From a virus (taxonomy: Duplodnaviria; Caudoviricetes): a DNA stretch of 64,000 nucleotides. Below are positions 1-64,000 of this stretch, piece by piece. The notes under the pieces are model-generated. The model saw only the letters and a program-made list of their open reading frames with translations, ran no database searches and was not told the origin of the DNA. Position 1 is the first letter of the stretch. The number at the start of each line of letters is the position of its first letter. Made by a program: the position numbers and the translations under genes. The stretch is from the IMG/VR virus record IMGVR_UViG_2700988794_000001, positions 45,559 to 109,558 of that record; one strand, given 5' to 3'.

Positions 1-387
1 AACTGCTACCACTCCGGCAAGCTCTCAAAGTGGATGCGCGCCGCCGAACGCAGCCGCCTCGAATTCCTGAAGGCCCGTGGCAAGACCCACGAGGAAGCCT
101 TGTTCATCATCGCCGAAGAGCAGGCGAAGGAAGCGATGTCCAGGGAGAACCGTGAGACCCTGAACGCCGTCCGGCAGACAGAGCAGCGCATCGCCCAACG
201 CCAGAAGATGCTGCGTGAGCAGGAAGATAGGGGCGCTCGCGGCGTTCCGGTACACCCCAAGAGCGAGGAAGCGAAAAAAGCCTCTGGCGTGCAACCTGTT
301 GCACCTATCCAGGAGCCGTCTTCTGATGTAGACCTGGACGAACTGGAAAAGATGCTTGCCGATATTCCGGAGTGGAACGAAGAATGA
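1..387 (+). CDS. hypothetical protein, 5'-truncated by the window edge (possible replication initiator C-terminus)
   Basis: Frame is open from base 1; stop overlaps the next ATG (ATGA); lies upstream of DnaC-like and DnaB genes. Confidence 0.6.
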   Translation, partial: NCYHSGKLSKWMRAAERSRLEFLKARGKTHEEALFIIAEEQAKEAMSRENRETLNAVRQTEQRIAQRQKMLREQEDRGARGVPVHPKSEEAKKASGVQPVAPIQEPSSDVDLDELEKMLADIPEWNEE

Positions 388-944
388 GCCTCAGCGCCGA
401 TCACAAATGGTCATTGAACCGCGCCGGTATTGGAGCGGCCTACCATGACAAAAGCATGATGACGGACTTCGGCCCGGAAGGCATCATGCTCGCACAGTGG
501 GTGCAGGACAGCCGGAACAAGGTCAAGAGCGGGCATTCCGTCCTGATGACCGGGCTCCGCTCCAGGGAGCTTATGATGATGGTGGCGCGTGGCTTCCATC
601 TCAATGGCATGGGCGTCTATGTCACGCCGCTTGTCCGCGTCGGTCAGGTGCTGTTCGACGCCGCCACCAAAGAGCAGGTGCGTGAGAACGAAATCCTCGT
701 CATCACCGGGTTCCAGCAAGAGGGCGAGTGCCCGCTGAAGTCCAGCCTCCTCTACGAGACCGAGCATCTGATCAACGACCGTTCCGACCGTGGCAAGACC
801 ACCTTCGTGACGATCCCGATTGGCGATGAGCGCCAGCCCTTCGATCCGGAGAGCTTCGAAGGCTGGTGGTGGAGCATGGAGCTTGTCGATACCATCCTCG
901 ACCGCTACGAAATTCTTGATATGAGCAGCAGGGTTCGCACATGA
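384..944 (+). CDS. DnaC/IstB-like helicase loader, degenerate ATPase motifs
   Basis: AGIGAAYH start, LINDRSDRGKTTFVT and ILDRY resemble DnaC; directly upstream of DnaB; no intact Walker A/B. Confidence 0.55.
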   Translation: MSLSADHKWSLNRAGIGAAYHDKSMMTDFGPEGIMLAQWVQDSRNKVKSGHSVLMTGLRSRELMMMVARGFHLNGMGVYVTPLVRVGQVLFDAATKEQVRENEILVITGFQQEGECPLKSSLLYETEHLINDRSDRGKTTFVTIPIGDERQPFDPESFEGWWWSMELVDTILDRYEILDMSSRVRT

Positions 945-2239
945 GCATTGGTCTACAGCTTGTCCGAGCGGCAATTGAAGGCGGCTCTCGGGAAGCCTTG
1001 CGGCAGGTTCCGATCACCCTGTTTACCCCAGACGAGTTGCCTCGCGTGCAGTTCGTCGTCAACCATATCAGCAACCACGGTGCCCTGCCCTCCATCCAGA
1101 TTTGCACCGAGAACGGCATCACGTTCCCCGGCACAAATGGAGGTAACTTCTCCTATTTCATGACGCGCCTTCGTCAGCGCGCCATCACCAACTCGGCGAC
1201 CGCTGGCGCTCAGGGGCTGCTCGCAGCTATCCGCGCCCGCAACGACCAGGACATCGTCAGCATCGTAGAGAACATGCATGGTCAGATGACCTCTGTTTCT
1301 CAGAACGAAAGCACGATGCCTATCACGAACGCCATCCAGGCGGCGTGGCAGGAATACCATGAAGCCCGTGCAAACCCAGGCATGCGCGGCATCACGACCG
1401 GCTTCAGCGTCCTTGACCGCGTGACCGCTGGTCTCCGCCCCGGCGACGTTACGACCATCGTGGCACGCCCCGGCGTCGGCAAGTCCTGGACGATCCTGAA
1501 CATGGCTCTTCGGGCTTGGCTGGCAGGAAACTCTGTCTGCTTCGTTTCGATGGAAATGACCGCCATCGAAACAGCACGCCGCCTGATCGGTATGGCGACT
1601 GGCGTCAACCCCGACTTCATCTCGCGTGGCACCGTCTCGCATTGGGCGGAAGACAACGTCGAGCAGTGGATCGCCACCGTGCCGGGCCGTCCGCCGTTCA
1701 TCCTCATGGTTGGCGACCTGTCGAAGTCCGTCCAGGACGTTGACTACATGATCATGGAGTACGAGCCCGACATCTGCTATGTCGATGCCTCGTACCTCCT
1801 GAAGCCGACCGAAGGCAACATGTTCCGTGGCAAGCGCTGGGAGAGTGCCCAGCAAGTCGCCGAAGGCATCAAGGGTGTCGCCCTCAAGCGCCACCGCCAT
1901 ATCGTCCAGACCGTGCAGTTCAACCGCTCTCAGACGGTTGACGAAGAGATGAGCCTCGACAACATCGGCGGCACCGACGCTTACGCGCAAATCTCCTCCC
2001 TCGCCATGGGTATCCGCATCGGCGCGGCTCCCAACGAACGTAGGCAACGCCGCTACGGCTTGCTGAAGAACCGCCACGGTATCGATTGGCTGACCTTCGA
2101 GACCAACTTCATCTTCGACCCGTTCAACATGGACGTTCTCGGCAGCAACCTCCCCGCTGACCTGGACACTGACGTGTTGCCTGAAGACGCTCCGGACCCG
2201 ATCCCCGGCGAAAACTTCGGACACATGGAGAACCTGTAA
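941..2239 (+). CDS. dnaB: replicative DnaB-like (SF4) helicase
   Basis: ITTGF..LD, Walker A ARPGVGKS, SMEM, YVDASYL, VQFNR, KNRHG. Confidence 0.95.
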   Translation: MSIGLQLVRAAIEGGSREALRQVPITLFTPDELPRVQFVVNHISNHGALPSIQICTENGITFPGTNGGNFSYFMTRLRQRAITNSATAGAQGLLAAIRARNDQDIVSIVENMHGQMTSVSQNESTMPITNAIQAAWQEYHEARANPGMRGITTGFSVLDRVTAGLRPGDVTTIVARPGVGKSWTILNMALRAWLAGNSVCFVSMEMTAIETARRLIGMATGVNPDFISRGTVSHWAEDNVEQWIATVPGRPPFILMVGDLSKSVQDVDYMIMEYEPDICYVDASYLLKPTEGNMFRGKRWESAQQVAEGIKGVALKRHRHIVQTVQFNRSQTVDEEMSLDNIGGTDAYAQISSLAMGIRIGAAPNERRQRRYGLLKNRHGIDWLTFETNFIFDPFNMDVLGSNLPADLDTDVLPEDAPDPIPGENFGHMENL

Positions 2240-5066
2240 TGCCAGCTATGCGACCACGCCATGTGCAGCTTGAAGAAAAACGACCGGTGCAACAAGTTGC
2301 AGGCGCTACCCACATGCGTCGGGCGGAGGAAGGCGGTCGCCACACCTTCAGCTTCGGACCCTACGACCACCCGGTAACCGATGAGAAGTGCGGCGACATC
2401 CTGGTTGTATGCGATGCGCAGAATTGGGATGCTCAGCGTTGGGGCTACCCGATGCATCCCGATAGCATGAGGATGTTCGCCAAAGCCGCAGAGAAGGCTG
2501 GAGTTCCTGACGGCAAGATCACCTTCCTCGGCCTCTGCCCGCCCGTGCCGACCCAGGACATCAAGTCCGCCGCCCGCACCTGGAAGCACGTCGAGAAGTT
2601 CGTGCCCGGCGTCATCGAGTACATCAATCAGCAGAAGCCGAAGGTCGTCGTCACCCTTGGCGCGCTCGCCAGCCGTGCCGTCTTCGACCGTTCCGTGTCG
2701 ATCACCAAGGCCCGTGGCGTCCTCGTGCAGCCGCACCCCCACCGCCCTCACGTCTTCCCGATGCTGTCGCCCGGCTTCATTGCCCGCGTCCCGGAACACC
2801 AGAAGACTTTCGAAGGCGACATTGGCACGCTCTCGAAGTTCGTACATGCCGGGTTCGATCCGAATGGCATCATGACGATGGAGACCGACTACCAGTGGTG
2901 CTACGATCTCCAGTTCATGATCGACAACCCGCCACAGGCCCTTGCCGTTGACACAGAAGGCACAGGGCTGCGTTGGCACCAGGACAGCACTCGGAACCTC
3001 ACCGTACAGCTATCCCCTCGCCCAGGCGTCTCCTATATCATCCCCGTGGACGAAGCCTATGTGATGAAGTGGGCGAAGTTCTTCCCACCTCGGCTTGCCG
3101 GTCGCTTGGCCGGTTGCGCGAGCAGTTGAAGCAAATTCTGGAAAACCCCGACATCCAGAAGATGGGCCACAACATCAAGTTCGACCATATGATGATCCGC
3201 AAGATGGGCATCAATATGCAGAACGTCAAACACGATACGCAAATGATGGCGTTCGGTGTTGACGAGAACATGATGTCCAAGACCCTGGACGATTGCGTCC
3301 GCGTCTGGGTTCCGCAGATGTCCGGCTATGCCGACGACTTCAACACGCACGTTGACAAGAACAGGATGTTCGACGTGCCACCCGAAGACATCCTGGACGA
3401 AAACGGCAAGGTCATCCAGTACGGCATGCGCCGATACGCAGGCGGCGATACCGATGCCACCTTCCGGCTTGCCCGCGCCCTCTATCCGTTGCTTCGGCGC
3501 GAGCCCAGCCAGTGGAACATCTACGAGCGCATCCATATGCCCGCCCTGATGGCCTTCGCTAATCGCCTGGAGCGGTATGGCATGGTTATCGACCAGGAAG
3601 CGCTACGCAAGCTCTCTGGCGACGTGAAGGCATGGCTGAAGGACGAGTTCCGGGCGCTGATCCGTATGGTGCCTCCTGCCGTCCGCCGCAAGCATCTCGA
3701 AGCCGGTCTCAAGTTCTCCCGTGACCAGTTCGTCCGTGATATCCTCTTCAGCGAAGACGGCTTCAACCTCAAGCCCCAGGTCTTCACCAAGTCCACCGAA
3801 GACCTTTCGGATGAGACCAAGCGCGTGCCGTCCGTCTCGACCAAGGATCACATGCCCTACTTCGTGACCCGCAAGGACACGGCAGGGCAGTTCGTCACCC
3901 GTCTGATCGAGTACCAAAAGACCTCGAAGATGGATAGCACGTATTGTGGCAACGAAGAGGAAAGGACCGGGTTCTGGCAATACCTGAATAGCAGCAGCCG
4001 CATCTTCCCATCCTTCGCGCTGCACAAGACCAACACAGGCCGCACCGCATCTAGCGATCCGAACGGCCAGAACTATCCGAAGCGTGGTCAGTGGGCCAAA
4101 CCGTTCCTGAAGGTCTTCAAGCCCAACCCAGGCTACCGCTTCGTCGCCGCCGACTTGTCGCAGATCGAACTGCGCATCGCTGCCTGGGAAAGCGGCGATG
4201 AAACAATGCTTGACATTTATCGCAATGACGGCGATATTCACATGATGACAGCGGCAGCAACTATGCGCCTCTCTGTCGAAGAATTCCTACAACAAGAACC
4301 TGCCATCCGTAAGTTTAAACGCTTCGCCGCTAAAGCTGTGAATTTCGGCTTCGTTTACGGAATGGGTGCAAAAGGCTTCCGGACCTACGCTAAGACGCAG
4401 TACGGCGTGGATTACTCCGAGCGTGAAGCCTACGAGACCCGCGAACTGTTCTTTGCCACCTACCGGCAACTCATCGCATGGCACGAACGTCGCAAGACCG
4501 AAGCACGTCGCCAGGGCTTTGTGTCCTCGCTGCACGGCGCTATCCGTCACCTGCCGTCGATCTACTCCAGCGACCAGGGCGTGGCGGCTATGGCAGAACG
4601 GCAGGCCGTCAACGCGCCTGTCCAGCGCTTCGGCTCCGACCTCGGCGTCATGGCCCTAACCCGTCTCTCATGGCAGGCAGACCCGGAAATCATGCGCCCG
4701 GTCGGCTTCGTCCATGACCAAGTCATCTGTGAGGCCAAGATCGGCCACGAACTGGAAGCGGCCAACGCCCTGGTATGGGCTATGGAAAACCCGCTGCTCG
4801 AAGAGTGGTTTGGCATCACCGCGCCGCTGCCGATCAAGGCCGAGCCGGATATCGGCGACACCCTCGGCACCACCCTCGAACTGAACGAAATGCCGAAGAA
4901 CGAAGACGGCTCTCTGAAGGTTCCCGACTGGTGGAGCGAGACTGGCATCGAGTGCGTCAACGTCAACGGCACATGGAAGGCCCCGTTCGCCCCGGCCAAG
5001 CCCACATGGTGGAACGACAATGAGGCAGAAGCGCAGGAGCAGTTCACCCGCTTCCTCCACGTTTAA
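2239..5066 (+). CDS. family A DNA polymerase with N-terminal UDG-like domain and 3'-5' exonuclease (frameshift ~3110)
   Basis: UDG-like KPKVVVTLGALA..ITKARG; ExoI AVDTEGTGL; GHNIKFD; TGRTASSDPNGQN; ADLSQIELR; AKAVNFGFVYG; VHDQ. Joins ORFs 2239-3129 and 2973-5066. Confidence 0.93.
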
Positions 5067-5067
5067 A

Positions 5068-5122
5068 TGCAACTTGTTGCACCATTTTAGGTGTTGACAA
5101 AGGATCGGTTCCAAGTTAGATT
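5068..5122 (+). promoter_or_regulatory. palindrome + sigma70-type phage promoter
   Basis: TTGACA 5094-AAGGATCGGTTCCAAGT-TAGATT. Confidence 0.85.
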
Positions 5123-5176
5123 GCTTACAGGATCAAAGGAACCGATCCTTCTGGAACCGCAACCGAGGAGTTTTTC

Positions 5177-5590
5177 ATGCCCCGTACAGCCCGCGCCGTC
5201 AACCTCAGCACCGAACTGACGGCTGACGAAAAAGAACAACAGATGAAGGCCAAGCTGGCGAAAATCCGCCAGTACGCCAAGGCCGAGAGCAAGGCCCGCT
5301 CCGACAAGGACAAGCTCTTGCGTCAGCTTGAAAAAGAGATGACGGCGGCTGGAAAGCGCAAGCTCGAAGTCTTTTACGACAACGAGACCATCATCGGCGA
5401 GATCGGCACTGGCGACCCGCGCAACGTCGTGGACACTGCCCTGCTCGCTTCCAAGATCACACATGCTCAGTTCGTGTCCATCGCCACCGTCGCTGGCGGC
5501 GCGGTCAAGGAAGCCTTCGGCACCGGCATCCTCAATCAGGTGCTTGTCGAAAAGGAAGGCGAGCGCAAGCTTCGCGTCGAGGTCGCGTAA
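5177..5590 (+). CDS. hypothetical protein
   Basis: GAGGAG RBS, downstream of a consensus promoter, phage-like codon usage. Confidence 0.75.
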   Translation: MPRTARAVNLSTELTADEKEQQMKAKLAKIRQYAKAESKARSDKDKLLRQLEKEMTAAGKRKLEVFYDNETIIGEIGTGDPRNVVDTALLASKITHAQFVSIATVAGGAVKEAFGTGILNQVLVEKEGERKLRVEVA

Positions 5591-5596
5591 TCCATC

Positions 5597-6100
5597 ATGT
5601 CGAAGGTTGTCACTCATTCGCGGTTTCAGCTTAGTGATATCAACGCTGAAACCCTGAAGGGTATGGGGGTGGAAGTCCTAGCGGATTTCCCCTCCGACGC
5701 CGACCTGGGGCTTACCACCCCGGCCTACGGCGAGGAAGTGCTCGGCACCCTCTCTGTCGAAGAGTTCTCCATCTTTGTCGAGATGAACCATCTTAGCAAG
5801 GAAATCGAGCGCATCACCAAGTCTATCGCTGCCCGCAAAATGCGGGAAGTGGCAGATCGCATGGAAGGCGATGACGACCTTATGTCAGCCGCAGTCATGG
5901 GTGTTGAGAGCGCAGGGAAGAATTTCTTCGACAACGAAGAGGAGGAAGACCACTTCCATACCCTGAACGCCAAGTTCGCCCTTCTCCGGTCTACCCTCTA
6001 TTGGGTTCTTGGGGAACGGTATCACGTCCACTCCTGGCGTTGCGGCATCCGTGCCAACCGCCGGTTCGTCAAAGTCGAGAAGCGCCTACCGAATGGATGA
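5597..6100 (+). CDS. hypothetical protein
   Basis: 167-aa ORF packed between neighbours. Confidence 0.75.
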   Translation: MSKVVTHSRFQLSDINAETLKGMGVEVLADFPSDADLGLTTPAYGEEVLGTLSVEEFSIFVEMNHLSKEIERITKSIAARKMREVADRMEGDDDLMSAAVMGVESAGKNFFDNEEEEDHFHTLNAKFALLRSTLYWVLGERYHVHSWRCGIRANRRFVKVEKRLPNG

Positions 6101-7163
6101 AGCTCCGCTCCGCAGTATTCTCGCAAGGCTTGGGATTAGAAATTTTCCCAAGCCTAACCATGCTGGATGGGGCCACGTGGCTTGCCCGTTCGCCCGCTAC
6201 ATGCCGCAGCACAAGTCCGGCGTTGACCGCTCACAGGGCTTCGCTATCAAGGTTGAGAAGGACGGGCCGTCTGCCTTCAACTGCCCTGTCTGCAAGATGC
6301 ATGGCCGCATCTCCAACCTCGCCATGAACCTTGGCCGGTTCCATGACCGGGACTACACCGAGGTGGCCTACGACGCCGACATGGCCGACCTGGACGCCCT
6401 CAACTACCTGCCCGCATTCGAAGCCGTCGAAGTGGACTTGCCGCCGACGCCCTTGGATGATGCGATCTTTGATGGCATGTTCGAAGAGCCCTGGAAGGTG
6501 CACAACCGCTACCCGCAGGCCGTACGCTTCCTCCAGGCCCGTGGCGTCTCCCAGGCGACCGCCGAGAAGCTCGGCCTCGGCTACGATCCAGAGAAGAAAC
6601 GCATCACCTTCCCGGTGCGCGGCTTCAAGGGGGAGCTTTACGGCTTCTCCGGTCGAACGATCATGCCCGACCACAAACCGAAGGTGCTGGACTATGAGAA
6701 CCTCCCCAAGCGTTGGCTCATTCTTGGCGTCGAGTTCTGGGTTCCCGGTCGCCCCATTGTCATGGTCGAAGGCCTGTTCGCCTACGCTCACTTCCATGAG
6801 ATCGGCGCGGCTGAAAACTACAACGTCGGCGCTCTGCTTGGATCGTATCTCACGCCCGAAAAGGCTGACATCCTTAAGTCCTATGACGAACCCGTGTACT
6901 GGTTCACCGATCCGGACCCGGCTGGCGATGATTGCCTCTTTGGCCGCGTTCTTCCGGGCCAGGATCAACTGCCAGAGGAAGACGACGAGCCGGGCGAGCG
7001 CGAGCTTCTCCGAGACCGCTCCACCTCTGCTCTATATGCGCTGAACGGTCACGTGCCGCAGTACGTCCCGAACTACCCCGTGGACGATCCGGACGATCTG
7101 ACGGTGCAACAGTTTCACTGGATGATGGACAACGCCGAACTTTGGCTTCCCGACGCCAAGTAG
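6093..7163 (+). CDS. DNA primase (zinc finger + TOPRIM)
   Basis: CPFA..H, CPVC zinc finger, RITFPVR..YGFSGR, MVEGLFA, FTDPDPAG, DPDD. Confidence 0.92.
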   Translation: MDEAPLRSILARLGIRNFPKPNHAGWGHVACPFARYMPQHKSGVDRSQGFAIKVEKDGPSAFNCPVCKMHGRISNLAMNLGRFHDRDYTEVAYDADMADLDALNYLPAFEAVEVDLPPTPLDDAIFDGMFEEPWKVHNRYPQAVRFLQARGVSQATAEKLGLGYDPEKKRITFPVRGFKGELYGFSGRTIMPDHKPKVLDYENLPKRWLILGVEFWVPGRPIVMVEGLFAYAHFHEIGAAENYNVGALLGSYLTPEKADILKSYDEPVYWFTDPDPAGDDCLFGRVLPGQDQLPEEDDEPGERELLRDRSTSALYALNGHVPQYVPNYPVDDPDDLTVQQFHWMMDNAELWLPDAK

Positions 7164-7215
7164 GTAGCTTGACATCATTCGCCCTATATGTAACAAAGGA
7201 TCAGGGAGTAGTTAC

Positions 7216-7446
7216 ATGGAAGACCTTTTCGAAAAACTATACATCCATCGTTACGTGGTGGGTAACATAGGTGAGAAGCGCTTATTCCTCGTGCTGCTCT
7301 CTAACACAAGCTTCATGGTCTCACTGGAAAATGACGGCTGCTACGTTGTCGAAGGCATCGAGAAGCCGGTATTCTCCACAGACCTGATGGGCGCAGGGTT
7401 TGACTTCCTCACGGCCCTGCCGTCACTATTATCGTTGAGGAGCTAA
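7216..7446 (+). CDS. hypothetical protein
   Basis: GGGAG RBS, 76 aa. Confidence 0.6.
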   Translation: MEDLFEKLYIHRYVVGNIGEKRLFLVLLSNTSFMVSLENDGCYVVEGIEKPVFSTDLMGAGFDFLTALPSLLSLRS

Positions 7447-7509
7447 GACAGTGGCTCGGAAGAGACCCTATGGCGGCGTCTGATGTACGCCTTTTGGAGA
7501 AGAGAAAAG

Positions 7510-8558
7510 ATGACTGACACACCTGAAGTCCGCACGCGTTCTCGCACAGCGGCACCATCCACGGAAAGCAATCAGGGCGAAGCAACGGGCGGCATGCGCC
7601 GTACCCGCGTTGCCATGGCTACCGGCTCGGCAGGATCGACCGGCGGCGAAGACACTTCGTGGATGCATACTGGCGACGAAGGCGCGGCCCAGGCCGACAA
7701 GGTTCGTCAGGAGCGTGCATCGCAGGACGCGGAAGCTGCCAAGCGCCCGTCAAGCCCATGCGCTTCAAGCTGGCGTGGAACTTCCAGGATAGCGGCTTCG
7801 GCGAAACTGCCGACGTGGTCATCCTCGACGCGAAGCCCGGCCCGCGCTTCTGGGAGCATACCGCTCGCAACCCGCGTACCGGCTACTGGACGGAATTCGA
7901 GCAGTGCCCCCATGAATGGGACAATTGCCCGCTTTGCCCTCCGGATGGCGAGAAGTCTCCCTACTATGTCATGATGCTTACCGTCATCGACATGCGCGAA
8001 TTCACTGACCGCGAAGGCAAGGTATGGGCAGCGACCCGTAAACTGCTTCCGGTCAAGATCGAGCAGCAGGGCTTCTTCGACGGGCTCTATAAGCAGCATG
8101 GATCGCTTCGCGGCATCCGTCTGATCATGACCCGCGATGGTGGCAAGATGTCGTCGCCGATTGGCAACAACATCCAGTTCGACTGCATCCACACTGAAGA
8201 GGAAATGACCGAATACTGCACGTCCTCCGGCCTCTGGGAAGAGTACAAGCAGGACAACGGTCGCGTCATCTGGGGTGAAGGCGAATTCATCCAGGCCTAC
8301 AATTACGGCAAGATTTTCGAACGCCCTTCCGGTGCCAAGCTGCGCCTGAAGTACAACCCCAGCGGCCAGGGCGACACCATCGGTGGTCGCGACCAGCAGC
8401 AGGGCGAAGGCTGGCGTTCGGGAACCAATCCGGGCCGGGCAACCGGCATGGCACAGCGTAGCTCGCAGCGCCGCGTCAATCTTGACGACACCAAGGGAAC
8501 CGGCGGCTCGGCTGGCGGACCCAACAGTAACGAAATGGATGACAACATTCCGTTTTGA
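7510..8558 (+). CDS. single-stranded DNA-binding protein, gp32-like zinc motif (frameshift ~7750)
   Basis: H..C..CPLC motif, replication-module context, acidic C-terminus MDDNIPF. Confidence 0.7.
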
Positions 8559-8592
8559 TGAGTAACCGGCTTCTCCCGGTGCAACAGGTTGC

Positions 8593-10061
8593 ATGCGCAT
8601 GAATGACATGGTCACAAACGTAGGGAATTCTACGCCGCTAGTGGGCTCACTCGGCGGCTGGCTCTACGTGCCTTACGATGTCATCGGCGACTATGCCGCC
8701 CTGCATCGGGAGAAGACGGCCTTAACCTATCTCCCGAAATTCGCAGAGACAGACAATGACACAGTTCGCCTATATGAAGATGTCCCTCGCCGCAGGGTTC
8801 TCGGCGTTCCGCGCGCTTACGGCCTGGAGCGCTTTGGTCATCTGCTCAACCCGCGAGACCTCCGTACCTTTGGCGAGCGTATGGGTCCGATCCCGCGTCT
8901 TCCAAGTCCAGATCATCCAAGCGTAAAAGACCCGCATGCGCAGGCCAAGTTTATGGCCGACCTCGAAGCCGCCGCCCGCCAGCACTTTCACTTTCTGGCA
9001 GAGGCACCGACCGGCTCCGGCAAGACCGTGTGCGCTATCCGCACCGCTGCCGTGATCGGGCGCAAGACCGTGGTTAACGTCCACCTGGAGCGTCTTCTAG
9101 GCCAGTGGATGGACGAGATACACAACAAGACCGGCCTCCCCTACGACCGCATCGGAATGGTGCAGGGCGACAAGTGGGATTGGCGTGATAAAGATTTCGT
9201 AGTGGCGATGATGCCCACGTTGGCCTCGCAGAATGGTCGCATCGATCCGGCCTTCTTCCAGTCCTTCGGCACGGCTATCTATGACGAAGTGCACAGGGTC
9301 GGCGCTCCCATGCTTGGGCAGACGGCGCACCTCTACCCGGCTCACTATCGTTGGGGCTTCTCCGCCACGCTATACCGCAAGGACGGCGGCGAACGGACCT
9401 TCTACTGGCACATTGGGCCGGTGCGCGTGACCTCCCAGGCCGCTGCCCTGCCGATGACGGTCTACGTCAAGAAGTACACCGCATACGGAAAGCTATGGGG
9501 CAAGAACCACGGAAGCCGGATGCAGTGCCTGTCGCAGGATTGGTCCCGGAACCAATTGCTGGTGGTCTTCATCCGCCGCTTGCATCGCGCCGGGCGTCAG
9601 ACGCTGATCGTCGGCGACAGTGTTCAACATCTACAGCACCTGATGGACCTTTGCGCCCAGGCAGGTGTTTCCCGTGAAGACATGGGACAGTTTACGAGCG
9701 AGCGGCACATACTTCAGGAGTACGTGAACGAAAAAGGGGAAAAGAAGACACGGGTTCGGAAAATCAAGATCAAGCCGGAAGAACTGGATGCCGTTAAAGA
9801 GAACGCGCAACTGATCTTTGCCACGTATGGATGATGACGGAAGGTATCGACATACCCCGTCTCGACGCTGGCATCGACGTGCTACCACGAGGAGACGCAA
9901 CACAACTTATTGGCCGCATTCGTCGGCCACGCCCTGGAAAGCCAGAACCTGTCTGGATCACCCTACTCGATACCAAATGCTTTATGAGCAAGAAGTATTT
10001 TGAGCGCAGGTGCAAGGACTATCAGGCTACCGGTGCGATAATCAGAGAAGGTGCAATATAA
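8593..10061 (+). CDS. superfamily 2 (DExH) helicase (frameshift ~9830)
   Basis: APTGSGKT, YDEVH, SAT, EGIDIPRLD, QLIGRIRR. Confidence 0.9.
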
Positions 10062-10537
10062 TGACCGCCGCCGCAGCAACTGACAAGACTTATAAGGATC
10101 GCAATGCGCGCCGCCGTGCTCGCTATGCGGAAGACCCTGCCTATCGCCAGAGCATCATCGAACGTGAGCGCTCGAAGCGCACCACGGTCGTGACTGACTG
10201 CCGGGAGAATTTGGCCCACCTCGAAACGTTTGGCCACGTCCGCGAATACCACAAGCCGAATGGCGTGGTTGACACGGGCCTGACCTTCACCATCGAAGAA
10301 GCCGCCTCCGCCATGGGCCGGACACCGAAGAGCCTCTACAAATATTATAGCAAGGACATGTTCCCTCGCCCGGTCTATACCGTGAAGGGTCCGACTGGCC
10401 TTGTGCAGGAGGCTTACACCGAAACGCAGATGCGCGCCCTGATCAACGTCTTCGGCGCTCACCTCGCAGAAACGCCATACTACGGCGTCTACCACAAGCA
10501 GACCAGAGCAGCCCTCTTCGGCTGTATCGGTCAGTAA
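10061..10537 (+). CDS. HTH (MerR-like) DNA-binding protein
   Basis: FTIEEAASAMGRTPKSLYKY..FPRP..AYTETQ pattern. Confidence 0.6.
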   Translation: MTAAAATDKTYKDRNARRRARYAEDPAYRQSIIERERSKRTTVVTDCRENLAHLETFGHVREYHKPNGVVDTGLTFTIEEAASAMGRTPKSLYKYYSKDMFPRPVYTVKGPTGLVQEAYTETQMRALINVFGAHLAETPYYGVYHKQTRAALFGCIGQ

Positions 10538-10548
10538 CAGGAGCAGTC

Positions 10549-10941
10549 ATGTCCACGGGAGATTTGACGGTGCGCACTCGTAACAGGGTGCCACCGCCGG
10601 AACCACAAGCCGCCCCTCGGAGGGCTGTCAACCTCCACGTCGAACCGGAATTGGTCATCCACGAAGGTTCGGTCCAGGTCAGTCGCGTCATGTACGGCGT
10701 CGAGACCGAGAGCGTCAACGAGAAGGTCGCCGTGCCGATCTTTCACACCGCTCCGGCTCGCGTCCGCATCAGCGGCGGCATCACCAAGAACCTCGGCGAC
10801 TATAATAGCGCCCGGTTTGATGTCTCGATGGAGCTTCCCTGCTATCCGGAAGACAGCGAGATCGACAGAACGAAGAGCTACATATCGGCCAAGGTCGAGC
10901 AGTATCTTCTGGAAGAAATGGAACAAGCCGGAGTGCCATAA
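10549..10941 (+). CDS. hypothetical protein
   Basis: GGAG RBS; TKNLGDYNSARFDV segment typical of phage proteins. Confidence 0.75.
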   Translation: MSTGDLTVRTRNRVPPPEPQAAPRRAVNLHVEPELVIHEGSVQVSRVMYGVETESVNEKVAVPIFHTAPARVRISGGITKNLGDYNSARFDVSMELPCYPEDSEIDRTKSYISAKVEQYLLEEMEQAGVP

Positions 10942-10942
10942 G

Positions 10943-12123
10943 ATGACTGAAGTCCGTTCCCGTAGCCGTCCCGCTGCCGCACCTGCCGCCGTGCAACCTG
11001 TTGCACCGACCATCGCCACACCCGCCTACAATCGTGGCGAGTTGGCTGGCGTCCTGAAGGCCGTCAACAAGAGCCATGGCGAGGGCATCATCTCCCGTGG
11101 CAACGTCAAGCCCGTGATCGAGCATATCCCCACCGGCATCTTTGCGCTCGACATGGCGACCTTCGGCGGCATCCCGCAGGGCCTTGTGACGCTGCTCTAC
11201 GGCTGGGAAAGCTCCGGCAAGACGACACTCTCCATGAAGGCCATCGCGGGCGCTCAGAAGAAGTACCCGTCGAAGGCTGTCACGGTTATCGACATCGAAG
11301 GCACCTTCGATATGAATTGGGCTCGCAACGGCCACGGCGTCGATACCGACAGTCTGGTCTACGTCAGCCCGTCCTCTGGCGAGCAGGCGCTGGATATCGC
11401 CGATGGCATCTTGCGTGCCGAGGAGACCTCGCTGATCCTGGTGGATAGCTTGGCCGCGCTCATCCCCACCAAGGAACTGGAGAAGAGCTTCGAAGACGGC
11501 GTCGTCGGCGAGCAGGCGCGTCTGATCGGTCGCTTCGTCCGCAAGGTGCAGCAAGCCGTCCTGGAAGAACGTCGCCGTGGGCACGCTCCTGCCATCATCC
11601 TGGTCAACCAGTGGCGCTACAAGGTCGGCGTCATGCACGGCGATCCTCGCACCCTTCCGGGCGGCATGGCGCAGCACTACGTGGCCGGTCTCAAGATCGA
11701 TATCAAGAACAAGGAAAAAGCCGGTCGCGATGATCGTAACATCGAAGTGATCGACTACAACGAGCACTCGTTCACCATCGCCAAAAACAAGATGGGCAAC
11801 GGCATCCGCACGGGTGAGTTCGAGATGATCCGCAACCCGTCGCATTGGCTCGGGCCGGGCTTCATTGACGACGCCAAGACCGTTGTCTCCTACGCCATCA
11901 AGATGGGCCTTGTCGGCGGCTCCGGGGTCGCTACACCTTTGACGGCCTCCCCAATGAGACCTTCCGCAAGTACGATGACATCGCCGAATACATGTACCAA
12001 GACCTGGACTTCTTCGACGCCACCAAGCATCGCCTGATCTCGCTTCAGCGCATTGCTTCCGGCCTCGAAGGCACGGGCTGGTACGTACCGGAAAGCCAGC
12101 AACTCTTGCAGGCCGCAGAATGA
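10943..12123 (+). CDS. recA: RecA recombinase (frameshift ~11925)
   Basis: IPTGIFALD, GWESSGKTT, DIEG, LVDSLAAL, VNQWR, PGG, KNK. Confidence 0.93.
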
Positions 12124-12248
12124 GGGGCTACATCGGTATCATCGTTGTCATGGTCGGCGTCAGCGTCGGCCTTGTCACCCTCAAGTATAGCGCTTGCCGA
12201 TACGAGAACCTCGGCAGGCTCTACTGCGCTTTCCAGAGCATCCGCTGA
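12120..12248 (+). CDS. small membrane protein (42 aa)
   Basis: MRGYIGIIVVMVGVSVGLVTLK...; start and stop overlap both neighbours. Confidence 0.5.
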   Translation: MRGYIGIIVVMVGVSVGLVTLKYSACRYENLGRLYCAFQSIR

Positions 12249-12613
12249 TGGCCCTCGCAACTCCCAAGCGGCTGCAAGCGCCGACACCCTCACATGCCCG
12301 CTCCAAGGTGCAGGAGAAGACGCAAGCCAAGCGCGTCGGCGGCAAGGTCACTACCGGCTCTGGCAACAAATATGAGAAGGGCGATGTCCGACTGAAAGGT
12401 GTCGCCCGGATCGAAGCCAAGACCACGAAGAACTCCAGCTACAGCGTCACCAAAGAGACGATCCGCAAGCTGGAAGACGCGTGCTTCGGAGCGGGGGAAA
12501 TCCCGATCCTCCACGTCGAGCTTGAGCTTGGCAACTGCAAGTTTGTCGTCATGCCAGATTATGCCCTGGACATGGTTCTGGACGTACTGAGGGAAAAGAA
12601 TGGCACTGCTTAG
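12248..12613 (+). CDS. PD-(D/E)XK Holliday junction resolvase-like nuclease
   Basis: QE..A, GSG...KGDV...IEAKTT. Confidence 0.75.
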   Translation: MALATPKRLQAPTPSHARSKVQEKTQAKRVGGKVTTGSGNKYEKGDVRLKGVARIEAKTTKNSSYSVTKETIRKLEDACFGAGEIPILHVELELGNCKFVVMPDYALDMVLDVLREKNGTA

Positions 12614-13531
12614 GAACATTGTCCGGGCCGCACAGGGCAGCACAGCAGCCAGGGAGGGCCAACCAATGACGGGATACCCGTGGCCCCTCGCGGCCTCATG
12701 CCACGCATGCCGACGATCCCTGATGACTACATTAAGGAAACCGTCAAGCGCCTGGACAACGCTCCGCAGGCGTCCCGGCTCAACCACCCAGGCTATGTGC
12801 ACGTCTCCTCCCTGATCAACGTCTGTGCCCGGCAATACGCCCTCGCACACCGCTACCAAGTCGAGGTGATGGAAGCTAGCCCGACCGGCGGTCACCGTGT
12901 CATGTGGAAGATCGGGCGCGCTGTCGAAAAGCATGTCCGGTCGCAGTTCATCGTTGGGCAGGGCCGTCAAGGTATCTATGGCGTCTGGAAGTGCATGTGC
13001 GGTCGCATCGACCATCTCGGCATGTTCCCCGCCCGCACATGTAACTATTGTGGAGAGCAGGCCACCAAGTATTGCGAGCCTGTTCTTCATGATGACGAGA
13101 ACAAGATCGTCGGTTCGCCGGATATCACCTTCCTCGTCGGGCGCTATTACTTCGTGCCGGTCGAACTGAAGTCTATGAACAAGACGGATTGGGATGCGCT
13201 CGAAGCGCCAGTGCCCGATCATATCGCCCAGGCGGCAATGTATCGGCACCTCTACTCTATCAAGGGCTACCACGTTCACGACAACGTGAAATTCGTCTAC
13301 ACGACCAAGGACTTCAAATGGGGTGATCCCTATAAAGAGTATCAGGTCGATTGCACCCAAGAAGCCGTCGTCAACGTGGTTAACGCCATGGTCGAAGCGG
13401 CTCGCCGTATCAGGGTGTCGGGCGAGACCCGCACCTTGCCAAATCGTACCGTGTGCCGGACGGCGGGCAATTCCCGCGCCAAGGCTTGCCCGGTCGCACA
13501 CCTTTGTTTCTCTATGGGAGAGAGCCAGTGA
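12600..13531 (+). CDS. Cas4-like PD-(D/E)XK exonuclease (frameshift ~12670)
   Basis: HVSSL..CAR, GSPD, VELKS, QAAMY, C-terminal C..CP...C cluster. Confidence 0.75.
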
Positions 13532-14130
13532 ACAACGACATATACGCACAGTTCCTCCGGTCATCGCAGCCGGTCGAGGGCTATGAGCATGGCATGACCG
13601 TCATGGGTATCGATCCGAGCCCGAACAACACAGGCATCGCTATCCTCTCGATGGGCAGGATCAAGTTCTTCACCATCGGTTGGGGAACCGAGGTCAATCA
13701 GGTGGAACGGCTGGCGCTCTTCAGCGAGGAGATCGACGGCATCTTGAGCCGCTACGAGCCGAAGGCTATCGCCATTGAGGGCTACTCGTTCGCCTCCAAG
13801 TTCTCGCAGTCGCACAAGCTTGGCGAACTCGGCGGCACGATCAAGCTGGCGATCCGGCGCTACTCGAAGCAGACCAACGCCCCGCTGATCATCACCCCGC
13901 CGACGACCCTGAAGCAGTTCGTTCGCGGCATCGGCAAGGGCAGCAAAGCGGACATGCTCAAGGACGCCAAAGCCCGCTGGGAATTTAAAACATCTCAAAA
14001 CGACGAAATCGACGCGGGTGCACTTGCATTTGTAGCCGCCACGGTGCAGTACCGTGCAGACCAAAAATTCGGTCATGTCCTCTTCCACGATGGGAAGGGC
14101 AAGGGAGGGGTGGAAGTCTTTAAGTGGTGA
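13528..14130 (+). CDS. RuvC-like resolvase
   Basis: GIDPSPNNTG, IEGY, PTTLK, NDEIDA. Confidence 0.85.
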   Translation: MNNDIYAQFLRSSQPVEGYEHGMTVMGIDPSPNNTGIAILSMGRIKFFTIGWGTEVNQVERLALFSEEIDGILSRYEPKAIAIEGYSFASKFSQSHKLGELGGTIKLAIRRYSKQTNAPLIITPPTTLKQFVRGIGKGSKADMLKDAKARWEFKTSQNDEIDAGALAFVAATVQYRADQKFGHVLFHDGKGKGGVEVFKW

Positions 14131-14138
14131 TATTTTGT

Positions 14139-14189
14139 TGCAACTTGTTGCAGCGAGGTGTTGACAAAGGATTATTCCTCCCTTAGATT
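14139..14189 (+). promoter_or_regulatory. palindrome + phage promoter
   Basis: TTGACA 14161-AAGGATTATTCCTCCCT-TAGATT. Confidence 0.85.
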
Positions 14190-14236
14190 GCAGTTGTGAA
14201 GTGAAGATTGGAAGCCAACAAATGGAGGTTTTACCT

Positions 14237-15592
14237 ATGGCATCCGAGTACAAGCAAGGCGACATTGTCGCGTTCAAAGACTACGAAGACAGCGCCAAGG
14301 CGGCTGAAGGTTTTGTGGCCATCCTGGAACCCGGCCAGACCCTTCGGATCGAAAAGGTCGGCGATGACGGTTCTCTGATCGTCGTTGCGATTGACGAGGA
14401 AGGCGCTGCCATTCTCGGCGACGACAACAAGCCGGTCGCAGATCAGGTGTTCCCGGAAGAAGTCGAAGAACTCGCTGGCGACGAAGCCACCGAAGAAACC
14501 GACACGGACGGCGCATCCGCCACCGACGCCGCCACGGCTGAAGAAGCCGCTCCGGCCAAGACCGAAGCCCCGGCCCCGGCTGGCAAGCGTGCCGCTGGAA
14601 CCGGCAAGGCAAAGCCCGCTGCTGCCGTGAAGGAAAAGGCACCTACCGCCGCCGAGAAGAAGGCGAAGGAAAAGGCCGACGCCAAGGCGGCTGCTGAAAA
14701 GGCAAAGGCTGACGCCGCTGCCAAGAAGCTCGCCGACAAGGAAGCTGCCGACAAGGCCAAGGCGGACGCCAAGGCTGCGAAGGAAGCCGAGAAGCAGAAG
14801 AAGGCCGAAGCCAAGCTGGCAACGCCGGACAATGATGACCCGCTGATGATCCGGGTGGACGAGACCAAGACGGTCACCGAAATCCTGAAGGACCAGTCGG
14901 CTCTCGAAGCGGCCAAGATGCTGGTCAATCGTTCGGAGCAGACCGACTTCACCCTCGGCGGCGTTCTGCACAACATCTACGTGACCGGCGCGTTCAAGTC
15001 GATTGGCTACGACGGCAAGCGCGGCTTCTCCGACTACGTGGAAAGCGAACTCGGCGTTCAGTACCGCAAGGCGCGCTACCTGATCACCATCTACACCACG
15101 TTCGCCCAGGTGTTCCGCGCCAAGGGTATCACGGAAGACGACCTCCTGAAGCTCGGCTGGTCGAAGGCCAAGGAACTCGCCCGTATCCCGGTCAACAAGC
15201 TGGTCGAAGACTACGACAAGCTCATCGCCATGGCCGTGGACAAGGAGAAGTCCCGCGACGATCTCATCGCGCACATCAAGGACAACTACGAAGTCGTCCA
15301 GCGTGAAGAAACCGTCAAGGCCATCGACCTGAAGTTCCGTCTGGTCGCCGACGCCGCTGACGTGGTCAATCAGGCCCTGGAAAAGGCCAAGGGTCTCGTC
15401 GGCGAAGGCGCTGACCTCAACAAGGCCCTGGAATACATGGCTGGCGATTGGCTGAACACAGCCGCAAGCGAAACGACGATGACGCTCCAGTCGTTGATCG
15501 ACTTGGCTTCGGCTCAGTTCGGTGTTACCCTGGTCGCCGCCGAGGAAGGTTCCACTTCGGAAGCCGGTGAAGTAGCCGAACAGGCCGCTTAA
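14237..15592 (+). CDS. DNA-binding protein with Ala/Lys-rich histone-like linker and HTH-like domain
   Basis: AK-rich repeats; FSDYVESELGVQYRKARYLI..LGWSKAKEL; own promoter and terminator. Confidence 0.6.
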   Translation: MASEYKQGDIVAFKDYEDSAKAAEGFVAILEPGQTLRIEKVGDDGSLIVVAIDEEGAAILGDDNKPVADQVFPEEVEELAGDEATEETDTDGASATDAATAEEAAPAKTEAPAPAGKRAAGTGKAKPAAAVKEKAPTAAEKKAKEKADAKAAAEKAKADAAAKKLADKEAADKAKADAKAAKEAEKQKKAEAKLATPDNDDPLMIRVDETKTVTEILKDQSALEAAKMLVNRSEQTDFTLGGVLHNIYVTGAFKSIGYDGKRGFSDYVESELGVQYRKARYLITIYTTFAQVFRAKGITEDDLLKLGWSKAKELARIPVNKLVEDYDKLIAMAVDKEKSRDDLIAHIKDNYEVVQREETVKAIDLKFRLVADAADVVNQALEKAKGLVGEGADLNKALEYMAGDWLNTAASETTMTLQSLIDLASAQFGVTLVAAEEGSTSEAGEVAEQAA

Positions 15593-15649
15593 TCAGGCGG
15601 GGGAGGGGAGGTGGTTAGCCTCCATTCTCCTCTCCCCTCCCATACATAG

Positions 15650-15670
15650 GCCCGCTTCGGCGGGCTTTTT
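15650..15670 (+). terminator. intrinsic terminator
   Basis: GCCCGC-TTCG-GCGGGC-TTTTT. Confidence 0.85.
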
Positions 15671-15673
15671 CTT

Positions 15674-15724
15674 TGCAACTTGTTGCACTTAGCTGTTGCC
15701 AAAGGAACGGTTCTACGTTAGATT
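15674..15724 (+). promoter_or_regulatory. palindrome + phage promoter
   Basis: TTGCCA 15696-AAGGAACGGTTCTACGT-TAGATT. Confidence 0.85.
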
Positions 15725-15752
15725 ATAAACATCGAAACGGAGAACCACCGCA

Positions 15753-16343
15753 ATGAACACCCCCACTACTGCAAAGCATCTCCAGGGCGTAATGCACCTC
15801 CTCCCGGCCAAGGACCAGTCCTTCGCGAAGAGCCTGATCAGCGCCCGTAACCCGACCGAGAAGCAACTCTTCTGGATCGGCAAGCTGTTCGACCGCGCCG
15901 TAGGTGCCGAGTGCAAGCCGGAGCGCGAGACCGCCACGGTCGGCGACATGGCTGGCATCAACGCAATGTTCGACCGCATCGGCAAGACCAAGCTCCGCCG
16001 CCCGGCTATCGTGCTCCACACCGACTACTGCGGAGATGTCCGCCTCAACGTCGCCGGTCCCGGTGCCCAGGTGCCCGGCTCGATCAACGTGGTCGCTGTC
16101 GATGGCGGACAGTGGTTCGGTCGCGTCACCAAGTCTGGCGTGTTCGAGAAGTCCTTCAAGCATGAGACGCCCGACAGTGTCGTGGACATCCTCCGCGAGT
16201 TCGCCGCCGAGCCCCTGGAGGTTGCGGCTCGCCACGGCAAGCTGACAGGCCGCTGCTGCTTCTGCAACCACGGTCTGAAAGACCCGAAGTCCACCGCCCG
16301 TGGCTACGGCCCTATTTGTGCTCGTGCCTGGGTTGGGGCGTAA
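15753..16343 (+). CDS. DUF6011-like zinc-finger protein
   Basis: CCFCNHGLKDPKSTARGYGPICA C-terminus. Confidence 0.7.
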   Translation: MNTPTTAKHLQGVMHLLPAKDQSFAKSLISARNPTEKQLFWIGKLFDRAVGAECKPERETATVGDMAGINAMFDRIGKTKLRRPAIVLHTDYCGDVRLNVAGPGAQVPGSINVVAVDGGQWFGRVTKSGVFEKSFKHETPDSVVDILREFAAEPLEVAARHGKLTGRCCFCNHGLKDPKSTARGYGPICARAWVGA

Positions 16344-16461
16344 GCCCTTCCTCACGGTGAAACTTGTTGCACTCGAATTTTGTTGCCTACATATGTTGAC
16401 CTGTATATAGTGGTACGCTGGGAACGGCACCCACCACATACAGACATCATTGGAGCAATGG

Positions 16462-18875
16462 ATGAGTACCGAAGCGGCAACGTATCGCCAGTTCGCGCCC
16501 GGCATGGGCCAAGCAGTAGCAGAGCGGACCATTCTCCGCAAAATTCTCAAGGATGGTATCGAACTTCCGAGCCTTCTCTCGGTTCACCCCAAAGACCCAG
16601 ATCGTGGTCATATCATCCGCATCTGCCAGGAACGTGGCATCGGCTTCGCTCTCGACCCGGAACAAGAAATCCGCTTCGCGAACTACCTGGAATGGGAGAA
16701 TTGGGCCACGTCGCCGACCGCGTATCGCACGGCAACTCCCTTCTTGACCCTCGTGGCTCAGTCCACCGTGCAGACGAATTCTTCTCGATGCTGCACCATC
16801 TCCGCCAAGCTTCGATCCTGATGTCCGGTCGCCACCTTCAGCACGGCGACGAAAATCAGCCCACCCGCAACATGGAAGTCTTCACCAACTGCTCCACGGC
16901 GGCAACTACCTTCCTCCTCTTCTATCTCCTCCTCAATGGTTCTGGCGTCGGTCGCTCATACGATGACGCCATGATCAAGGCCGACCTCAACTTCATGCCC
17001 ATCGTCGTGCCGACCATCGAATGGTCACACCCAGATGCAGCAAGCGGCGCGGTCACCGGCTTCCTCACGAAGCGCGATGCCGAGCATCTCTATGCCGGTC
17101 GCAAGATCACCGTCTTCAACGTCCCTGATGACCGCGAAGGATGGGCCAAGGCAATCGAGAAGATCGAAGTCATGGCTCGCCAGAAGCGCCGCGAGGAAGT
17201 GCTGATCCTGGAGTTCTCTGGCGTCCGCGAGAAGGTCGCCCGATCATGGGCATGCAGGTCGCCCGGCTTCCGGTCCCGGCCCGCTGATGTCCGCCATCGC
17301 CAACATCGCCAAGCTTCGTGACGCAGGCATGGAACCGTGGCGCGCTACCATGTACGCCGACCACTACGCCGCCGAGTGCGTGCTCGTGGGTGGTGCCCGC
17401 CGTGCCGCTCGCATGGCTACCAAGCACTGGAAAGACAAGACCATCTTCGGCTTCATCGAACTGAAGCGTGGTGGGTTCCTCTGGTCTTCGAACAACTCCA
17501 TCGCCATTGACGATGAGTTCCGCCAGCGCGTGACGAAGGTGGTCAACCTGATCGGCTCCCAGGACGTTCCTGGTTCTGTCGGTTACGCAACGATCCTCCG
17601 TTGCTCTGGTCAGATCGATGAGTGGGACTTGCATGCCTATAAGGTTCTCTGCGAACTGGCGAAGGCTGCGTACCACGACAAGACCGGCGAGCCGGCCTGA
17701 TCAACGTGGACAAGCTCACCCACAAGAACGACGGCATTCAGGCATACGTTGACGGCCTCTACGCCGAGGGCAACAAGTACGCTCCCGACGAAGACGCTCG
17801 CCAGCTTATGATCGACATCGCCGAGGTGGTGCTGGGTCTCAGCTACACGATGATCACCAATCCGTGTGGCGAGATTTGTTTGCTACTCTTAGGTGCATAC
17901 TGTGTCATCGCCGACGTGGTGCCCTTCCATGCGCAGAACGATGACGACGCCGAAGACGCCTTCCGCACCGCCGTCCGTGCCCTCATCCGTACCAACCTCA
18001 TGGACTGCCTCTATAACCGCGAGGTGTCGCGCACCAACCGCATCGGCGTCGGCATCACCGGGTTCCATGAATGGGCCTATGCCCGCTTCGGCTTCACGTG
18101 GCACGATCTCGTGGACGAGGAGAAGTCCAAGGAACTCTGGATGACGCTTGCCCGGTTCAAGCGCGCCATTGACGACGAAGCCCAGACCTATTCGAAGGTG
18201 CTTGGCGTCACCGTCCCGCACACCAACACGACGTTCAAGCCCGCAGGCACAACGTCCAAGCTGTTCGGCCTCACTGAAGGCGCACACCTTCCGTCGATGC
18301 GCGAATACCTTCGCTGGGTGCAGTTCCGCCACGACGACCCGCTCGTGCAGCAGTACGAAGAACGCGGCTACCCGATCATGCACCTGAAGAGCTACGAGGG
18401 AACCACAGTTGTAGGCTTCCCGACAAGGCCGACCATCTGCGATCTCGGAAGCTCGGAATGGGTGGTCACCGCCGCCGAGGCAACGCCGGAAGACCAGTAC
18501 CAGTTCCTCCGCAACCTGGAGAAATACTGGATACACGGCGTGGACGAAGACGGTGCCCCGCTTCCCGGCGAAACTGGCAATCAGGTCAGCTACACCCTGA
18601 AGTACGATCCGGAAGTCGTGACGTTCGAGCAGTTCTTCCACACCCTGATCGAAGGTCAGTTCTCCATCCGTTGCTGCTCTGTCATGCCGCAGGCCGACAC
18701 GTCCGCCTACGAGTACCAGCCGGAGACGCCTGTCTCGAAGCATGAGTTCGAGATGATCGCCGAGCAAATCGCTGAAGCCGGTCGCATGGATGAAGACATC
18801 GGCAAGGAGCATATCGACTGCTCGACGGGCGCTTGCCCTGTTGACTTCGTGGCCGATGAGAAAGAGGATGCATGA
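16462..18875 (+). CDS. class II (adenosylcobalamin-dependent) ribonucleotide reductase (several frameshifts)
   Basis: SGRHLQHG, LLLNGSGVG, VGGARRAA, TNPCGEI, RIGVG, KPAGTTSK, C-terminal CSTGACP; split across 4 ORFs. Confidence 0.88.
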
Positions 18876-19087
18876 GCACTAAAGCCTACCGGAAATACCG
18901 GAAGAACTATGACAAGGTCCGGGCGGACCCGACAGACCTGAAAGCAGGTATCAAGATGCTCTATTGGGCGTCCAAGGCCTACGAGCAGGGTCATCCAGAG
19001 GTAAGCTGGGCTTGGTTCCAGCGCTTACAGGTGGATTTCCTTCAGGTTGTGGTCGCATGGAGAGCGAAACAGGAGGGGGCTTTATAG
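18872..19087 (+). CDS. hypothetical protein
   Basis: Start overlaps the RNR stop. Confidence 0.6.
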   Translation: MSTKAYRKYRKNYDKVRADPTDLKAGIKMLYWASKAYEQGHPEVSWAWFQRLQVDFLQVVVAWRAKQEGAL

Positions 19088-19151
19088 CCCCCTTTCTCTT
19101 GCAACGTGTTGCACGATACTATATGGTCGCGAACACATGTAGGAGATAGGC

Positions 19152-19358
19152 ATGGACGCAACGGAAAGTCTGCCGCCAGCGTTGAAGGGGTTCCTGATCA
19201 ACATGATCAAAGAAACCATGTATGACGCGGGCTACAATGCCGAGCAAGTGCTCAAGCATCTTGCCGAGGTAGAGCCGACGCTCGACAAGATGAGCCACGA
19301 AGAAGTAACGCTGAAGCTCCTGCATGAGATGTCGGACAGCGCCTATCACTTTTGCTGA
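19152..19358 (+). CDS. hypothetical protein
   Basis: AGGAG RBS. Confidence 0.65.
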   Translation: MDATESLPPALKGFLINMIKETMYDAGYNAEQVLKHLAEVEPTLDKMSHEEVTLKLLHEMSDSAYHFC

Positions 19359-19825
19359 TGGGCAAGAAGCGCCGACATACGCGGGTGCCGCCCAAGCCCA
19401 AGAGCTACAGCCGGGCGCTCCCTGGTCAGTGCCGGTTCTGCGCTAAGCCCATCTTCAAGAACGGCTTCATCCACAAGCGGGCGCAATGGCATCCTATGTG
19501 CGCCCTCACCTGGACGATCATGAACAGCCCCAAGGACGCCCGGCGGTTCGTCTTCATCCGAGACCACGGTATCTGCGCACACTGCAACTACGATTGCTCT
19601 CCGCAGGGACCGGACCACGCCCGGCAGATCGTCCAAAAGCTCATGCAGGGCTTCGAGGTGCGGAAGCTGGGAAACTGGCAGCTTGACCATATCGTGCCGC
19701 TGTTCGCCGCTCAGGGTAACCCAGATATGTGGAAGCTGCCGAACATGCAGACGTTGTGCGAGAAGTGCCACGTCAAGAAGTCGAAACAAGACAACGAAAC
19801 CTATTCGGAGTTCCTCTGCTCATGA
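19358..19825 (+). CDS. HNH endonuclease
   Basis: RDHGICAHC, LDHIVPL, NMQTLCEKCH. Confidence 0.85.
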   Translation: MGKKRRHTRVPPKPKSYSRALPGQCRFCAKPIFKNGFIHKRAQWHPMCALTWTIMNSPKDARRFVFIRDHGICAHCNYDCSPQGPDHARQIVQKLMQGFEVRKLGNWQLDHIVPLFAAQGNPDMWKLPNMQTLCEKCHVKKSKQDNETYSEFLCS

Positions 19826-20429
19826 GCGCGAAGCCAACCATCAAGTTCGAGACCTCGATCCAGCAGAAGGGCAAGATCGCCCTGGTCCCGGTCATTCACC
19901 AGCCTTCATCGTCCTGATGGATAGCCTCTACCCGACCCTCGTCTCCGGCTCGACCGAACGCAAGGGTGAAGGCTTCAGCGCCTTCCGGGTGGACGGTGAC
20001 ATGCCGGAGTTCATCGGCTCGTTCACTGGCATGTGCCTCGCTTCGGTGCGCAAGAACCCGTGGTTCGAGGATGACCAGCAGTGGTTCCTTCGCGCCTTGC
20101 TGGCAGGCATGAGCCTCAAGGGCTTCCAGGAGGATCACCGCTCCCGCTGCCACCCACACAACTATGGAACGCTCCGCCTCTGGGATAAGTTAGGCCTGGG
20201 AGCCAAGCGCACGACCCGTGGCGACTACATCAGCGTGACCCGCGATGAAGCCAGCCATGAGATGCTCCGGCTCGCCATGCGCGTCTGCAAGGAAGGCTAC
20301 GGCGATATCCGCGCCTACGCAGAGAAGAAGATGACGGCGATCACGGAAGAGCAGCTTGACAAGATCATGCCCTGCCCGACACTCGCCTTCCACGTCAATG
20401 CCGTCCGCGTGGACTGCTCCTTGACTTAG
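19822..20429 (+). CDS. hypothetical protein (frameshift ~19900)
   Basis: Joins two overlapping ORFs. Confidence 0.55.
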
Positions 20430-20432
20430 CCC

Positions 20433-20461
20433 TTGACAAAGGATTAGGGGGTTGTTAGATT
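20433..20461 (+). promoter_or_regulatory. phage promoter
   Basis: TTGACA-AAGGATTAGGGGGTTGT-TAGATT. Confidence 0.8.
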
Positions 20462-20466
20462 GTAGC

Positions 20467-21038
20467 ATGACAAATAATCCCCTATCCGCTCGCAAGTTTG
20501 GTCATTGGCATTGGGAGAAGCCCGACTTCGATGACCTGAAAATCCAACGGCTGGTCGAAGAGCACGTGCTCTTGGGCGCTCGCAATGGCCTAAGTGGTCA
20601 TGGCCTATCCCCGGCCCCTACAACGGCCACACAGGGCTTGAGAGGGTCGAGGGATGGAAGCGGGTATGGTTGGCTGTCCGCATGGGCCTGTTGCCTTCTC
20701 CGGCGCAGTGCTCCATCTGCTTCACCCGCACCGGCAGCTTCCAGTACCACAACGAAGACTACTCGCGCCCGCTCCAGGCTAAGCCGGTCTGCCAGTCCTG
20801 TCACAAGATCGTCCATATCCGTTTCAAGAACCCTGACAGTTGGTTGCAACTTGTTGCACGGCATCGCGTCGAGGGTTATCGGCAGTGGTTCGAAGACGCC
20901 CGGATGGCAGAGCGTAACACGGTCGATGGCAGGCACTTGCTCCAGATCACCACGAGGGTTGCCACCAAAGGCATGATGGCTCGCTCGCCTCGCACGGTTC
21001 GCCTGGAAGTAAGGCAAAGAACCCGCAAGACCGACTAG
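20467..21038 (+). CDS. zinc-binding HNH-like protein, probably leaderless (frameshift ~20570)
   Basis: PYNG..CSIC..HNEDYS..CQSCH..H; ATG lies 6 nt after the -10 box. Confidence 0.55.
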
Positions 21039-21099
21039 ACAAAGCCCACCCGAACATGTAGGTTTCCGTGATCTAGGCATCACACAGAGGGAAGCCAAC

Positions 21100-21737
21100 A
21101 TGAAGATCACGCTAGAACAGCGTGCGCTCGACAGTCTACAGCCATACGAGCGCAACTCCAAGAACCACGGCGACGGCGACATCGAAGCCATCGCCTCCTC
21201 CATCACCCGCTTCGGCTTCAACGATCCCATCGGCATCACGCCGGATGGCGTCATCGTTGAGGGCCATGGCCGCTACGAAGCCGCCCACCGCCTGGGCTCG
21301 ACACCGTGCCGGTCATCGTGATCGAAGGCGCAACAGAGCGCCAGATCGACCTCTACCGCATCGCTCACAACAAGATCGCCCTGTCCACCGGCTTCGACTT
21401 CGAAGTCTTGGTGGATACGCTGCGCGAGGTGTCAGAGCATGGCGAGGTGCAGATCGCCGACATGGGCTTCTCCATGGAAGCCTACGACAACCTCTGCCAG
21501 ATGTTCGCCCCCAACGAGGTGCGCGCCCGGCAGAACGGTTCGCGGCCTCAGTCGCACGAATACGATATCATCTTCGACAACAAGGAGCAGAAGGATACCT
21601 TCTCGAAGTTCCTCAAGCGGATGAAGGCTAAGCATCCCGACCTGGAAGAGGGCAGCGCCTTCCTCCTGTTCGCCAAGGAGCACATCGGAGACATCAGTGT
21701 CGGTGCCGCCCAGCAGGAGGAACAGCACAATGGCTAA
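21100..21737 (+). CDS. ParB/Srx-fold protein (frameshift ~21295)
   Basis: PYERNSKNH, SITRFGFNDPI, EGHGR, YRIAHNK. Confidence 0.85.
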
Positions 21738-22425
21738 GCAAGCCGTCAGCGAGATGCGCAACATCGCAATCGGTCTGCTCGACCCGGACCCGCGCAACGC
21801 CAAGGAGCACACGCCGACCCAGGTGGACCAGATCGTGGCGTCCATCACCGAATACGGCTTCGCCGACCCGGTTGGCGTCATCGAGCGGCCCGGCGGTCGC
21901 TACATGATCGTGGAAGGCCATGGGCGCGTCCTGGCATCTGGCAAGCTTGGCCTTGCCGAGGTGCCGTGCATCATCCTACCTCCGATGAGCGAGAACGAAC
22001 GGAAGGCCTACGCCATCGCCCACAACCAAATCCAGTCCATCACCGGCCTCGACATGGGCATTGTCGCTGAAGAGTTCGAACGCCTCGACGTGGGTGACAG
22101 CGACCACATGTCGCTCGGCTTCACCAGCGAAGACGTGCTCTTCCTCCTGCCCGACCCATCCGACAGCCCTGGCGGCAACGGTGGTCAGCTTGAAGATGGA
22201 AGCGACAGCGAGGAGGGCTACAACTCGAATAGCTGGAAGGGCTTCATCCCTCCGGTCTACAAGTCGAACCTCCGCTTCAACACCGAAGGCGACCAGCTTG
22301 CCTTCTATCAGTTCGTCAACGTTCTGCGCGGTCGCTACCTGACCGCTGCAACAATTGCAGAGCGTTTCGTCCTCTTCGTGGAAGAGTTCGACAAGTCGGA
22401 GGAGAGCGCCGATGCTGACGTTTGA
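21730..22425 (+). CDS. ParB/Srx-fold protein
   Basis: PRNAKEH, SITEYGFADP, EGHGR, YAIAHNQ. Confidence 0.85.
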   Translation: MAKQAVSEMRNIAIGLLDPDPRNAKEHTPTQVDQIVASITEYGFADPVGVIERPGGRYMIVEGHGRVLASGKLGLAEVPCIILPPMSENERKAYAIAHNQIQSITGLDMGIVAEEFERLDVGDSDHMSLGFTSEDVLFLLPDPSDSPGGNGGQLEDGSDSEEGYNSNSWKGFIPPVYKSNLRFNTEGDQLAFYQFVNVLRGRYLTAATIAERFVLFVEEFDKSEESADADV

Positions 22426-23633
22426 GCAAGAGCGCCTGATCGCGCCGCAGATCGGCCCATCCCGTTCGCCGAGAACCGCGTCCGCTACCTGGACAGCGAC
22501 GTGCTGACGGAAGCCTACAAGCGCATCGAGCGCGTGGTGATGATGTACGATAATGTCTTCGTCAGCTACTCCGGCGGCAAGGACAGCCTCGCGGTCGCCT
22601 ACCTCGTCCGTGAAGTCTTCGACAACATGGGCATGAAGGACCGGCCTGTCATCCTCGCCTTCCGTGACGAAGAGCTTATCCCGGATGACGTGATCGAGTT
22701 CGTCCAGTCCTTCAAGGATGATCCTCGCTGGGATTTGCGCTACTACGCCTTCCCGATGGAAAGCCACCTGTTCTTCATGGGCCGTCACCTGCCCTACGTC
22801 CAGTGGGACGAGAAGCGGCGCGGCAACTGGATCAGGGAAAAGCCGGATTACGCCATCGAGCAAATCCATCCGGACAACATCCCGCTGCATCAGTCGATGA
22901 CCTCGGCTTTGACCGTGCTTCACATGGGCCTCAAGGGCCGTACAGCGATTTTCAACGGCATCCGTGCCCAAGAGAGCCTGATACGTTTCCGCGCGTCCAC
23001 GGCCAGCACCGGCAAGGAGAGCTACATCTCCGGCGACATGGGCGGTGCCAAGCATATCAGCTTCGTCAAGCCGATCTTCGACTGGAGCGAGAAGGACATC
23101 TTCAGGTACTTCTACGACAAGAAGATTTCCTACTGCAAAATCTACGAAGCCGAGCTTTGGGCTGGCGCTCCGCTCCGCGTCTCGACGCCGCTGCATGACG
23201 CCGCCTACGACTACCTGTCCAGGCTCCGCGTGATGTATCCGACGTTCTTCGAGCAGATCGTGAACATCTGGCCGGAGGTGGCCGCGCAGGAGCGCTACTG
23301 GAAGAGCTTCGACCGCAACGGCATGATCCATCGCTACCCGAAGTCCTTCGAGGGCATCATCCAGTTCATCGAAGAGAACATGGAAGAGCCTCGCGAAAAG
23401 AAGAAGGCTATCGAAGTCGTGAAGCAGTGCCGCTCTTCCCGCGAGAAGAACAAGCGCACCGGCAAGTACGCCGACTTGTGTGGCAATGGCTACCCACTCC
23501 TGCACGTGTTCAAGGCTATCGTCACTGGCAAGTTCATGAAGGGCGTCCAAGCCACGTGGCTCCGGACAACGCCATGATCGAATACGAGAAGCAGGCTGAC
23601 CTGGAAAAGGCCACAGCCATCAAAGGCGCTTGA
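22412..23633 (+). CDS. PAPS-reductase family protein, IbrA/YbdN-like (frameshifts ~22445 and ~23560)
   Basis: PP-loop SYSGGKDS, GIRAQES, PIFDWSEKDIF, LRVSTP. Confidence 0.85.
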
Positions 23634-23681
23634 CATCGCCGACACGAGTAGGATACCTTAACAATCGTGCAACACGTTGCA
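23630..23681 (+). promoter_or_regulatory. internal promoter with a palindromic operator near the transcription start
   Basis: TTGACA 23630, 18 bp, TACCTT; TGCAACACGTTGCA 23668-23681. Confidence 0.5.
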
Positions 23682-23693
23682 CCCAGGGCTCAC

Positions 23694-24224
23694 ATGAAAC
23701 TTTCCGATCATCCGATTGCCAACATCCAGTGGGTAGAGGTGTCTCGCCTTCAGGCGAACGACTACAACCCGAACGTTGTGGTGACACCCGAATTCAAGCT
23801 GCTCAAGTTCTCGCTCCTGAAGCAGGGCTGGATACAGCCGATCCTCGCTTGCCCGGTTCCTGGCAGCGACACCGCGCTGGAAATCATTGACGGCTTCCAC
23901 CGCGCCACCCTTGCCAAGACGGACAAGGAAGTCTCCGAGATGGCCGAGGGCAAGGTGCCCGTCTCGATCCTTTCCCTGGACGTGGCCGAGCGCAAGATGC
24001 TGACCATCCGCATCAATCGCGCCAAGGGCTCACACGTCGCCGTCAAGATGCACGACATCGTGGTCTCCCTGATCAACGACCATGGCCTGTCCATCAAGGA
24101 CGTTTGCCAAGGCATCGGCGCTGACAAGTCTGAAGTCGAACTCCTGCTCACGGACAACGTCTTCAAGAAGCTCGACATCGAGAACACCCCCTACTCCCGC
24201 GCCTGGGAGCCCAATCCGAAATAG
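23694..24224 (+). CDS. ParB-like protein, IbrB/YbdM-like
   Basis: NDYNPN, GWIQPI, IIDGFHR, TIRINRAKGSH, C-terminal HTH-like segment. Confidence 0.88.
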   Translation: MKLSDHPIANIQWVEVSRLQANDYNPNVVVTPEFKLLKFSLLKQGWIQPILACPVPGSDTALEIIDGFHRATLAKTDKEVSEMAEGKVPVSILSLDVAERKMLTIRINRAKGSHVAVKMHDIVVSLINDHGLSIKDVCQGIGADKSEVELLLTDNVFKKLDIENTPYSRAWEPNPK

Positions 24225-24276
24225 CTTGGCAGGGTGCCTAGACAACACCGTTCCCTTCGAACACTGCCTCGCTATA

Positions 24277-24312
24277 GGCCCGCCGGTTATCCCCTCTCCG
24301 GCGGGCCATTTT
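24277..24312 (+). terminator. intrinsic terminator
   Basis: GGCCCGCCGG...CCGGCGGGCC-ATTTT. Confidence 0.65.
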
Positions 24313-24316
24313 CGTC

Positions 24317-24345
24317 TTGACAAAGGATTGGTTCTAAGTTATTCC
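24317..24345 (+). promoter_or_regulatory. phage promoter
   Basis: TTGACA-AAGGATTGGTTCTAAGT-TATTCC. Confidence 0.75.
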
Positions 24346-24373
24346 TATACGTGTAGAATAACGGAGAACCACC

Positions 24374-24667
24374 ATGCTCACCAAGAGCCAGAAAATCTTC
24401 TACAAGCAAGTCGGCTATTACACCACCGCTGGCGTAGGCAGTGCCTTGTTCGTCGGCATGGTGATCGGCGGGCTGTTCGCCATCCTGATCAACCTGACAT
24501 CCTGGAATGAAGTGGACGCCACGGACAAGAGCGCAAGCCAGCGTTCCGGCGTCAGACTGGTCAACGACTACGGCAACGGATGCCAATACCTCATGAGCAA
24601 AGAAGGCCATCTCACCCCTCGTATGGGCGTGGACGGCAAGCAGATATGCAATGGAGAAAAGAAGTGA
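24374..24667 (+). CDS. membrane-anchored hypothetical protein
   Basis: TM segment, DYGNGCQYL, GGAGAACCACCATG leader. Confidence 0.7.
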   Translation: MLTKSQKIFYKQVGYYTTAGVGSALFVGMVIGGLFAILINLTSWNEVDATDKSASQRSGVRLVNDYGNGCQYLMSKEGHLTPRMGVDGKQICNGEKK

Positions 24668-24898
24668 CACAGATACTCACGCTGGCTGCTACGCTAGCTG
24701 TTTTCATCGCCTCGATTTACACGGTTCGTCTTGTTGACCGTGAGCGCTATGCTGATCGTGCCTCGGAAGTCTCCTGCCCGGCTGGCAAGGTTCTGGTTCT
24801 CGACTTCAGCCGCAAGTTCGTCTGCCTCGACGGGCAGAAGCCAGAGCACAAAGATTAAATTTCCAGGGCTATCCACATTCGCATAGGAGAATGCACAC

Positions 24899-25090
24899 AT
24901 GCCGAAATATAAAGTGATCCTGCGCCGCGTTGTCACACAGACAGCCGAACACATCATCGACTGTGACCCAGGCGAGACACCCTTCGACAAGGCCAGCAAG
25001 CAGCTTGAGGCTGGCGAGATCGAAAGCAAATGGGTGGACAAGGACATCGCCGGTCTCTCTCACGACGTGTCGTTCATCGACGCCGAATAA
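24899..25090 (+). CDS. hypothetical protein
   Basis: AGGAG upstream, 63 aa. Confidence 0.6.
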   Translation: MPKYKVILRRVVTQTAEHIIDCDPGETPFDKASKQLEAGEIESKWVDKDIAGLSHDVSFIDAE

Positions 25091-25123
25091 CTGCAACTTG
25101 TTGCACGTCTCTGGGAGAGAACG

Positions 25124-26368
25124 ATGCTTAATCCTTTTCGCCGGGCAGTGGACCTCTCTGATGTTCCCTCGCCCGGCAACTTCCTGACACGAGCCTTCAG
25201 CCGTCTCTTCGGCAAGGGCCGCAAGCAGGCGCACCAAGCCGAGCTTACCAGGGCTATCAATGGTGGGCTCGCCCGACAAGCCGAGCTTTCCAGGGCGCTC
25301 GCTTCCGGCGGTCCTGCCAACCATGTGCCCGCTGGCACACCTATACCAGTTGTGACCGTGCAGGTAAGCGGCGACGTGCAGGCCGCTGACACAATGGGGC
25401 GCGTAGCCTCAGCCATTAGGGATCAGTTCGCCATCAACAACGCTGCCGTCGCCCGGCGACGAAGCAGAGATGCCGTCGCTAGGGCTATCCACATTGATAC
25501 GACCGTAAAGGAGCAACCCATGCCAGAGAAGCAGGAGACGAAGCGTAAGGTTTGGCTGGGTGAGGATAGACCATCCGTCATTGCCCAGCGTGAGGCCAAG
25601 GAGAGGGCAGAGCGGCTCGCCAAGGAGGCAGCAGAGCGCCGGGCACGCATCGAAGCGGAGGAGGCTCAGCGGAAGGCTATGGCCCTCGTGGAAGCCGAGC
25701 GTGCGCTGGCAGAGCGACGGGCACAGTTGGAGGCGAGCCGTCAGCAGGGCTATGCACCTGCCAATACGTCGGTGAGTGCCGAGGCATCCGTCCTCCGGAT
25801 CGATGAGCTTCTGACCGTCAAGGCTAACCGTGTCCTGCCCGTGCACTACCGCGAAACAATCGAGGGCTACTACGATGCCTTGAGAGGCGACAACGTCTAT
25901 CAGACCACGGGCGTGCTGTCGCCACCTCCGGCCAACTACAGCTACTATCTCTTGACAAAGGACACCGTAGGGCTACCCGTCTCCGCTGATCGCCCGGCTC
26001 GCTTTTCTGCATCGATCATCATGCCGGAAGTCAACAAGGGCGGTCAGGTCAACATCCAGTCCAGGTCCATGTACGTCCACCATGCCTTCGTCATGCCTAT
26101 CGAGTTGACGCTCGCCTTGCGTGGAAAGCTACCCAAGGAAATGGCTGACCGCTTGGGCGCTGTCGTCGTCATGGAAGACGAAGGCCGTGGCGATCTCCGG
26201 CAGTACCGCGTGGACCACGAGATATTGAACGATGTCTTGAGCGGTGGCGGTCTCTACGATTGGGGCAAGTCGATCAATCGGGACTTCAAGATGTTTGGCG
26301 CTCGCGCCGCCTTCGGCTCAGCGGAGACCGCGTTTCGTGGCGCGTCCACCAGCATTGTGTACCGATAA
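25124..26368 (+). CDS. hypothetical coiled-coil protein
   Basis: 414-aa ORF, GGGAG RBS, EAER-rich helix. Confidence 0.7.
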   Translation: MLNPFRRAVDLSDVPSPGNFLTRAFSRLFGKGRKQAHQAELTRAINGGLARQAELSRALASGGPANHVPAGTPIPVVTVQVSGDVQAADTMGRVASAIRDQFAINNAAVARRRSRDAVARAIHIDTTVKEQPMPEKQETKRKVWLGEDRPSVIAQREAKERAERLAKEAAERRARIEAEEAQRKAMALVEAERALAERRAQLEASRQQGYAPANTSVSAEASVLRIDELLTVKANRVLPVHYRETIEGYYDALRGDNVYQTTGVLSPPPANYSYYLLTKDTVGLPVSADRPARFSASIIMPEVNKGGQVNIQSRSMYVHHAFVMPIELTLALRGKLPKEMADRLGAVVVMEDEGRGDLRQYRVDHEILNDVLSGGGLYDWGKSINRDFKMFGARAAFGSAETAFRGASTSIVYR

Positions 26369-26374
26369 AAAAAT

Positions 26375-26425
26375 TGCAACATGTTGCATTTAGGTGTTGC
26401 CAAAGGATCGGTTCTACGTTAGGTT
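26375..26425 (+). promoter_or_regulatory. palindrome + phage promoter
   Basis: TTGCCA 26397-AAGGATCGGTTCTACGT-TAGGTT. Confidence 0.85.
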
Positions 26426-26463
26426 ATAAGCATCGAAGCAAACAAGCCAACCGGAGAACCACC

Positions 26464-26856
26464 ATGGCACGCAAGATCAAAGTTACCGCCTCTGAACTCC
26501 AGCGCTCGAAGCAGAGCCTGAACTACGGCCAGATCGAAATGGCCAAGCTGTTCACCTCTGAAGACGCGGTCACCAAGGTTCACGCAGACGGCACGGTCGA
26601 ACGTCTGAACCGCGCGACCATGGAGCAGATCGGCTACTTCCTCAAGGGCAAGCGCGCCGTTGACGGTGTAGAGATCATGGAAGAACTGAACAAGGATTGC
26701 ATCGCGCTCCTGGTACAGGGCGGCTACGTCAAGGCCGAGAAGCGTTGCAAGAGCGCAAAGCATGACATGTACTGGATCACCGCCAAGGCGGCTGAGCGTT
26801 TCAACCTGAAGCCGGTCACCTCGTTCGGCCTGCCCTTCAAATTCCTGGAGGCGTAA
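26464..26856 (+). CDS. hypothetical protein
   Basis: Promoter cassette plus GGAGAACCACCATG leader. Confidence 0.75.
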   Translation: MARKIKVTASELQRSKQSLNYGQIEMAKLFTSEDAVTKVHADGTVERLNRATMEQIGYFLKGKRAVDGVEIMEELNKDCIALLVQGGYVKAEKRCKSAKHDMYWITAKAAERFNLKPVTSFGLPFKFLEA

Positions 26857-27021
26857 GGTGGAGAAGACAGTCGGCCTCGCCGTCACCATCGCAGCTTTTG
26901 TATGGGTCGCGTACTTTGTTGCTACCGACCACAGTATGGAGAAGTGCCAGAAAGCAGGACATTACTTCGACACGTGCGTCACCGCTTTTCGGTGACGCAT
27001 TTCTTCTTGGAGGGAAGAAAA

Positions 27022-27231
27022 ATGGACAAGATGATAAAGCATACGCATGCAGCGCATCGCCTGTTCATCGCGGGTTACATGTCTCATTACGACATGCAGT
27101 CGCTCCTGTTCGTCCACCATCCGGACACTGGCCACGTCGCCAGTCTGCCCGTGATCGGCAACAACGTCTGCGCCAAGGCCGTCCAAGCCCTTGAGAACGC
27201 AGCAAAAAATATTGCAACTTGTTGCACTTAA
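27022..27231 (+). CDS. hypothetical protein
   Basis: GGAGG RBS. Confidence 0.55.
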   Translation: MDKMIKHTHAAHRLFIAGYMSHYDMQSLLFVHHPDTGHVASLPVIGNNVCAKAVQALENAAKNIATCCT

Positions 27232-27263
27232 CCCTTGTCAAAGGATCGTTCCTTCGGTATCTT
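27213..27263 (+). promoter_or_regulatory. palindrome + phage promoter
   Basis: TTGTCA 27235-AAGGATCGTTCCTTCGG-TATCTT. Confidence 0.85.
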
Positions 27264-27298
27264 ATAAACATCGAAGGAACGAACCAAGGACTAAGACA

Positions 27299-27727
27299 AT
27301 GGCACTGATCGAAGCAATCGAAGACCTCAAGGCCGAGCTTGAGGCAGGCAAGTCAGTTGACGCAGTGATCGAGCAGATCGCAGAGGATCACGACCTGAAG
27401 CCGGTCTTCCTGCGCAACCGCGCCATCGCCGCCATCGGCGACCTGGACAACTACGCAGAGCGCGCCGCCGCTGCTCGCGAGGCAAACAAATCCAACATCG
27501 AAGGGGCAAAGCGCAAGATCGCGCTGTCTCGCGTAAAGGCGCAGATCGAAGCGCACAATGCTGGCACCGCTCGCGTCAGCGACGGACAGCTTCGCATCCT
27601 GATCGCCGCCGCCAACGAACTCGGTGCCAACTATCAGTTGGTGCAGCGTGGCCAGCGCCTGCCCGCTACCCCGGCGCAGCAGTTCGAGCGTGACATGCGC
27701 CGCCTGATCAAAATGCTGATGGCATAA
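27299..27727 (+). CDS. hypothetical protein
   Basis: Directly downstream of a promoter cassette. Confidence 0.75.
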   Translation: MALIEAIEDLKAELEAGKSVDAVIEQIAEDHDLKPVFLRNRAIAAIGDLDNYAERAAAAREANKSNIEGAKRKIALSRVKAQIEAHNAGTARVSDGQLRILIAAANELGANYQLVQRGQRLPATPAQQFERDMRRLIKMLMA

Positions 27728-27733
27728 AAAAAG

Positions 27734-27785
27734 TGCAACTTGTTGCAACATAAGTGTTGCCAAAGGATCGGTTTGTGGTTAGATT
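27734..27785 (+). promoter_or_regulatory. palindrome + phage promoter
   Basis: TTGCCA 27757-AAGGATCGGTTTGTGGT-TAGATT. Confidence 0.85.
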
Positions 27786-27813
27786 ATAACCATAGAAACA
27801 AGGAGTTAAGCAG

Positions 27814-28017
27814 ATGGCCATCCAGATCAAGACAGAGCGCTACGAGTTCGCACACGGCAAGGCACCGAAGGGTACTGGCGGCTGGGCATTCGAGGGCGAG
27901 ATGTTCGACAAGCCCGTCTTCGCTCCGGCATTCATGAGCTACCGCGAAGCCTGCGCCTGGGTCCGGCAGATCGTCCGCCGCACCCACCAGGACGCAACCA
28001 TCCACGTCGCATCGTAA
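27814..28017 (+). CDS. hypothetical protein
   Basis: AAGGAG RBS; HGKAPKGTGGWAF. Confidence 0.75.
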   Translation: MAIQIKTERYEFAHGKAPKGTGGWAFEGEMFDKPVFAPAFMSYREACAWVRQIVRRTHQDATIHVAS

Positions 28018-28419
28018 TCAACCACGGCAACTCAGGAGAACCACCATGGCCGTCGTCAAGTACAACGCAGAGACCAACAAGCATGACGTGATCATCTTCG
28101 GCGCGGACACCGTGTCGTTCGATCACGAAGACGAGGCGGAAGGCTTCGCAGAGTTCGTCAATGGAGGCGACAATGACTGAGAACGAATACCTGATCGCCC
28201 GGTCCCGCAAGTACACCGTGGTGGAGGTTCTCCTCTTCCTGGGGATCGCGGTCACCCTGTTCTTCCTCGGCTGGCAGAAGGTCGCCATCTGTTTTCTGAT
28301 TTGGGCCTGCTTGTCCCTGATCACCCACCACAGACGCGTGAAGCGTTACTACTACATCGACTAACCCACAGGGGAGGGCTTCGCGGCTCTCCTCTGCAAC
28401 TTGTTGCATGGAGGCAACC

Positions 28420-28932
28420 ATGATCCATTTCGTTGAAGGCCGCGATGAGTGGTTTATCCTTTCCTGGCGTACCGTCTCCGGCGCACCACGCTGGTACACT
28501 GGACACACCCGCGAAGACATCGCCGAACTCGTGCGGCAACTGAAGGAAGTCAATAGACAGTGCATCGCCGTCTACCACGTCCGGCCCAAGCCACGCTATG
28601 TCGTCACGCCGTATGAGGAGGGCTGGGTCATCCGCGACAATCTGAAGGGAACGATCACCACAATCGGCGGCATGCGCAAGGAAGCCCTAGAGAGCATCGC
28701 CGACTATCTCAGCAAGGAGCACGTAAAGTTCTCGCGCCCTCCGGAGACCATAAGACACGTAAGCCGCCAAGAGCACAGGATGGGTAGAGCCACCCGTGAC
28801 GTTAAAGGAAAGCCGCCCGTCGTCGTGCAGGATTTCGCGGCCCTTCAAGAAAAGCCTAAGAGAACACGTAAGAAGAAAGAGGAGTACGTAAACCCCCTCG
28901 GCTTCCCAGACGTAAAGATTTCCCCCTACTGA
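28420..28932 (+). CDS. hypothetical protein
   Basis: GGAGG RBS after a palindrome. Confidence 0.65.
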   Translation: MIHFVEGRDEWFILSWRTVSGAPRWYTGHTREDIAELVRQLKEVNRQCIAVYHVRPKPRYVVTPYEEGWVIRDNLKGTITTIGGMRKEALESIADYLSKEHVKFSRPPETIRHVSRQEHRMGRATRDVKGKPPVVVQDFAALQEKPKRTRKKKEEYVNPLGFPDVKISPY

Positions 28933-29045
28933 ACACTAGAGAGGAGAGAGACAGATAGAGATAACAGAGACCAATCTCTCTCCTCCCTGATAGCCTGCAA
29001 CATGTTGCAAATTCTGATAACGAAACCAGAAATGGATCACTCCCT

Positions 29046-29705
29046 ATGATTTCCTCTTCAACACAGTCTTCTCGCTTGGAAACTCCTATCCCGGAACGCA
29101 TGCAGCACCTGGACAGAGATGAGCGTGGCTACCCGATCCCGTTCAATCTCTTCCGGGATAAATCGGGTAAGGCGCACTTCACCATCAACGATGAGAACCG
29201 GAGACAGATGATCATCGCGAAGGACTTGTGCGCTATCTGTGGCAAGGGTCTCTTACGTGGGCGCTGGTTCGTCGGTGGCCCGGCCAGTGCGTTCCATGAC
29301 ACGGGCAACTATATCGACACCGCCATGCACTATGAGTGCGTCGAGTATGCGCTGAAGGTTTGTCCATATCTCGCGGCTCCCTCCTACGCCCGGCGCATTG
29401 ACGACAAGACGCTGAAGTCGGAGAACCGTGACACCCACGACATCTTCCAAGACCCGACGATGGATGCTCAGCGCCCGCGCGTGTTTGTCGCCGTCATGGA
29501 CGTGCGGACAGATTACACCGTGCATCCGACCATCGGCCACGTCGTCTACGTCAAGCCGCGCGGCCCCTATAAGATTGTCGAGTTCTGGCGGCAGGGTGTG
29601 CGCATTGATGGTGCGACCGGCCTCGCCATTGCCGCCGAACGTGTTGACCCGGCGATGATCGCCAGGAAGATCGACAAGAAGACGCAGATCAGGTGGACCG
29701 AATAA
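29046..29705 (+). CDS. hypothetical zinc-binding protein
   Basis: RGYPIPF, LCAICG, MHYECVEYA..CPYL. Confidence 0.75.
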   Translation: MISSSTQSSRLETPIPERMQHLDRDERGYPIPFNLFRDKSGKAHFTINDENRRQMIIAKDLCAICGKGLLRGRWFVGGPASAFHDTGNYIDTAMHYECVEYALKVCPYLAAPSYARRIDDKTLKSENRDTHDIFQDPTMDAQRPRVFVAVMDVRTDYTVHPTIGHVVYVKPRGPYKIVEFWRQGVRIDGATGLAIAAERVDPAMIARKIDKKTQIRWTE

Positions 29706-29708
29706 AGT

Positions 29709-29759
29709 TGCAACATGTTGCACTTAGGCCTTGCCAAAGGATCGGTTCGTTGTTAATCT
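29709..29759 (+). promoter_or_regulatory. palindrome + phage promoter
   Basis: TTGCCA 29731-AAGGATCGGTTCGTTGT-TAATCT. Confidence 0.85.
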
Positions 29760-29777
29760 CTTATTACTGAAACGGAG

Positions 29778-29990
29778 ATGACGACCATGAGCCACTGGAC
29801 AGAGAAGATGAACGAGGCGGAAGCAGCCGCCAGTGCCGCATGGGAACGCATGCAACAGGCCCGCAAGGATGGCAACCGCCGCGCCGAGAACAAGGCATGG
29901 CGGGAGCACTCCAAGCACAAGGATGCCGCCAGCCGCTTCCGCGCCTTCGCCAACCCCATGGAGGTTAGCGCCTCCGGTTTCGCATCGTAA
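29778..29990 (+). CDS. hypothetical protein
   Basis: Downstream of a promoter cassette. Confidence 0.65.
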   Translation: MTTMSHWTEKMNEAEAAASAAWERMQQARKDGNRRAENKAWREHSKHKDAASRFRAFANPMEVSASGFAS

Positions 29991-30001
29991 GGAGAACCAC
30001 C

Positions 30002-30232
30002 ATGGCAGAGAAGCACAGCAACCTGATCGACCGCCGCGCCACACAGGAAGCCAAGGTAGGCATCTGCCAGTTGGCAGGCAAGCAGTGGGTCGAACTCCTT
30101 GACCCGGCAACGAAGGCACCTTACCGCTTCGCAGACAAGAAGACCTGCATGAAGACGGTCACCCGCCTCGTGCTCAAGGGCACGCACAACATCATGCCTT
30201 TCAACGCATCGACCGGCGAACTGCTCGGCTAA
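30002..30232 (+). CDS. hypothetical protein
   Basis: GGAGAACCACCATG leader. Confidence 0.7.
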   Translation: MAEKHSNLIDRRATQEAKVGICQLAGKQWVELLDPATKAPYRFADKKTCMKTVTRLVLKGTHNIMPFNASTGELLG

Positions 30233-30237
30233 CAAGG

Positions 30238-30262
30238 GAGGGGGCTTAACGCCCCCTTTCTC
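30238..30262. terminator. hairpin/terminator between convergent genes
   Basis: GGGGGC-TTAAC-GCCCCC-TTTCT. Confidence 0.55.
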
Positions 30263-30463
30263 TTAGAGTGGGTATTTGCAGCGTTCGATGATCGCAGCCG
30301 CGTCCACCGCAGGGTGGTTGGCCTCGATCCATTCCTGGAAGAGCGTGTCGTGGTCAGCCCTATAGGCGTAGCTGTCGCGCAGTTCTTCGCCAATGTCGTT
30401 GGCCCATGCCCGGAAGAGGTCGATGACTTCGGTGGAGGTGGGGAGGTTCGCAGGTATGTTCAT
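30263..30463 (-). CDS. hypothetical protein (only convincing minus-strand gene)
   Basis: Preceded on the minus strand by GGAGAACCACCATG (30461-30474). Confidence 0.7.
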   Translation of the reverse strand: MNIPANLPTSTEVIDLFRAWANDIGEELRDSYAYRADHDTLFQEWIEANHPAVDAAAIIERCKYPL

Positions 30464-30528
30464 GGTGGTTCTCCGTTGTTTGCCTGATCATATTGCCCTA
30501 GCGCCTCGCCGATCTCAAACGGTTTGTT

Positions 30529-30580
30529 TGCAACTTGTTGCAATATATCCGTTGACAAAGGATCGGTTCGTTGTTAAGTT
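30529..30580 (+). promoter_or_regulatory. palindrome + phage promoter
   Basis: TTGACA 30552-AAGGATCGGTTCGTTGT-TAAGTT. Confidence 0.85.
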
Positions 30581-30739
30581 AAGAGCATAGAAACGGAGAC
30601 GCCAGATGTTCCACTTTGTGTTTTTCTACTGCGCCGCATTCCTGCCGCTCCTGGCAAGCGAAGTGATCAGCATGGCCATCTGGCGCGAAGATCGTGTTCG
30701 CGGCTACCGCCGCCGTTGGAAGAAGTGAGGAGAGCCGAC

Positions 30740-33700
30740 ATGGCCCGCAATATCCGCATCGACGCAAACAAGTGCTACTGGTTCAACACCCTGAACGACG
30801 CACTCGCCTCCGAGAACCTCGTAAACCTGTGGCCGTTCGGCAAGACCATGCTCTACGGCGAGACCGTGGGCTTCGCTGCCGCCGGGCGCTGGATCAGCGT
30901 CTATCGCTCCGAGAGCGGTCGCTATGAGCGGCCAATCCACTACGCCACCCTGATGGAAGACACCTACCCCAGGGAGGCAGCGTAATGGCCAAGTTCAGAC
31001 CGCATAGGGCTCGCTCGCCGACGCCATGGCGGAAGTGAAGGAAATAAACAACCGGGCGGCGCTGATCGCCCTGATCAAGGCAGAACTCGATCCCTTCAGC
31101 CCGGTCGAGCATCCGCTGGCGCAATACGACCGTGTCACGCTGGTCAAGCCCTACGGCTGGGATGAGCGCATTGGCTGGGAGACGCATATCGTCCTGGTCA
31201 GCGGCTACGGCGTCTTCGGCTTCACCGATGGACCACTGGAGGAATAGCCATGGGCCTCTCCTCCAGCAAGATAGAGGCTGCGTTGATCGCAGAGGGTGCC
31301 CACCCAAGCGTCAGCGTAGTGAGGCACAAGCAGCGTGGTAAGCCGTGGTATCAGATAGTGTCGCCTGACATACTGGCTGGCACAGTCATCGCCATGCGTG
31401 AAGACTGCACCGATCTAAAACTGTCCGACCCTATAGAGGAGTGGATAGCTGCTACAACCGAGAGAGAAAGGCATCGAGCCTATGAAGAAGGAATACACCA
31501 TCCACATGGGCTCGTGCCCTCCGCCGGTCATCGAAGCTGATAGCGCCGAGGAAGCACTGGTCATTCTGCGCGAAGCCGCCAAAGAGCAGGGCATGTATCT
31601 CCCGGTCCCTTATACCGTCAAGGTGACCGCTGAAGACTTCGAAGGCGAGGTGACGGCGTGAGTGAGAACGTCCTCATCTGCGTACTGACAGTGGTCGTGA
31701 TCGGCTACATCGCTTTCGTCCTGCACACGGTCGGCGCGTTTTAGGTGCAACCTGTTGCACGGTAGTGGTTGACAAAGGATCGGTTTCTCGTTAGATTATA
31801 AGCATCAAAGGAGAACCACGCCAATGAACACCACCTTCGCCCTGATCGCCTTCCTCGCCCTCAACCCTGCCGAACCGCAGGAGATGGACGCCTTCAAGAT
31901 CGACTACGCCATGAGCGAGCAGGATTGCTACGAGGCAGTCAAGCACGTGCAGCGCTTCGAGATCGCTCCCGGCGTCACTGCCGTCATCCAGCCCGAGAAC
32001 CTCTCATGCGAGGAGGAGTACAAGTGAGCGAGATAATCCTGAAGGTGAGCATCACCCTGTCCGATGAGCCTAGCCCGGACGAGCGTCGGGATGTCGAGCA
32101 TTACATCGCCATGGCGCTGAAGAGCGTAGAGGGCATGCGTCCTACCCGGCGCGCGCCCCTCACCATCAATCGCGCTTTCATCGTGGAGGAAGAGAAGTGA
32201 GCATCGCCGCCATCATCGCAGCCGCTGCCGCATCCACGCAGATGCAGATCATGCATCAGGAGCAGTTGCACCAAGCCGCCGCCTTCCTGTTGCGCCCGCA
32301 GCCCACGCGCTTGTCAGTGAGCAACGTCGATACCAGGAAGGCCGATCCTTCTATCCCGGCCCCTACGGAGTGGAAGCCATGAACACCGCCCTCCTCAAAC
32401 TGGCAAGCGTTCGACGCCAAGGGTATCGCCGCTGGGACGTGCCCGGCAAGGCTGACAGATACGTCGCCTTCAAGTACACCACGCTCTACGCCAGCGGCAA
32501 GGCACGTGAGCGCTGGCTGGTCTGGCATATCCATCCGCACCATAGTGGCAGTGGCGGCATCCATGTTGACTACTCGCAAAGGCACTATGCCGAGGCGCTG
32601 GATAAGGCGCTGACATGGGTAGGCCGTGCGTTCGATCCTGCCCGCGCAGTAGGAAGGAAGAAGCCATGACCCTGAAACTGTCCAAGCATATTCTCGATAG
32701 CGAGAAGAAAACCGAGGTCGCTATCAACGAGCTTGCTACGTGGCTCTACGAGAACAGTGCGGCCTTCGATGAGCCGGGCACGGTAAGCACGCAGTCTGCA
32801 AGGGCGCTGGCGGAACGCATGATAGAGGAGGCAAGCCGTGAGAAGCATCCGTCTCGATGACGCCCGGCGCACAGAGAGCCCTACCGAAAAGGTGATGATG
32901 TTCACCTGCCCGGAGCGCGACTTCATTGAGGGCATGGAGAGTGCCTGGAAGCTCGGCTACCTCGCAGGCGGCGGCAAGGATACGTTCGTGGATGTAGCAT
33001 GGGGCATGTCAGAGATGCGTGCGCTCCTGATCGCCAGAGGATACGAAGCGTGAAACATGTTGCACGGCGAAACGTCCGCCTCGACGGGGAGCGCCAGCGG
33101 CCAGCCCCTGTACGCTACTACCAGTGCTCCGGCTGCAACCGGCGCTGCGATGATCCAGTATATGACTTGGATATGATCCGGGAAGCAGGGTGTATATCGT
33201 GCTGCCCTGAACGCAAGATGAAGCTATACGTCGATCACAAACTGGTGAAGAAGTAGCCATGAGAAAAGTACGCCTGGAAGAACCGAAGCCGCCGTCCGAG
33301 ACCACCATCGTCACGCTGTCTGTCCCGGCAGGCATCGACGTGGCCGATCTGGTCCGGCGCTACAACGAGCAGTGCGAAGCCAATGGCCTGCCGCCGATCC
33401 TCGACGCCAAGCTGGTGGATATCGAGAAGGCCAGATGGCCTGCCGCCTACCATGAGTACCGCGAGCGCCTGGAATACCTCAACCGTGGCAAGAAGCCCTC
33501 CACGCCCTTGACCATGGAGGTGTTCGGCACCAAGCTACAGCAGATTATGGAGCGCACCGGATGGCCTGCCAGTTCTGCCACCGGCCTGATCCTCATACAG
33601 GAGCACCCAGACATTGCCTAAGAGACATGTTCGCCTGGACGATCAGCGCCAGAAGCCCAAAGTCAAAGAGACCAAGCTGAAGATCACGCCCCTATCCGAC

Positions 33701-34171
33701 CTCACCCGAGAGGAGCTTGTCGAGCGTTGGGCTGGCATCAATCGTATGAGCGTGGACATCGAGAGCATCGACTATGCATCGCTCATCCGACCCTCGGGCG
33801 CTGCCATCACTCCGGCCAGGGTACGCAACAGCATGATAGTCAACACTGACGAGGGCGCTGTCTTTCGCTTGGAACTAGACGGCAACCCTATAGAGCTAAC
33901 GCGAGATGTCATAGGCGGAAACCGCAGATCGGCACAGATCGGCAGGGACTACGGCATAGGCGGGTACGACACCGCCGAAAGCGGCTTCCTGCAAAGGGCA
34001 CAGGAGATGACTACGCCGCGTCCTCCTGAAGCTCAGCGCGCCCGGCCTCCCTTTCCCGGCTGGTCAAACTGGTATCTCTCCCACACCGACGAAGACGGCA
34101 ACCGCCATGAGGTCAGGGTGCATAACACCTCGGGCAACACAGAGCGCCGCGTGATCAGACGCATCCCTTGA
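30740..34171 (+). other. run of small hypothetical CDSs
   Basis: 30740-30985, 30985-31247 (fs), 31250-31540, 31824-32027, 32024-32200, 32197-32382, 32379-32669, 32666-32860, 32838-33053, 33050-33256, 33259-33621, 33614-34171; overlapping start/stop codons. Confidence 0.7.
31746..31797 (+). promoter_or_regulatory. palindrome + phage promoter
   Basis: TTGACA 31769-AAGGATCGGTTTCTCGT-TAGATT. Confidence 0.85.
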
Positions 34172-34175
34172 TCGG

Positions 34176-34227
34176 TGCAACCCGTTGCAACTTAGGTGTT
34201 GACAAAGGATCGTTCCCAAGTTAGATT
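34176..34227 (+). promoter_or_regulatory. palindrome + phage promoter
   Basis: TTGACA 34199-AAGGATCGTTCCCAAGT-TAGATT. Confidence 0.85.
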
Positions 34228-34257
34228 TGATCATTGCCAACCAAGGGGAGAACCGCC

Positions 34258-35420
34258 ATGGCAGACGAAAGCTACATTGTCCTCTACCGCCTTGGCGGAT
34301 GGGCCACTTGCGAGTGGAGACGCACCGCCAACATCATTGGCACCCTGGAGCGCGCCGAGGCTGAAGTCGCCTCGTTGGAGCGCATGGGCTTCAAGGCCAT
34401 TTACCGCACCCAGGCGGAGCACGACTTGATCGGCTTCCCGCTCGGCTGGCACTGGAAGGTCGTAGACCACGCCATGGACACCATCAACATCACCCCGTGG
34501 GAGAGCCAGCACAGCATCCACCCGTCGCGCTTCGAAGAAGTCCGTGCCCTGGTCGAGAGGGAGCGCCTGAAGTGAGAAGCTTCCAGGAGAGCAAAGACGC
34601 CATGCTGCACCACCTCGACGGCGCAGGCGAGCTTGGCTGGATATTCTCGCGGCTCTCCGCCTATGAGAAGGAAGTGGCGCATGCGCTCATCTCCGAGGGG
34701 CTGGCAGTGATCGCCAACAGTCGTCTTGTGCTGACAGAGGAAGGAAAGGAGCACCTGAAGTGAAGCCAGCCGTAGGTCAACAGGTCAGAGGGCGCTTGCC
34801 CTTCATCACGGGCATCAAAACCTGTGTCATCGTCGCCCGGCGCGTACCCAAGGAAGGCGAGTACGCCATGAGCAGGGACGGTTCGTTCTTCCGGCGGCAG
34901 GGCAGCAAGTTCCTCTCTAAGGTGGACGCCGCCCGCGAATACTGGATCATAGAGGAAGTGAAATGACCCGAGAGCAACTCGAAGCCATGCGCAAGAGCGT
35001 CGAGACCAGCTTCCACTTCCATACGCGAGCCAAGGACAAGGCCGAGTATGATCGGAAGATGAACCGCAACGACAGTAGCCCGGAACGCGACATGCACCAG
35101 ACGGTGGCCTGTGTCTGCAACGTGTTGCACAAGGCGCTTGTCGCCGCCATCAACGTCACGGCTGACGACAAATGAAGCGGCATGTCCGCCTAGACGACAA
35201 CAAGCCCCGCCAGGGCAAGCGTAGGCCCCAGAGCGACTATGAGGCCTACCTGGGGCGGATATGCGGCTGCATGCACCCGAACGCACACCCGCCCTGCTCC
35301 GGCTGCACGAGCGCCATTGACGAAGAGCAGTTCGAAAAGGAAATGGCCGAGGAACTGGCAGACTGCCTGTCCACCTATAGGGCCATAAGTCATATCATCG
35401 AGAGGCACCATGACTACTAA
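34258..35420 (+). other. run of small hypothetical CDSs
   Basis: 34258-34575, 34572-34763, 34760-34966, 34963-35175, 35172-35420; coupled ATGA/GTGA junctions. Confidence 0.7.
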
Positions 35421-35823
35421 GCACCACGCCCTTCCGGCTCCCTGCAAGTCCTGCCCCTACCGCAAGGACGTTCCTTCCGCCATATGGGCAGAGGAGGAGT
35501 ACGAGAAACTACCCATGTTCGATGGAGAGATCGTAGAGCAGGTGATCAACGGCGGCACCCAGCTTTTCCTCTGTCATCAGCGCAACAACGCCTTGTGCTC
35601 CGGCTGGCTTGGCTGTCACGGCCCCGAGAACCTTCTAGCGCTCCGCCTGCATGGCAACGAGGTAGAGCCCGAGGTGTTCGACTACCAGACAGACGTGCCG
35701 CTCTTCTCCTCCGGCGCTGAAGCCGCCGCCCATGGCATGAAGGACATGGCCAAGCCCTCGGAAGCAGCCGAGCGTACCATGGGGCGTCTCCTGAAGAAGA
35801 AAGGTATCAAGACCCGTGATTGA
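35410..35823 (+). CDS. DUF6283-like Cys-rich protein
   Basis: PCKSCPYRKDVPS..W..EEYEKL..FLCH..CSGW. Confidence 0.7.
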   Translation: MTTKHHALPAPCKSCPYRKDVPSAIWAEEEYEKLPMFDGEIVEQVINGGTQLFLCHQRNNALCSGWLGCHGPENLLALRLHGNEVEPEVFDYQTDVPLFSSGAEAAAHGMKDMAKPSEAAERTMGRLLKKKGIKTRD

Positions 35824-36087
35824 CGAAATCGTAGCCAAGCACGTCGCCCGGCAGCTAAGGCGCATCGCCTCCAACTGGTGTGACCACAACCACTTGTCCG
35901 GCCCTGAAGCCATACACCAATGCGCCAATGACCTGGACCCACCGAAGGAGTGGTTTGATCCTGTAGCAGCCACGCTGCTTGGGTTCGTCAACGAAAGCCG
36001 TGTCAGTCGCGGCCTCCCTCCGCATCAGCGTCCAGGTGCGCCAGATGCACCTGACCTACCGAAAAGCAGGAAGGTCGATCTTAGCCC

Positions 36088-36129
36088 TTGACAAAGGATC
36101 GGTTCCAAGTTACTTTGCAACATGTTTCA
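36088..36129 (+). promoter_or_regulatory. phage promoter with a downstream palindrome variant
   Basis: TTGACA-AAGGATCGGTTCCAAGT-TACTTT, then TGCAACATGTTTCA. Confidence 0.8.
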
Positions 36130-39100
36130 AAGGGGAACCGACATGACTAAGAAGCCCACCATCACCATCGTCCTCAAGCCGGTCGAGCCCACCGCCGACG
36201 AACTGGCATGGGACCAGAAGGTTCGCAACGAAGCCGCACGCCGAGGAGGCGTCTATTAATGAGCTACAGCACGCTCTACATTCTCAACCAGAAGAGCACG
36301 CGCGAGGTCGCCGAGTACCGCAACGGATGGGGCAGCGGCCCTATGTGCTGGGATTACCTCGCCGACAAGTACCTGGGGCATCTCAACTTCACTGACTATA
36401 ACCGCACCGATTACATCGGCTTCGAGCGCAAGTGGAAGATGGTCTGGGATTTGGCCAACGATCCCAAGCTCCAGCGCTGCGAGCACATCGCCATGCGCAT
36501 GACCTTTGACGGCGCATACGCTGCCAACGCAGACCTGAAAGAAGTCGGCGAGCTTTGCCAAGAGTTCTTTACCCTGGTCTGCAAGGACACGAAGCGGCTC
36601 GGCATGGTCAACCACTTCATGGTGCTCGGCCTCGACTTGGTGAAGCTCTCGAAAGAGCGGCGTCGTTCCCGGCACATGCGCGGCGCAGTGCTGAACTGCA
36701 CGTCTGTCAATAACGTCTGGTGGACGCCGACCCAGGAACTGCTCGGCAAGGCGTGGTCGATCATGGATGAGTTCCGGTCTCAAGAAAAGGAATGGCTCGA
36801 TGGCCTACGGTGATTACAATGGCCCTGACAAGCCCGACAAGGGCCATGAGGGCGGTTCCTGCAACAGAGGGCGGTGCCAGTCCTCTCCGGCCCTCTACTA
36901 CAACCACGGCTCATTCTCGTGGTACTGCCTCGATTGCCGGAACCAGATCGCCCTCGACCCGGTCAACCGCAGAAGCTGGCAGAAGGACTTCGAGCCCACG
37001 TGCCATCATCAGCAGTTCGAGACCCGCGCCGAGATGGACAAGCGCAAGGCCGAGGCGCACCTCTACGAGGAGTTCGATGACTGCGTCTGGAGCGGCCTCT
37101 ACTGTAACAGCGTGACCGCCCACGACATGATGATCGACCTGATGATCAAGCATGACCTCGGCTTCATGCAGAACCCCGGCGGCGGACAGTTCACCCACCG
37201 TGCAACAGGTTTCAACTGCCAAGTCACCTTGTGTGACGAAGTCCTGGACCTGAACACCCTCCGCAACGCCATCAAGGAGAAGTTCGGTGCCTCCACTGAA
37301 TAAGAACGCCGCCTTGCTCGAAGCCATCCGTGGCGATGGCGAGCACGGCACCATCAAAGAGCACCGGGATTTGCTCATCAACCTCCGAGACGGCGCGCTG
37401 AAGGGCGGTCATTTCGAATGGGCAGTTCCCCTTTCCCACACCATAGCCTACCTGTCCAAGCTGGCAGAGGCCGCAGGAGTTGAAGTCTGATGCCACAAGT
37501 TTACATCCCCGAAATCGGCGACCTCTGGAAGCTGGAAACGCCCTGGGATTTCACCCTTTATAACGAGTATCGCAACAGCGATCTCTGGGAAGCCTGAACG
37601 CTGACCACCATCCGTCACTCCAGGCCGTCCGCGACCAAGTCGCCGCTGTGGACGCCGAGATGAGGGCTCTCGAAAACAGCATGATCACGCAGCCCGTCCC
37701 TCATACCGTCTGGCGCAGCGGACGCTACGAGGAAGTCACCCACCAGCGGAAGGTCTTTCCCAGCGCAGAAGTCCAGAACCGCTTCTACGAGTTGCGCAAT
37801 GAGCGCTACGGGCTCTGGAATAACCGCAGCATACCGGCCACCCTCCCGCGCGGCACAATCCTCCGGGTGGATCGCATCTACATCCGCAAGGGCAACGAGG
37901 ATTACTCCTCGCTGTCGTTCTACATCACAGAGACGGCCCATGCGGCGCTTCAGCCGGTCAAGACGAAGAAGGGCTTCAAGAAAGGCCGGAAGCGTTTCTG
38001 GGCCAAGCTCGCAGAGGTGAACACCCTCCGCGTCGAACACGTGCAACCTGTTGCAGAGGTGGCAGCGTAATGCGCTCTTGGTCGATCCAGGTCCACTACC
38101 AGACGCAAGACGATGCGGGGCGCACCTTTCGCGCTACCGCCGTCTTCCACTGCGAAGCCGCCGACATTCCGTCCGCCTATCAGGCGGCAGCAGAAGCGTT
38201 CGGTCCCGACAAAAAGCTTGGCGCGATCATGCCGGGCAAACACTTGAGGTTCCCATGACTGTCTTCGACGCCAGCCACTATACGTGGCCCTATTCGGTCA
38301 AGTACCTGCAAGAGACGCCGATGTTCTCCGATTGGATGATCTTTGGCGAGTACCCTGGCACTGACCTCGTGGATATCGCCGACACTGCGCGTGGTAACTC
38401 TGACATCATGCTCAAGGTGCCGCGTGCCAAGGCCGAAAAGATCGTGGCGGCTCGCGAGGAGTTCGCCCGCAAGCTGCTCGTCATAATGAACGATACGGAG
38501 CCGACATGAACGTGCAGAACCAAGTCATCTCAGCCTGATCCGGGGTTTGGGCTACCGGGTGGCGCGTGGCTTGCCATGGTGGCTTGCCGCGCTTGTCCTC
38601 CTCGGCTTCTATCTCTTCGGAGGCAAGGCATGAGCAAGAACCTCGATAAAGGATGGCGCTGCTTTCACTGCGATGAGTTCTTCGAGCACTCGCAAGCGGC
38701 CCGTGAGCACTTCGGCTATACCGAAGACGCCAAGCCCGCCTGCCTGATCGCCAACGCTGATCGCGGCCTCCTCAAGCAACTGAGAGAGACCGAACGCGAG
38801 CTTGCCAACCTCTGGGTATCCGTGCACAACGAAGGCACTGAAGCCGCCCGCGCAATGCTGGCGCAGGACAGTCGGCACTACACCCAACTCATCCAGGCTG
38901 AAGAAAGCGGATACGCTCGCGCGCTCCGAGACGCCGCCGAGGCGCGGGAATTCCGGCACGGGCAACACCTCTTCAACAAGGCCCAAGAGCTTGGGTGGAA
39001 GCAGGACGATACAGAAGGCCCCTACGAGTTCGTATCCCGCAAGCATTACGAGCAGGGATGGGAAGATGCCAAGAAGCAGGAGGGCGGAGAGCGATGATCA

Positions 39101-39797
39101 CCAAGATAAGAATGCTGGCAGCGACAACGCTGATGTGGATCGGCGCTAACGTAGGCCCACGAGAGATGCGCCCTGTCATCACGAGTATGATCGACGCTTG
39201 GGCTGGCATCCCCGGCCAACGTCACCAAGGCCGCACGGGCGGCTTGATCATGGCTCCCTGGTGGGTAGACATCAAAGGCGAGAACCTTGCCCGGCAGCAG
39301 TACAAGGAATGCACCCAGACCGCCTACCACGTCCGGCAGTACATTGAGAACCCTCCTCCGCCTGGATTGTGCGGCGAGATACCCCTTCCACTGGAGCCGA
39401 GGGACGTGCCATGAGCCGCGTCAGCAACTTCTGCATCATCGGCCCTTCCGCCTACGAGGGAGACTACCTTCAGCAACTGAATAATGCCCTCTTCGACCTT
39501 GGTACTAATGATCAGTTTTTCTCGCATCTGACCGGAGAGGGCGGCGCTAAGCACTACGAGTGGTTTATCTACGGCATGGCGGGCGACTTCATGGACGAGA
39601 CGATGGTCATGGCCGCTATGCAGGCGGTGCCCTGGGAGAACCGGCTGGCGTCATTCTCGTATATAAAGAGCAGGATGACGAGGCACCTCACGTCCTGGAG
39701 TGGCGGGAAAGCATGGAAGACGAACCTGTGGTCCGTCCGCCCCCGCCTCAGACCATGAAGCAGCCGAAGGGATCGCGGAAGACCCGCATCGACTGAG

Positions 39798-39849
39798 TGC
39801 AACTTGTTGCAAGGGAATGCTTGACAAAGGATCGTTCCCTTGTTACTCT
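39798..39849 (+). promoter_or_regulatory. palindrome + phage promoter
   Basis: TTGACA 39821-AAGGATCGTTCCCTTGT-TACTCT. Confidence 0.85.
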
Positions 39850-41408
39850 ACATCATTGAATAGGAGAACCACCATGCTCATGAAACTCGTTGTCGAGAGC
39901 ACTAAAAAGGTAGACTACGGCACCCAAAAGGCCGAGATCACCTTCAAGGGCAGTTCGCCAGAAGGCGTGGCGCGCGCCGTCGAGCGCTACTTGCGCGACC
40001 TCGGCATGAACGGCCCGTCCTACTCCTACACCCTTGAGCAACTGGTGGATAAGCGGTGAGCAGGCATACGTGGCAAGAACTGGTGGCTCCGCACGTCCGG
40101 CGCTTCACCGTAGCGGCCAAGTTCGGCGGCTCGGCGTCCTGGAATGCAGAGGGCTCCGCTGCCATGGCAGAACTGCTCTCCACCATGGCCAAGATCATTG
40201 ACGAAGAAGTGCTCGCCCGGTCGCATGAGGGCGTTGCCCAGGCCGAAGCCCGCGCTCTCGGCAATAAGGCCGCACAGAAGCTCGTAGAGGCCCTAGAGAG
40301 GGATATGCGGCGCATGCACGGCATCATACCGCCGGAATACAAGCTCGTCGCCAAGCTCTACAAGGCGCACAGGAGGGGCAAGTGAACAGACGCGTCCGGC
40401 TGGCAGACAGAGCGCCGAAGTCCTTCAAAGAGAGGATGATCCAGGCCGCAAAGGAAGGCGAGGAGCTTCGCCGGGCAAAGGTCGTCAAGAAGTTATGGCG
40501 GCTCTCCCAGAGGGACCGGTCGGAGTACGACACTTATGACCGCGCCGTCGTGGTTGCCGTCAACGAAGACATGGCCAGACGGATACATCCGAACAATCCG
40601 GCAGCAGCGGATTATGATTGGAGCAAAGACGACACATGGGCTCGCTCTCCAGAGCACGTGACCGTCAAGTACCTCGGCATATGTGAAGACGACAGTTATG
40701 ATCTGGGAGATGTCGTCTGTGAGAGTTTTAACGCAGGCTGAAAGGAGCCAAAATGAGTACGCATATCATGCATTACGTTGTCTGGGGCGTGAAGCTTCCC
40801 GACTTCGACCACGATGAGCAGGAGGAGCTTATCGACAAGTACAAGTCCGACCGGTATTCCCGCAAGAAGACCAAGCAGGACAACGCGGTCGATGATATCT
40901 CGCTGGTCTGCTCCGGCATGGACGACTTCGAGTATTTCGCCGGGCACGTCGCCCGCATGGCCGATGGCTACGATGGCGAGGGCATCGACTACATCAGCCT
41001 GCCCGCGATCCCCGAGAAGGCAGACGAGTGGATGCAGGCCACATTCCGGCTCTGTGAAAAGCTCGGCCTGCCAAAGCCCGCCGGATACGATTTCGGCTGG
41101 CACGTTTTCACGCAGTGGACTTAACCGGCGAGGAGCCAACCATGAAAGAGTACCTGTTCTACATCGCGGAAGAAGATGAAACCAAAGGCACGCCCGTGCT
41201 GATCGTCTCCCGCGAATATTGGGAAGCGGAACACGCCATCGAAAGCGTGCACCTCTTTGACGACCTCCAGGATCGTCTTCCCGAGTGCATCAGCGATGAG
41301 CTTGCCGAAAGCATGTTCGTCTCTGACAAGGGCCGCGATGACACCAAGGCCGACATGGAAGCCGCTGGTTTCATCTGGGAACCGGCACTGGCCAACGCGG
41401 GTCAATAA

Positions 41409-41560
41409 CCCGTCCGGGCTAGCCCGAAAGAACCCTATCAAATGTCAGTGATCAGGGTTACAAGTGTCGCCGTGGGTGTTGGGGTTTCAGTTGCGCCCAC
41501 GGAACGACCTGTTAGTGAGCGAGTAACAGGAGCCCTTCTATTCACCCTTTCGAAGGGTTC
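41409..41560. ncRNA. candidate structured non-coding RNA
   Basis: ORF-free gap containing five consecutive stem-loops. Confidence 0.35.
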
Positions 41561-41617
41561 CTGTTGCAACCTGTTGCATGCCGCGCTACGGTAGATTTAG
41601 CAACAGGAGAGGGCTCT

Positions 41618-43476
41618 ATGGCAACTGCACCGAAAATCTTCGCCAGCGGCATCATGCTCGGCAATCCCAAACTCAGCAACGAAGTGATCATCCCCGTGTA
41701 CGAGGCACCCGTCATGCCTCCATCTTACACGTTATGGACCGGCGCGAATAACAAGTACGGCTTCCTCGGCAACATGGTCACCGAAGCCAATGCACCCGCC
41801 GGGCAGTTCATCGGCGCGGTCAAGGCGATCAACCATCCCAACCCTGCCGCCGTCTACTCGATGAGCGGCCAGACAGCGGGCCTCGGCATCCTGGCCGACA
41901 CCGGCTTGATCTATGTGGTCAACGGCACATTGCTGGCGGTCGGCACCAGAACGATCACCATTACCGCGACCAACAGCCTCGGCAGTTCTTCGACCACGCT
42001 ACAGATCAAAGTCGTCGGCACCGCCACCAACGTCATCTACATCGATCCGCTCGGCGGCGCGGACGCCAACACCGGCATCAAGCCATCCCAGGCGATCAAG
42101 ACGTGGGCCGGGCGTAGCGGCAAGGGCTCCGGCACCAAGACCTACCTGATCAAGAACGGCTCCAACCTTGTCGCGGCTGTCACCCTGGCGAATGGCGAGA
42201 CGATTGGCGCTTATGGCGACCCGTCGCAGCCCCGCGCGAAGATCACCACCACCGCCAACTTCGGCGTCACCGGCACGAGCCTGAACAACGCCACGGTCAA
42301 AGACCTGGATATCACCGCAGCCCAGCGCGCCATCCATATCAGCGTCGGCAGCAACTTCGACGTTCGCCGCTGCACCTTCCGGGTGCCCACGGACGGCACC
42401 AACCGCGCTCCCTTCTATACGACCGGCATGACCGGCCTGAAGCTGCTCCATTGCTGGGTGCCTGCCAACTCCTACGGCGACAACGTCTACTGCCGTGGCC
42501 TCAAGAATGCCGAGATCGCATACAACCTGCTTGAGACGCCGCTCGGCAGCACGGCTGACAACCTCCAGGTCACCTCGGAGCGCAACTCGGCCTACCTCTG
42601 CAACGACGTGTGGATACATCATAACACGATGATCAACATGGGCGGCACCTCGGCCAAGGGCAACTGCGTGATCGAAGGTTGCGTGCGTGCCTGGTAGAAG
42701 ACAACGACTTCAGCGGCCTCTATTTCTGCCTGTCGTCGGTCTCCTCGCTGAACACGCTGCGCAACAACCGCATGAACAACGCCACCTATAGCTCCAACTC
42801 GTTCACCATGGGTATCGGCTCGACATACAGCATTGGTGACCAGCAGTGGTACGATAACCACGCATTCGGGCCGGGCAACCGCGCCTTTGTCATCTCTGGA
42901 TCGGGCGAGGCCTCCGGCGCTCCGTTGTGGTCGCGCTACGACCTGGAAATCAACGACAACATCGGCGAAGGCCACACGACGTTCTTCTTCCAGAACCGCC
43001 TGATGTCCGGATACTTCCAGAACAACGTCGGGCAGTCCAACGTCAGCAATACTGTGACCGGCGTGACCACCGTGGCGACCGGCGGCGACTATACCACCCG
43101 CACCGTCACCCCGAACTTCCTCAACGCCGCGCCTGGACCCGTCTGCACCGCCAAGGGACAGGTCACAGGCACGGTCCAGGATGGTCAGACGGTCACCGTG
43201 TCGGCTCCGACCTTCGAGGGCGCTGTCAGCATCCAGTACCAGTGGCGCTTGAACGGCAAGTACGTCGCGGGCGCAACCACGCAGAGCTTCACCATCCCGG
43301 CGGGCTTCAGCGCCACGGTCTCTGATAGGGTGCCCACCACGGCGGCGACCGGCTTCCCTGGCGGCTCGGCTGGCGAACTGTCCTGCATCACCCGTGGCGT
43401 GGACGCGGCTGGCAACGTCATGATCGCTCCGGCCAAGTTCGCAAATGACGAATACTACATGCCCATCGCCGCATAG
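41618..43476 (+). CDS. right-handed beta-helix (pectin-lyase-like) fibre/depolymerase-like protein with Ig-like domains (frameshift ~42690)
   Basis: YIDPLGGADANTG..A.KT motif, Asn/Gly/Thr-rich repeats, C-terminal YQWRLNG..VAGAT Ig-like unit. Confidence 0.7.
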
Positions 43477-43478
43477 CG

Positions 43479-43533
43479 TGCAACACGTTGCACCATCTTA
43501 GTCCTTGACAAAGGATTGTTCCCCTGTTACTGA
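43479..43533 (+). promoter_or_regulatory. palindrome + phage promoter
   Basis: TTGACA 43505-AAGGATTGTTCCCCTGT-TACTGA. Confidence 0.75.
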
Positions 43534-43559
43534 TCTAGCGTCTTTAACAGGGGATTTTC

Positions 43560-45131
43560 ATGAAATACTATATCGAACGGAAGCTCGTGCTTCCCGCGAA
43601 CCATGACCGTGGCACTGTCACCGAATGGCGCAAGGTCACCGTCAACACGACCACAATTCCGATGGAATTCCTCAATAGGGATGACGGATACCGCCACATG
43701 TCCCGCATCGACACGCCCGGCCAGTACCGCCTCGTGGACGAGAACGGCAAGGATTGCGCCGGTCTGCTCGTGACAAGCTGGAAGGGCGCGGCCTGATGTA
43801 CGGCGGGTTCATCATCTTCCTCATATGGATGGTTTTCATCTTCGATCCCGAGTTCATCGGGCGGCGGCTGGCGAGGATGATGCACGAATACCGCAAACAG
43901 ATGCAGAAGAAAGGATGGGAATACAAGTGAAGCTCTTCATGATCCTCTATACGATGGGGCAGATCGGCGGCACCGCCGGGCCGCTGCCCTACGACATCAA
44001 CGAATGCAAGCAGCGCGCCGCCGCGCTCCAGGCAAACGTCACGCAGATCGTCGCCACCGGTCGCTCGACCAATGGCAAGAACGAGGAAGTCGGAGCGGAA
44101 GACATGGAAAAGTTCAAAACCATGCGCTTCTCTTGCGAGCATCGGGCCTCGAAGCCTGAATTGGGAGAAAAGGAACCCAGCATATGACCAACGAAGAAAT
44201 CCTCGAAATCATTTCGCAGGTGACATACAAGCCGGGCTGGAAAGTCCTGTTCGGCATCGACGGCGAGGACACGGACAATCCCCGCGCCTTCGCGCAGATC
44301 AGCGTTGACGGCACCACAGAAGCCTCCCTGGACGCTTGCGCCCGTGACGGCACCCGAACACCCTGGAAGGGCTCCAAGCGCTTCTTTAGCCCCTATATGT
44401 GCCGCCAAGAGATCGTCGGCGCGTGCTTCGGCCTCATCCAGGACGCCGAGAGCCACGAGATGCGCGAATGGTTCCGTTACAGGGGCGCGAGCATCTACAA
44501 TCCGCACCTCGACCCGGAAGCCTGGTCTCCATCGCCCGCAAGAAGGCCAACTTCAACGTCCGCGAAAACGCCATGACGCTCGAAGAGCCGCCGATCAAGA
44601 AGGCCAAGAGCCCGGAATGGTTGCCCATGTTCGCGGCAGCGGCCATGACCGGCAGCTATAACCCTCCGGCTCCTGGCGACCGTGGCGGCGGACGTGCCGA
44701 GAACAACGAGGGCGACACCCTCGAAGGCATCGTGGTCGATCCCTACGATCAGACCCGTGGAGGCGCATATGTCAAGTGACATCGCAGACATCAACCTGAT
44801 CAAGATCGGCGCTGTCATCAAGCACGTCAGGACCGGCGGCATCTACAGCGTCATCGGTCGCTGCGACAAGCACAGCCCCTTCGTCCTGCTCGACATGTGC
44901 GATGCCATCTTCATCGTCCGCGACAGCATCGACGGCGCGCAAGCCTTGCTCGATCTTAGCGTGGACCCAAGTCTGACGATGCCGATACTCGCCTTGCCGG
45001 TACGCATCCAGGTCAGTGACCCAAGAGGACGCCCCATCCGCTGGATCATCTATCGCAGCCTGATGGATGGCGGATGCTGGGCTCGCCCGGCTGACGAGTT
45101 CCAGAACCGGTTCGTGCAGCACTACACTTAA
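43560..45131 (+). other. run of small hypothetical CDSs
   Basis: 43560-43796, ~43915-44187, 44184-44779 (fs), 44769-45131. Confidence 0.65.
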
Positions 45132-45200
45132 CAGCGTGCAACATGTTGCAAAACCCTCATTGTGTGCTATGGTCCTATAGCTACACATGAGGGTTTTTCT

Positions 45201-45737
45201 ATGCGCATGATTTATGGGGTTGCATACGCATTCTGGCTACTGTTCCTCTCCAGTGCAACAGTTGCACCAGCGCAGACGTTCACCACGCCGCCATTCGGCT
45301 ACACGCTGTTCTGCGCCAAGTACAAAACCAACTGCGCCAGCAGCGGCCCGGCCTCCATCGCGCAGACTGCCAAGCTCATGGCCGACCTGAAGCTAATCAA
45401 CGCCCGCGTAAACGCCGCGATCACCCCGACGCCCGATGCATACGAAAGCTGGGATTTATACCCGAAGCTCGGCGACTGCGATGACTTCGTCATGACGAAG
45501 CGAGATGTCCTGATCAAGATGGGCTACCCTGTGTCGGCGTTCCGGCTCTACGTGGTCGAGACCGGCTCCCGCGAGCTACACCTCGTCTTGGTTGTATCCA
45601 CCGACAAGGGCGATCTTGTTCTCGACAACCTGAAGCAGACAATCGTGCCTTTGCAGGCCTCCGGCTACACCCTGGTCAAGCACAGCACCGAAAATCCTAA
45701 CGTCTGGGTTGTCGATAAAGGCTATACCAGCACTTGA
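45201..45737 (+). CDS. transglutaminase-like cysteine proteinase (BTLCP/C93) with signal peptide
   Basis: PPFGY..FC, VNAAI, GDCDDFVMTKR, HLVLVV, VLDNL. Confidence 0.88.
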   Translation: MRMIYGVAYAFWLLFLSSATVAPAQTFTTPPFGYTLFCAKYKTNCASSGPASIAQTAKLMADLKLINARVNAAITPTPDAYESWDLYPKLGDCDDFVMTKRDVLIKMGYPVSAFRLYVVETGSRELHLVLVVSTDKGDLVLDNLKQTIVPLQASGYTLVKHSTENPNVWVVDKGYTST

Positions 45738-45762
45738 CAAAGGATTGGTTCTAAGTTACTCT
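45734..45762 (+). promoter_or_regulatory. phage promoter
   Basis: TTGACA-AAGGATTGGTTCTAAGT-TACTCT. Confidence 0.8.
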
Positions 45763-45787
45763 CCTAAGTGTTCAATAGGAGAGAACT

Positions 45788-46168
45788 ATGACCATCAACG
45801 AAGACAGTGCAGCCCAGCGTGACGCCCGTCGCCGCAAAACGCTCGACATCATTGCCAGCAACATCCGGTTCCAGGGATACACCCAGGCCCTGAATTCCGC
45901 CAGGGAAAAGCATGGTATCGAGGCCTACTGGCGCGAGGTTGACGACTTTGCCGATCAGCTTGATGCCGAAGAGGCGGCGCGCAAGGCGCAGGAGGAAGAG
46001 GATGCCCGCTTTGCCGCCCTCTCCGACACCGAAGCGGTCAAGGAACTCAGCAAGGCCCGGCAGGCATTCGCCTCCACCATGGTCCGTGTCCGGGATAAGG
46101 GCCTTCGCGTCACCCTGACGGTGACGGACAACCGCCTCGGCTTCGAAGTCGTGAGGCCGATCTCTTGA
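45788..46168 (+). CDS. hypothetical protein
   Basis: Promoter cassette plus AGGAG. Confidence 0.7.
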   Translation: MTINEDSAAQRDARRRKTLDIIASNIRFQGYTQALNSAREKHGIEAYWREVDDFADQLDAEEAARKAQEEEDARFAALSDTEAVKELSKARQAFASTMVRVRDKGLRVTLTVTDNRLGFEVVRPIS

Positions 46169-46722
46169 CACGCAAGCTTTTCCTCGATCTCGACGGCGTC
46201 ATGGCCGACTTCGACACGCACTTCTATCAGTGCTTCGATTGCCATCCTCCCTCCAAGGGTGGCGTCAGCGACGACGAACTGTGGCGGCTCGTGCACGGCC
46301 ACGGCTCATTCTTCCGGACCATGCCCATGTACGACGGGGCCAAGTCCTTCTTCGATATGCTGGTCGCCTACGGGCTTAACCCGATCATCCTGACGGCGGC
46401 ATCGAAGAAGCACTACCACGACATGGCCCGGCAGAAGCGTGCATGGGTACGCGGGAACCTCACCACCGAACACCTGATCCTTCCTGTCCAGGGCGGCAGC
46501 GCCAAGCCTCTCTTCATGCATGCGCCCGGCGACGTGCTCATTGATGATTGGTGGCGGAATTGCGAGCGCTGGATGGAAGAAGGCGGCACGGCAATCCACC
46601 ATACCGACTTCGCCACCACCTCGCTCCGGATCGGCATGATTTGGGGCATGGACAGCAGGCGCGAGAGCCAGGGCCTGCCCTTCCAGCCGGTCTACACCGA
46701 GGAGGATTTCCTCAATGTCTGA
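46165..46722 (+). CDS. HAD-family 5'(3')-deoxyribonucleotidase
   Basis: FLDLDGVMADF, ILTA, K..W, LIDD. Confidence 0.85.
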   Translation: MTRKLFLDLDGVMADFDTHFYQCFDCHPPSKGGVSDDELWRLVHGHGSFFRTMPMYDGAKSFFDMLVAYGLNPIILTAASKKHYHDMARQKRAWVRGNLTTEHLILPVQGGSAKPLFMHAPGDVLIDDWWRNCERWMEEGGTAIHHTDFATTSLRIGMIWGMDSRRESQGLPFQPVYTEEDFLNV

Positions 46723-49700
46723 TGCACTCGTGAGCAAATGGTGGATGGCGCGCTCGCTGTCCACCGCAGAGCGTGCGACCTTGACGCCCGAGCAGAAAGC
46801 CGAGCGCCGGGCGCAGGCAGTCCACTGGCGTCTCGAAGATGCCGAGAAGAAGCTGACAGTCAGCCGCCGCAAGCGCATGACACGCTGGCTGAACCAGTGG
46901 TTCCGTGGCGAAGTCATGCGCGAACTACTCTATAACGAGGAAACCGGCGGCTTCTACAGCCTGAAGGCCTTCATCCGCAGCGAATTCATCGACGCCGTCC
47001 GGGTGGCACTGCGCGGCACCGATCAGGCGTCCATGCTGGAGAGGATCATCCGTGGCGAGGTCGGCAAGGTTCTCAGAGGCAACGCCTACGGCACCGACGC
47101 CGATGGGCAAGCGAAAATGGAAGAATACATCCAGAAGCTTGTCAAGGAAGAAGTCAAAAAGCAGGTGATGAGCAGCCTTAGCATCGACATCGCCGTAACG
47201 GGCCGCGTCTTCTCGCCTCCGGCAGGGCAGCGGCGCGTTGATCTGGGAGCACCTGAATAATGGCAATGAAGCATATCAGCGACAAGCAGGTGTGCGAGGC
47301 CTACCTCGCCGCCCGGCTCGACAGCGAGCGTTTTCCTTACGACTACCTCATGGAGGTGACCGGCCAGCCGTTCAAGGTCTGCTACCGCTGCATGGAACGC
47401 GCCTGTGATCGCGGCATGATCGAGTACGGCGTCTCGCTGCGCACCGGCTGGCTAACCGAGTACGGCTTCCGGGTGGCGGAGATCGAGCCCTTCAAATGGT
47501 GCGAGGGGAAGGAATTCGTGCCGATCCCTTACAAGCCGCCCAACTTCAACCCCGCCCTGGAGCGGATGGCGATGGACCTCCTCAACGGTATTGTTGACGA
47601 CATTGAGGAAATCCTCGTCAAAGGACACAACGGAGAGAAACGTGACTGAAATTCCCTACCCGCACGCCAGCACGGAACCGCTGGAGACCATCAGGTCCAA
47701 CGAATGCGAAAGCCAGCACGGCTCGCTCTGCACCCGGCGCTTCCAAGCGTTCTGGAACGAGATCGTCCGGCTCCGCGATAAGGTATCCGAACTGGAAGGC
47801 GCAAATCCTGCCAAGGAAGCGTTGCAACTGTTGCAGCCCGCAACGCCAGAGCAGCGCGCCAACATCGCGCCGCCCGAGAAGCCGAACGTCGTGGCCAGCT
47901 ACTATCACGAGTTCGTCATGACGCCGGACACCATCGACATCGAAGACCAGGGCATGGCGATGATCGTGCACGCCGACGCCGATACGCCGGACAGCGATCC
48001 GAACACCATGGCCGTCCGGTTCCACTCCTGGGATGAAACCAAGGAGCATGAGCATCTCCGCTCGTTCGCTGGCAAGTTCGTCACCATCACCGTCGAGGCG
48101 TTCAATGTCTAATAGCGTCCTTGCGCCGTGGATCGGCGAGCTTGGCCTTCAGCAACAGTCCGTTCTCATCCTCGCCTTGCGCGGGCCGGACGGCGACAAG
48201 AAGCATACGCCCTTCAAGCACCTCCTCCGGCCTTACCGAGGCACGATCCTGAAGGCGGCGAAGTTCAACCGCATGCTCCTCATTGACGAGGAGGCCGACA
48301 GCTTCATGACCATGGAGAACTTCGGCGACCCGGTGCGTTGGAACTACGTGGTCAAGGACTTCCTGGAAAACGAGGCAGACGGCTCGGTCCTGCACCACTA
48401 TACCCACTTCATGCACGCCGCGCAGATCATCGGCTACAAGCATCCCGAGGTGGACTACCGCGACCGCTGGCAATGGCTCTACATCCAGTTTTGCAACAGG
48501 TTGCACGTCAACGTGGAGACCGAAGAGCAGATGGATCGCCGCCTCTGCGACTGGAACAAAGTGTTCTGGACCTCTTGACAAAGGATCGGTTCTAAGTTAA
48601 ATTCTTAGTGTCTGAAAGGGGATAACATGACTGAAGAGACCAAAAACCGCTGGGAAGGTATCGTCAAGATACAGTTGCCGCTCGCTGGCAGTGTTTCCGA
48701 TGCGCTGATCTACGACAAGACCAAGCACGTTCACGTGTTTCTGCCGGTCGGCGACGTGGAAGAGATCGCGAAGGGCCGTGTCAAGTTCTTCACGAAGGCG
48801 CGCATCGACAGCGATGGCTTCCTTCATATCGAAGAAGATGCGGAGGAGCAAACGTGGTGAGGGATGTCCGTCTCGATGACACGAGACCAAACGACCGTCT
48901 AGGGACGGACAAATCTCCGATCCCGGAGGGCGGTTTGCCGAAAGGCGAAGCCTCGCACTCGGTTCGCGGTTACTTCGTAAAGGAAGTTGGCAAAGCCGTG
49001 ATCTTCGACGTGCGTGACATGCAGGTGGGGAACCATAAGAACATTATGCTCCCCACCTCGCAGGTTCATATCAAGCAACTCGGCGGCATGTCGGTAGACA
49101 TCTATATGCGCGGGTGGCTTTACAAGGAGAAGTTCCGATGACCGAAGAGAAAGAGAAGACGGGCTATCTCGCCTTCCACAGGGCAAGGCCTTCCCGCTCT
49201 CGGCAGCGACCACCAAGGACGCCTATGATCAGGCGGCAAAGCACTTCGGCGTGCCCAAGCGCACTGCCCACAGGCATATCCACCTCGAAGAAGCGCCGGT
49301 CGGCCAGGGGAGTAACCCCTAATGTGGTATAAGCTGGGAGATGACCACATTCCCGTCGAGACCACGATGGAAGAGGCAAACGCGGACGGCTTCGGCACCA
49401 CTAAGGGCGTCGTGCGGCAGGACGTTCACCTGAGAGGCGCGCTCTCCACAGTCTTCCTTTATCTCGACCACCGTTTCGGCGACGGCCCTCCGATGCTTTT
49501 CGAGACCATGTGGTTCCCATACGATGACAACGACGGGTCCGAAGTGCTGGATCGCTACCCGACGTGGGACGAAGCTCTTGCCGGGCACATGCGCCACGCT
49601 GAAGAGCTTGGCATCGCCGCCGAGATGCAGCAGCGCGATCTGAAGGCAGAGGATGCCAAGGCCGCAGAGAAGAGGAGGCGCAGACATGTCAATCTCGATG

Positions 49701-51947
49701 ACTAGCCCACGTCGCGTCCGCCTCGGCAAGGACTTGGAACCGGCCAAGCGCTTCGTCCGCCCGGACAAGATCGCCGTCGCCATCACCATTGAGGCGCTGG
49801 ATAAGAGCAGAACGTCGGGCGGGTGGTGCCATCCGAACAGGCCAGAGAACATGGAGCCTGTGTGGGAGAAGCTTTCCGAGCTTTGCGACTACTACCACGA
49901 GAAGGAAGTGCCCTTCAACGTCTGGTATCAGGTGGAATTGCACAGCATGGGCGTGGTTGTCACTACCGGAAGCTGGCAGCAGTACCCAAGGGTTCTTGAG
50001 CAGGCCCAACTGCTCCTCGAAGAGTGCCTGAAGGCCAAAGGGCGCATCGACGCCGAAGACTATAATAAAGAAAGGGTGGAATATCGTGGCGGCTAAGAAA
50101 TTACGACCATCGACACCGGGCCATAAGCAAAAGGGCTACTATGGCGCTGATCCGGTCAAGGAAGGCCAGGAGACGCCGATCATCGCCGTCAAGAAGGGCA
50201 TGCAGAGGGCGATCAAGACGCCTTGCGTAGAGTGCCCTTCCGGCGAGACAGCGCGTCCGGCTACCTCGGAGGCTATACGCCCGAGATGTACTTGGATGCC
50301 GTCCATTCCCCGGCCTCGCTCGCTTGCCACCGGTCGCCCGGCTTCCACGAAGGTGACATCGAGAAGCAGCGCGTCTGCACCGGCCTCGCTGCCTTCCGCG
50401 CCAACATCGGTCACATTGCCTCCACCGACGCCATGGTTGAGCGCTGGGATGGCAAGGGCCACGTCTGGTCCAAGGTTCCGACCGCCGCCCATGAGAGCAC
50501 GCAGTTCGTTGGCTGCGACGACGAGACCTATTTCGGCAACGAGCAGGAATTCTACGATCACCACAAACCGGGACAGGTGAAATGAAGTACCCTCACACCA
50601 AAAACGAATTCAGCAAGGCTCGCTACGCCAAGCTCGAAGATGCAACTGTTGCAATGTACGATACCGTACCGAGCGAGATTAAGTGCAACGTCTTCAAGGC
50701 GCACCGCTGGGCCAAGGACTTCCTCATGCGGCGCGAGGGCTCTGGCCACCACTTCTGCCTGCATCGCGAGAAGAACGGGCTCATCTCCTGCTCGTTCGCA
50801 AAGCCCGAGTGGGCTGGCGATCACGGCGGCATGGAGATGCCCACGGGCGCTGAAGCCATCGTCCGTGCCGTCTGCGAGTATGTCCATGGATACTGACCTG
50901 GAAGAGTGGTCAAACCGCAAGCTCTCTGCCGAGATACAGCGCCTCCTCACGGACGGCGCGAAGGAGATGCTTGGCGATGACCTCCTCCTCCGGACTAAGC
51001 CTTGGCGTGCCGAGCTTTGGAAGCTGTTCAAGGAAGTTGACGTGCGTATCTGCCCTACCCCCGAAAACCAACGAAAGAGGAACCGATGAAGATCATCACT
51101 TTCAAGTCAGAGAATGCGCCACCAGAAAAGCGTTGGGTGGCGTACTGGCTTGTGGCCAAGAAAGAAGAGACGCCGCCGACCAAGAAAGCGCCACCTTCAA
51201 AGGAAGGCATCATGCCATATTCCTTTTGGGGCACGAGCGAGGAAGAGGCGGTCTCGAAAGCGCAGATCGGCTGGAACACGTCGTTCGGCAAGGGCGAGGC
51301 ACTGAAGGCGGCTGTGTCCACCGTCCGCGTTCGGGTGAGGGCATGATGCACGAAAATTACCATGGTATGGTCACTGACCTCGTCAAGGCCGTGAAGGAAA
51401 GTGCCTTCCTCTTGTCTGTTACCGACAAGAAGGTGAAAAAGGCTCTAAAGAAAATGATCGATGCGGTGGAAAGGCATGATGCCTACATTGCCGCCGTCGA
51501 GCGTCACCAGAACGACCCGGAGATACCCAAGGAACCGGTTCCCGATCCGGATCACCCAGGTATCTACCTGAATACCAAGCCGCCCGAGGAAGAGCCCAAC
51601 GTGCCGGCTGTCATGGTGGCAGGGACGGTGACTGTAACTGGAAGCATTGCCCGCAGAACATCCACTTCCAGTCCTATTGCCCCTACGCGGGAGCATGGGA
51701 GCGGCATTGGCAAACCAAGGAATAGGAGATCGATATGTTACAGAGACATCCGGGCAGGGAGCGAATGGCCAGGAAGTGGCAGAGAAAGGCGGCAAAAGCC
51801 GCTGCAAAGGCCCGACTTCACGCCGGTCTACACATGGATGGCGGCGATATGGTCAACTACCTCTACTGGTCTCGCGAAGCCGCCTATAGGGCAGATCAGG
51901 CTCGCATCCACCTCGGCGCGGCAGTAGGAGGCGAGTGGACCGAATAA
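46715..51947 (+). other. run of small hypothetical CDSs
   Basis: 46715-47260, 47260-47649, 47642-48112, 48105-48578, 48627-48860, 48854-49141, 49322-49705, 49698-50096, 50086-50585 (fs, DUF6283-like), 50582-50896, 50886-51089, 51086-51346, 51343-51947 (fs). Confidence 0.7.
48575..48603 (+). promoter_or_regulatory. phage promoter
   Basis: TTGACA-AAGGATCGGTTCTAAGT-TAAATT. Confidence 0.8.
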
Positions 51948-52026
51948 ATCGGTGCAACCTGTTGCAATACAGCCTCGATATGCTACAAAGGTCTCTGATA
52001 CCCACACGTGTTGGAGACCTTTTGTC

Positions 52027-52356
52027 ATGGCCCTTTTCCATATCGCATTGGTGAAAGCATCGTCGTTCTCCTCCGTAGGAACGATGCCGATCTACGACCT
52101 CGTTGAGGTTGACAGTGAAATCCTCGACACTTCAGTCTCGATGCTCAGCGAACTCGTCCCGAACGAGAAGGGCCTCTACTGGTCGATCACGGCCCTCGAC
52201 GCCGACAACGGCGGCTGGGTAACGCACGGCACCGAGCCCGGCGTAGCTGCCATTCCGGCCCCCAGCAAAGGCTTCCCGATTTATCCGCGCATCGAGAAGG
52301 CCTACGGTGCCAACAAGGGTTACCGTCTGGGCATCTACCCCATGCCTCTCGCGTAA
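52027..52356 (+). CDS. small beta-rich protein, paralog of 56081-56404
   Basis: MALFHIALV..PIYD..EILDT..LYW..D..GWV..PSKGFPIY..IEKAY..RLGIY. Confidence 0.75.
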   Translation: MALFHIALVKASSFSSVGTMPIYDLVEVDSEILDTSVSMLSELVPNEKGLYWSITALDADNGGWVTHGTEPGVAAIPAPSKGFPIYPRIEKAYGANKGYRLGIYPMPLA

Positions 52357-52367
52357 GGGAGGCTGAC

Positions 52368-52660
52368 ATGTTCGGGTTCGGCTTCGGCTTCATCAGTAAT
52401 AAGCTCAACACAAAAACCGTCGCTATCGCACCGCCAGACCCAGACAGTCTGGCGTTAGTCCTTTTTAACGACGGCGACACTGTCGGCCTGGACGGCGACC
52501 AAGACCCTGACGAACTCGGCATCGTCCGCCCGTCGAACGTCAGGTTGAGCAACCTTTTCCTTCTCGACCAGGATATTCAAAGCGGCGAAGCTTTCGGGCA
52601 GTCGGAAGCAACACTCGCATGCTTCCGGTCGATTACATCGTGGACCTTTTGGAGAGTTAA
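52368..52660 (+). CDS. FGFGF-leader protein (frameshift ~52610)
   Basis: MFGFGFGF start with GGAGG RBS; alternate frame ends ..DYIVDLLES TAA next to the following ATG. Confidence 0.55.
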
Positions 52661-55600
52661 ATGGCCAAGAAGAGACTTTCACAGCTTCCCGTGGCGACGG
52701 CACCGCAGATTGCGGAAGCATCGATCCTCCTGCTGACCGCGAACAACGAAGAGGTGCAGGCACCGATCACCCGCGCGCTCGGCGGCACCCGTGCAATCCT
52801 GACCCTGGACCAGACGCAGAGCGTCGATTTCCGCCTGATCAGCCCGAACAACGTGGTCGAAGACATCACGGCAACGGTCGTGGTCAACAAGGGACTGACC
52901 GGCCAGATCACCAAGACGGCCAAGACCGACGCCAATGGCGCTGGCACCATCGAGTTCCCCACGCTTGCGCGCGGTCAGACCTACACGGTTGACCTGTCTT
53001 TCTCCACGTTCCTTGCTGTCAAGCGCACCGATTGGTTCATCGCACTGCTGGCCGCTGCAACTGTTGCACCGTCCGCCACGTCCACCGGCCTCGTCGGCGA
53101 CCTGATCACCATCGACAAGGGCACCTGGAGCGGCACCCCAACGCAGTACCTGTTCCGCTATCTGCGCGGCGCATACGTCATCCCAGGCGCGAATGCCGAC
53201 ACCTACCGTCTGACCGCTGACGACGCCGACGACATCATCACGCCGCAGGTTATGGCGGTAAATGCGGGCGGCAACAGCACCTGGGTAAGCTGCAACACCA
53301 TCGGCCCGGTCGCGAACAAGGCCACAACGTTGGTCCGCGCTCCTGTCATCGCTGGCAACGGCGACCTCGGCGGTCACTTCACCATCACCGATCCCGGCGA
53401 AGCAAGCAATTTTGCTGTCCCGACCACGGATGAATGGGAGGCGAACGCCGCACTCATTCCTTCCGACAAGCTGACGGCCACGCGCTACCTCAACTACGTG
53501 CCTTCCCTGTCGCCGGGCGTGCCTTCGTCCATGGCGGCTGCTCCCGCCGCTGACAACCACAATTTTAACCTTAACGTCAGCACCTACACCGGCACGAATG
53601 ATATGTCGTTGCCGATTGCTGGTAGCGCAACGGAAAACGACTATATCTACAGCACCACCACCGAGCCCGGCGTCAACGGAGGTAACTCCGGCCCGCAGAC
53701 CTGGGATATCACCCTGAAGCACGGCCCGACCGCTACCTCCATTCGCGAACAGATGTTCATCGCACGCGTGGATAGCACTGGCGCTGTCATCGGCGCTGAA
53801 ATCCAGTGCGCTCGCGTCGGCGCGGCGGCAGGATCGGAGTATGCCGAGTTCCAGCCCTTGCAGAACGGCGTCTACACCTTCCGTGTCGTCAATGACTTTG
53901 GCAAGTGGAATGCTGGCGACCGTGTTCGTTGGCGCATGCGTCACAGGAATACGAGCGGCTCCTCTGGTAACGTCCGCATCACGGTTACCAGCGGCCCGTC
54001 GTTTGCTACCCTTCCGATTGGCCCGAGAAAGACGCTGACGAACAGCCGTATCTTCTTCACGTCCACGACGGCGCTGGCAGGCAAGACGCTCCGCCTGAAG
54101 CGTACCTTCTCGAATGGTGCCTACACGATCACGGCCTACAGCAACGAAATCGTCCTGGACGCTGCCGTGGCTCAGACCGTAGCGCCGGTCAACACGCTTG
54201 CGCCGTCGCTCTACACGACAACCGAGTTTCGTCAGAACACCAACGTCTACGTCGATGTCGGCCAGTGGGATAATCAGCCACGGATATCGCCTTGCAGTGG
54301 ATGCGCGACGGCGTAGACCTCGCAGGCGAGATCGGCACCTACCATGCCATCGCGGCGGCTGACATCGGTCACGAACTGACGTGCCGTGTCACCCCCTCCA
54401 ACGCCATCGGCTCGACGCCCGTGGTAACCGCGCCCATCGTCGCCCTGCCGCCGCGCGTTTACTTCGACATCGCCGCAGGTAACGACGCCAGTGACGGCCA
54501 GTCCACCGCGACGGCGAAACAGACCTCTGCCACCTCCGGCTCGCTCACCTCCGGTTCGTCGGCAGCGTTCAAGGCCAATGGTGTATGGGCGAACCGCCTC
54601 CTGATCGGCAGCAACATCCGCTACGAGAGCTACGACGTGGGCGCGAAGCCTCAGTTCGGCGTGGCTGGCGTGGCCTTCACCATCGACAGTTACACCGACG
54701 ATGGCTCGCTCGGAAGGTCTGGCGTCACTCTTGACGGTCTCTCCATTATCGCCGACCAGCGTGGTCTTCAGACACGCCAGGGCGCTAGCTGGACCGTCCA
54801 GAACTGCCTGTTCGATGATATCGGCTTCCGCCCGCCGAGTGGTCAGCAGGAAAACACTCAGGGCATGATGTTCTACAAGACGAACCACCTGAAGATACTC
54901 AACAACTTCATGGATCGCGTGTACAACGACGACCTGTATATCGACACCTGCAACAACGTCCTGATCAATGGCAACACGATCATGCCGTGCTTCGGCGCGG
55001 AAGGCGACAACATCCAGACCCGTGCCGACCGTACCGATCCTCACCAGATCGGCATCGAGATCGGTCACAACTACCTCGACATGGGTTCGCGCAAGACGGG
55101 CTCGGGCAAGGGCTGCATCGTCACCAACATGCAGAGCTACGCCTACATCCATGACAACATCCTGATCGGCAATAACTTCGGACACGGCACCGACGAAGGT
55201 CATCACCATGTCTGCGCCCGTAACCGCATGCGCCATGCGCGCAAGAACTCTTACTCTTGGCTGATCGGCATCGGCGGTTACGACAACCAGCCGTATTCGT
55301 CCGACCACCAGATGTACGATAACTACCTGGAAGACGCGAACCGTGGCCACGCCTACACCGGCATCGGCGTCAGCAACTACACCGGGCCGCTCTCGGCTCG
55401 CGCTGACATGCGCTGCTACGACGAAACCATCGTCAACTGCACGGTCGGCCTCCGTATCGACCGCCCGACCTCCGGTATCTTCCGTGGTTGGGTCTTCCAC
55501 AACGTCGGCACCCCGATCAACCGTGTGAACACGACCTACGTCAACGAAGGCACGATCCACGACTTCATCAGTGGCGATCACTGGATTTACAAGGGCGCTA

Positions 55601-55992
55601 TCAGCCGTCCGCCGGAAGTCATCACCCGCGCGACCATCACTGGCACCCGTCAGGTCGGCCAAGTGCTCACGGGCGATGCTGCCGTCTTCGATACGGCGGA
55701 AGTCCTCGCTGCCTTCCCCGGCGCGGTCATCACCCGTTCCTTCCAGTGGCGTCGGCATGCTCGCATGCCGTTCCCCTACACCGGCTACTACCTGCCGTTC
55801 TACGGCCATGGCTGTGACTGGATCGAAGGTGCCACGGCAGACAGCTACCAGATCGCCGCAGAAGACGTTGGTTGCCTCGTCTCCCGCGTCGAGCGTATCC
55901 ACCTCACCTTCACGGAAGGCGGCGTCGAGAAGGTCGTTACCGCACTGGCATACGACGGCAGCTATGTCGGATCGGCAGAGATCATCGCCTAA
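52661..55992 (+). CDS. large fibre-like protein with Ig-like repeats and a right-handed beta-helix (frameshift ~54285)
   Basis: MAKKRLSQLP anchor, GTWSGTPT.Y..YLR Ig-like units, YFDIAAGNDASDG motif, beta-helix repeats. Confidence 0.75.
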
Positions 55993-56080
55993 TAAATGGA
56001 TTTGCAGCAGGGGCCTCGTGCAACCTGTTGCAAATCTCTTCTTTATCGAGTAGCGTCACCGACAAATGTAGGAGAAAGAT

Positions 56081-56404
56081 ATGGCCAAGTTTCATGTAGC
56101 GCTGGTGGAAGTTCCCTTCAGCAACGTCGCCTCCCCGCCTGTCTATGATTTCACGCCAATCTCGGAAGAGATCATTGATACGACCGTTAACAGCGGTGCA
56201 GGCACCATCTTCCCTCAGAGGGACAACCTTTATTGGGTCGTGACGCCTATTGATGGCAACGGCTGGGTTTCCCTCGGCAACTTCTCCGCCTCCGCGCCGC
56301 CCGCTGCCACTCCGGCCTCCCAGAAGGGTTGGCCCGTGTTCCAGGGCATCGAACGCGCCTGGAAGGCTCCGAAGCGTAAGCGTTTGGGCATCTTTGCATT
56401 CTAA
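56081..56404 (+). CDS. small beta-rich protein, paralog of 52027-52356
   Basis: MAKFHVALV..PVYD..EIIDT..LYW..DGNGWV..SQKGWPVF..IERAW..RLGIF. Confidence 0.75.
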   Translation: MAKFHVALVEVPFSNVASPPVYDFTPISEEIIDTTVNSGAGTIFPQRDNLYWVVTPIDGNGWVSLGNFSASAPPAATPASQKGWPVFQGIERAWKAPKRKRLGIFAF

Positions 56405-56416
56405 GGGAGAACGCCA

Positions 56417-58264
56417 ATGAGGGGTTTCTCCTTCGGCTTTGGTTTCAAAGCCAGCAAAAAGTTCACAGTGCCAGCACCTATCGTGGATGCGGATCGCTAC
56501 CTATTCTTTGCGACCCGCAACCGCATGGCCTCTGGCAACATCGTCACGGCGCTGACAGGCACGAACTATGTCTGCACCAAGATCGTCGTCAACTCGCCGT
56601 CCTATAAGACCAGGACGTTCAGGTTCCACCTGCCGGGCTTCGCCCTGACGGAAGGCGGCAACTCGCCGCAGGAAACCGTTGTGACTGGCGTGATCGGCAC
56701 CCCAGGCAACTCGGTACTGATTGACAGCATGTTCATGCGCGTCAACGGCGTCTTCTATCAGTGCAAGTTCGGCGGCAACAACACGGTCACCGTGGTTGAC
56801 CAGACGAACGGGCAGTGGACCGACGCGCTCACCATCCCGGACGTGGCCGCAGAGACACCTATCGAGCTTTGGCTGTTCTATCACACTGCCGTAGGCGAAA
56901 AGGTTTACCCGGTCTACCGCATCCAGAAGCATCGCGGCGAACGTGTTTGGGGCGCTTCCGACGCGGCCTCGCTGCTCGCTTATATGTCCGATCCCCTGGC
57001 AGCGAGCACGCCTGCCCTCGATACGAACTATGGACTTAGCTCACAGGTACAGTATTACGGGGCTGACTTCATGGTCGCTAAGGGCGATTGGGACGGAAGG
57101 CCCGTTGTCCTCGGCTTCGTGGACAGCCTTGGCGAAGCCCGTCAAGAGTACGGCATGGCAGCAGACGACCGTGGTAACCTCGGATGGCTTCGCAAGTGGC
57201 TCGATAAAAAGGCTGGTATCGGGCGTATCCCGCACTGCTTTATCGGTGTTCCGGGCGCAGGATCGGTTCGCGAGTACACCGGCACCGGTTCGGCTATTGC
57301 GACCCGTCGTCGCGATATCATCCGTGAGATCAAGGCGTTCAACAATAACGCTTGGCCGTTCACGGTCATCGGCAACCAGATGGGGCAGAACGATACCGGG
57401 GCGACCTATACGCAGTTCTTCACCACCAACTACCGGTCGCTGATCACTCGTCTCCGTGCCGAGTATCCAGGCCTCAAGATTGTCGCGTTCCCGCCGGTTG
57501 GCCGCACTTCCACGACACGCACCGTCACGCTCACCTCGTCCGGGACTGTGGTCACTGCGACCATCGCCTCCGGCATCAACGGGCTCGTAACCGGGCAGAC
57601 GGTATCCATCTCCGGCGCGACACAGACAGAGTATAACGGTAACGTGGTCATCACCGTGACGGGTCCGACCACCTTCACCTATAACTTCGCTGGATCGGCG
57701 ACTTCCCCGGCGACCGGTTCCATCACTGCGAACGACCTGGGTCTTCGTCCTGAGTTCCAGAGCTTCGCGGCAAACAACACGTGGCCAGCAGATGCTACGG
57801 ACGCTTCTGGCAAATGGCGTCTCCGCAACGACATCCTCGCCAAGACCTCGGCATGCTGCGACGATGCTATCGACACGTATGCCGCATGGGTATCCCCGAC
57901 AAGGGATGGCGTCTGGCCGGGCTTCCTGGAGTTGCCGAGCACGACGGTTACCGTGCAAGCGGGCACAGACGGCGTTGCCACCTACAACCAGATCACCGTG
58001 GCTGATGCCAGCATCTTTAAGCCGGAGCAGCAAATCAACATCTACACCGGCCCGAGCGGTGGTCTCGCTCGCTTGAGCACTCAGATCATCGGTTCCATTG
58101 TCGGCAACGTGATCACTTACCAGGGCTCCACGGCAGTAGTCCTTCCCGTGGGCAGCGTTGTTCGTCCGACAGCATCAATCGACATGGTGCACCCGCAGCC
58201 GATTATGGTTGATCGTATCGTGAACGGCATCCCCCAGACGCAAAAGACCAAGCTGGCTGCTTAA
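56417..58264 (+). CDS. SGNH/GDSL hydrolase-domain fibre-like protein with FGFGF leader
   Basis: VDSLG, GQND and DMVHP catalytic blocks; inserted Thr-rich beta domain GLVTGQTVSISGATQTEYNG. Confidence 0.75.
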   Translation: MRGFSFGFGFKASKKFTVPAPIVDADRYLFFATRNRMASGNIVTALTGTNYVCTKIVVNSPSYKTRTFRFHLPGFALTEGGNSPQETVVTGVIGTPGNSVLIDSMFMRVNGVFYQCKFGGNNTVTVVDQTNGQWTDALTIPDVAAETPIELWLFYHTAVGEKVYPVYRIQKHRGERVWGASDAASLLAYMSDPLAASTPALDTNYGLSSQVQYYGADFMVAKGDWDGRPVVLGFVDSLGEARQEYGMAADDRGNLGWLRKWLDKKAGIGRIPHCFIGVPGAGSVREYTGTGSAIATRRRDIIREIKAFNNNAWPFTVIGNQMGQNDTGATYTQFFTTNYRSLITRLRAEYPGLKIVAFPPVGRTSTTRTVTLTSSGTVVTATIASGINGLVTGQTVSISGATQTEYNGNVVITVTGPTTFTYNFAGSATSPATGSITANDLGLRPEFQSFAANNTWPADATDASGKWRLRNDILAKTSACCDDAIDTYAAWVSPTRDGVWPGFLELPSTTVTVQAGTDGVATYNQITVADASIFKPEQQINIYTGPSGGLARLSTQIIGSIVGNVITYQGSTAVVLPVGSVVRPTASIDMVHPQPIMVDRIVNGIPQTQKTKLAA

Positions 58265-58281
58265 CCCCTTGAAATGAATTG

Positions 58282-58302
58282 GCCCGCTTTCGCGGGCTTT
58301 TT
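58282..58302 (+). terminator. intrinsic terminator
   Basis: GCCCGC-TTTC-GCGGGC-TTTTT. Confidence 0.85.
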
Positions 58303-58313
58303 CACGTCACCGC

Positions 58314-58342
58314 TTGACAAAGGATTGGTTCTAGGTTACTTT
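58314..58342 (+). promoter_or_regulatory. phage promoter
   Basis: TTGACA-AAGGATTGGTTCTAGGT-TACTTT. Confidence 0.8.
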
Positions 58343-58417
58343 CACCTTGTCTAGGTAGTCCTGCCAAGTGAAGGGAAATGGAACAATGCAACGTGTTGCA
58401 CCGAAAGGGGAACGGGT

Positions 58418-58612
58418 ATGAGGGTTCTCGTTATTGATCAGCATGGCGAGAGCCGGACCTTTGAGGAGGCTGACATCGTCATCGAGCATCCGATGATGAT
58501 CATCGTGGATGTCGCGGGCATGCACCTCTATCCGCTCACGAACACCGTCTTTCACTGCGCTCCCGAGACGGAGAAGGACACGGATATCATCGCCAAGCTG
58601 GTGGAGGCATAA
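58418..58612 (+). CDS. hypothetical protein
   Basis: 64 aa, coupled to the next gene. Confidence 0.65.
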   Translation: MRVLVIDQHGESRTFEEADIVIEHPMMIIVDVAGMHLYPLTNTVFHCAPETEKDTDIIAKLVEA

Positions 58613-59046
58613 TGCTCGACCCTCTGACCATTGACCCTAAAGAACTCGGCTTCAGTTGGGTGGACGAGACCGGCAAGTACCGTTGCTGGATGACGGAACG
58701 GATGAACAGGTATGCCGAGCGCTACTTGAAGCCCATCGTTATCGAGGTGGATCACGACTACGCCAAGCACATATTCCGGGCATGCGGCATCGAACAGCAC
58801 AGGCTCCTCCGGATCACGCCCCAGGTGATCGCGCAGCGCCCCGTCCTCTACGTCGAGTTGGGCGACGGCAGTCATAAGCTCGTGGATGGCAACCACCGCT
58901 ACCTGAAGGCCTCGCTCCTGGGGTGGAAGGACGTTCCGGCGTACCTCTTCAAGAAGAAGCTGGCGGACGACTTCGAACTCGACATCCCGCCGCACATGAA
59001 CGAGAAGTGCAAGCAACACATCCCGTCCTTCTCCGGTATCCGCTAA
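58612..59046 (+). CDS. ParB/Srx N-terminal-like protein
   Basis: PVLYV..HKLVDGNHRY.KA..LG..VPAY. Confidence 0.75.
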   Translation: MLDPLTIDPKELGFSWVDETGKYRCWMTERMNRYAERYLKPIVIEVDHDYAKHIFRACGIEQHRLLRITPQVIAQRPVLYVELGDGSHKLVDGNHRYLKASLLGWKDVPAYLFKKKLADDFELDIPPHMNEKCKQHIPSFSGIR

Positions 59047-59483
59047 TGAGGTACGTCCGGCTCGATGACGATAAGGATCGGCAGAGCGTTGCTGATGCCA
59101 AAGCCGCCGAAGAGCGAAAGCTGAAGCGTAAGCAGGACAAACTGCTTAGGCAGCAGGAGATGGACCGCATCGCAGAGGAGGAGCGCCGCCGCGAAGAGGA
59201 AAAGTTCGCTCGTGCCCTGGAGCGCGAACGGCAGCAAGAGAATACCCGTGTCGAAGTCGTGGCCGCTCGCAAGACGCACATGGCCAAGAACGCTCCCTCC
59301 CTGCAAGAGCTTGCCGATAAAGACCAGTGGACGCCGGAAGACCTAGCCTATGTCCGATACTACATCGGAAGCTCATCCGCCTTCAGGGAAGGGGTGAGGC
59401 TTTCACGCATGAGGGGCAGCTACCACAACATAACACTTTACGGTAAGACGTTCGCCTGGGATGGTCTCGTTACGTCAAACTGA
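59046..59483 (+). CDS. hypothetical coiled-coil protein
   Basis: MRYVRLDD start overlaps the upstream stop. Confidence 0.7.
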   Translation: MRYVRLDDDKDRQSVADAKAAEERKLKRKQDKLLRQQEMDRIAEEERRREEEKFARALERERQQENTRVEVVAARKTHMAKNAPSLQELADKDQWTPEDLAYVRYYIGSSSAFREGVRLSRMRGSYHNITLYGKTFAWDGLVTSN

Positions 59484-59571
59484 AGTGAAACTTGTTGCAC
59501 GGCCTTTGTTTATGGTGTAGAAAACCCCTGCACAGTGCAAACCTACATCTGTTGACAACAGGAGACGACAC

Positions 59572-59922
59572 ATGAAGAACATCAATGCCAAGGGTGGTGC
59601 GGCGTTCGCACGTTCCTCCCGTGCCCGCGCAGCTTCCGATACCACCGACATTCAGGTTCTTGTCGCAGCCACGGCCAAGCGCTACGCGCTGAAGACCGGT
59701 GCCAAGTTCCTCGAAGTCAACCTGGACGTGACCACGCCGATCTACGCCAAGTTCGGCGGCAACACCGTCGTCGCTGCCGTCCCGGTCGCCGACGATATCA
59801 CGGGCACGGCTCCCTTCGTCGTCAAGTCCGGCGACACTCTGACCATCCCGGACGGCGTGACGCACGTCTCGCTGATCGCCTCGGCCAATACCGTCGTCAG
59901 CATCGCGTCCTTCAACCTCTAA
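59572..59922 (+). CDS. small beta-rich putative virion protein
   Basis: AGGAG RBS, strongly biased codons, own terminator. Confidence 0.6.
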   Translation: MKNINAKGGAAFARSSRARAASDTTDIQVLVAATAKRYALKTGAKFLEVNLDVTTPIYAKFGGNTVVAAVPVADDITGTAPFVVKSGDTLTIPDGVTHVSLIASANTVVSIASFNL

Positions 59923-59948
59923 TCCGGCCCCGGTTTTTCGTACCGGAT

Positions 59949-59974
59949 AGGGCGCTCTTCGGAGCGCCCTTTTT
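59949..59974 (+). terminator. intrinsic terminator
   Basis: AGGGCGCTC-TTCG-GAGCGCCCT-TTTT. Confidence 0.9.
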
Positions 59975-59976
59975 GT

Positions 59977-60026
59977 TGCAACTGTTGCAATGAGTTGTTG
60001 ACAAAGGATCGTGGTCACGTTACTTT
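59977..60026 (+). promoter_or_regulatory. 13-bp palindrome variant + phage promoter
   Basis: TTGACA 59998-AAGGATCGTGGTCACGT-TACTTT. Confidence 0.8.
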
Positions 60027-60056
60027 CCCAGGGTCTAGGTCAGAAGGAGAACCGAC

Positions 60057-60377
60057 GTGTTTGATGATTTCCTGAATAATCTGCAATCCTCGCTGTCCAT
60101 CGGCAAGATGGATGAGTTCTACGATTTCCATATCGCCAAGCTCCGCAACATGCAGGAAGGGCAGCGCCGCGCGCATATCTCCTCCATGAAGCATTCGCAG
60201 AAGCACGACTACAAGGCCGACCTCCGGCTCGTTATCACCGAAGATGACGACCTCCATCCCGGCCTTGATCCCTGGAAGCTGGAAAGCTACAACACGCCCG
60301 GCATTGCCGAAGCCATCCAGGCCGCAACGCAGATCGTTATCCGGCGCGGCGGCGTCGAACAGAAGGTCAAGGGATAA
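60057..60377 (+). CDS. hypothetical protein
   Basis: GGAGAACC leader. Confidence 0.7.
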   Translation: MFDDFLNNLQSSLSIGKMDEFYDFHIAKLRNMQEGQRRAHISSMKHSQKHDYKADLRLVITEDDDLHPGLDPWKLESYNTPGIAEAIQAATQIVIRRGGVEQKVKG

Positions 60378-60380
60378 GAC

Positions 60381-61118
60381 ATGAGAACCTACGCCATCGG
60401 AGACATCCACGGATGCCTCGACATGCTCGAAGAGGCCTTGGCCGACATCGCCTATGAAAGCAAAGGGGTGCCCTTCCGGATCGTCTTCCTTGGCGATTAC
60501 ATCGACCGTGGCCCGAATAACCGTGGCGTCCTGGAGCGCCTCATGGCCGGGCCACGGGAGGGGGAGGGCGACGAATGGGTCTGCCTGATGGGCAACCACG
60601 AGCACCTGATGCTTGGAGCCATGTCCGGTGAGGCGGCGTCCCTGAAGGGGTGGCTCTTGAACGGCGGCGACAAGACGCTGGACGAATACAAGACCGTCTA
60701 CAATACCGTGACGGGCCGCGACCAGATCGACGCCCAGGCTATGAAGCCGATGCTCGAATGGGTGCGGCAACTGCCCGTCCTTTATGACGACGGCGTGCGC
60801 TTCTTCGTCCACGCGATGATTGACCCGCGCTACCCTCTTGATCCGAGTGACGAGAGGCAGATGGAAGCGCTCCTGTGGCTTCATGTGCGGAAGAACCACC
60901 AGGAGAAACCATTCCAGCAAATCTATGGTCGGCAGGTGGTGCACGGGCATAGCCCGCAGCGCAGCGGACAAGTGTTCGCTACCGAGCACCGCGTCAACCT
61001 CGATACCGGCGCTGTCTTCGGCGGCGCTTTAACCTATGGGAGATGGGATGACGGGGAAGTCATGCCCTCCCTCAAACAGATCAGGGTAACAGATGAGCAA
61101 TACGCCGAACGCGCCTAA
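60381..61118 (+). CDS. Ser/Thr protein phosphatase-like metallophosphoesterase
   Basis: GDIHG, GDYIDRG, GNHE, FVHA, HGHS, DTGA. Confidence 0.92.
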   Translation: MRTYAIGDIHGCLDMLEEALADIAYESKGVPFRIVFLGDYIDRGPNNRGVLERLMAGPREGEGDEWVCLMGNHEHLMLGAMSGEAASLKGWLLNGGDKTLDEYKTVYNTVTGRDQIDAQAMKPMLEWVRQLPVLYDDGVRFFVHAMIDPRYPLDPSDERQMEALLWLHVRKNHQEKPFQQIYGRQVVHGHSPQRSGQVFATEHRVNLDTGAVFGGALTYGRWDDGEVMPSLKQIRVTDEQYAERA

Positions 61119-61398
61119 GAAGAGACTTGGCCGGAAGAAGATCGAAGAACTGCCCTCCGCCCCAGAGACAGTCATCCCGATGCAGCCGCCTGTCTTCGCG
61201 CAGGCCTACCAGCACCGGACATACGTGTTCTTCTATTATGAGACCGACGCGGGCGACACGGGCTTCAACAATACCATCGTCAACCTCTCCGGCATCCATA
61301 CAGTCCAGGAACTGGAAGCAGTGATCGGCGCGATCAAGCAGCAGCACCCAGACTATAAGGACATCCAGATCAGCAACCACTTCCCGGTCTACGCCTGA
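61093..61398 (+). CDS. hypothetical protein
   Basis: 101 aa, overlaps the phosphatase end. Confidence 0.65.
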   Translation: MSNTPNAPKKRLGRKKIEELPSAPETVIPMQPPVFAQAYQHRTYVFFYYETDAGDTGFNNTIVNLSGIHTVQELEAVIGAIKQQHPDYKDIQISNHFPVYA

Positions 61399-61619
61399 TG
61401 CAACTTGTTGCAACAAAAAGTTCTTGACCTTTTTGCCACCTGCTATATGTTCGTAATCAGTCCTCGACGGAACGGCTTGCCAAGTACGCGGGAGGGTAGA
61501 CAGGGGAAGGGCAGCTATAGATCGGCGACGATTTGGCTCCCATCGCCTCAAAACCTAAAGAGCCTCACCGAAGCCCCCCTCAAAAGGATAAGCTCAGTGG
61601 GGCTTTTTCATATCAGGTG

Positions 61620-61648
61620 TTGACAAAGGATCGGTTCTAGGTTAGATT
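61620..61648 (+). promoter_or_regulatory. phage promoter
   Basis: TTGACA-AAGGATCGGTTCTAGGT-TAGATT. Confidence 0.85.
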
Positions 61649-61672
61649 GTTGATAGTCTAATGGAGAGCCAG

Positions 61673-62284
61673 ATGCCAGATAATGCTGACGGAATAAGCC
61701 GCGCCGTTGAAGAGAAATGCGGCCCAACAGGTCTCGTCTCATGGTACTTGATGGCGGGCCTGATGTACTACCACTTCGATAACCCCATCCTGTCGGATGA
61801 GCGGTTCGACCAGATAGGCAAAACCTTGCTGGCGGCGTGGGACGACATAGTCCACAACCACAAGCACTTCGTGACCAAGGACGAATTGCAAGCAGGAAGT
61901 CTCTTCCTCAAGATCGAAGAGTTCCCGATGATGACGCGCGGCGCTGCTAACGCGGTCCTGACCGGGCTTGGCAAGAAGCTGACGCCGGAGCAACACGGCA
62001 ACCTGTTCTTCTCCGACTTCGTGCCGCCAGAGCGCATCCGGAACAATCCAGAGCTTTACACATACTTCACTCAGGGCGAGGTGAAGAAGTCGTGGCTCGA
62101 CATGCAGAAAGAGCGCCCCGTAGAGACGCCCAAGGCTGAAGAGGCCCCTGTGGTCGTTCGAACCCGCGTTCGCCCGTCTCCGGCCTCCCCTGTGCCCGAG
62201 ATAACCGTTAGGACGAGAACCCGTCCTGCCCCTGCCCCGGCAACCCCGGAAATCCAGGTCCGCACCCGCGTGAGGCCTCAGTGA
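61673..62284 (+). CDS. stand-alone NAD-ligase subdomain Ia-like protein with a repetitive C-terminal tail
   Basis: YYHFDNPILSDERFD motif; three V-R-T-R-x-R-P repeats. Confidence 0.7.
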   Translation: MPDNADGISRAVEEKCGPTGLVSWYLMAGLMYYHFDNPILSDERFDQIGKTLLAAWDDIVHNHKHFVTKDELQAGSLFLKIEEFPMMTRGAANAVLTGLGKKLTPEQHGNLFFSDFVPPERIRNNPELYTYFTQGEVKKSWLDMQKERPVETPKAEEAPVVVRTRVRPSPASPVPEITVRTRTRPAPAPATPEIQVRTRVRPQ

Positions 62285-62327
62285 CGCAGGGAACCGTGCA
62301 ACCTGTTGCACCTCAGATGGTGCGCCT

Positions 62328-62894
62328 GTGAGAAAGATCAAACTTGACCAACCTCACGAGCGGAGCAAGCCCGGCACCCGGCAAGCTTGGTTAGAGGCCA
62401 GCAAATCCGAGTTGATCTATGCGCTGGAGTGCTCACGCAGCCGCATTCGGCAGCTTGGAGACGAGAGCGAAAGGTATCGGCTTCGCTGGCATGATACCAT
62501 AGATGAGCGAAATGCCATCAAGAAGAGCAAGGACGAAACCGAGTGTCAGCTTTACGAGCAGATGGACACGACCATAGGCGCGCTCTATAACTCAGCCATG
62601 AATATGCCGGAGACCAGTCGATGGTCCTACGCCATGGTCGCGGTGCGAGCCCTGGAGATCATGATTGCAGAGTTCCACCAAGCGAACCCCGATCTGCGGC
62701 AGTACGATAAAGCCGCCAGCCGGTATGGCGCAGAGACCTTTTATGCTCTTTGCGTCTGCGCTCGCTTCCACCCGAAACCAGGAGACACTTCATACGTTCT
62801 ATATAGGAAGGGTATCGACTACTCTGACAGCGAGAACGCCTACGAGTATAGGGACATCCACGACACTATAGTGGACGAAATTTTCCCCGATTGA
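62328..62894 (+). CDS. hypothetical protein
   Basis: 188-aa ORF. Confidence 0.65.
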   Translation: MRKIKLDQPHERSKPGTRQAWLEASKSELIYALECSRSRIRQLGDESERYRLRWHDTIDERNAIKKSKDETECQLYEQMDTTIGALYNSAMNMPETSRWSYAMVAVRALEIMIAEFHQANPDLRQYDKAASRYGAETFYALCVCARFHPKPGDTSYVLYRKGIDYSDSENAYEYRDIHDTIVDEIFPD

Positions 62895-62919
62895 CAAAGG
62901 ATCGGTAGCAGGTTAGATT
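62891..62919 (+). promoter_or_regulatory. phage promoter
   Basis: TTGACA-AAGGATCGGTAGCAGGT-TAGATT. Confidence 0.8.
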
Positions 62920-62939
62920 GACAAGGTAAGGAGAACCGC

Positions 62940-63317
62940 ATGTGCAATTGCCCCAGGATGAAGGTAGGCAGAGATTTCGTCTACCTCATGAAAGTCATGA
63001 CGCATTCATCGGAATGCGCAGGTATCGACAACTTCATCGCCGAGCTTCCAGACCCGGTGTCGCTCATCACGCTCAGCCAGTGCGACGTTTCCCGGTGGCT
63101 GACGGCGACCAGCGTCTCTCTCTACGAGCAGACCGGCATCACCAATAATCGCTTCGTCTGTCAGAACGCGGAAGGCACCGTAGTGCTGACACCTGAAGGA
63201 TGCGAGTTCGTCCGGGACGGTCTCGCCAAGCAGGCCCTGGGACAGGAGACCGCCCACGCCGGGCCAAGCCACGCCATCCGTGATGGCCGGTTCCACTACG
63301 TCGAAGGTGTTCACTGA
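62940..63317 (+). CDS. hypothetical protein
   Basis: GGAGAACC leader. Confidence 0.65.
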   Translation: MCNCPRMKVGRDFVYLMKVMTHSSECAGIDNFIAELPDPVSLITLSQCDVSRWLTATSVSLYEQTGITNNRFVCQNAEGTVVLTPEGCEFVRDGLAKQALGQETAHAGPSHAIRDGRFHYVEGVH

Positions 63318-63961
63318 TGCAGGAAGTCCCTTTCAGGACAATCACCGTCGCGCATGACGGAAAGCACAGGACTGCATTCGAGATCGCGTGCTGCAAGTGC
63401 GTGAAGACCATGACCGTGATACGGCCTACCCACCTCCGGCAGGCCAAACGGATCGAGGTGGAAAACAAGACGGTCGCCTCTGCTATGGAGGAGGCCGGAT
63501 GGACCTACAAGAACGGCTTCCGGCGCTGCATGTGCCCGGATCATCCCAAGATAACCGCCATAGAGGAGAGTGCACCAGTGGCCGCAGTGACCAGAGAAAT
63601 CGCCCAAAAGGAAGAGGAGAAAGAAGCCGCTCCCTTCCGCCAGCCGGACCTACGGCAGCGCCGCCAAATCCTCGAAGACCTGGACATGGTCTATGACGTG
63701 GATAAGGGCTGCTACAAGAAGGGCAACAACGACGACACGATTGCCAAGAAGCGGAATTACCCACGCAAGTGGGTTGTCGATATCCGCGAGCAGTTCTTCG
63801 GCCTCAACGAGAAGAGCGAGGATCACGCCGAGGTTCTTCAGACCGTCAAGAGCATGCACGAACAGATCGGCATAATCGAAGCTCGCATGTTCTCCGACCT
63901 GGAGAAGCTCGACAAGTTCAAGACCGAGCTAGGCACGCTGCTCACCAACCTCGCGAAATGA
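63317..63961 (+). CDS. hypothetical zinc-ribbon protein
   Basis: CCKC..AGW..CPDH, PRKWVVDIREQFFG. Confidence 0.7.
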   Translation: MQEVPFRTITVAHDGKHRTAFEIACCKCVKTMTVIRPTHLRQAKRIEVENKTVASAMEEAGWTYKNGFRRCMCPDHPKITAIEESAPVAAVTREIAQKEEEKEAAPFRQPDLRQRRQILEDLDMVYDVDKGCYKKGNNDDTIAKKRNYPRKWVVDIREQFFGLNEKSEDHAEVLQTVKSMHEQIGIIEARMFSDLEKLDKFKTELGTLLTNLAK

Positions 63962-63964
63962 TTG

Positions 63965-63985
63965 GAGGCCTTCGGGCCTCTTTTT
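63965..63985 (+). terminator. intrinsic terminator
   Basis: GAGGCC-TTCG-GGCCTC-TTTTT. Confidence 0.85.
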
Positions 63986-64000
63986 CGTTTTCCCATCTTG

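Follow-up and report, generated by a model that had tools for sequence, protein, structure and literature searches.

Terminal peptides shared by unrelated proteins of a Rhizobium phage resemble the C-terminal tail of its own AAA+ ATPase

Two short peptides recur at the ends of phage proteins

The window, the whole stretch of 64,000 nucleotides analysed here, is the right 64 kb of the 109.6-kb genome of a Rhizobium siphophage that is ~83% identical to RHph_I4. About one sixth of the proteins of this phage, including DNA polymerase, SSB and portal, share a short peptide at one of their ends. This class A tag, [RK]-R-x-[VI]-x-L-[DE]-[DE], is a portable short linear motif at the protein level, found at the very N- or C-end of phage proteins that are otherwise unrelated. 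A partner motif of class B, [EP]-[IV]-x-V-R-[TS]-R-x-R-P, accompanies it, and its V-R-[TS]-R-x-R-P is a second tag that the present analysis adds. Curation gave 29 carriers genome-wide, 20 of them within the window. Tag carriers include PolA, SSB, RecA, the portal (N-terminal class A, C-terminal class B) and ~15 small early-region proteins, and many are tiny proteins without an assigned function. Several tagged genes lie directly upstream of the portal gene. The major capsid, scaffold-like, tail and lysis proteins were without tags in the genome-wide carrier list.

The initial annotation had listed 19 class A-type peptides (13 N-terminal and 6 C-terminal), all of which were found in place; coordinates below are all on the + strand. 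RHVQLEE (2257..2277) forms residues 7-13 of DNA polymerase I in ORF 2239-3129, the N-terminal part of PolA, and its RHph_I4 counterpart at the same place is RNVQLDD. RAVNLS (5192..5209; residues 6-11 of a 137-aa protein, 5177-5590) is kept in RHph_I4. SSB (7758-8558), a name taken from the JP1 and RcDurkin orthologues, carries RRVNLDD (8469..8489; RRVNLED in RHph_I4) in its C-terminal linker, 22 residues before the end DDNIPF rather than at the very C-end as listed. RTVRLE, also listed as C-terminal, is present at the C-end of protein 20682-21038 but 9 residues short of its end, and is directly followed by the class B peptide VRQRTRK (20991..21029 for the pair). RAVDLSD (25142..25162; residues 7-13 of ORF 25124-26368) is identical in RHph_I4. 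Further along are RNIRID, a class A-like peptide absent from the earlier list (30746..30763; residues 3-8 of protein 30740-30985), RSIRLDD (32841..32861; residues 2-8 of protein 32838-33053), RNVRLDG (33068..33088; residues 7-13 of ORF 33050-33256), RKVRLEE (33262..33282; residues 2-8 of protein 33259-33621) and RHVRLDD, which occurs both at 33623..33643 (residues 4-10 of protein 33614-34171) and at 35178..35198 (residues 3-9 of ORF 35172-35420).

RKVDLSP (36068..36088) lies at the C-end of ORF 35816-36091. RKTRID (39776..39793), at the C-end of ORF 39560-39796, is present as listed but is only weakly class A-like, with T where the motif has V/I. RRVRLAD (40388..40408) makes up residues 3-9 of protein 40382-40741, and RRVDLGA (47231..47251), with PE as the last two residues after it, closes protein 46715-47260 and is kept in RHph_I4. 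RDVRLDD (48860..48880; residues 3-9 of protein 48854-49141) reads RDVRLGE in RHph_I4. RHVNLDD (49682..49702) immediately precedes the stop of protein 49322-49705, and RRVRLGK (49710..49730; RHVRLGKD in RHph_I4) is at the N-end of a protein ending at 50096 whose start, given earlier as 49698, may be 49686. RYVRLDD (59049..59069) and RKIKLDQ (62331..62351) are residues 2-8 of protein 59046-59483 and of ORF 62328-62894, respectively. For the carriers starting at 25124, 33050, 35172 and 62328, the tag is N-terminal only with the upstream start chosen in the initial annotation; independent gene calling gave a later start for one and no ORF in frame for the other three.

Class B peptides near N-ends are VRTRSR (7528..7545) in ORF 7483-7974, which in RHph_I4 belongs to one single gene, that of SSB, as its N-terminal part, VRTRNR (10570..10587) in protein 10549-10941, and VRSRSR (10952..10969), followed by P, at residues 4-9 of RecA (10943-12037). 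At C-ends are VRPRLR (39735..39752), followed by a final P, in protein 39411-39758, VRVRVR (51323..51340), followed by a final A, in protein 51086-51346, and three tandem copies, VRTRVRP, VRTRTRP and VRTRVRP, with Pro/Ala linkers between them (62156..62275) in protein 61673-62284.

Class A is enriched at termini and selected at the protein level

Among 176 called proteins, strict R.[VI].L[DE][DE] occurred 6 times in the N-terminal 20 residues, once in the C-terminal 20 and twice internally, versus whole-protein shuffle means of 0.02, 0.03 and 0.25, respectively. For a composition-matched control, shuffling was confined to the terminal 20-residue windows. R.[VI].L[DE] was present in 10/346 terminal windows versus a shuffle mean of 0.46, and in 8/324 versus 0.49 in RHph_I4; neither count was reached by any of 2000 shuffles (0/2000 each). 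The proposed terminal placement beyond composition therefore holds. In an unsupervised reduced-alphabet search, the terminal pattern that ranked first in each of the two phages was basic-x-hydrophobic-basic-hydrophobic (16/334 terminal versus 6/1694 internal windows here; 17/320 versus 8/1809 in RHph_I4). A loose regex matched 31 terminal and 22 internal sites genome-wide; because of these internal matches, loose matches cannot all be tags.

The motif is selected at the protein level, as the initial annotation had supposed from varying codons. Class A holds 0.03-0.32 bits at third codon positions versus 0.8-2.4 at first and second positions (codon positions 1/2/3: R, 0.92/1.82/0.03; V, 1.17/2.44/0.32; L, 1.15/2.44/0.15), and synonymous codons are mixed, with all six Arg and five Leu codons used. 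Class B Arg codons follow the same pattern (1.0-1.8 bits versus 0.06-0.14 at position 3). Six-frame searching gave 32 matches on the coding strand versus 7 on the opposite strand; neither conserved third positions nor a spread over every frame and either strand was seen. Instances differ by conservative swaps (V/I, D/E), both among themselves and between this phage and RHph_I4. RHph_I4 keeps the motif at 14/15 sites with alignable DNA while the flanks diverge, and 12 of its 23 coding-strand matches are at CDS ends as annotated by the depositors. The carriers are unrelated, as had been claimed: BLASTP of the tag-less cores of the 29 carriers gave E <= 0.01 in 0/406 pairs. K, P, R, Q and E are overrepresented in the 20 residues that follow N-terminal tags, and aromatic residues are depleted there. 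Two outcomes that the initial annotation had named as fatal, no terminal enrichment over composition-matched controls and a nucleotide motif behind the conservation, were both looked for, and the finding survives both.

The phage ATPase ends in a similar bipartite tail

A gene for a Ycf46-family AAA+ ATPase lies at genome positions 40500-42173, 3.4 kb upstream of the window. PF00004 covers residues 299-425, and the best PDB matches of the AAA domain are the unfoldases VAT, Cdc48/p97 D2 and PAN. The N-domain (residues 15-250) superposes on Ycf46-family N-domains with TM 0.79-0.82. DUF1257 and DUF2997 genes follow directly downstream, and the module consists of the ATPase, a 212-aa protein, DUF1257, DUF2997 and a 122-aa protein.

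The ATPase has both motifs at its C-end (VAVRARSRT-APAVASSGK-RAGMSLDS). The tail consensus of 103 homologues is NNARPAS-x10-RxRxR-x7-GxRxxLDG; in 72-76 of the 103, [LIVM][DE] is followed by only 0-3 residues before the stop, and RxRxR is present in 82. Tails of more distant homologues vary, with 29/119 ending in [LIVMF][DE]. The neighbouring 212-aa protein ends in RRAVKL and its homologues in RRAIDLGD, RRGRALKL and SRAINLD, and in a 33%-identical module elsewhere the ATPase and two neighbours end in GRRIDA, GRVITL and GRVIDIE. By sequence, the tags and the conserved ATPase tail are of one and the same kind, and classes A and B apparently copy the two parts of this bipartite tail. The ATPase tail as a concrete candidate link for the tags is new here.

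Tags and tails in other phages

The odds ratio for class A at termini was 10 in this phage and 8.8 in RHph_I4. In relatives with an ATPase tail that is not LD-ended, class A was found in 3/298 (JP1), 0/276 (RcDurkin) and 1/234 (SM1) terminal windows, that is, without enrichment, and two control genomes without the ATPase (G004 and G005) showed no class A terminal enrichment. A 77%-complete contig (G003), on which no ATPase was found, had weaker class A (8/266 versus 14/1316). Genomes in which class A tags accompany an LD-type tail mostly belong to one clade and are not independent. A cross-genome test of ATPase tails against proteome termini gave no clean diagonal and so did not establish that tail and tag covary across lineages. 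Orthologous proteins in relatives have basic termini. Basic residues are, however, commoner at protein ends in every phage tested, controls included (odds ratio 2-3.6), so that a loosely basic tag in a relative carries no weight as evidence.

Discussion

We see an even chance that the tags are portable docking or recognition peptides bringing clients to the unfoldase (ATPase) module of the phage. About 30-40 phage proteins would be brought there, PolA, SSB, RecA, the portal and many small early proteins among them. The receptor would be the Ycf46-type N-domain of the ATPase, or a partner also holding the ATPase tail, and the clients would be remodelled, removed in a timed manner or co-localised. 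We infer tag binding, a receptor in the ATPase module and the fate of the clients from sequence; the ATPase, tag-bearing itself, could be one more client of another hub and not the receptor. Together, the conserved ATPase tail and the tag on many proteins suggest a virus-encoded address-tag system. Of the earlier interpretation, the protein-level, terminal and non-beta-clamp nature of the tag and its unrelated carriers stand, a docking hub common to all tags stays a proposal, and the receptor candidate and companion motif are added here; among the hubs it had named, a protease adaptor (an unfoldase adaptor) comes closest to the present candidate.

It is rather unlikely that the tags instead bind a hub that is not part of the ATPase module, such as the host ClpX N-domain, DnaK, DnaN or another phage protein, with the ATPase and its neighbour as two more clients. 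The tag on the ATPase itself and the replication/recombination proteins and portal among the clients would fit such a hub. ClpX is bound by C-terminal basic-hydrophobic peptides, e.g. LRVVK at the tail of SspB and RRKKAI at the end of MuA, and the C-terminal RRAVKL, KRNVKL and TRNVRI resemble them. However, the tail is kept across 103 ATPase homologues from many contigs, the motif fails the beta-clamp definition, and phages of closely related hosts (Rhizobium, Agrobacterium) have different tags, which a phage-encoded receptor fits better than a conserved host one. There is a slim chance that the tags load proteins into the procapsid, on the model of the T4 capsid-targeting sequence and encapsulin cargo-loading peptides, or mark them for the prohead protease. 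The doubly tagged portal, the tagged genes just 5' of it and the L-[DE]-[DE] ending, which is like the L/I-x-E cleavage sites of T4, agree with this, but it would leave the motif on the ATPase tail unexplained, and the carriers include PolA, SSB, RecA and small early-region proteins rather than major capsid, scaffold-like, tail or lysis proteins, with tags at C-termini as well as N-termini.

We also strongly doubt that the tags are Arg-rich, beta-strand-like arms that anchor proteins on the DNA or RNA of the phage, much as AT-hook-like and 'molecular sled' peptides do. Class B is Arg-rich and sometimes in three tandem copies, many carriers act on DNA, and orthologues in relatives have basic termini; yet class A has almost no net charge, two of its positions being fixed as hydrophobic and two as acidic, basic termini are generic, and many carriers are tiny proteins of no assigned function. 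A translated DNA repeat at gene junctions, or chance and composition, is hardly credible. As described in PMC4351075, the terminal VRKPNT of the Cluster O mycobacteriophage Corndog is the translation of an invariant repeat, TGTTCGGNNNCCGAACA. In the present phage, too, a 14-bp palindrome is densely repeated close to the ends of genes. This palindrome does not code for the tag, however, and the degenerate third positions, the V/I and D/E swaps and the shuffles, none of which reached the observed counts, all speak against this origin. The beta-clamp motif, a DNA repeat and chance were rejected on residue pattern, codon degeneracy and shuffles, respectively.

Docking on the ATPase module would have partial precedents. 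ClpX reads N- and C-terminal recognition signals, and the C-terminal XB peptide of SspB binds its N-domain. Similarly, the phage tags are short, basic plus hydrophobic peptides at either terminus of unrelated proteins, with a flexible linker to the folded domain, and the genome encodes a candidate cognate AAA+ ATPase with an accessory N-domain. In contrast to ClpX systems, the pattern is R-x-[VI]-x-L-D-D, and the candidate ATPase, a classical AAA protein of the Ycf46 family, has the tag on its own tail; we know of no protease partner for it. Among classical AAA proteins, the HbYX tails of PAN/Rpt/Mpa dock into the 20S proteasome, the C-terminal tail of p97 is bound by PUB/PUL cofactors, and the MIT domain of Vps4 binds MIM motifs at the C-ends of ESCRT-III. 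Like these systems, the phage combines a Cdc48/PAN-like AAA domain with a disordered stretch and, at the very C-end, a conserved motif, and it has a family of presumed clients with a common terminal motif. Its motif, R-x-[VM]-x-L-D-[GS] at the end, is not Hb-Y-X, no ring-shaped partner was identified, and the same motif is on both the ATPase and its presumed clients, which is not known of the PAN, p97 and Vps4 systems.

The N-domain fold, PF00004 and the downstream gene order match the Ycf46/DUF1257/DUF2997 group of cyanobacteria, plastids and phages. Cellular Ycf46 proteins have a conserved tail after ARPAS, ending in [EV]LF[GD][SC], whereas the tail of the phage clade ends in LD[GS] and carries RxRxR, and the phage has apparently spread its tail peptide over its proteome. 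Among the papers listed by our literature searches, the listings themselves gave no mechanism for Ycf46. The beta-clamp motif, given in PMC11139829 as Q-phi-x-[LM]-[FL] or Q-phi-x-[LM]-x-[FL], is also short, at N- or C-termini of replication proteins and has two aliphatic positions, i and i+2. The tag does not match it, as the initial annotation had stated: Gln is lacking at the first position (0/26) and Phe/Leu at the last (0/26), which is acidic instead, and there is a fixed Arg two residues upstream. The full-length ATPase also occurs in Corndog (30% identity over 70-78% of the query), where it ends in KVRVLDL, and a dense repeat at the gene boundaries of that phage surfaces as terminal VRKPNT. 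According to PMC4351075, that peptide derives from an invariant 17-bp palindrome of Cluster O, whereas the present tags are degenerate at the DNA level.

Class A and class B were on the same protein in 6 cases versus 2.1 expected (p 0.009), and this co-occurrence mirrors the bipartite tail of the phage ATPase.

A terminal peptide motif on phage protein ends

The initial annotation had listed peptides of the form R-x-[VI]-x-L-[DE]-[DE] at the ends of many proteins, and all 13 N-terminal and all 6 C-terminal examples were present where it had placed them, with minor caveats. Across the whole phage record (G000, 109,558 bp, of which the window is bases 45559-109558), 176 genes were called with a simple caller based on codon usage and RBS, and the depositors' annotation of Rhizobium phage RHph_I4 was used as a cross-check where possible. 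RHph_I4 is a 108-kb siphophage with ~83% DNA identity to G000 and nearly all of its genes on one strand.

Terminal enrichment over a composition-matched control had been fixed beforehand as one of the points on which the claim could fail, and R.[VI].L[DE] lay far above shuffles in both G000 and RHph_I4. The strict form, R.[VI].L[DE][DE], occurred six times in the N-terminal 20 residues of G000 proteins, once in the C-terminal 20 and twice internally, where whole-protein shuffles gave means of 0.02, 0.03 and 0.25, respectively. Shuffling within the terminal 20-residue windows, which preserves the local composition of protein ends, was the stricter control. With this control, R.[VI].L[DE] was found at 10 of 346 termini in G000 against 0.46 expected, a count reached in 0 of 2000 shuffles, and at 8 of 324 termini in RHph_I4 against 0.49 expected. 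In addition, when all 4-of-6-position reduced-alphabet patterns were searched without reference to the motif, basic-x-hydrophobic-basic-hydrophobic ranked first for terminal enrichment in each of the two genomes. A loose regular expression also found 22 internal sites, so that the loose pattern by itself is no definition of the tag. We refer to the tag [RK]-R-x-[VI]-x-L-[DE]-[DE] as class A.

The signal was at the protein level, as had been proposed. For the fixed residues of 26 aligned class A instances, the first two codon positions carried 0.8-2.4 bits and the third only 0.03-0.32 bits. All six Arg codons were used (CGC 7, AGA 7, CGG 4, CGT 4, AGG 3 and CGA 1), five codons were in use for the Leu, and the class A matches were in frame on the coding strand. 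An invariant 17-bp palindrome has been described in Cluster O phages such as Corndog (PMC4351075), and the terminal VRKPNT of mycobacteriophage Corndog is a translation of that palindrome. Corndog thus presents the opposite case to class A: there the peptide is a translated DNA repeat. A repeat of the Cluster O type was rejected as the origin of class A because synonymous positions are not conserved, and we consider it highly improbable that class A reflects a DNA repeat or chance. Class A is very probably a selected, portable, protein-level terminal motif.

Carriers and conservation of class A

Twenty-nine G000 proteins carry class A. Inside the window these include DNA polymerase I (N-terminal end), SSB (in the C-terminal linker) and ~15 small proteins of unknown function. 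Upstream of the window they include the portal protein (N-terminal end) and six proteins that carry the tag at the C-terminus and end in RRKINLD, KRKTRLDD, RKVSLD, KRNVKL, RRLIDLSD and TRNVRI. The carriers were confirmed to be unrelated: none of the 406 pairs among the 29 cores stripped of the tag matched at BLASTP E ≤ 0.01. The 20 residues following N-terminal tags were enriched in K, P, R, Q and E and depleted in aromatic and aliphatic residues (L, V, I, F), a composition as expected for a flexible linker.

Of 28 sites tested against RHph_I4, 15 had alignable DNA over the motif, and class A was kept in 14 of them. Differences between the two phages typically fell on V/I, D/E or x positions of the motif, and the flanks diverged. 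By the depositors' gene calls, 12 of 23 coding-strand class A matches in RHph_I4 are at annotated CDS ends. In IMG/VR relatives with portals ~50% identical, class A was kept on the protein encoded ahead of the portal, which ends in RRAVRLDL, KRRVQLDM, RRAIDLD or RRMVELD.

The phage SSB also has the tip DDNIPF (8538-8558), 22 residues past its class A tag. The acidic SSB tip is the site where bacterial SSB binds partners, so tip and tag would place two different putative docking peptides on one protein. Two carriers are split in the record: DNA polymerase I lies in two ORFs (2239-3129 and 3126-5066), as does SSB (7483-7974 and 7758-8558), and each is a single ORF in RHph_I4. The C-terminal end of RecA (10943-12037) is unlike that of RHph_I4. 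These features are likely frameshift errors of the assembled record, or real frameshifts.

A companion motif, class B

A second peptide, V-R-[TS]-R-x-R-P (class B), was found at 18 terminal sites and one internal site in G000, frequently with P-E-[IV]-x just before it. Its third codon positions were degenerate, as in class A, and its carriers include RecA, SSB (N-terminal end) and the portal protein (C-terminal end). Six proteins carry both classes compared with 2.1 expected (p 0.009), and when class B is counted with class A the carriers rise to 41 of 177 proteins. Three tandem class B copies separated by Pro/Ala-rich linkers of ~12 residues were found at the C-terminal end of the protein encoded at 61673-62284 and at the N-terminal end of that encoded at G000:C1:8587-9192 (coordinates of the whole record). 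Such triplets suggest multivalent binding.

Both motifs lie on the tail of a Ycf46-family ATPase

The gene for a 557-aa AAA ATPase is located 3.4 kb upstream of the window. The protein matched PF00004 at residues 299-425 (E 1.7e-29) as well as phrog_8638, and its AAA domain was closest to VAT, the Cdc48/p97 D2 domain and PAN. Its NCBIfam scores were far below the equivalog cut-offs for CDC48 (127 vs 803 bits), PAN (105 vs 500 bits) and FtsH (94 vs 600 bits); it is related to these proteins and not a member of any of them. Residues 15-250, the N-domain, superposed on Ycf46-family models with TM 0.79-0.82 when predicted models were used on both sides, the aligned part being PF30482. Directly downstream are genes for DUF1257 (PF06868, E 4.8e-9) and DUF2997 (PF11211, E 2.5e-5), and the order of the three genes is the same in relatives.

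The ATPase tail, ...VAVRARSRT-APAVASSGK-RAGMSLDS, consists of class B, a linker and then class A at the C-terminus. To survey this tail, 103 full-length homologues were aligned from the best 120 of 983. Within this set, the consensus was NNARPAS-x10-RxRxR-x7-GxRxxLDG, with two Arg positions conserved in at least 90%; RxRxR was present in 82 of 103, and [LIVM][DE] followed by 0-3 residues ended 72-76 of 103. Of the 76 tails ending in [LIVM][DE], 55 had L and 68 had D. The next gene encodes a 212-aa protein that ends in RRAVKL, and its homologues end in RRAIDLGD, RRGRALKL and SRAINLD. A more remote version of the module (33% identity) has GRRIDA, GRVITL and GRVIDIE at the ends of its ATPase and two neighbouring proteins. 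Because the tails of the ATPase and its neighbour bear class A, the peptide first noticed in the window is the module's own tail, copied onto many proteins. Cellular (cyanobacterial) Ycf46 proteins have a conserved tail of different sequence, ARPASSPD.S[RE][WF]...[EV]LF[GD][SC], so that a terminal hydrophobic-acidic motif seems to be a trait of the Ycf46 family.

Twenty proteins, among them 8 tag carriers and those of the module, were searched against Pfam, PHROGs and NCBIfam, and the hints of function did not go further than AAA, DUF1257 and DUF2997. PDB sequence searches with DUF1257 and DUF2997 gave nothing below E 0.1, and an Atlas structure search with the 212-aa neighbour, for which the model was poor, gave no lead. 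A large number of the ATPase homologues span 750-1000 aa (P0076, P0085, P0124, P0136, P0158 and others) and match the query in two stretches, which part close to query residue 306, next to the Walker A loop. Some of them contain Pfam domains of the intein or LAGLIDADG type, and this arrangement suggests recurrent intein insertion in the ATPase P-loop.

Distribution across phage genomes

Class A was then counted as [RK].[VIL].[VIL][DE] in terminal and internal 15-residue windows of several genomes. Frequencies were 17/334 terminal and 9/1694 internal in G000 (odds ratio 10) and 12/320 and 8/1809 in RHph_I4 (odds ratio 8.8). Enrichment was weaker in two other virus genomes, G001 (4/208 and 7/1394) and G003 (8/266 and 14/1316). 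Three phages have an ATPase whose tail does not end in LD, and their counts were 3/298 and 4/1408 (JP1), 0/276 and 11/1494 (RcDurkin) and 1/234 and 10/1517 (SM1). Class A was not enriched in G004 and G005, two virus genomes without the ATPase. This pattern fits class A tags following the type of ATPase tail, with the positive genomes largely belonging to one clade. When each ATPase tail was compared with the termini of 10 proteomes by 6-mer BLOSUM similarity, no clear diagonal was seen.

The Agrobacterium phage JP1 has a terminal basic peptide of its own, M-[PA]-I-[KR]-[KR], as do RcDurkin (V-K-P-R-P-K) and SM1 ([IV]-R-R), and these peptides are on orthologous terminase, portal, PolA, SSB, RecA, RuvC and ATPase. 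Windows with at least four K/R were terminal-enriched in 11/11 genomes (odds ratio 2.0-3.6), including two without the ATPase. Since K/R-rich ends are thus generic, controls included, it is unproven that these basic peptides are lineage-specific versions of the tag. In Corndog, [RK]..[VN]LD occurred in 6/216 terminal and 1/1081 internal windows, a count that rests on a post hoc pattern and includes one ORF absent from the GenBank annotation. The ATPase end KVRVLDL is among these instances.

Possible role of the tags and alternative readings

R-x-phi-x-L-D and/or V-R-x-R-x-R-P occur on about a fifth of the phage proteins (polymerase, SSB, RecA and portal among them), and both are displayed on the ATPase tail itself. 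The initial annotation had proposed a docking tag for one hub. We judge it about as likely as not that the tag serves the Ycf46-type ATPase module as a code for docking or recognition. The putative receptor would be the ATPase N-domain, on the model of ClpX-SspB, Vps4 MIT-MIM and Cdc48 N-domain cofactors, or else a partner protein to which the ATPase tail binds as well, on the model of HbYX and p97-PUB. Clients might be recruited to a factory, remodelled or removed at a set time. More tentatively, and with some doubt, the peptides may form a proteome-wide address code, in which the Ycf46-type ATPase with DUF1257/DUF2997 would read both peptides and recruit, remodel or retire the carriers on schedule.

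Other hubs and functions were weighed against this ATPase-centred reading. The beta-clamp binding motif, as described in PMC11139829, requires Gln at position 1 and Phe/Leu at position 5 or 6. The 26 aligned class A instances had no Q before the [VI] position (0/26) and no F/L after the L (0/26), where D/E/S/G/A or a stop was found instead, in agreement with the earlier view that class A does not match this motif. Docking to some hub outside the ATPase module is, overall, unlikely. A Tat signal peptide, an N-terminal element whose RR precedes a hydrophobic h-region, was rejected because the residues after the tags are L/V/I/F-poor and K/P/R/Q/E-rich and because tags are found at C-termini too. 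T4-type capsid-targeting sequences and encapsulin cargo peptides are confined to head-packaged proteins. With PolA, SSB, RecA and many early-region proteins among the carriers, we find it quite improbable that class A is a capsid-loading or processing signal, and we give equally little weight to the idea that the tags are nucleic-acid-binding arms.

One terminal peptide common to so many unrelated proteins of a phage is unusual. That short docking motifs can draw many proteins to a single hub is familiar from eukaryotes; for bacteria a few such hubs are known (beta-clamp, SSB tail, ClpX). The Ycf46/DUF1257/DUF2997 group is widespread, with conservation across cyanobacteria, plastids and many roughly 100-kb phages, and neither the terminal motif nor a Ycf46 mechanism was described in the literature surveyed. 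Through the tie to the ATPase tail, a motif that had stood alone becomes a hypothesis open to testing, and the address code, if true, would give this group its first functional handle. The ~15 small early proteins would probably be connected to the same machine. A 7-10-residue peptide also offers a practical handle for reporter fusion or as bait.

DNA motifs in the window

A 14-bp palindrome, TGCAAC-NN-GTTGCA, was noticed at 37 sites in the window, mostly intergenic (for example 5068-5081, 25092-25105, 39798-39811 and 62297-62310). When up to 2 mismatches were allowed, there were 74 strand-hits compared with 1.44 expected. The palindrome is similar in kind to the 17-bp palindrome of the Cluster O phages, a group that also has the ATPase. 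A dimeric DNA-binding protein may recognise the 14-bp sites, and the phage has genes for several ParB-like proteins. A promoter-like motif, TTGACAAAGGATCG, was found at 21 sites in the window compared with 0.44 expected, on the coding (+) strand only (for example 5094-5107, 36088-36101, 39821-39834 and 62891-62904, all +). It often lies ~12 nt downstream of the 14-bp palindrome and probably represents a phage promoter class.

Follow-up and report, generated by a model that had tools for sequence, protein, structure and literature searches.

Promoter–Leader Inverted Repeats and Predicted Masking of Ribosome-Binding Sites at a Subset of Promoter Cassettes in a Rhizobium Phage

The Promoter Cassette and Its Inverted Repeats

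The window, i.e., the whole stretch of DNA analyzed here (64,000 nucleotides), covers the right-hand 64 kb in the 109.6-kb genome of a Rhizobium phage whose sole close relative is Rhizobium phage RHph_I4 (~75% genome identity). A promoter cassette of one type occurs in 21 copies in the window and 27 genome-wide, on the + strand throughout. Downstream of TTG(A/C)CA-AAGGATCGGTTC..GT-TAGATT come a short leader (~20–25 nt), a Shine–Dalgarno sequence (SD) and a start codon. With its -35, conserved spacer and -10, the element is a sigma-70-type promoter for the host RNA polymerase. The spacer, AAGGATCGG, is atypical of this promoter class and is a possible protein-binding site. The number of window promoters agrees with the original prediction: a regex search gave 22 matches, and one of them (25952), which has no -10 and lies inside an ORF, was discarded.

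Promoter spacers had been predicted to pair with downstream arms at eight of these loci, and the coordinates and complementarity of all eight arm pairs are correct, once a 1-nt bulge is allowed at 20441/20473. Folds of the window promoters were scored as z against 200 dinucleotide shuffles each. By this measure nine of the 21 are structured (z ≤ -2.86), two are borderline and ten are shuffle-like. Seven of the eight listed pairings are among the structured (z -3.06 to -6.16, with 0–2 of 200 shuffles equally good), the exception being 36099/36134. The 13 unlisted promoters contribute two more (26397 and 45734), along with the two borderline cases and nine at z -1.13 to +1.34. Masking of the SD is expressed below as the extra predicted cost (kcal/mol) of opening the SD-to-AUG region in promoter-containing RNA compared with RNA from the predicted +1.

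The two longest stems leave the SD uncovered. In the cassette at 5094..5150 (-35 at 5094–5099, -10 at 5117–5122), arms 5100–5112 and 5138–5150 form 13/13 Watson–Crick (WC) pairs around a 25-nt loop (z -3.83). The 3′ arm lies within the leader, with the SD 14 nt further downstream and the start codon at 5177, and the extra opening cost is only +0.29, i.e., no predicted effect. By alignment, this stem is not retained in the RHph_I4 orthologue (L022, z -1.77). At 27235..27282, arms 27246–27256 and 27272–27282 pair at 11/11 positions around a 15-nt loop (z -6.16). Here the 3′ arm stops 4 nt short of an SD-like AAGGA (start codon 27299), the predicted SD effect is small (+1.2), and the arms are unchanged in RHph_I4 (L028_1501, z -5.31).

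As had been predicted, the arms at 5138 and 27272 are the exceptions, and 7 of the 9 structured cassettes have the SD or the first codons within reach of the 3′ arm, which covers them. For instance, at 15696..15746 (arms 15709–15719 and 15736–15746, 10/11; z -3.51; start codon 15753), the 3′ arm AACGGAGAACC is the SD itself and the extra opening cost is +6.9; the RHph_I4 counterpart (L024) is weaker (z -0.35). The 3′ arm is likewise the SD itself (TAACAGGGGA) at 43505..43554 (arms 43520–43529 and 43545–43554, 10/10; z -3.30; start codon 43560; cost +11.7), and 8 bp are retained in the positional RHph_I4 match (L035_1501), though a different gene lies behind it. The cassette at 24317..24371 has an atypical -10, TATTCC, and arms 24329–24344 and 24356–24371 (14/16; z -3.57), of which the latter spans the SD GGAG (start codon 24374; cost +11.6). 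Its positional match in RHph_I4 (L026) has another gene behind it and different, weaker arms. At 61620..61670, arms 61633–61648, which include the -10, and 61655–61670 enclose a 6-nt loop and form 11 WC and 3 G–U pairs out of 16 (z -3.80); the 3′ arm spans the SD GGAGAG (start codon 61673; cost +10.7), and two mismatches are G–U pairs in RHph_I4 (L014, z -4.55).

The stem at 20433..20487 (arms 20441–20456 and 20473–20487) has 15 pairs, including G–U, and one bulge (z -3.06). Its first ATG (20467) is inside the loop, 5 nt past the -10, so the mRNA may be leaderless, and the 3′ arm lies over codons 3–7. The stem is retained in RHph_I4 (L025, z -1.68), with one G–U changed to G–C. Two structured cassettes were absent from the original list. 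At 26397..26469 (z -3.28; cost +9.6), GGTTCT (26410–26415) pairs with AGAACC (26455–26460) of the SD context, and the -35 sequence TGCCA (26398–26402) with TGGCA (26465–26469), located at the start codon; the RHph_I4 counterpart (L028_655) is weaker (z -1.68, cost +1.5). At 45734..45794 (z -2.86; cost +12.9), the -10 plus discriminator (45754–45766) pairs with TAGGAGAGAACT (45776–45787), which comprises the SD and extends as far as the ATG (45788), and 45746–45750 forms an outer pairing with 45790–45794. These arms recur in RHph_I4 (L010_484, z -2.91).

The borderline cassettes are at 29731..29795 (z -1.93, 7/200 shuffles; cost +10.1), where the spacer GGTTCGTTGTTA is complementary to the SD-to-AUG region, and at 31769..31832 (z -1.61, 10/200 shuffles; cost +9.5), where the spacer GGTTTCTC pairs with the SD context GGAGAACC. 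The RHph_I4 orthologue of the latter (L031) has a far stronger stem (z -4.51). At 36088..36141, arms 36099–36106 and 36134–36141 pair at 8/8 positions around a 27-nt loop, but many shuffles do as well (z -0.83; 41/200 and 75/1000), so this fold does not stand out; SD opening is nonetheless predicted to be 8.3 kcal/mol costlier on the long RNA. The cassette at 27757..27785 has a local hairpin over the -10 that falls short of the SD (z -1.09; cost -2.2). Promoter-spanning hairpins are not significant at 14161..14189 (z +1.34), 30552..30580 (z -0.19), 34199..34227 (z -0.39), 39821..39849 (z -0.17), 48575..48603 (z +0.14), 58314..58342 (z -1.13; long leader, start codon 58418), 59998..60026 (z +1.09; terminator-like hairpin upstream at 59949–59970) and 62891..62919 (z -0.12).

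Excess Structure and Conservation

For all 27 copies in the genome, z averages -1.07 (t-test P 0.002) and is below -2 in eight. Against 1000 shuffles, promoter-versus-leader duplexes reach P<0.05 at 9/27 copies here, 6 of them with q<0.05, and at 9/26 in RHph_I4, 3 of them with q<0.05. The absolute duplex energy is unremarkable, at a mean of -15.2 for promoters versus -17.1 for the GC-rich genome background. The signal is visible only against composition-matched shuffles. Perfect inverted repeats of at least 10 bp number 17 in the genome, and three of these, against an expectation of 0.15, fall within promoter windows that together make up ~0.9% of its length (Poisson P 5e-4, ~20-fold enrichment). 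The position 6–8 nt past the -10 lies within the loop or opens the 3′ arm at every one of the nine structured cassettes.

The arms were originally described as co-varying, with pairing kept although arm sequences differ between loci. The latter holds in that own-locus duplexes in the window average -16.25 versus -12.72 ± 0.56 for cross-locus ones, with 0/20000 permutations as low. Covariation in the strict sense is not borne out: RNAalifold yields no consensus structure from an alignment of 36 cassettes, and the common helix (GGTTCT/AGAACC plus GTT/AAC) is paired in 71.3% of cells versus 71.7 ± 0.7% when partners are shuffled (397/500 as high). Column covariation is likewise absent from this alignment. 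Substitutions that separate the orthologues disrupt pairs twice as often as they preserve them, with one-sided changes relative to RHph_I4 keeping 40 pairs and breaking 77, and double changes keeping 5 and breaking 8, a pattern estimated to be about that expected under neutrality. Compensatory change is not in excess in the comparison with this sole relative, and native arm pairs have no significant advantage over cross-species chimeras (Wilcoxon P 0.17).

Conservation of individual stems is partial. Those at 27235, 45734 and 61620 are retained in RHph_I4, and those at 5094, 15696 and 26397 are weak or missing. Among orthologues, the predicted masked state is found in both phages at 5, in this phage only at 2, in RHph_I4 only at 0 and in neither at 14 (Spearman 0.68), a correspondence not separable from conservation of the sequence as such. 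One double compensatory change and two wobble-compatible ones separate the orthologues at genome position 10920. At genome position 3944, RHph_I4 covers the same SD with another 5′ arm, one located in the discriminator.

Predicted Masking on Read-Through RNA

Masking of more than 4 kcal/mol is predicted at 9 of the 21 window promoters, and at 17/53 cassettes over both phages. When promoters are swapped between loci, the own promoter gives 8.0 versus 6.57 ± 0.37 kcal/mol in this phage (reached by 4/20000 permutations) and 7.4 versus 6.15 ± 0.35 kcal/mol in RHph_I4 (8/20000). In the folding model, the masking effect is tied specifically to the promoter of the locus itself. An extra cost of >6 kcal/mol is predicted for 7/23 promoter-proximal genes versus 4/100 internal ones (Fisher P 7e-4), and in folds of the short RNA it costs less to open promoter-proximal SDs than internal ones (4.0 versus 6.0 kcal/mol, P 0.002).

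The best reading of these data, with roughly an even chance of being right, is a locus-specific translational gating, akin to that of the T4 genes e and soc, at a subset of promoters. In approximately 40% of the copies, complementarity to the downstream leader or SD lies in the spacer's variable 3′ half, in the -10 or in the discriminator. Since the predicted +1 sits between the arms, RNA from the cassette's own promoter would lack the 5′ arm and its ribosome site would be open. RNA initiated upstream would carry both arms, and such read-through is expected because every gene has the same orientation and there are few strong terminators. At the nine window promoters above 4 kcal/mol, the predicted fold of the read-through RNA buries the SD and AUG; if it forms in the cell, the promoter–leader pairing probably hides the ribosome-binding site of the next gene. 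Translation of gated genes would then track their own promoter and not upstream transcription, and the read-through RNA, left untranslated, might be exposed to Rho or decay. Four structured cassettes (15696, 24317, 61620 and genome position 3944) stand directly behind terminator-like hairpins, so lower read-through is expected there. The hairpins before 24317 and genome position 3944 are perfect inverted repeats followed by T-runs, and those before 15696 (15648–15667) and 61620 (61590–61605) come from a terminator scan.

The original prediction had proposed a genome-wide translational insulation. The nine masked promoters agree with it, but no masking is predicted at the other 12 in the window, and the stems at 5100 and 27246 are unaccounted for by SD masking.

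Alternative Readings and Known Systems

It is possible, albeit rather doubtful, that the stems are functionless by-products, the consensus spacer GGTTCT..GTT merely happening to complement AAC.GGAGAACC, the ribosome-site context that the phage favors, and a few perfect repeats arising by templated (strand-switch) mutation or inter-cassette recombination and drifting in and out. Column composition fully accounts for pairing of the common helix, and by our own arithmetic 9/11 complementarity of two motifs in these windows has a chance probability of ~0.1. GGAGAACC is the SD context of many cassettes that lack predicted masking or excess structure, and 4 of its 20 genome copies are at ribosome sites without a cassette promoter (e.g., 28035 and 29991). 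The neutral-looking orthologue substitutions, the chimera test, and the gain and loss of hairpins between both phages fit as well. Relative to RHph_I4, the 5100 stem has its changes clustered in one patch, together with a 3-nt indel, beside a pre-existing GGATC/GATCC repeat, the pattern expected of a single templated event. Against this, each of six or more independent arm pairs, all locus-specific, is improbable by chance (0–2/200 and 0–35/1000 shuffles), as is the enrichment of perfect repeats at promoters. Moreover, the 3′ arms land mostly on the SD or first codons and not randomly in the leader, strong upstream-dependent masking is commoner than at internal genes, and several stems are retained or improved in RHph_I4 despite ~75% identity.

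DNA-level action, whether as cruciform/hairpin promoters, the other mechanism originally suggested, or as an inverted-repeat operator for a dimeric protein, is highly improbable. Six of the nine stems are purely WC and equal on both strands, and the odd conserved spacer may be a protein site. However, loops of 6–27 nt, as found here, disfavor cruciform extrusion, and arms that differ at each locus offer no single protein site in common. A phage RNA polymerase gene is missing from both a Pfam scan of 107 window proteins and the 168 annotated features of RHph_I4. Three stems rely on G–U pairs, which become C–A mismatches on the opposite strand. The top strand is better by 4.8 kcal/mol at 20433 and 9.2 kcal/mol at 61620, and also at genome position 3944, outside the window. 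The predicted top-strand preference of G–T pairs is confined to these three hairpins; over all 27 promoters the top strand is better at 14 and the bottom at 13.

The stems might also act at the RNA level otherwise than by SD masking, as attenuators/terminators in the manner of the stem-loops of T4-type PeSL cassettes or as RNase III sites cutting polycistronic RNA at each promoter, although this is unlikely. Some other role is needed for the 5100 and 27246 stems, which miss the SD. Several folds (24317, 61620 and 26397) are helices of 16–20 bp with internal loops, a shape that RNase III substrates have. None of the promoter-spanning stems is called terminator-like on the + strand, however; their loops are 6–27 nt, and a T-run follows only 43545–43554.

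A known system with a similar layout is that of the PeSLs, described in PMC2839356 as sigma-70-like promoters that recur in multiple copies, have a stem-loop lying over the -35 and -10 or between them, and end in an SD and ATG; according to that account, the stem-loops reportedly terminate upstream transcription. Three positionally matched cassettes front one gene in this phage and another in RHph_I4, which resembles PeSL-mediated shuffling. In contrast to the G-run/C-run stems of PeSLs, as that source presents them, the stems here are locus-specific in arm sequence. The preferred reading, translational gating at a subset of promoters, has its precedent in phage T4, which the original prediction cited accurately as far as the account in PMC3014915 goes: the ribosome sites of genes e, soc, 49 and I-TevI are masked on read-through RNA. 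Compared with T4, e/soc-like gating would here occur at a subset of the copies of one promoter type in a single phage, as a multi-copy form of a known mechanism and not a genome-wide rule.

The repeated promoter cassette

One sigma-70-type unit, comprising promoter, leader, SD and start codon, recurs throughout this phage and is referred to here as a cassette, with individual copies named by the first base of the -35 element. The window, positions 45559–109558 of a 109,558-bp virus record, contains 21 copies, and the whole genome contains 27; Rhizobium phage RHph_I4 (MN988552.1) has 26. All are on the + strand, which in the present phage also carries nearly all genes. The -35 hexamer TTG(A/C)CA is followed by AAAGGAT(C/T)G, which hardly varies among copies; the 3′ half of the spacer, by contrast, is variable. 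Next come GT and the -10 element TAGATT, some 20–25 nt of leader, and an SD with its start codon; the SD is often embedded in GGAGAACCACC. Such copies are far more numerous than expected. In the window, TTGACA-N16-18-TANNNT occurs 15 times versus an expected 0.46, and the 18-mer TTGACAAAGGATCGGTTC occurs 18 times at ≤3 mismatches versus 0.01. A looser regular expression finds 22 sites, of which 21 have TA at the -10 position and a 17-nt spacer. The 22nd (25952–25980) is situated within an ORF (25124–26368), retains the first 13 cassette bases (TTGACAAAGGAC..) without a -10, and is a decoy or decayed copy. Parts of the cassette are also found apart from its promoter: the ribosome-site context GGAGAACCACCATG precedes two genes that have no cassette promoter upstream (28035–28048 and 29991–30004), and GGAGAACC is used at four ribosome sites of this kind.

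Among the collections searched, RHph_I4 is the sole close, usable relative; a 6.5-kb test stretch is 75.7% identical between the two phages. In a protein search with the DNA polymerase, RHph_I4 matches at 92% identity and the next relatives at ≤50%. Scanning viral contigs with an 18-mer produced no match to further relatives, and a 17-mer scan of metagenome and genome contigs produced 52 and 40 single matches, respectively, in unrelated organisms, which were judged to be chance. The two best viral contigs (L036 and L037) lack a consensus sigma-70 motif of the cassette kind in ~20 kb. Orthologous genes follow 21 of the 27 cassettes in the comparison with RHph_I4. Pfam matches among the window proteins include a DnaB-like helicase, family-A DNA polymerase, primase, RecA, RuvC, and ParB-like and PAPS-reductase-like proteins, while many small proteins have no Pfam match. 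Terminator-like sites were no commoner than in shuffled sequence in our scan. Frame changes split two large genes that are single reading frames in RHph_I4, namely DNA polymerase I (2239–5066, near 3081–3108) and a pectin-lyase-fold tail gene (52661–55992, near 54280). Either the frameshifts are genuine or the record has indel errors at these points; a few such errors in the sequence are therefore possible, but they would not affect the perfect stems. An 83-nt tRNA-Pro (GGG) called by ARAGORN on the - strand (58775–58857) is within a + strand ORF and is probably a false call.

About half of the cassette copies are preceded, 22–26 nt upstream of the -35, by the 14-bp palindrome TGCAAC-NN-GTTGCA, which a DNA-binding regulator probably recognizes. 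The window contains 37 copies of the palindrome with ≤1 mismatch, where 0.18 would be expected (for instance at 5068–5081, 15674–15687, 45137–45150, 51953–51966 and 56019–56032), and the genome contains 47 exact ones. Thirteen copies hold the position upstream of a cassette, and the rest are elsewhere in intergenic regions or within genes. At 45137 and 51953, the TTGCAA end of the palindrome could serve as the -35 of a second promoter type. Two sigma-70-like sites outside the cassette family, TTGACC-16-TATGTT (61424–61451) and TTGCCT-17-TATAGT (16383–16411), are located just downstream of palindrome copies, so host-type promoters in this phage are probably not limited to the cassettes. In cassette 20433 the first ATG (20467) comes just 5 nt after the -10 TAGATT (20456–20469) in both phages, so a leaderless mRNA is possible. 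The annotated start of the counterpart gene in RHph_I4 is a TTG within the promoter spacer, and several first genes behind cassettes, such as this one, probably have misannotated start codons in the relative.

Pairing across the promoters

The eight promoter-spanning arm pairs of the original prediction are all present in the sequence as written. Seven of them, in cassettes 5094, 15696, 20433, 24317, 27235, 43505 and 61620, also fold better than dinucleotide shuffles (z -3.06 to -6.16, with 0–2 of 200 shuffles as good), but the eighth, at 36088, does not (z -0.83, 41 of 200). Promoters 26397 (z -3.28) and 45734 (z -2.86), absent from that list, are likewise structured, giving nine structured promoters among the 21 of the window; 29731 and 31769 are borderline, and nine of the 13 unlisted promoters are indistinguishable from shuffles. 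For folds of -30 to +45, z averages -1.07 over the 27 genome copies (P 0.002) and is below -2 in eight. A duplex measure, in which the 29 nt of the promoter are paired with the next 50 nt and compared with 1000 shuffles, yields P < 0.05 for nine of 27 copies here and nine of 26 in RHph_I4, of which six and three, respectively, pass false-discovery control. Arms pair better with their own partners than with those of other loci, and none of 20000 permutations was as low. The absolute duplex energy at promoters is not unusual against the GC-rich coding and genome background, and only composition-matched nulls are therefore informative. Perfect inverted repeats of at least 10 bp number 17 in the genome versus ~5 in shuffles, and three of the 17 fall in promoter windows, which constitute 0.9% of the genome. 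The repeats that exceed chance (arms at 5100, 27246, 43520, 20441, 24329, 61633 and 45754) are idiosyncratic and locus-specific, each with its own register.

The arms had also been described as co-varying, a claim that did not survive in its strict sense. When 36 cassettes are aligned, a common helix joins GGTTCT..GTT of the spacer to AAC.GGAGAACC, and it is paired in 71.3% of cells, as compared with 71.7 ± 0.7% after partner shuffling; slid registers pair up to 68%. RNAalifold returned no consensus structure for these cassettes, and column-based covariation was absent among them. Since shuffled partners pair equally well and there is no consensus fold, the common helix amounts to two conserved motifs that are complementary by chance.

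Comparison of the promoter-spanning pairs with RHph_I4 gives a mixed picture. Unchanged pairs number 214, one-sided changes keep 40 and break 77, and double changes keep five and break eight. When native arm pairs are set against cross-species chimeras, any advantage is not significant (P 0.17). In the relative, only ~6 bp remain of the 13/13 stem at 5100, and those of 15696 and 26397 are weaker. Stems are kept at 27235, 45734, 61620, where two mismatches have become G-U pairs, and 20433, where one G-U has become G-C. Two cassettes given by genome position add to these: the orthologues at 10920 differ by one double compensatory and two wobble-compatible changes, and at 3944 the SD is masked in both phages, but in RHph_I4 by another 5′ arm, which lies in the discriminator. 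As sequence evidence, the kept stems and the 10920 and 3944 cassettes would count for selection on pairing, and the breakage counts, chimeras and lost stems against it. A comparison that rests on a single relative cannot demonstrate such selection.

Predicted masking of ribosome sites and alternative readings

In the T4 genes e, soc, 49 and I-TevI, as described in a review (PMC3014915), a helix hides the ribosome site of long transcripts, and RNA that a local promoter starts inside this helix is translated. Masking of this e/soc type, whose geometry recurs in roughly 40% of the copies of one sigma-70-type cassette, is the best-supported reading of the stems, and we consider it about as likely as not. 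In each of the nine structured cassettes, the start expected from consensus, 6–8 nt past the -10, is predicted to be in the loop or to coincide with the base that opens the 3′ arm. As had been anticipated, the 3′ arm covers the SD or first codons in most cases (seven of the nine), the exceptions being 5138 and 27272. We estimated the cost of opening the stretch from SD to AUG in a long RNA, with its 5′ end 10 nt upstream of the -35, and in a short one starting at the predicted +1. Of the 53 cassettes in the two phages, 17 have a predicted difference above 4 kcal/mol, including nine of the 21 in the window (15696, 24317, 26397, 29731, 31769, 36088, 43505, 45734 and 61620); at the other 12 window promoters, no masking is predicted by this threshold. 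Swapping promoters among cassettes lowers the mask, and the observed value was reached in only four of 20000 permutations for this phage and eight of 20000 for RHph_I4. The ranking of native promoters among the swaps is bimodal, with ~ten cassettes placed first to fourth and many near the bottom. Differences above 6 kcal/mol are predicted for seven of 23 promoter-proximal genes versus four of 100 internal genes (P 7e-4), and on the short RNA, promoter-proximal SDs are easier to open than internal ones (4.0 vs. 6.0 kcal/mol, P 0.002). Among orthologues, the masked state is predicted in both phages for five, in this phage alone for two, in RHph_I4 alone for none and in neither for 14, a distribution that is not independent of plain sequence conservation. 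By eye, masking shows no association with the upstream palindrome TGCAAC-NN-GTTGCA (six of ten masked vs. nine of 17 unmasked cassettes).

Beyond this geometry, masking would call for start sites, read-through transcription, folding in the cell and a translational effect, all of which we infer. It leaves unexplained the two longest stems and the more than half of cassettes that have no mask. A broader and more tentative proposal is that promoter and ribosome site evolved as one insulated unit, a many-locus sigma-70 version of the T4 e/soc switch. Selection would then keep a read-through-specific SD mask at many promoters while being indifferent to the bases that form it, and the 5′ arm would wander among spacer, -10 and discriminator, as genome position 3944 and its RHph_I4 orthologue may illustrate. 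Ordinary covariation tests would miss a mask of this sort. The mask might act together with Rho on untranslated read-through RNA, and genes of a one-strand genome with few terminators could thereby be run independently.

Set beside e/soc-type masking, the possibility that the stems are neutral by-products is a real but lesser one. It is favored by the lack of covariation, by the turnover of stems between the two phages, and by the position of the clustered changes at 5138–5150, which adjoin a pre-existing GGATC/GATCC repeat; the stems kept in RHph_I4 with wobble or compensatory changes would point toward selection. We think it improbable that the stems act on read-through RNA in some other manner, through attenuation or RNase III processing. 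The nearest described cassette type, the promoter-early stem-loop (PeSL; Arbiol et al. 2010; PMC2839356, PMC4122927), lends this some plausibility, but PeSL stems are described there as compact, terminating and sharing a motif, whereas these are locus-specific, have loops of 6–27 nt and are not terminator-like. A plain terminator reading was rejected, as no promoter-spanning stem is among the terminator-like sites called on the + strand, and only the arm at 43545–43554 is followed by TTTT.

The original prediction had offered DNA hairpin or cruciform promoters as an alternative to genome-wide insulation of read-through RNA. The promoter of the N4 virion RNA polymerase is a short hairpin with a small loop that is recognized by a phage-encoded RNA polymerase. 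A hairpin promoter of the N4 type does not fit here, given the 6–27 nt loops and given that no RNA polymerase family was found among the 107 window proteins or named among the 168 features of RHph_I4. A cruciform or operator in general is very improbable: in addition to the long loops and the lack of an evident phage RNA polymerase among the same proteins and features, every arm sequence is different and three stems depend on G-U pairs. The companion suggestion that G-T pairs favor the top strand found no general backing in a strand-asymmetry test, which showed no overall bias.

If masking is real, a one-strand phage with few terminators separates the outputs of its promoters at the level of translation, a gene-specific T4 curiosity becomes a reusable cassette design, and the design of synthetic insulated promoter-RBS parts gains a simple sequence rule. 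Should the stems instead be by-products, they offer a caution that two complementary conserved motifs plus a few templated repeats can mimic covariation.

Relationship to known systems

A limited search of the literature on RHph_I4 and on read-through RBS sequestration in phages found no description of the cassette or of the RHph_I4 promoters, and the 64-kb window has no match in Rfam 15 at gathering score. PeSLs, from the T4-type phages RB49/phi1, PST and nt-1, are many intergenic copies of a conserved sigma-70-like promoter. [quoted passage not shown] The present phage likewise has many intergenic sigma-70-like promoter copies that end in an SD and start codon. Cassettes 24317, 43505 and 58314 match the positions of RHph_I4 counterparts L026, L035_1501 and L012, although the genes that follow have no detectable similarity, so a cassette may mark the boundary of a gene replacement, as proposed for PeSLs. 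The stems themselves differ. Those of PeSLs are compact, with a common motif (G-run, loop, C-run), and have been reported to act as terminators, whereas the stems here surround the -10 and +1, have no T-run (43545–43554 excepted), reach as far as the SD in most cases and occur in only ~40% of cassettes. A compact, common stem-loop of the PeSL type was not found, with no consensus structure in 36 cassettes and none flagged as terminator-like on the + strand.

Hairpins that mask an SD inside operons and serve translational coupling have their likeness elsewhere in this phage. Perfect 9–11 bp inverted repeats bury the SDs of four genes that have no cassette promoter (21660–21722, 41559–41608, 45150–45197 and 51987–52022, with starts at 21730, 41618, 45201 and 52027, respectively), the first, third and fourth being the internal-gene repeats that resemble such hairpins. 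The repeats at 21660 and 51987 persist in RHph_I4, with changes of the compensatory or wobble kind; that at 45150 does not, and the 41559 region has no BLAST match in RHph_I4. Hairpins of this kind cannot distinguish between transcripts because their 5′ arm, in the upstream gene or intergenic RNA, is always transcribed.

The closest parallel is with T4 e, soc, 49 and I-TevI, where the hairpin hides the SD and/or AUG on the long transcript and the RNA of the local promoter lacks the 5′ strand and is translated (PMC3014915), a geometry predicted here at nine of the 21 window promoters. In T4, specific genes are delayed by means of late promoters that depend on a phage sigma factor, whereas here a single sigma-70-type cassette is repeated. 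In further contrast to T4, the arrangement is predicted from sequence to recur at many genes of unknown function, with the 5′ arm residing in the spacer, -10 or discriminator of the cassette itself.
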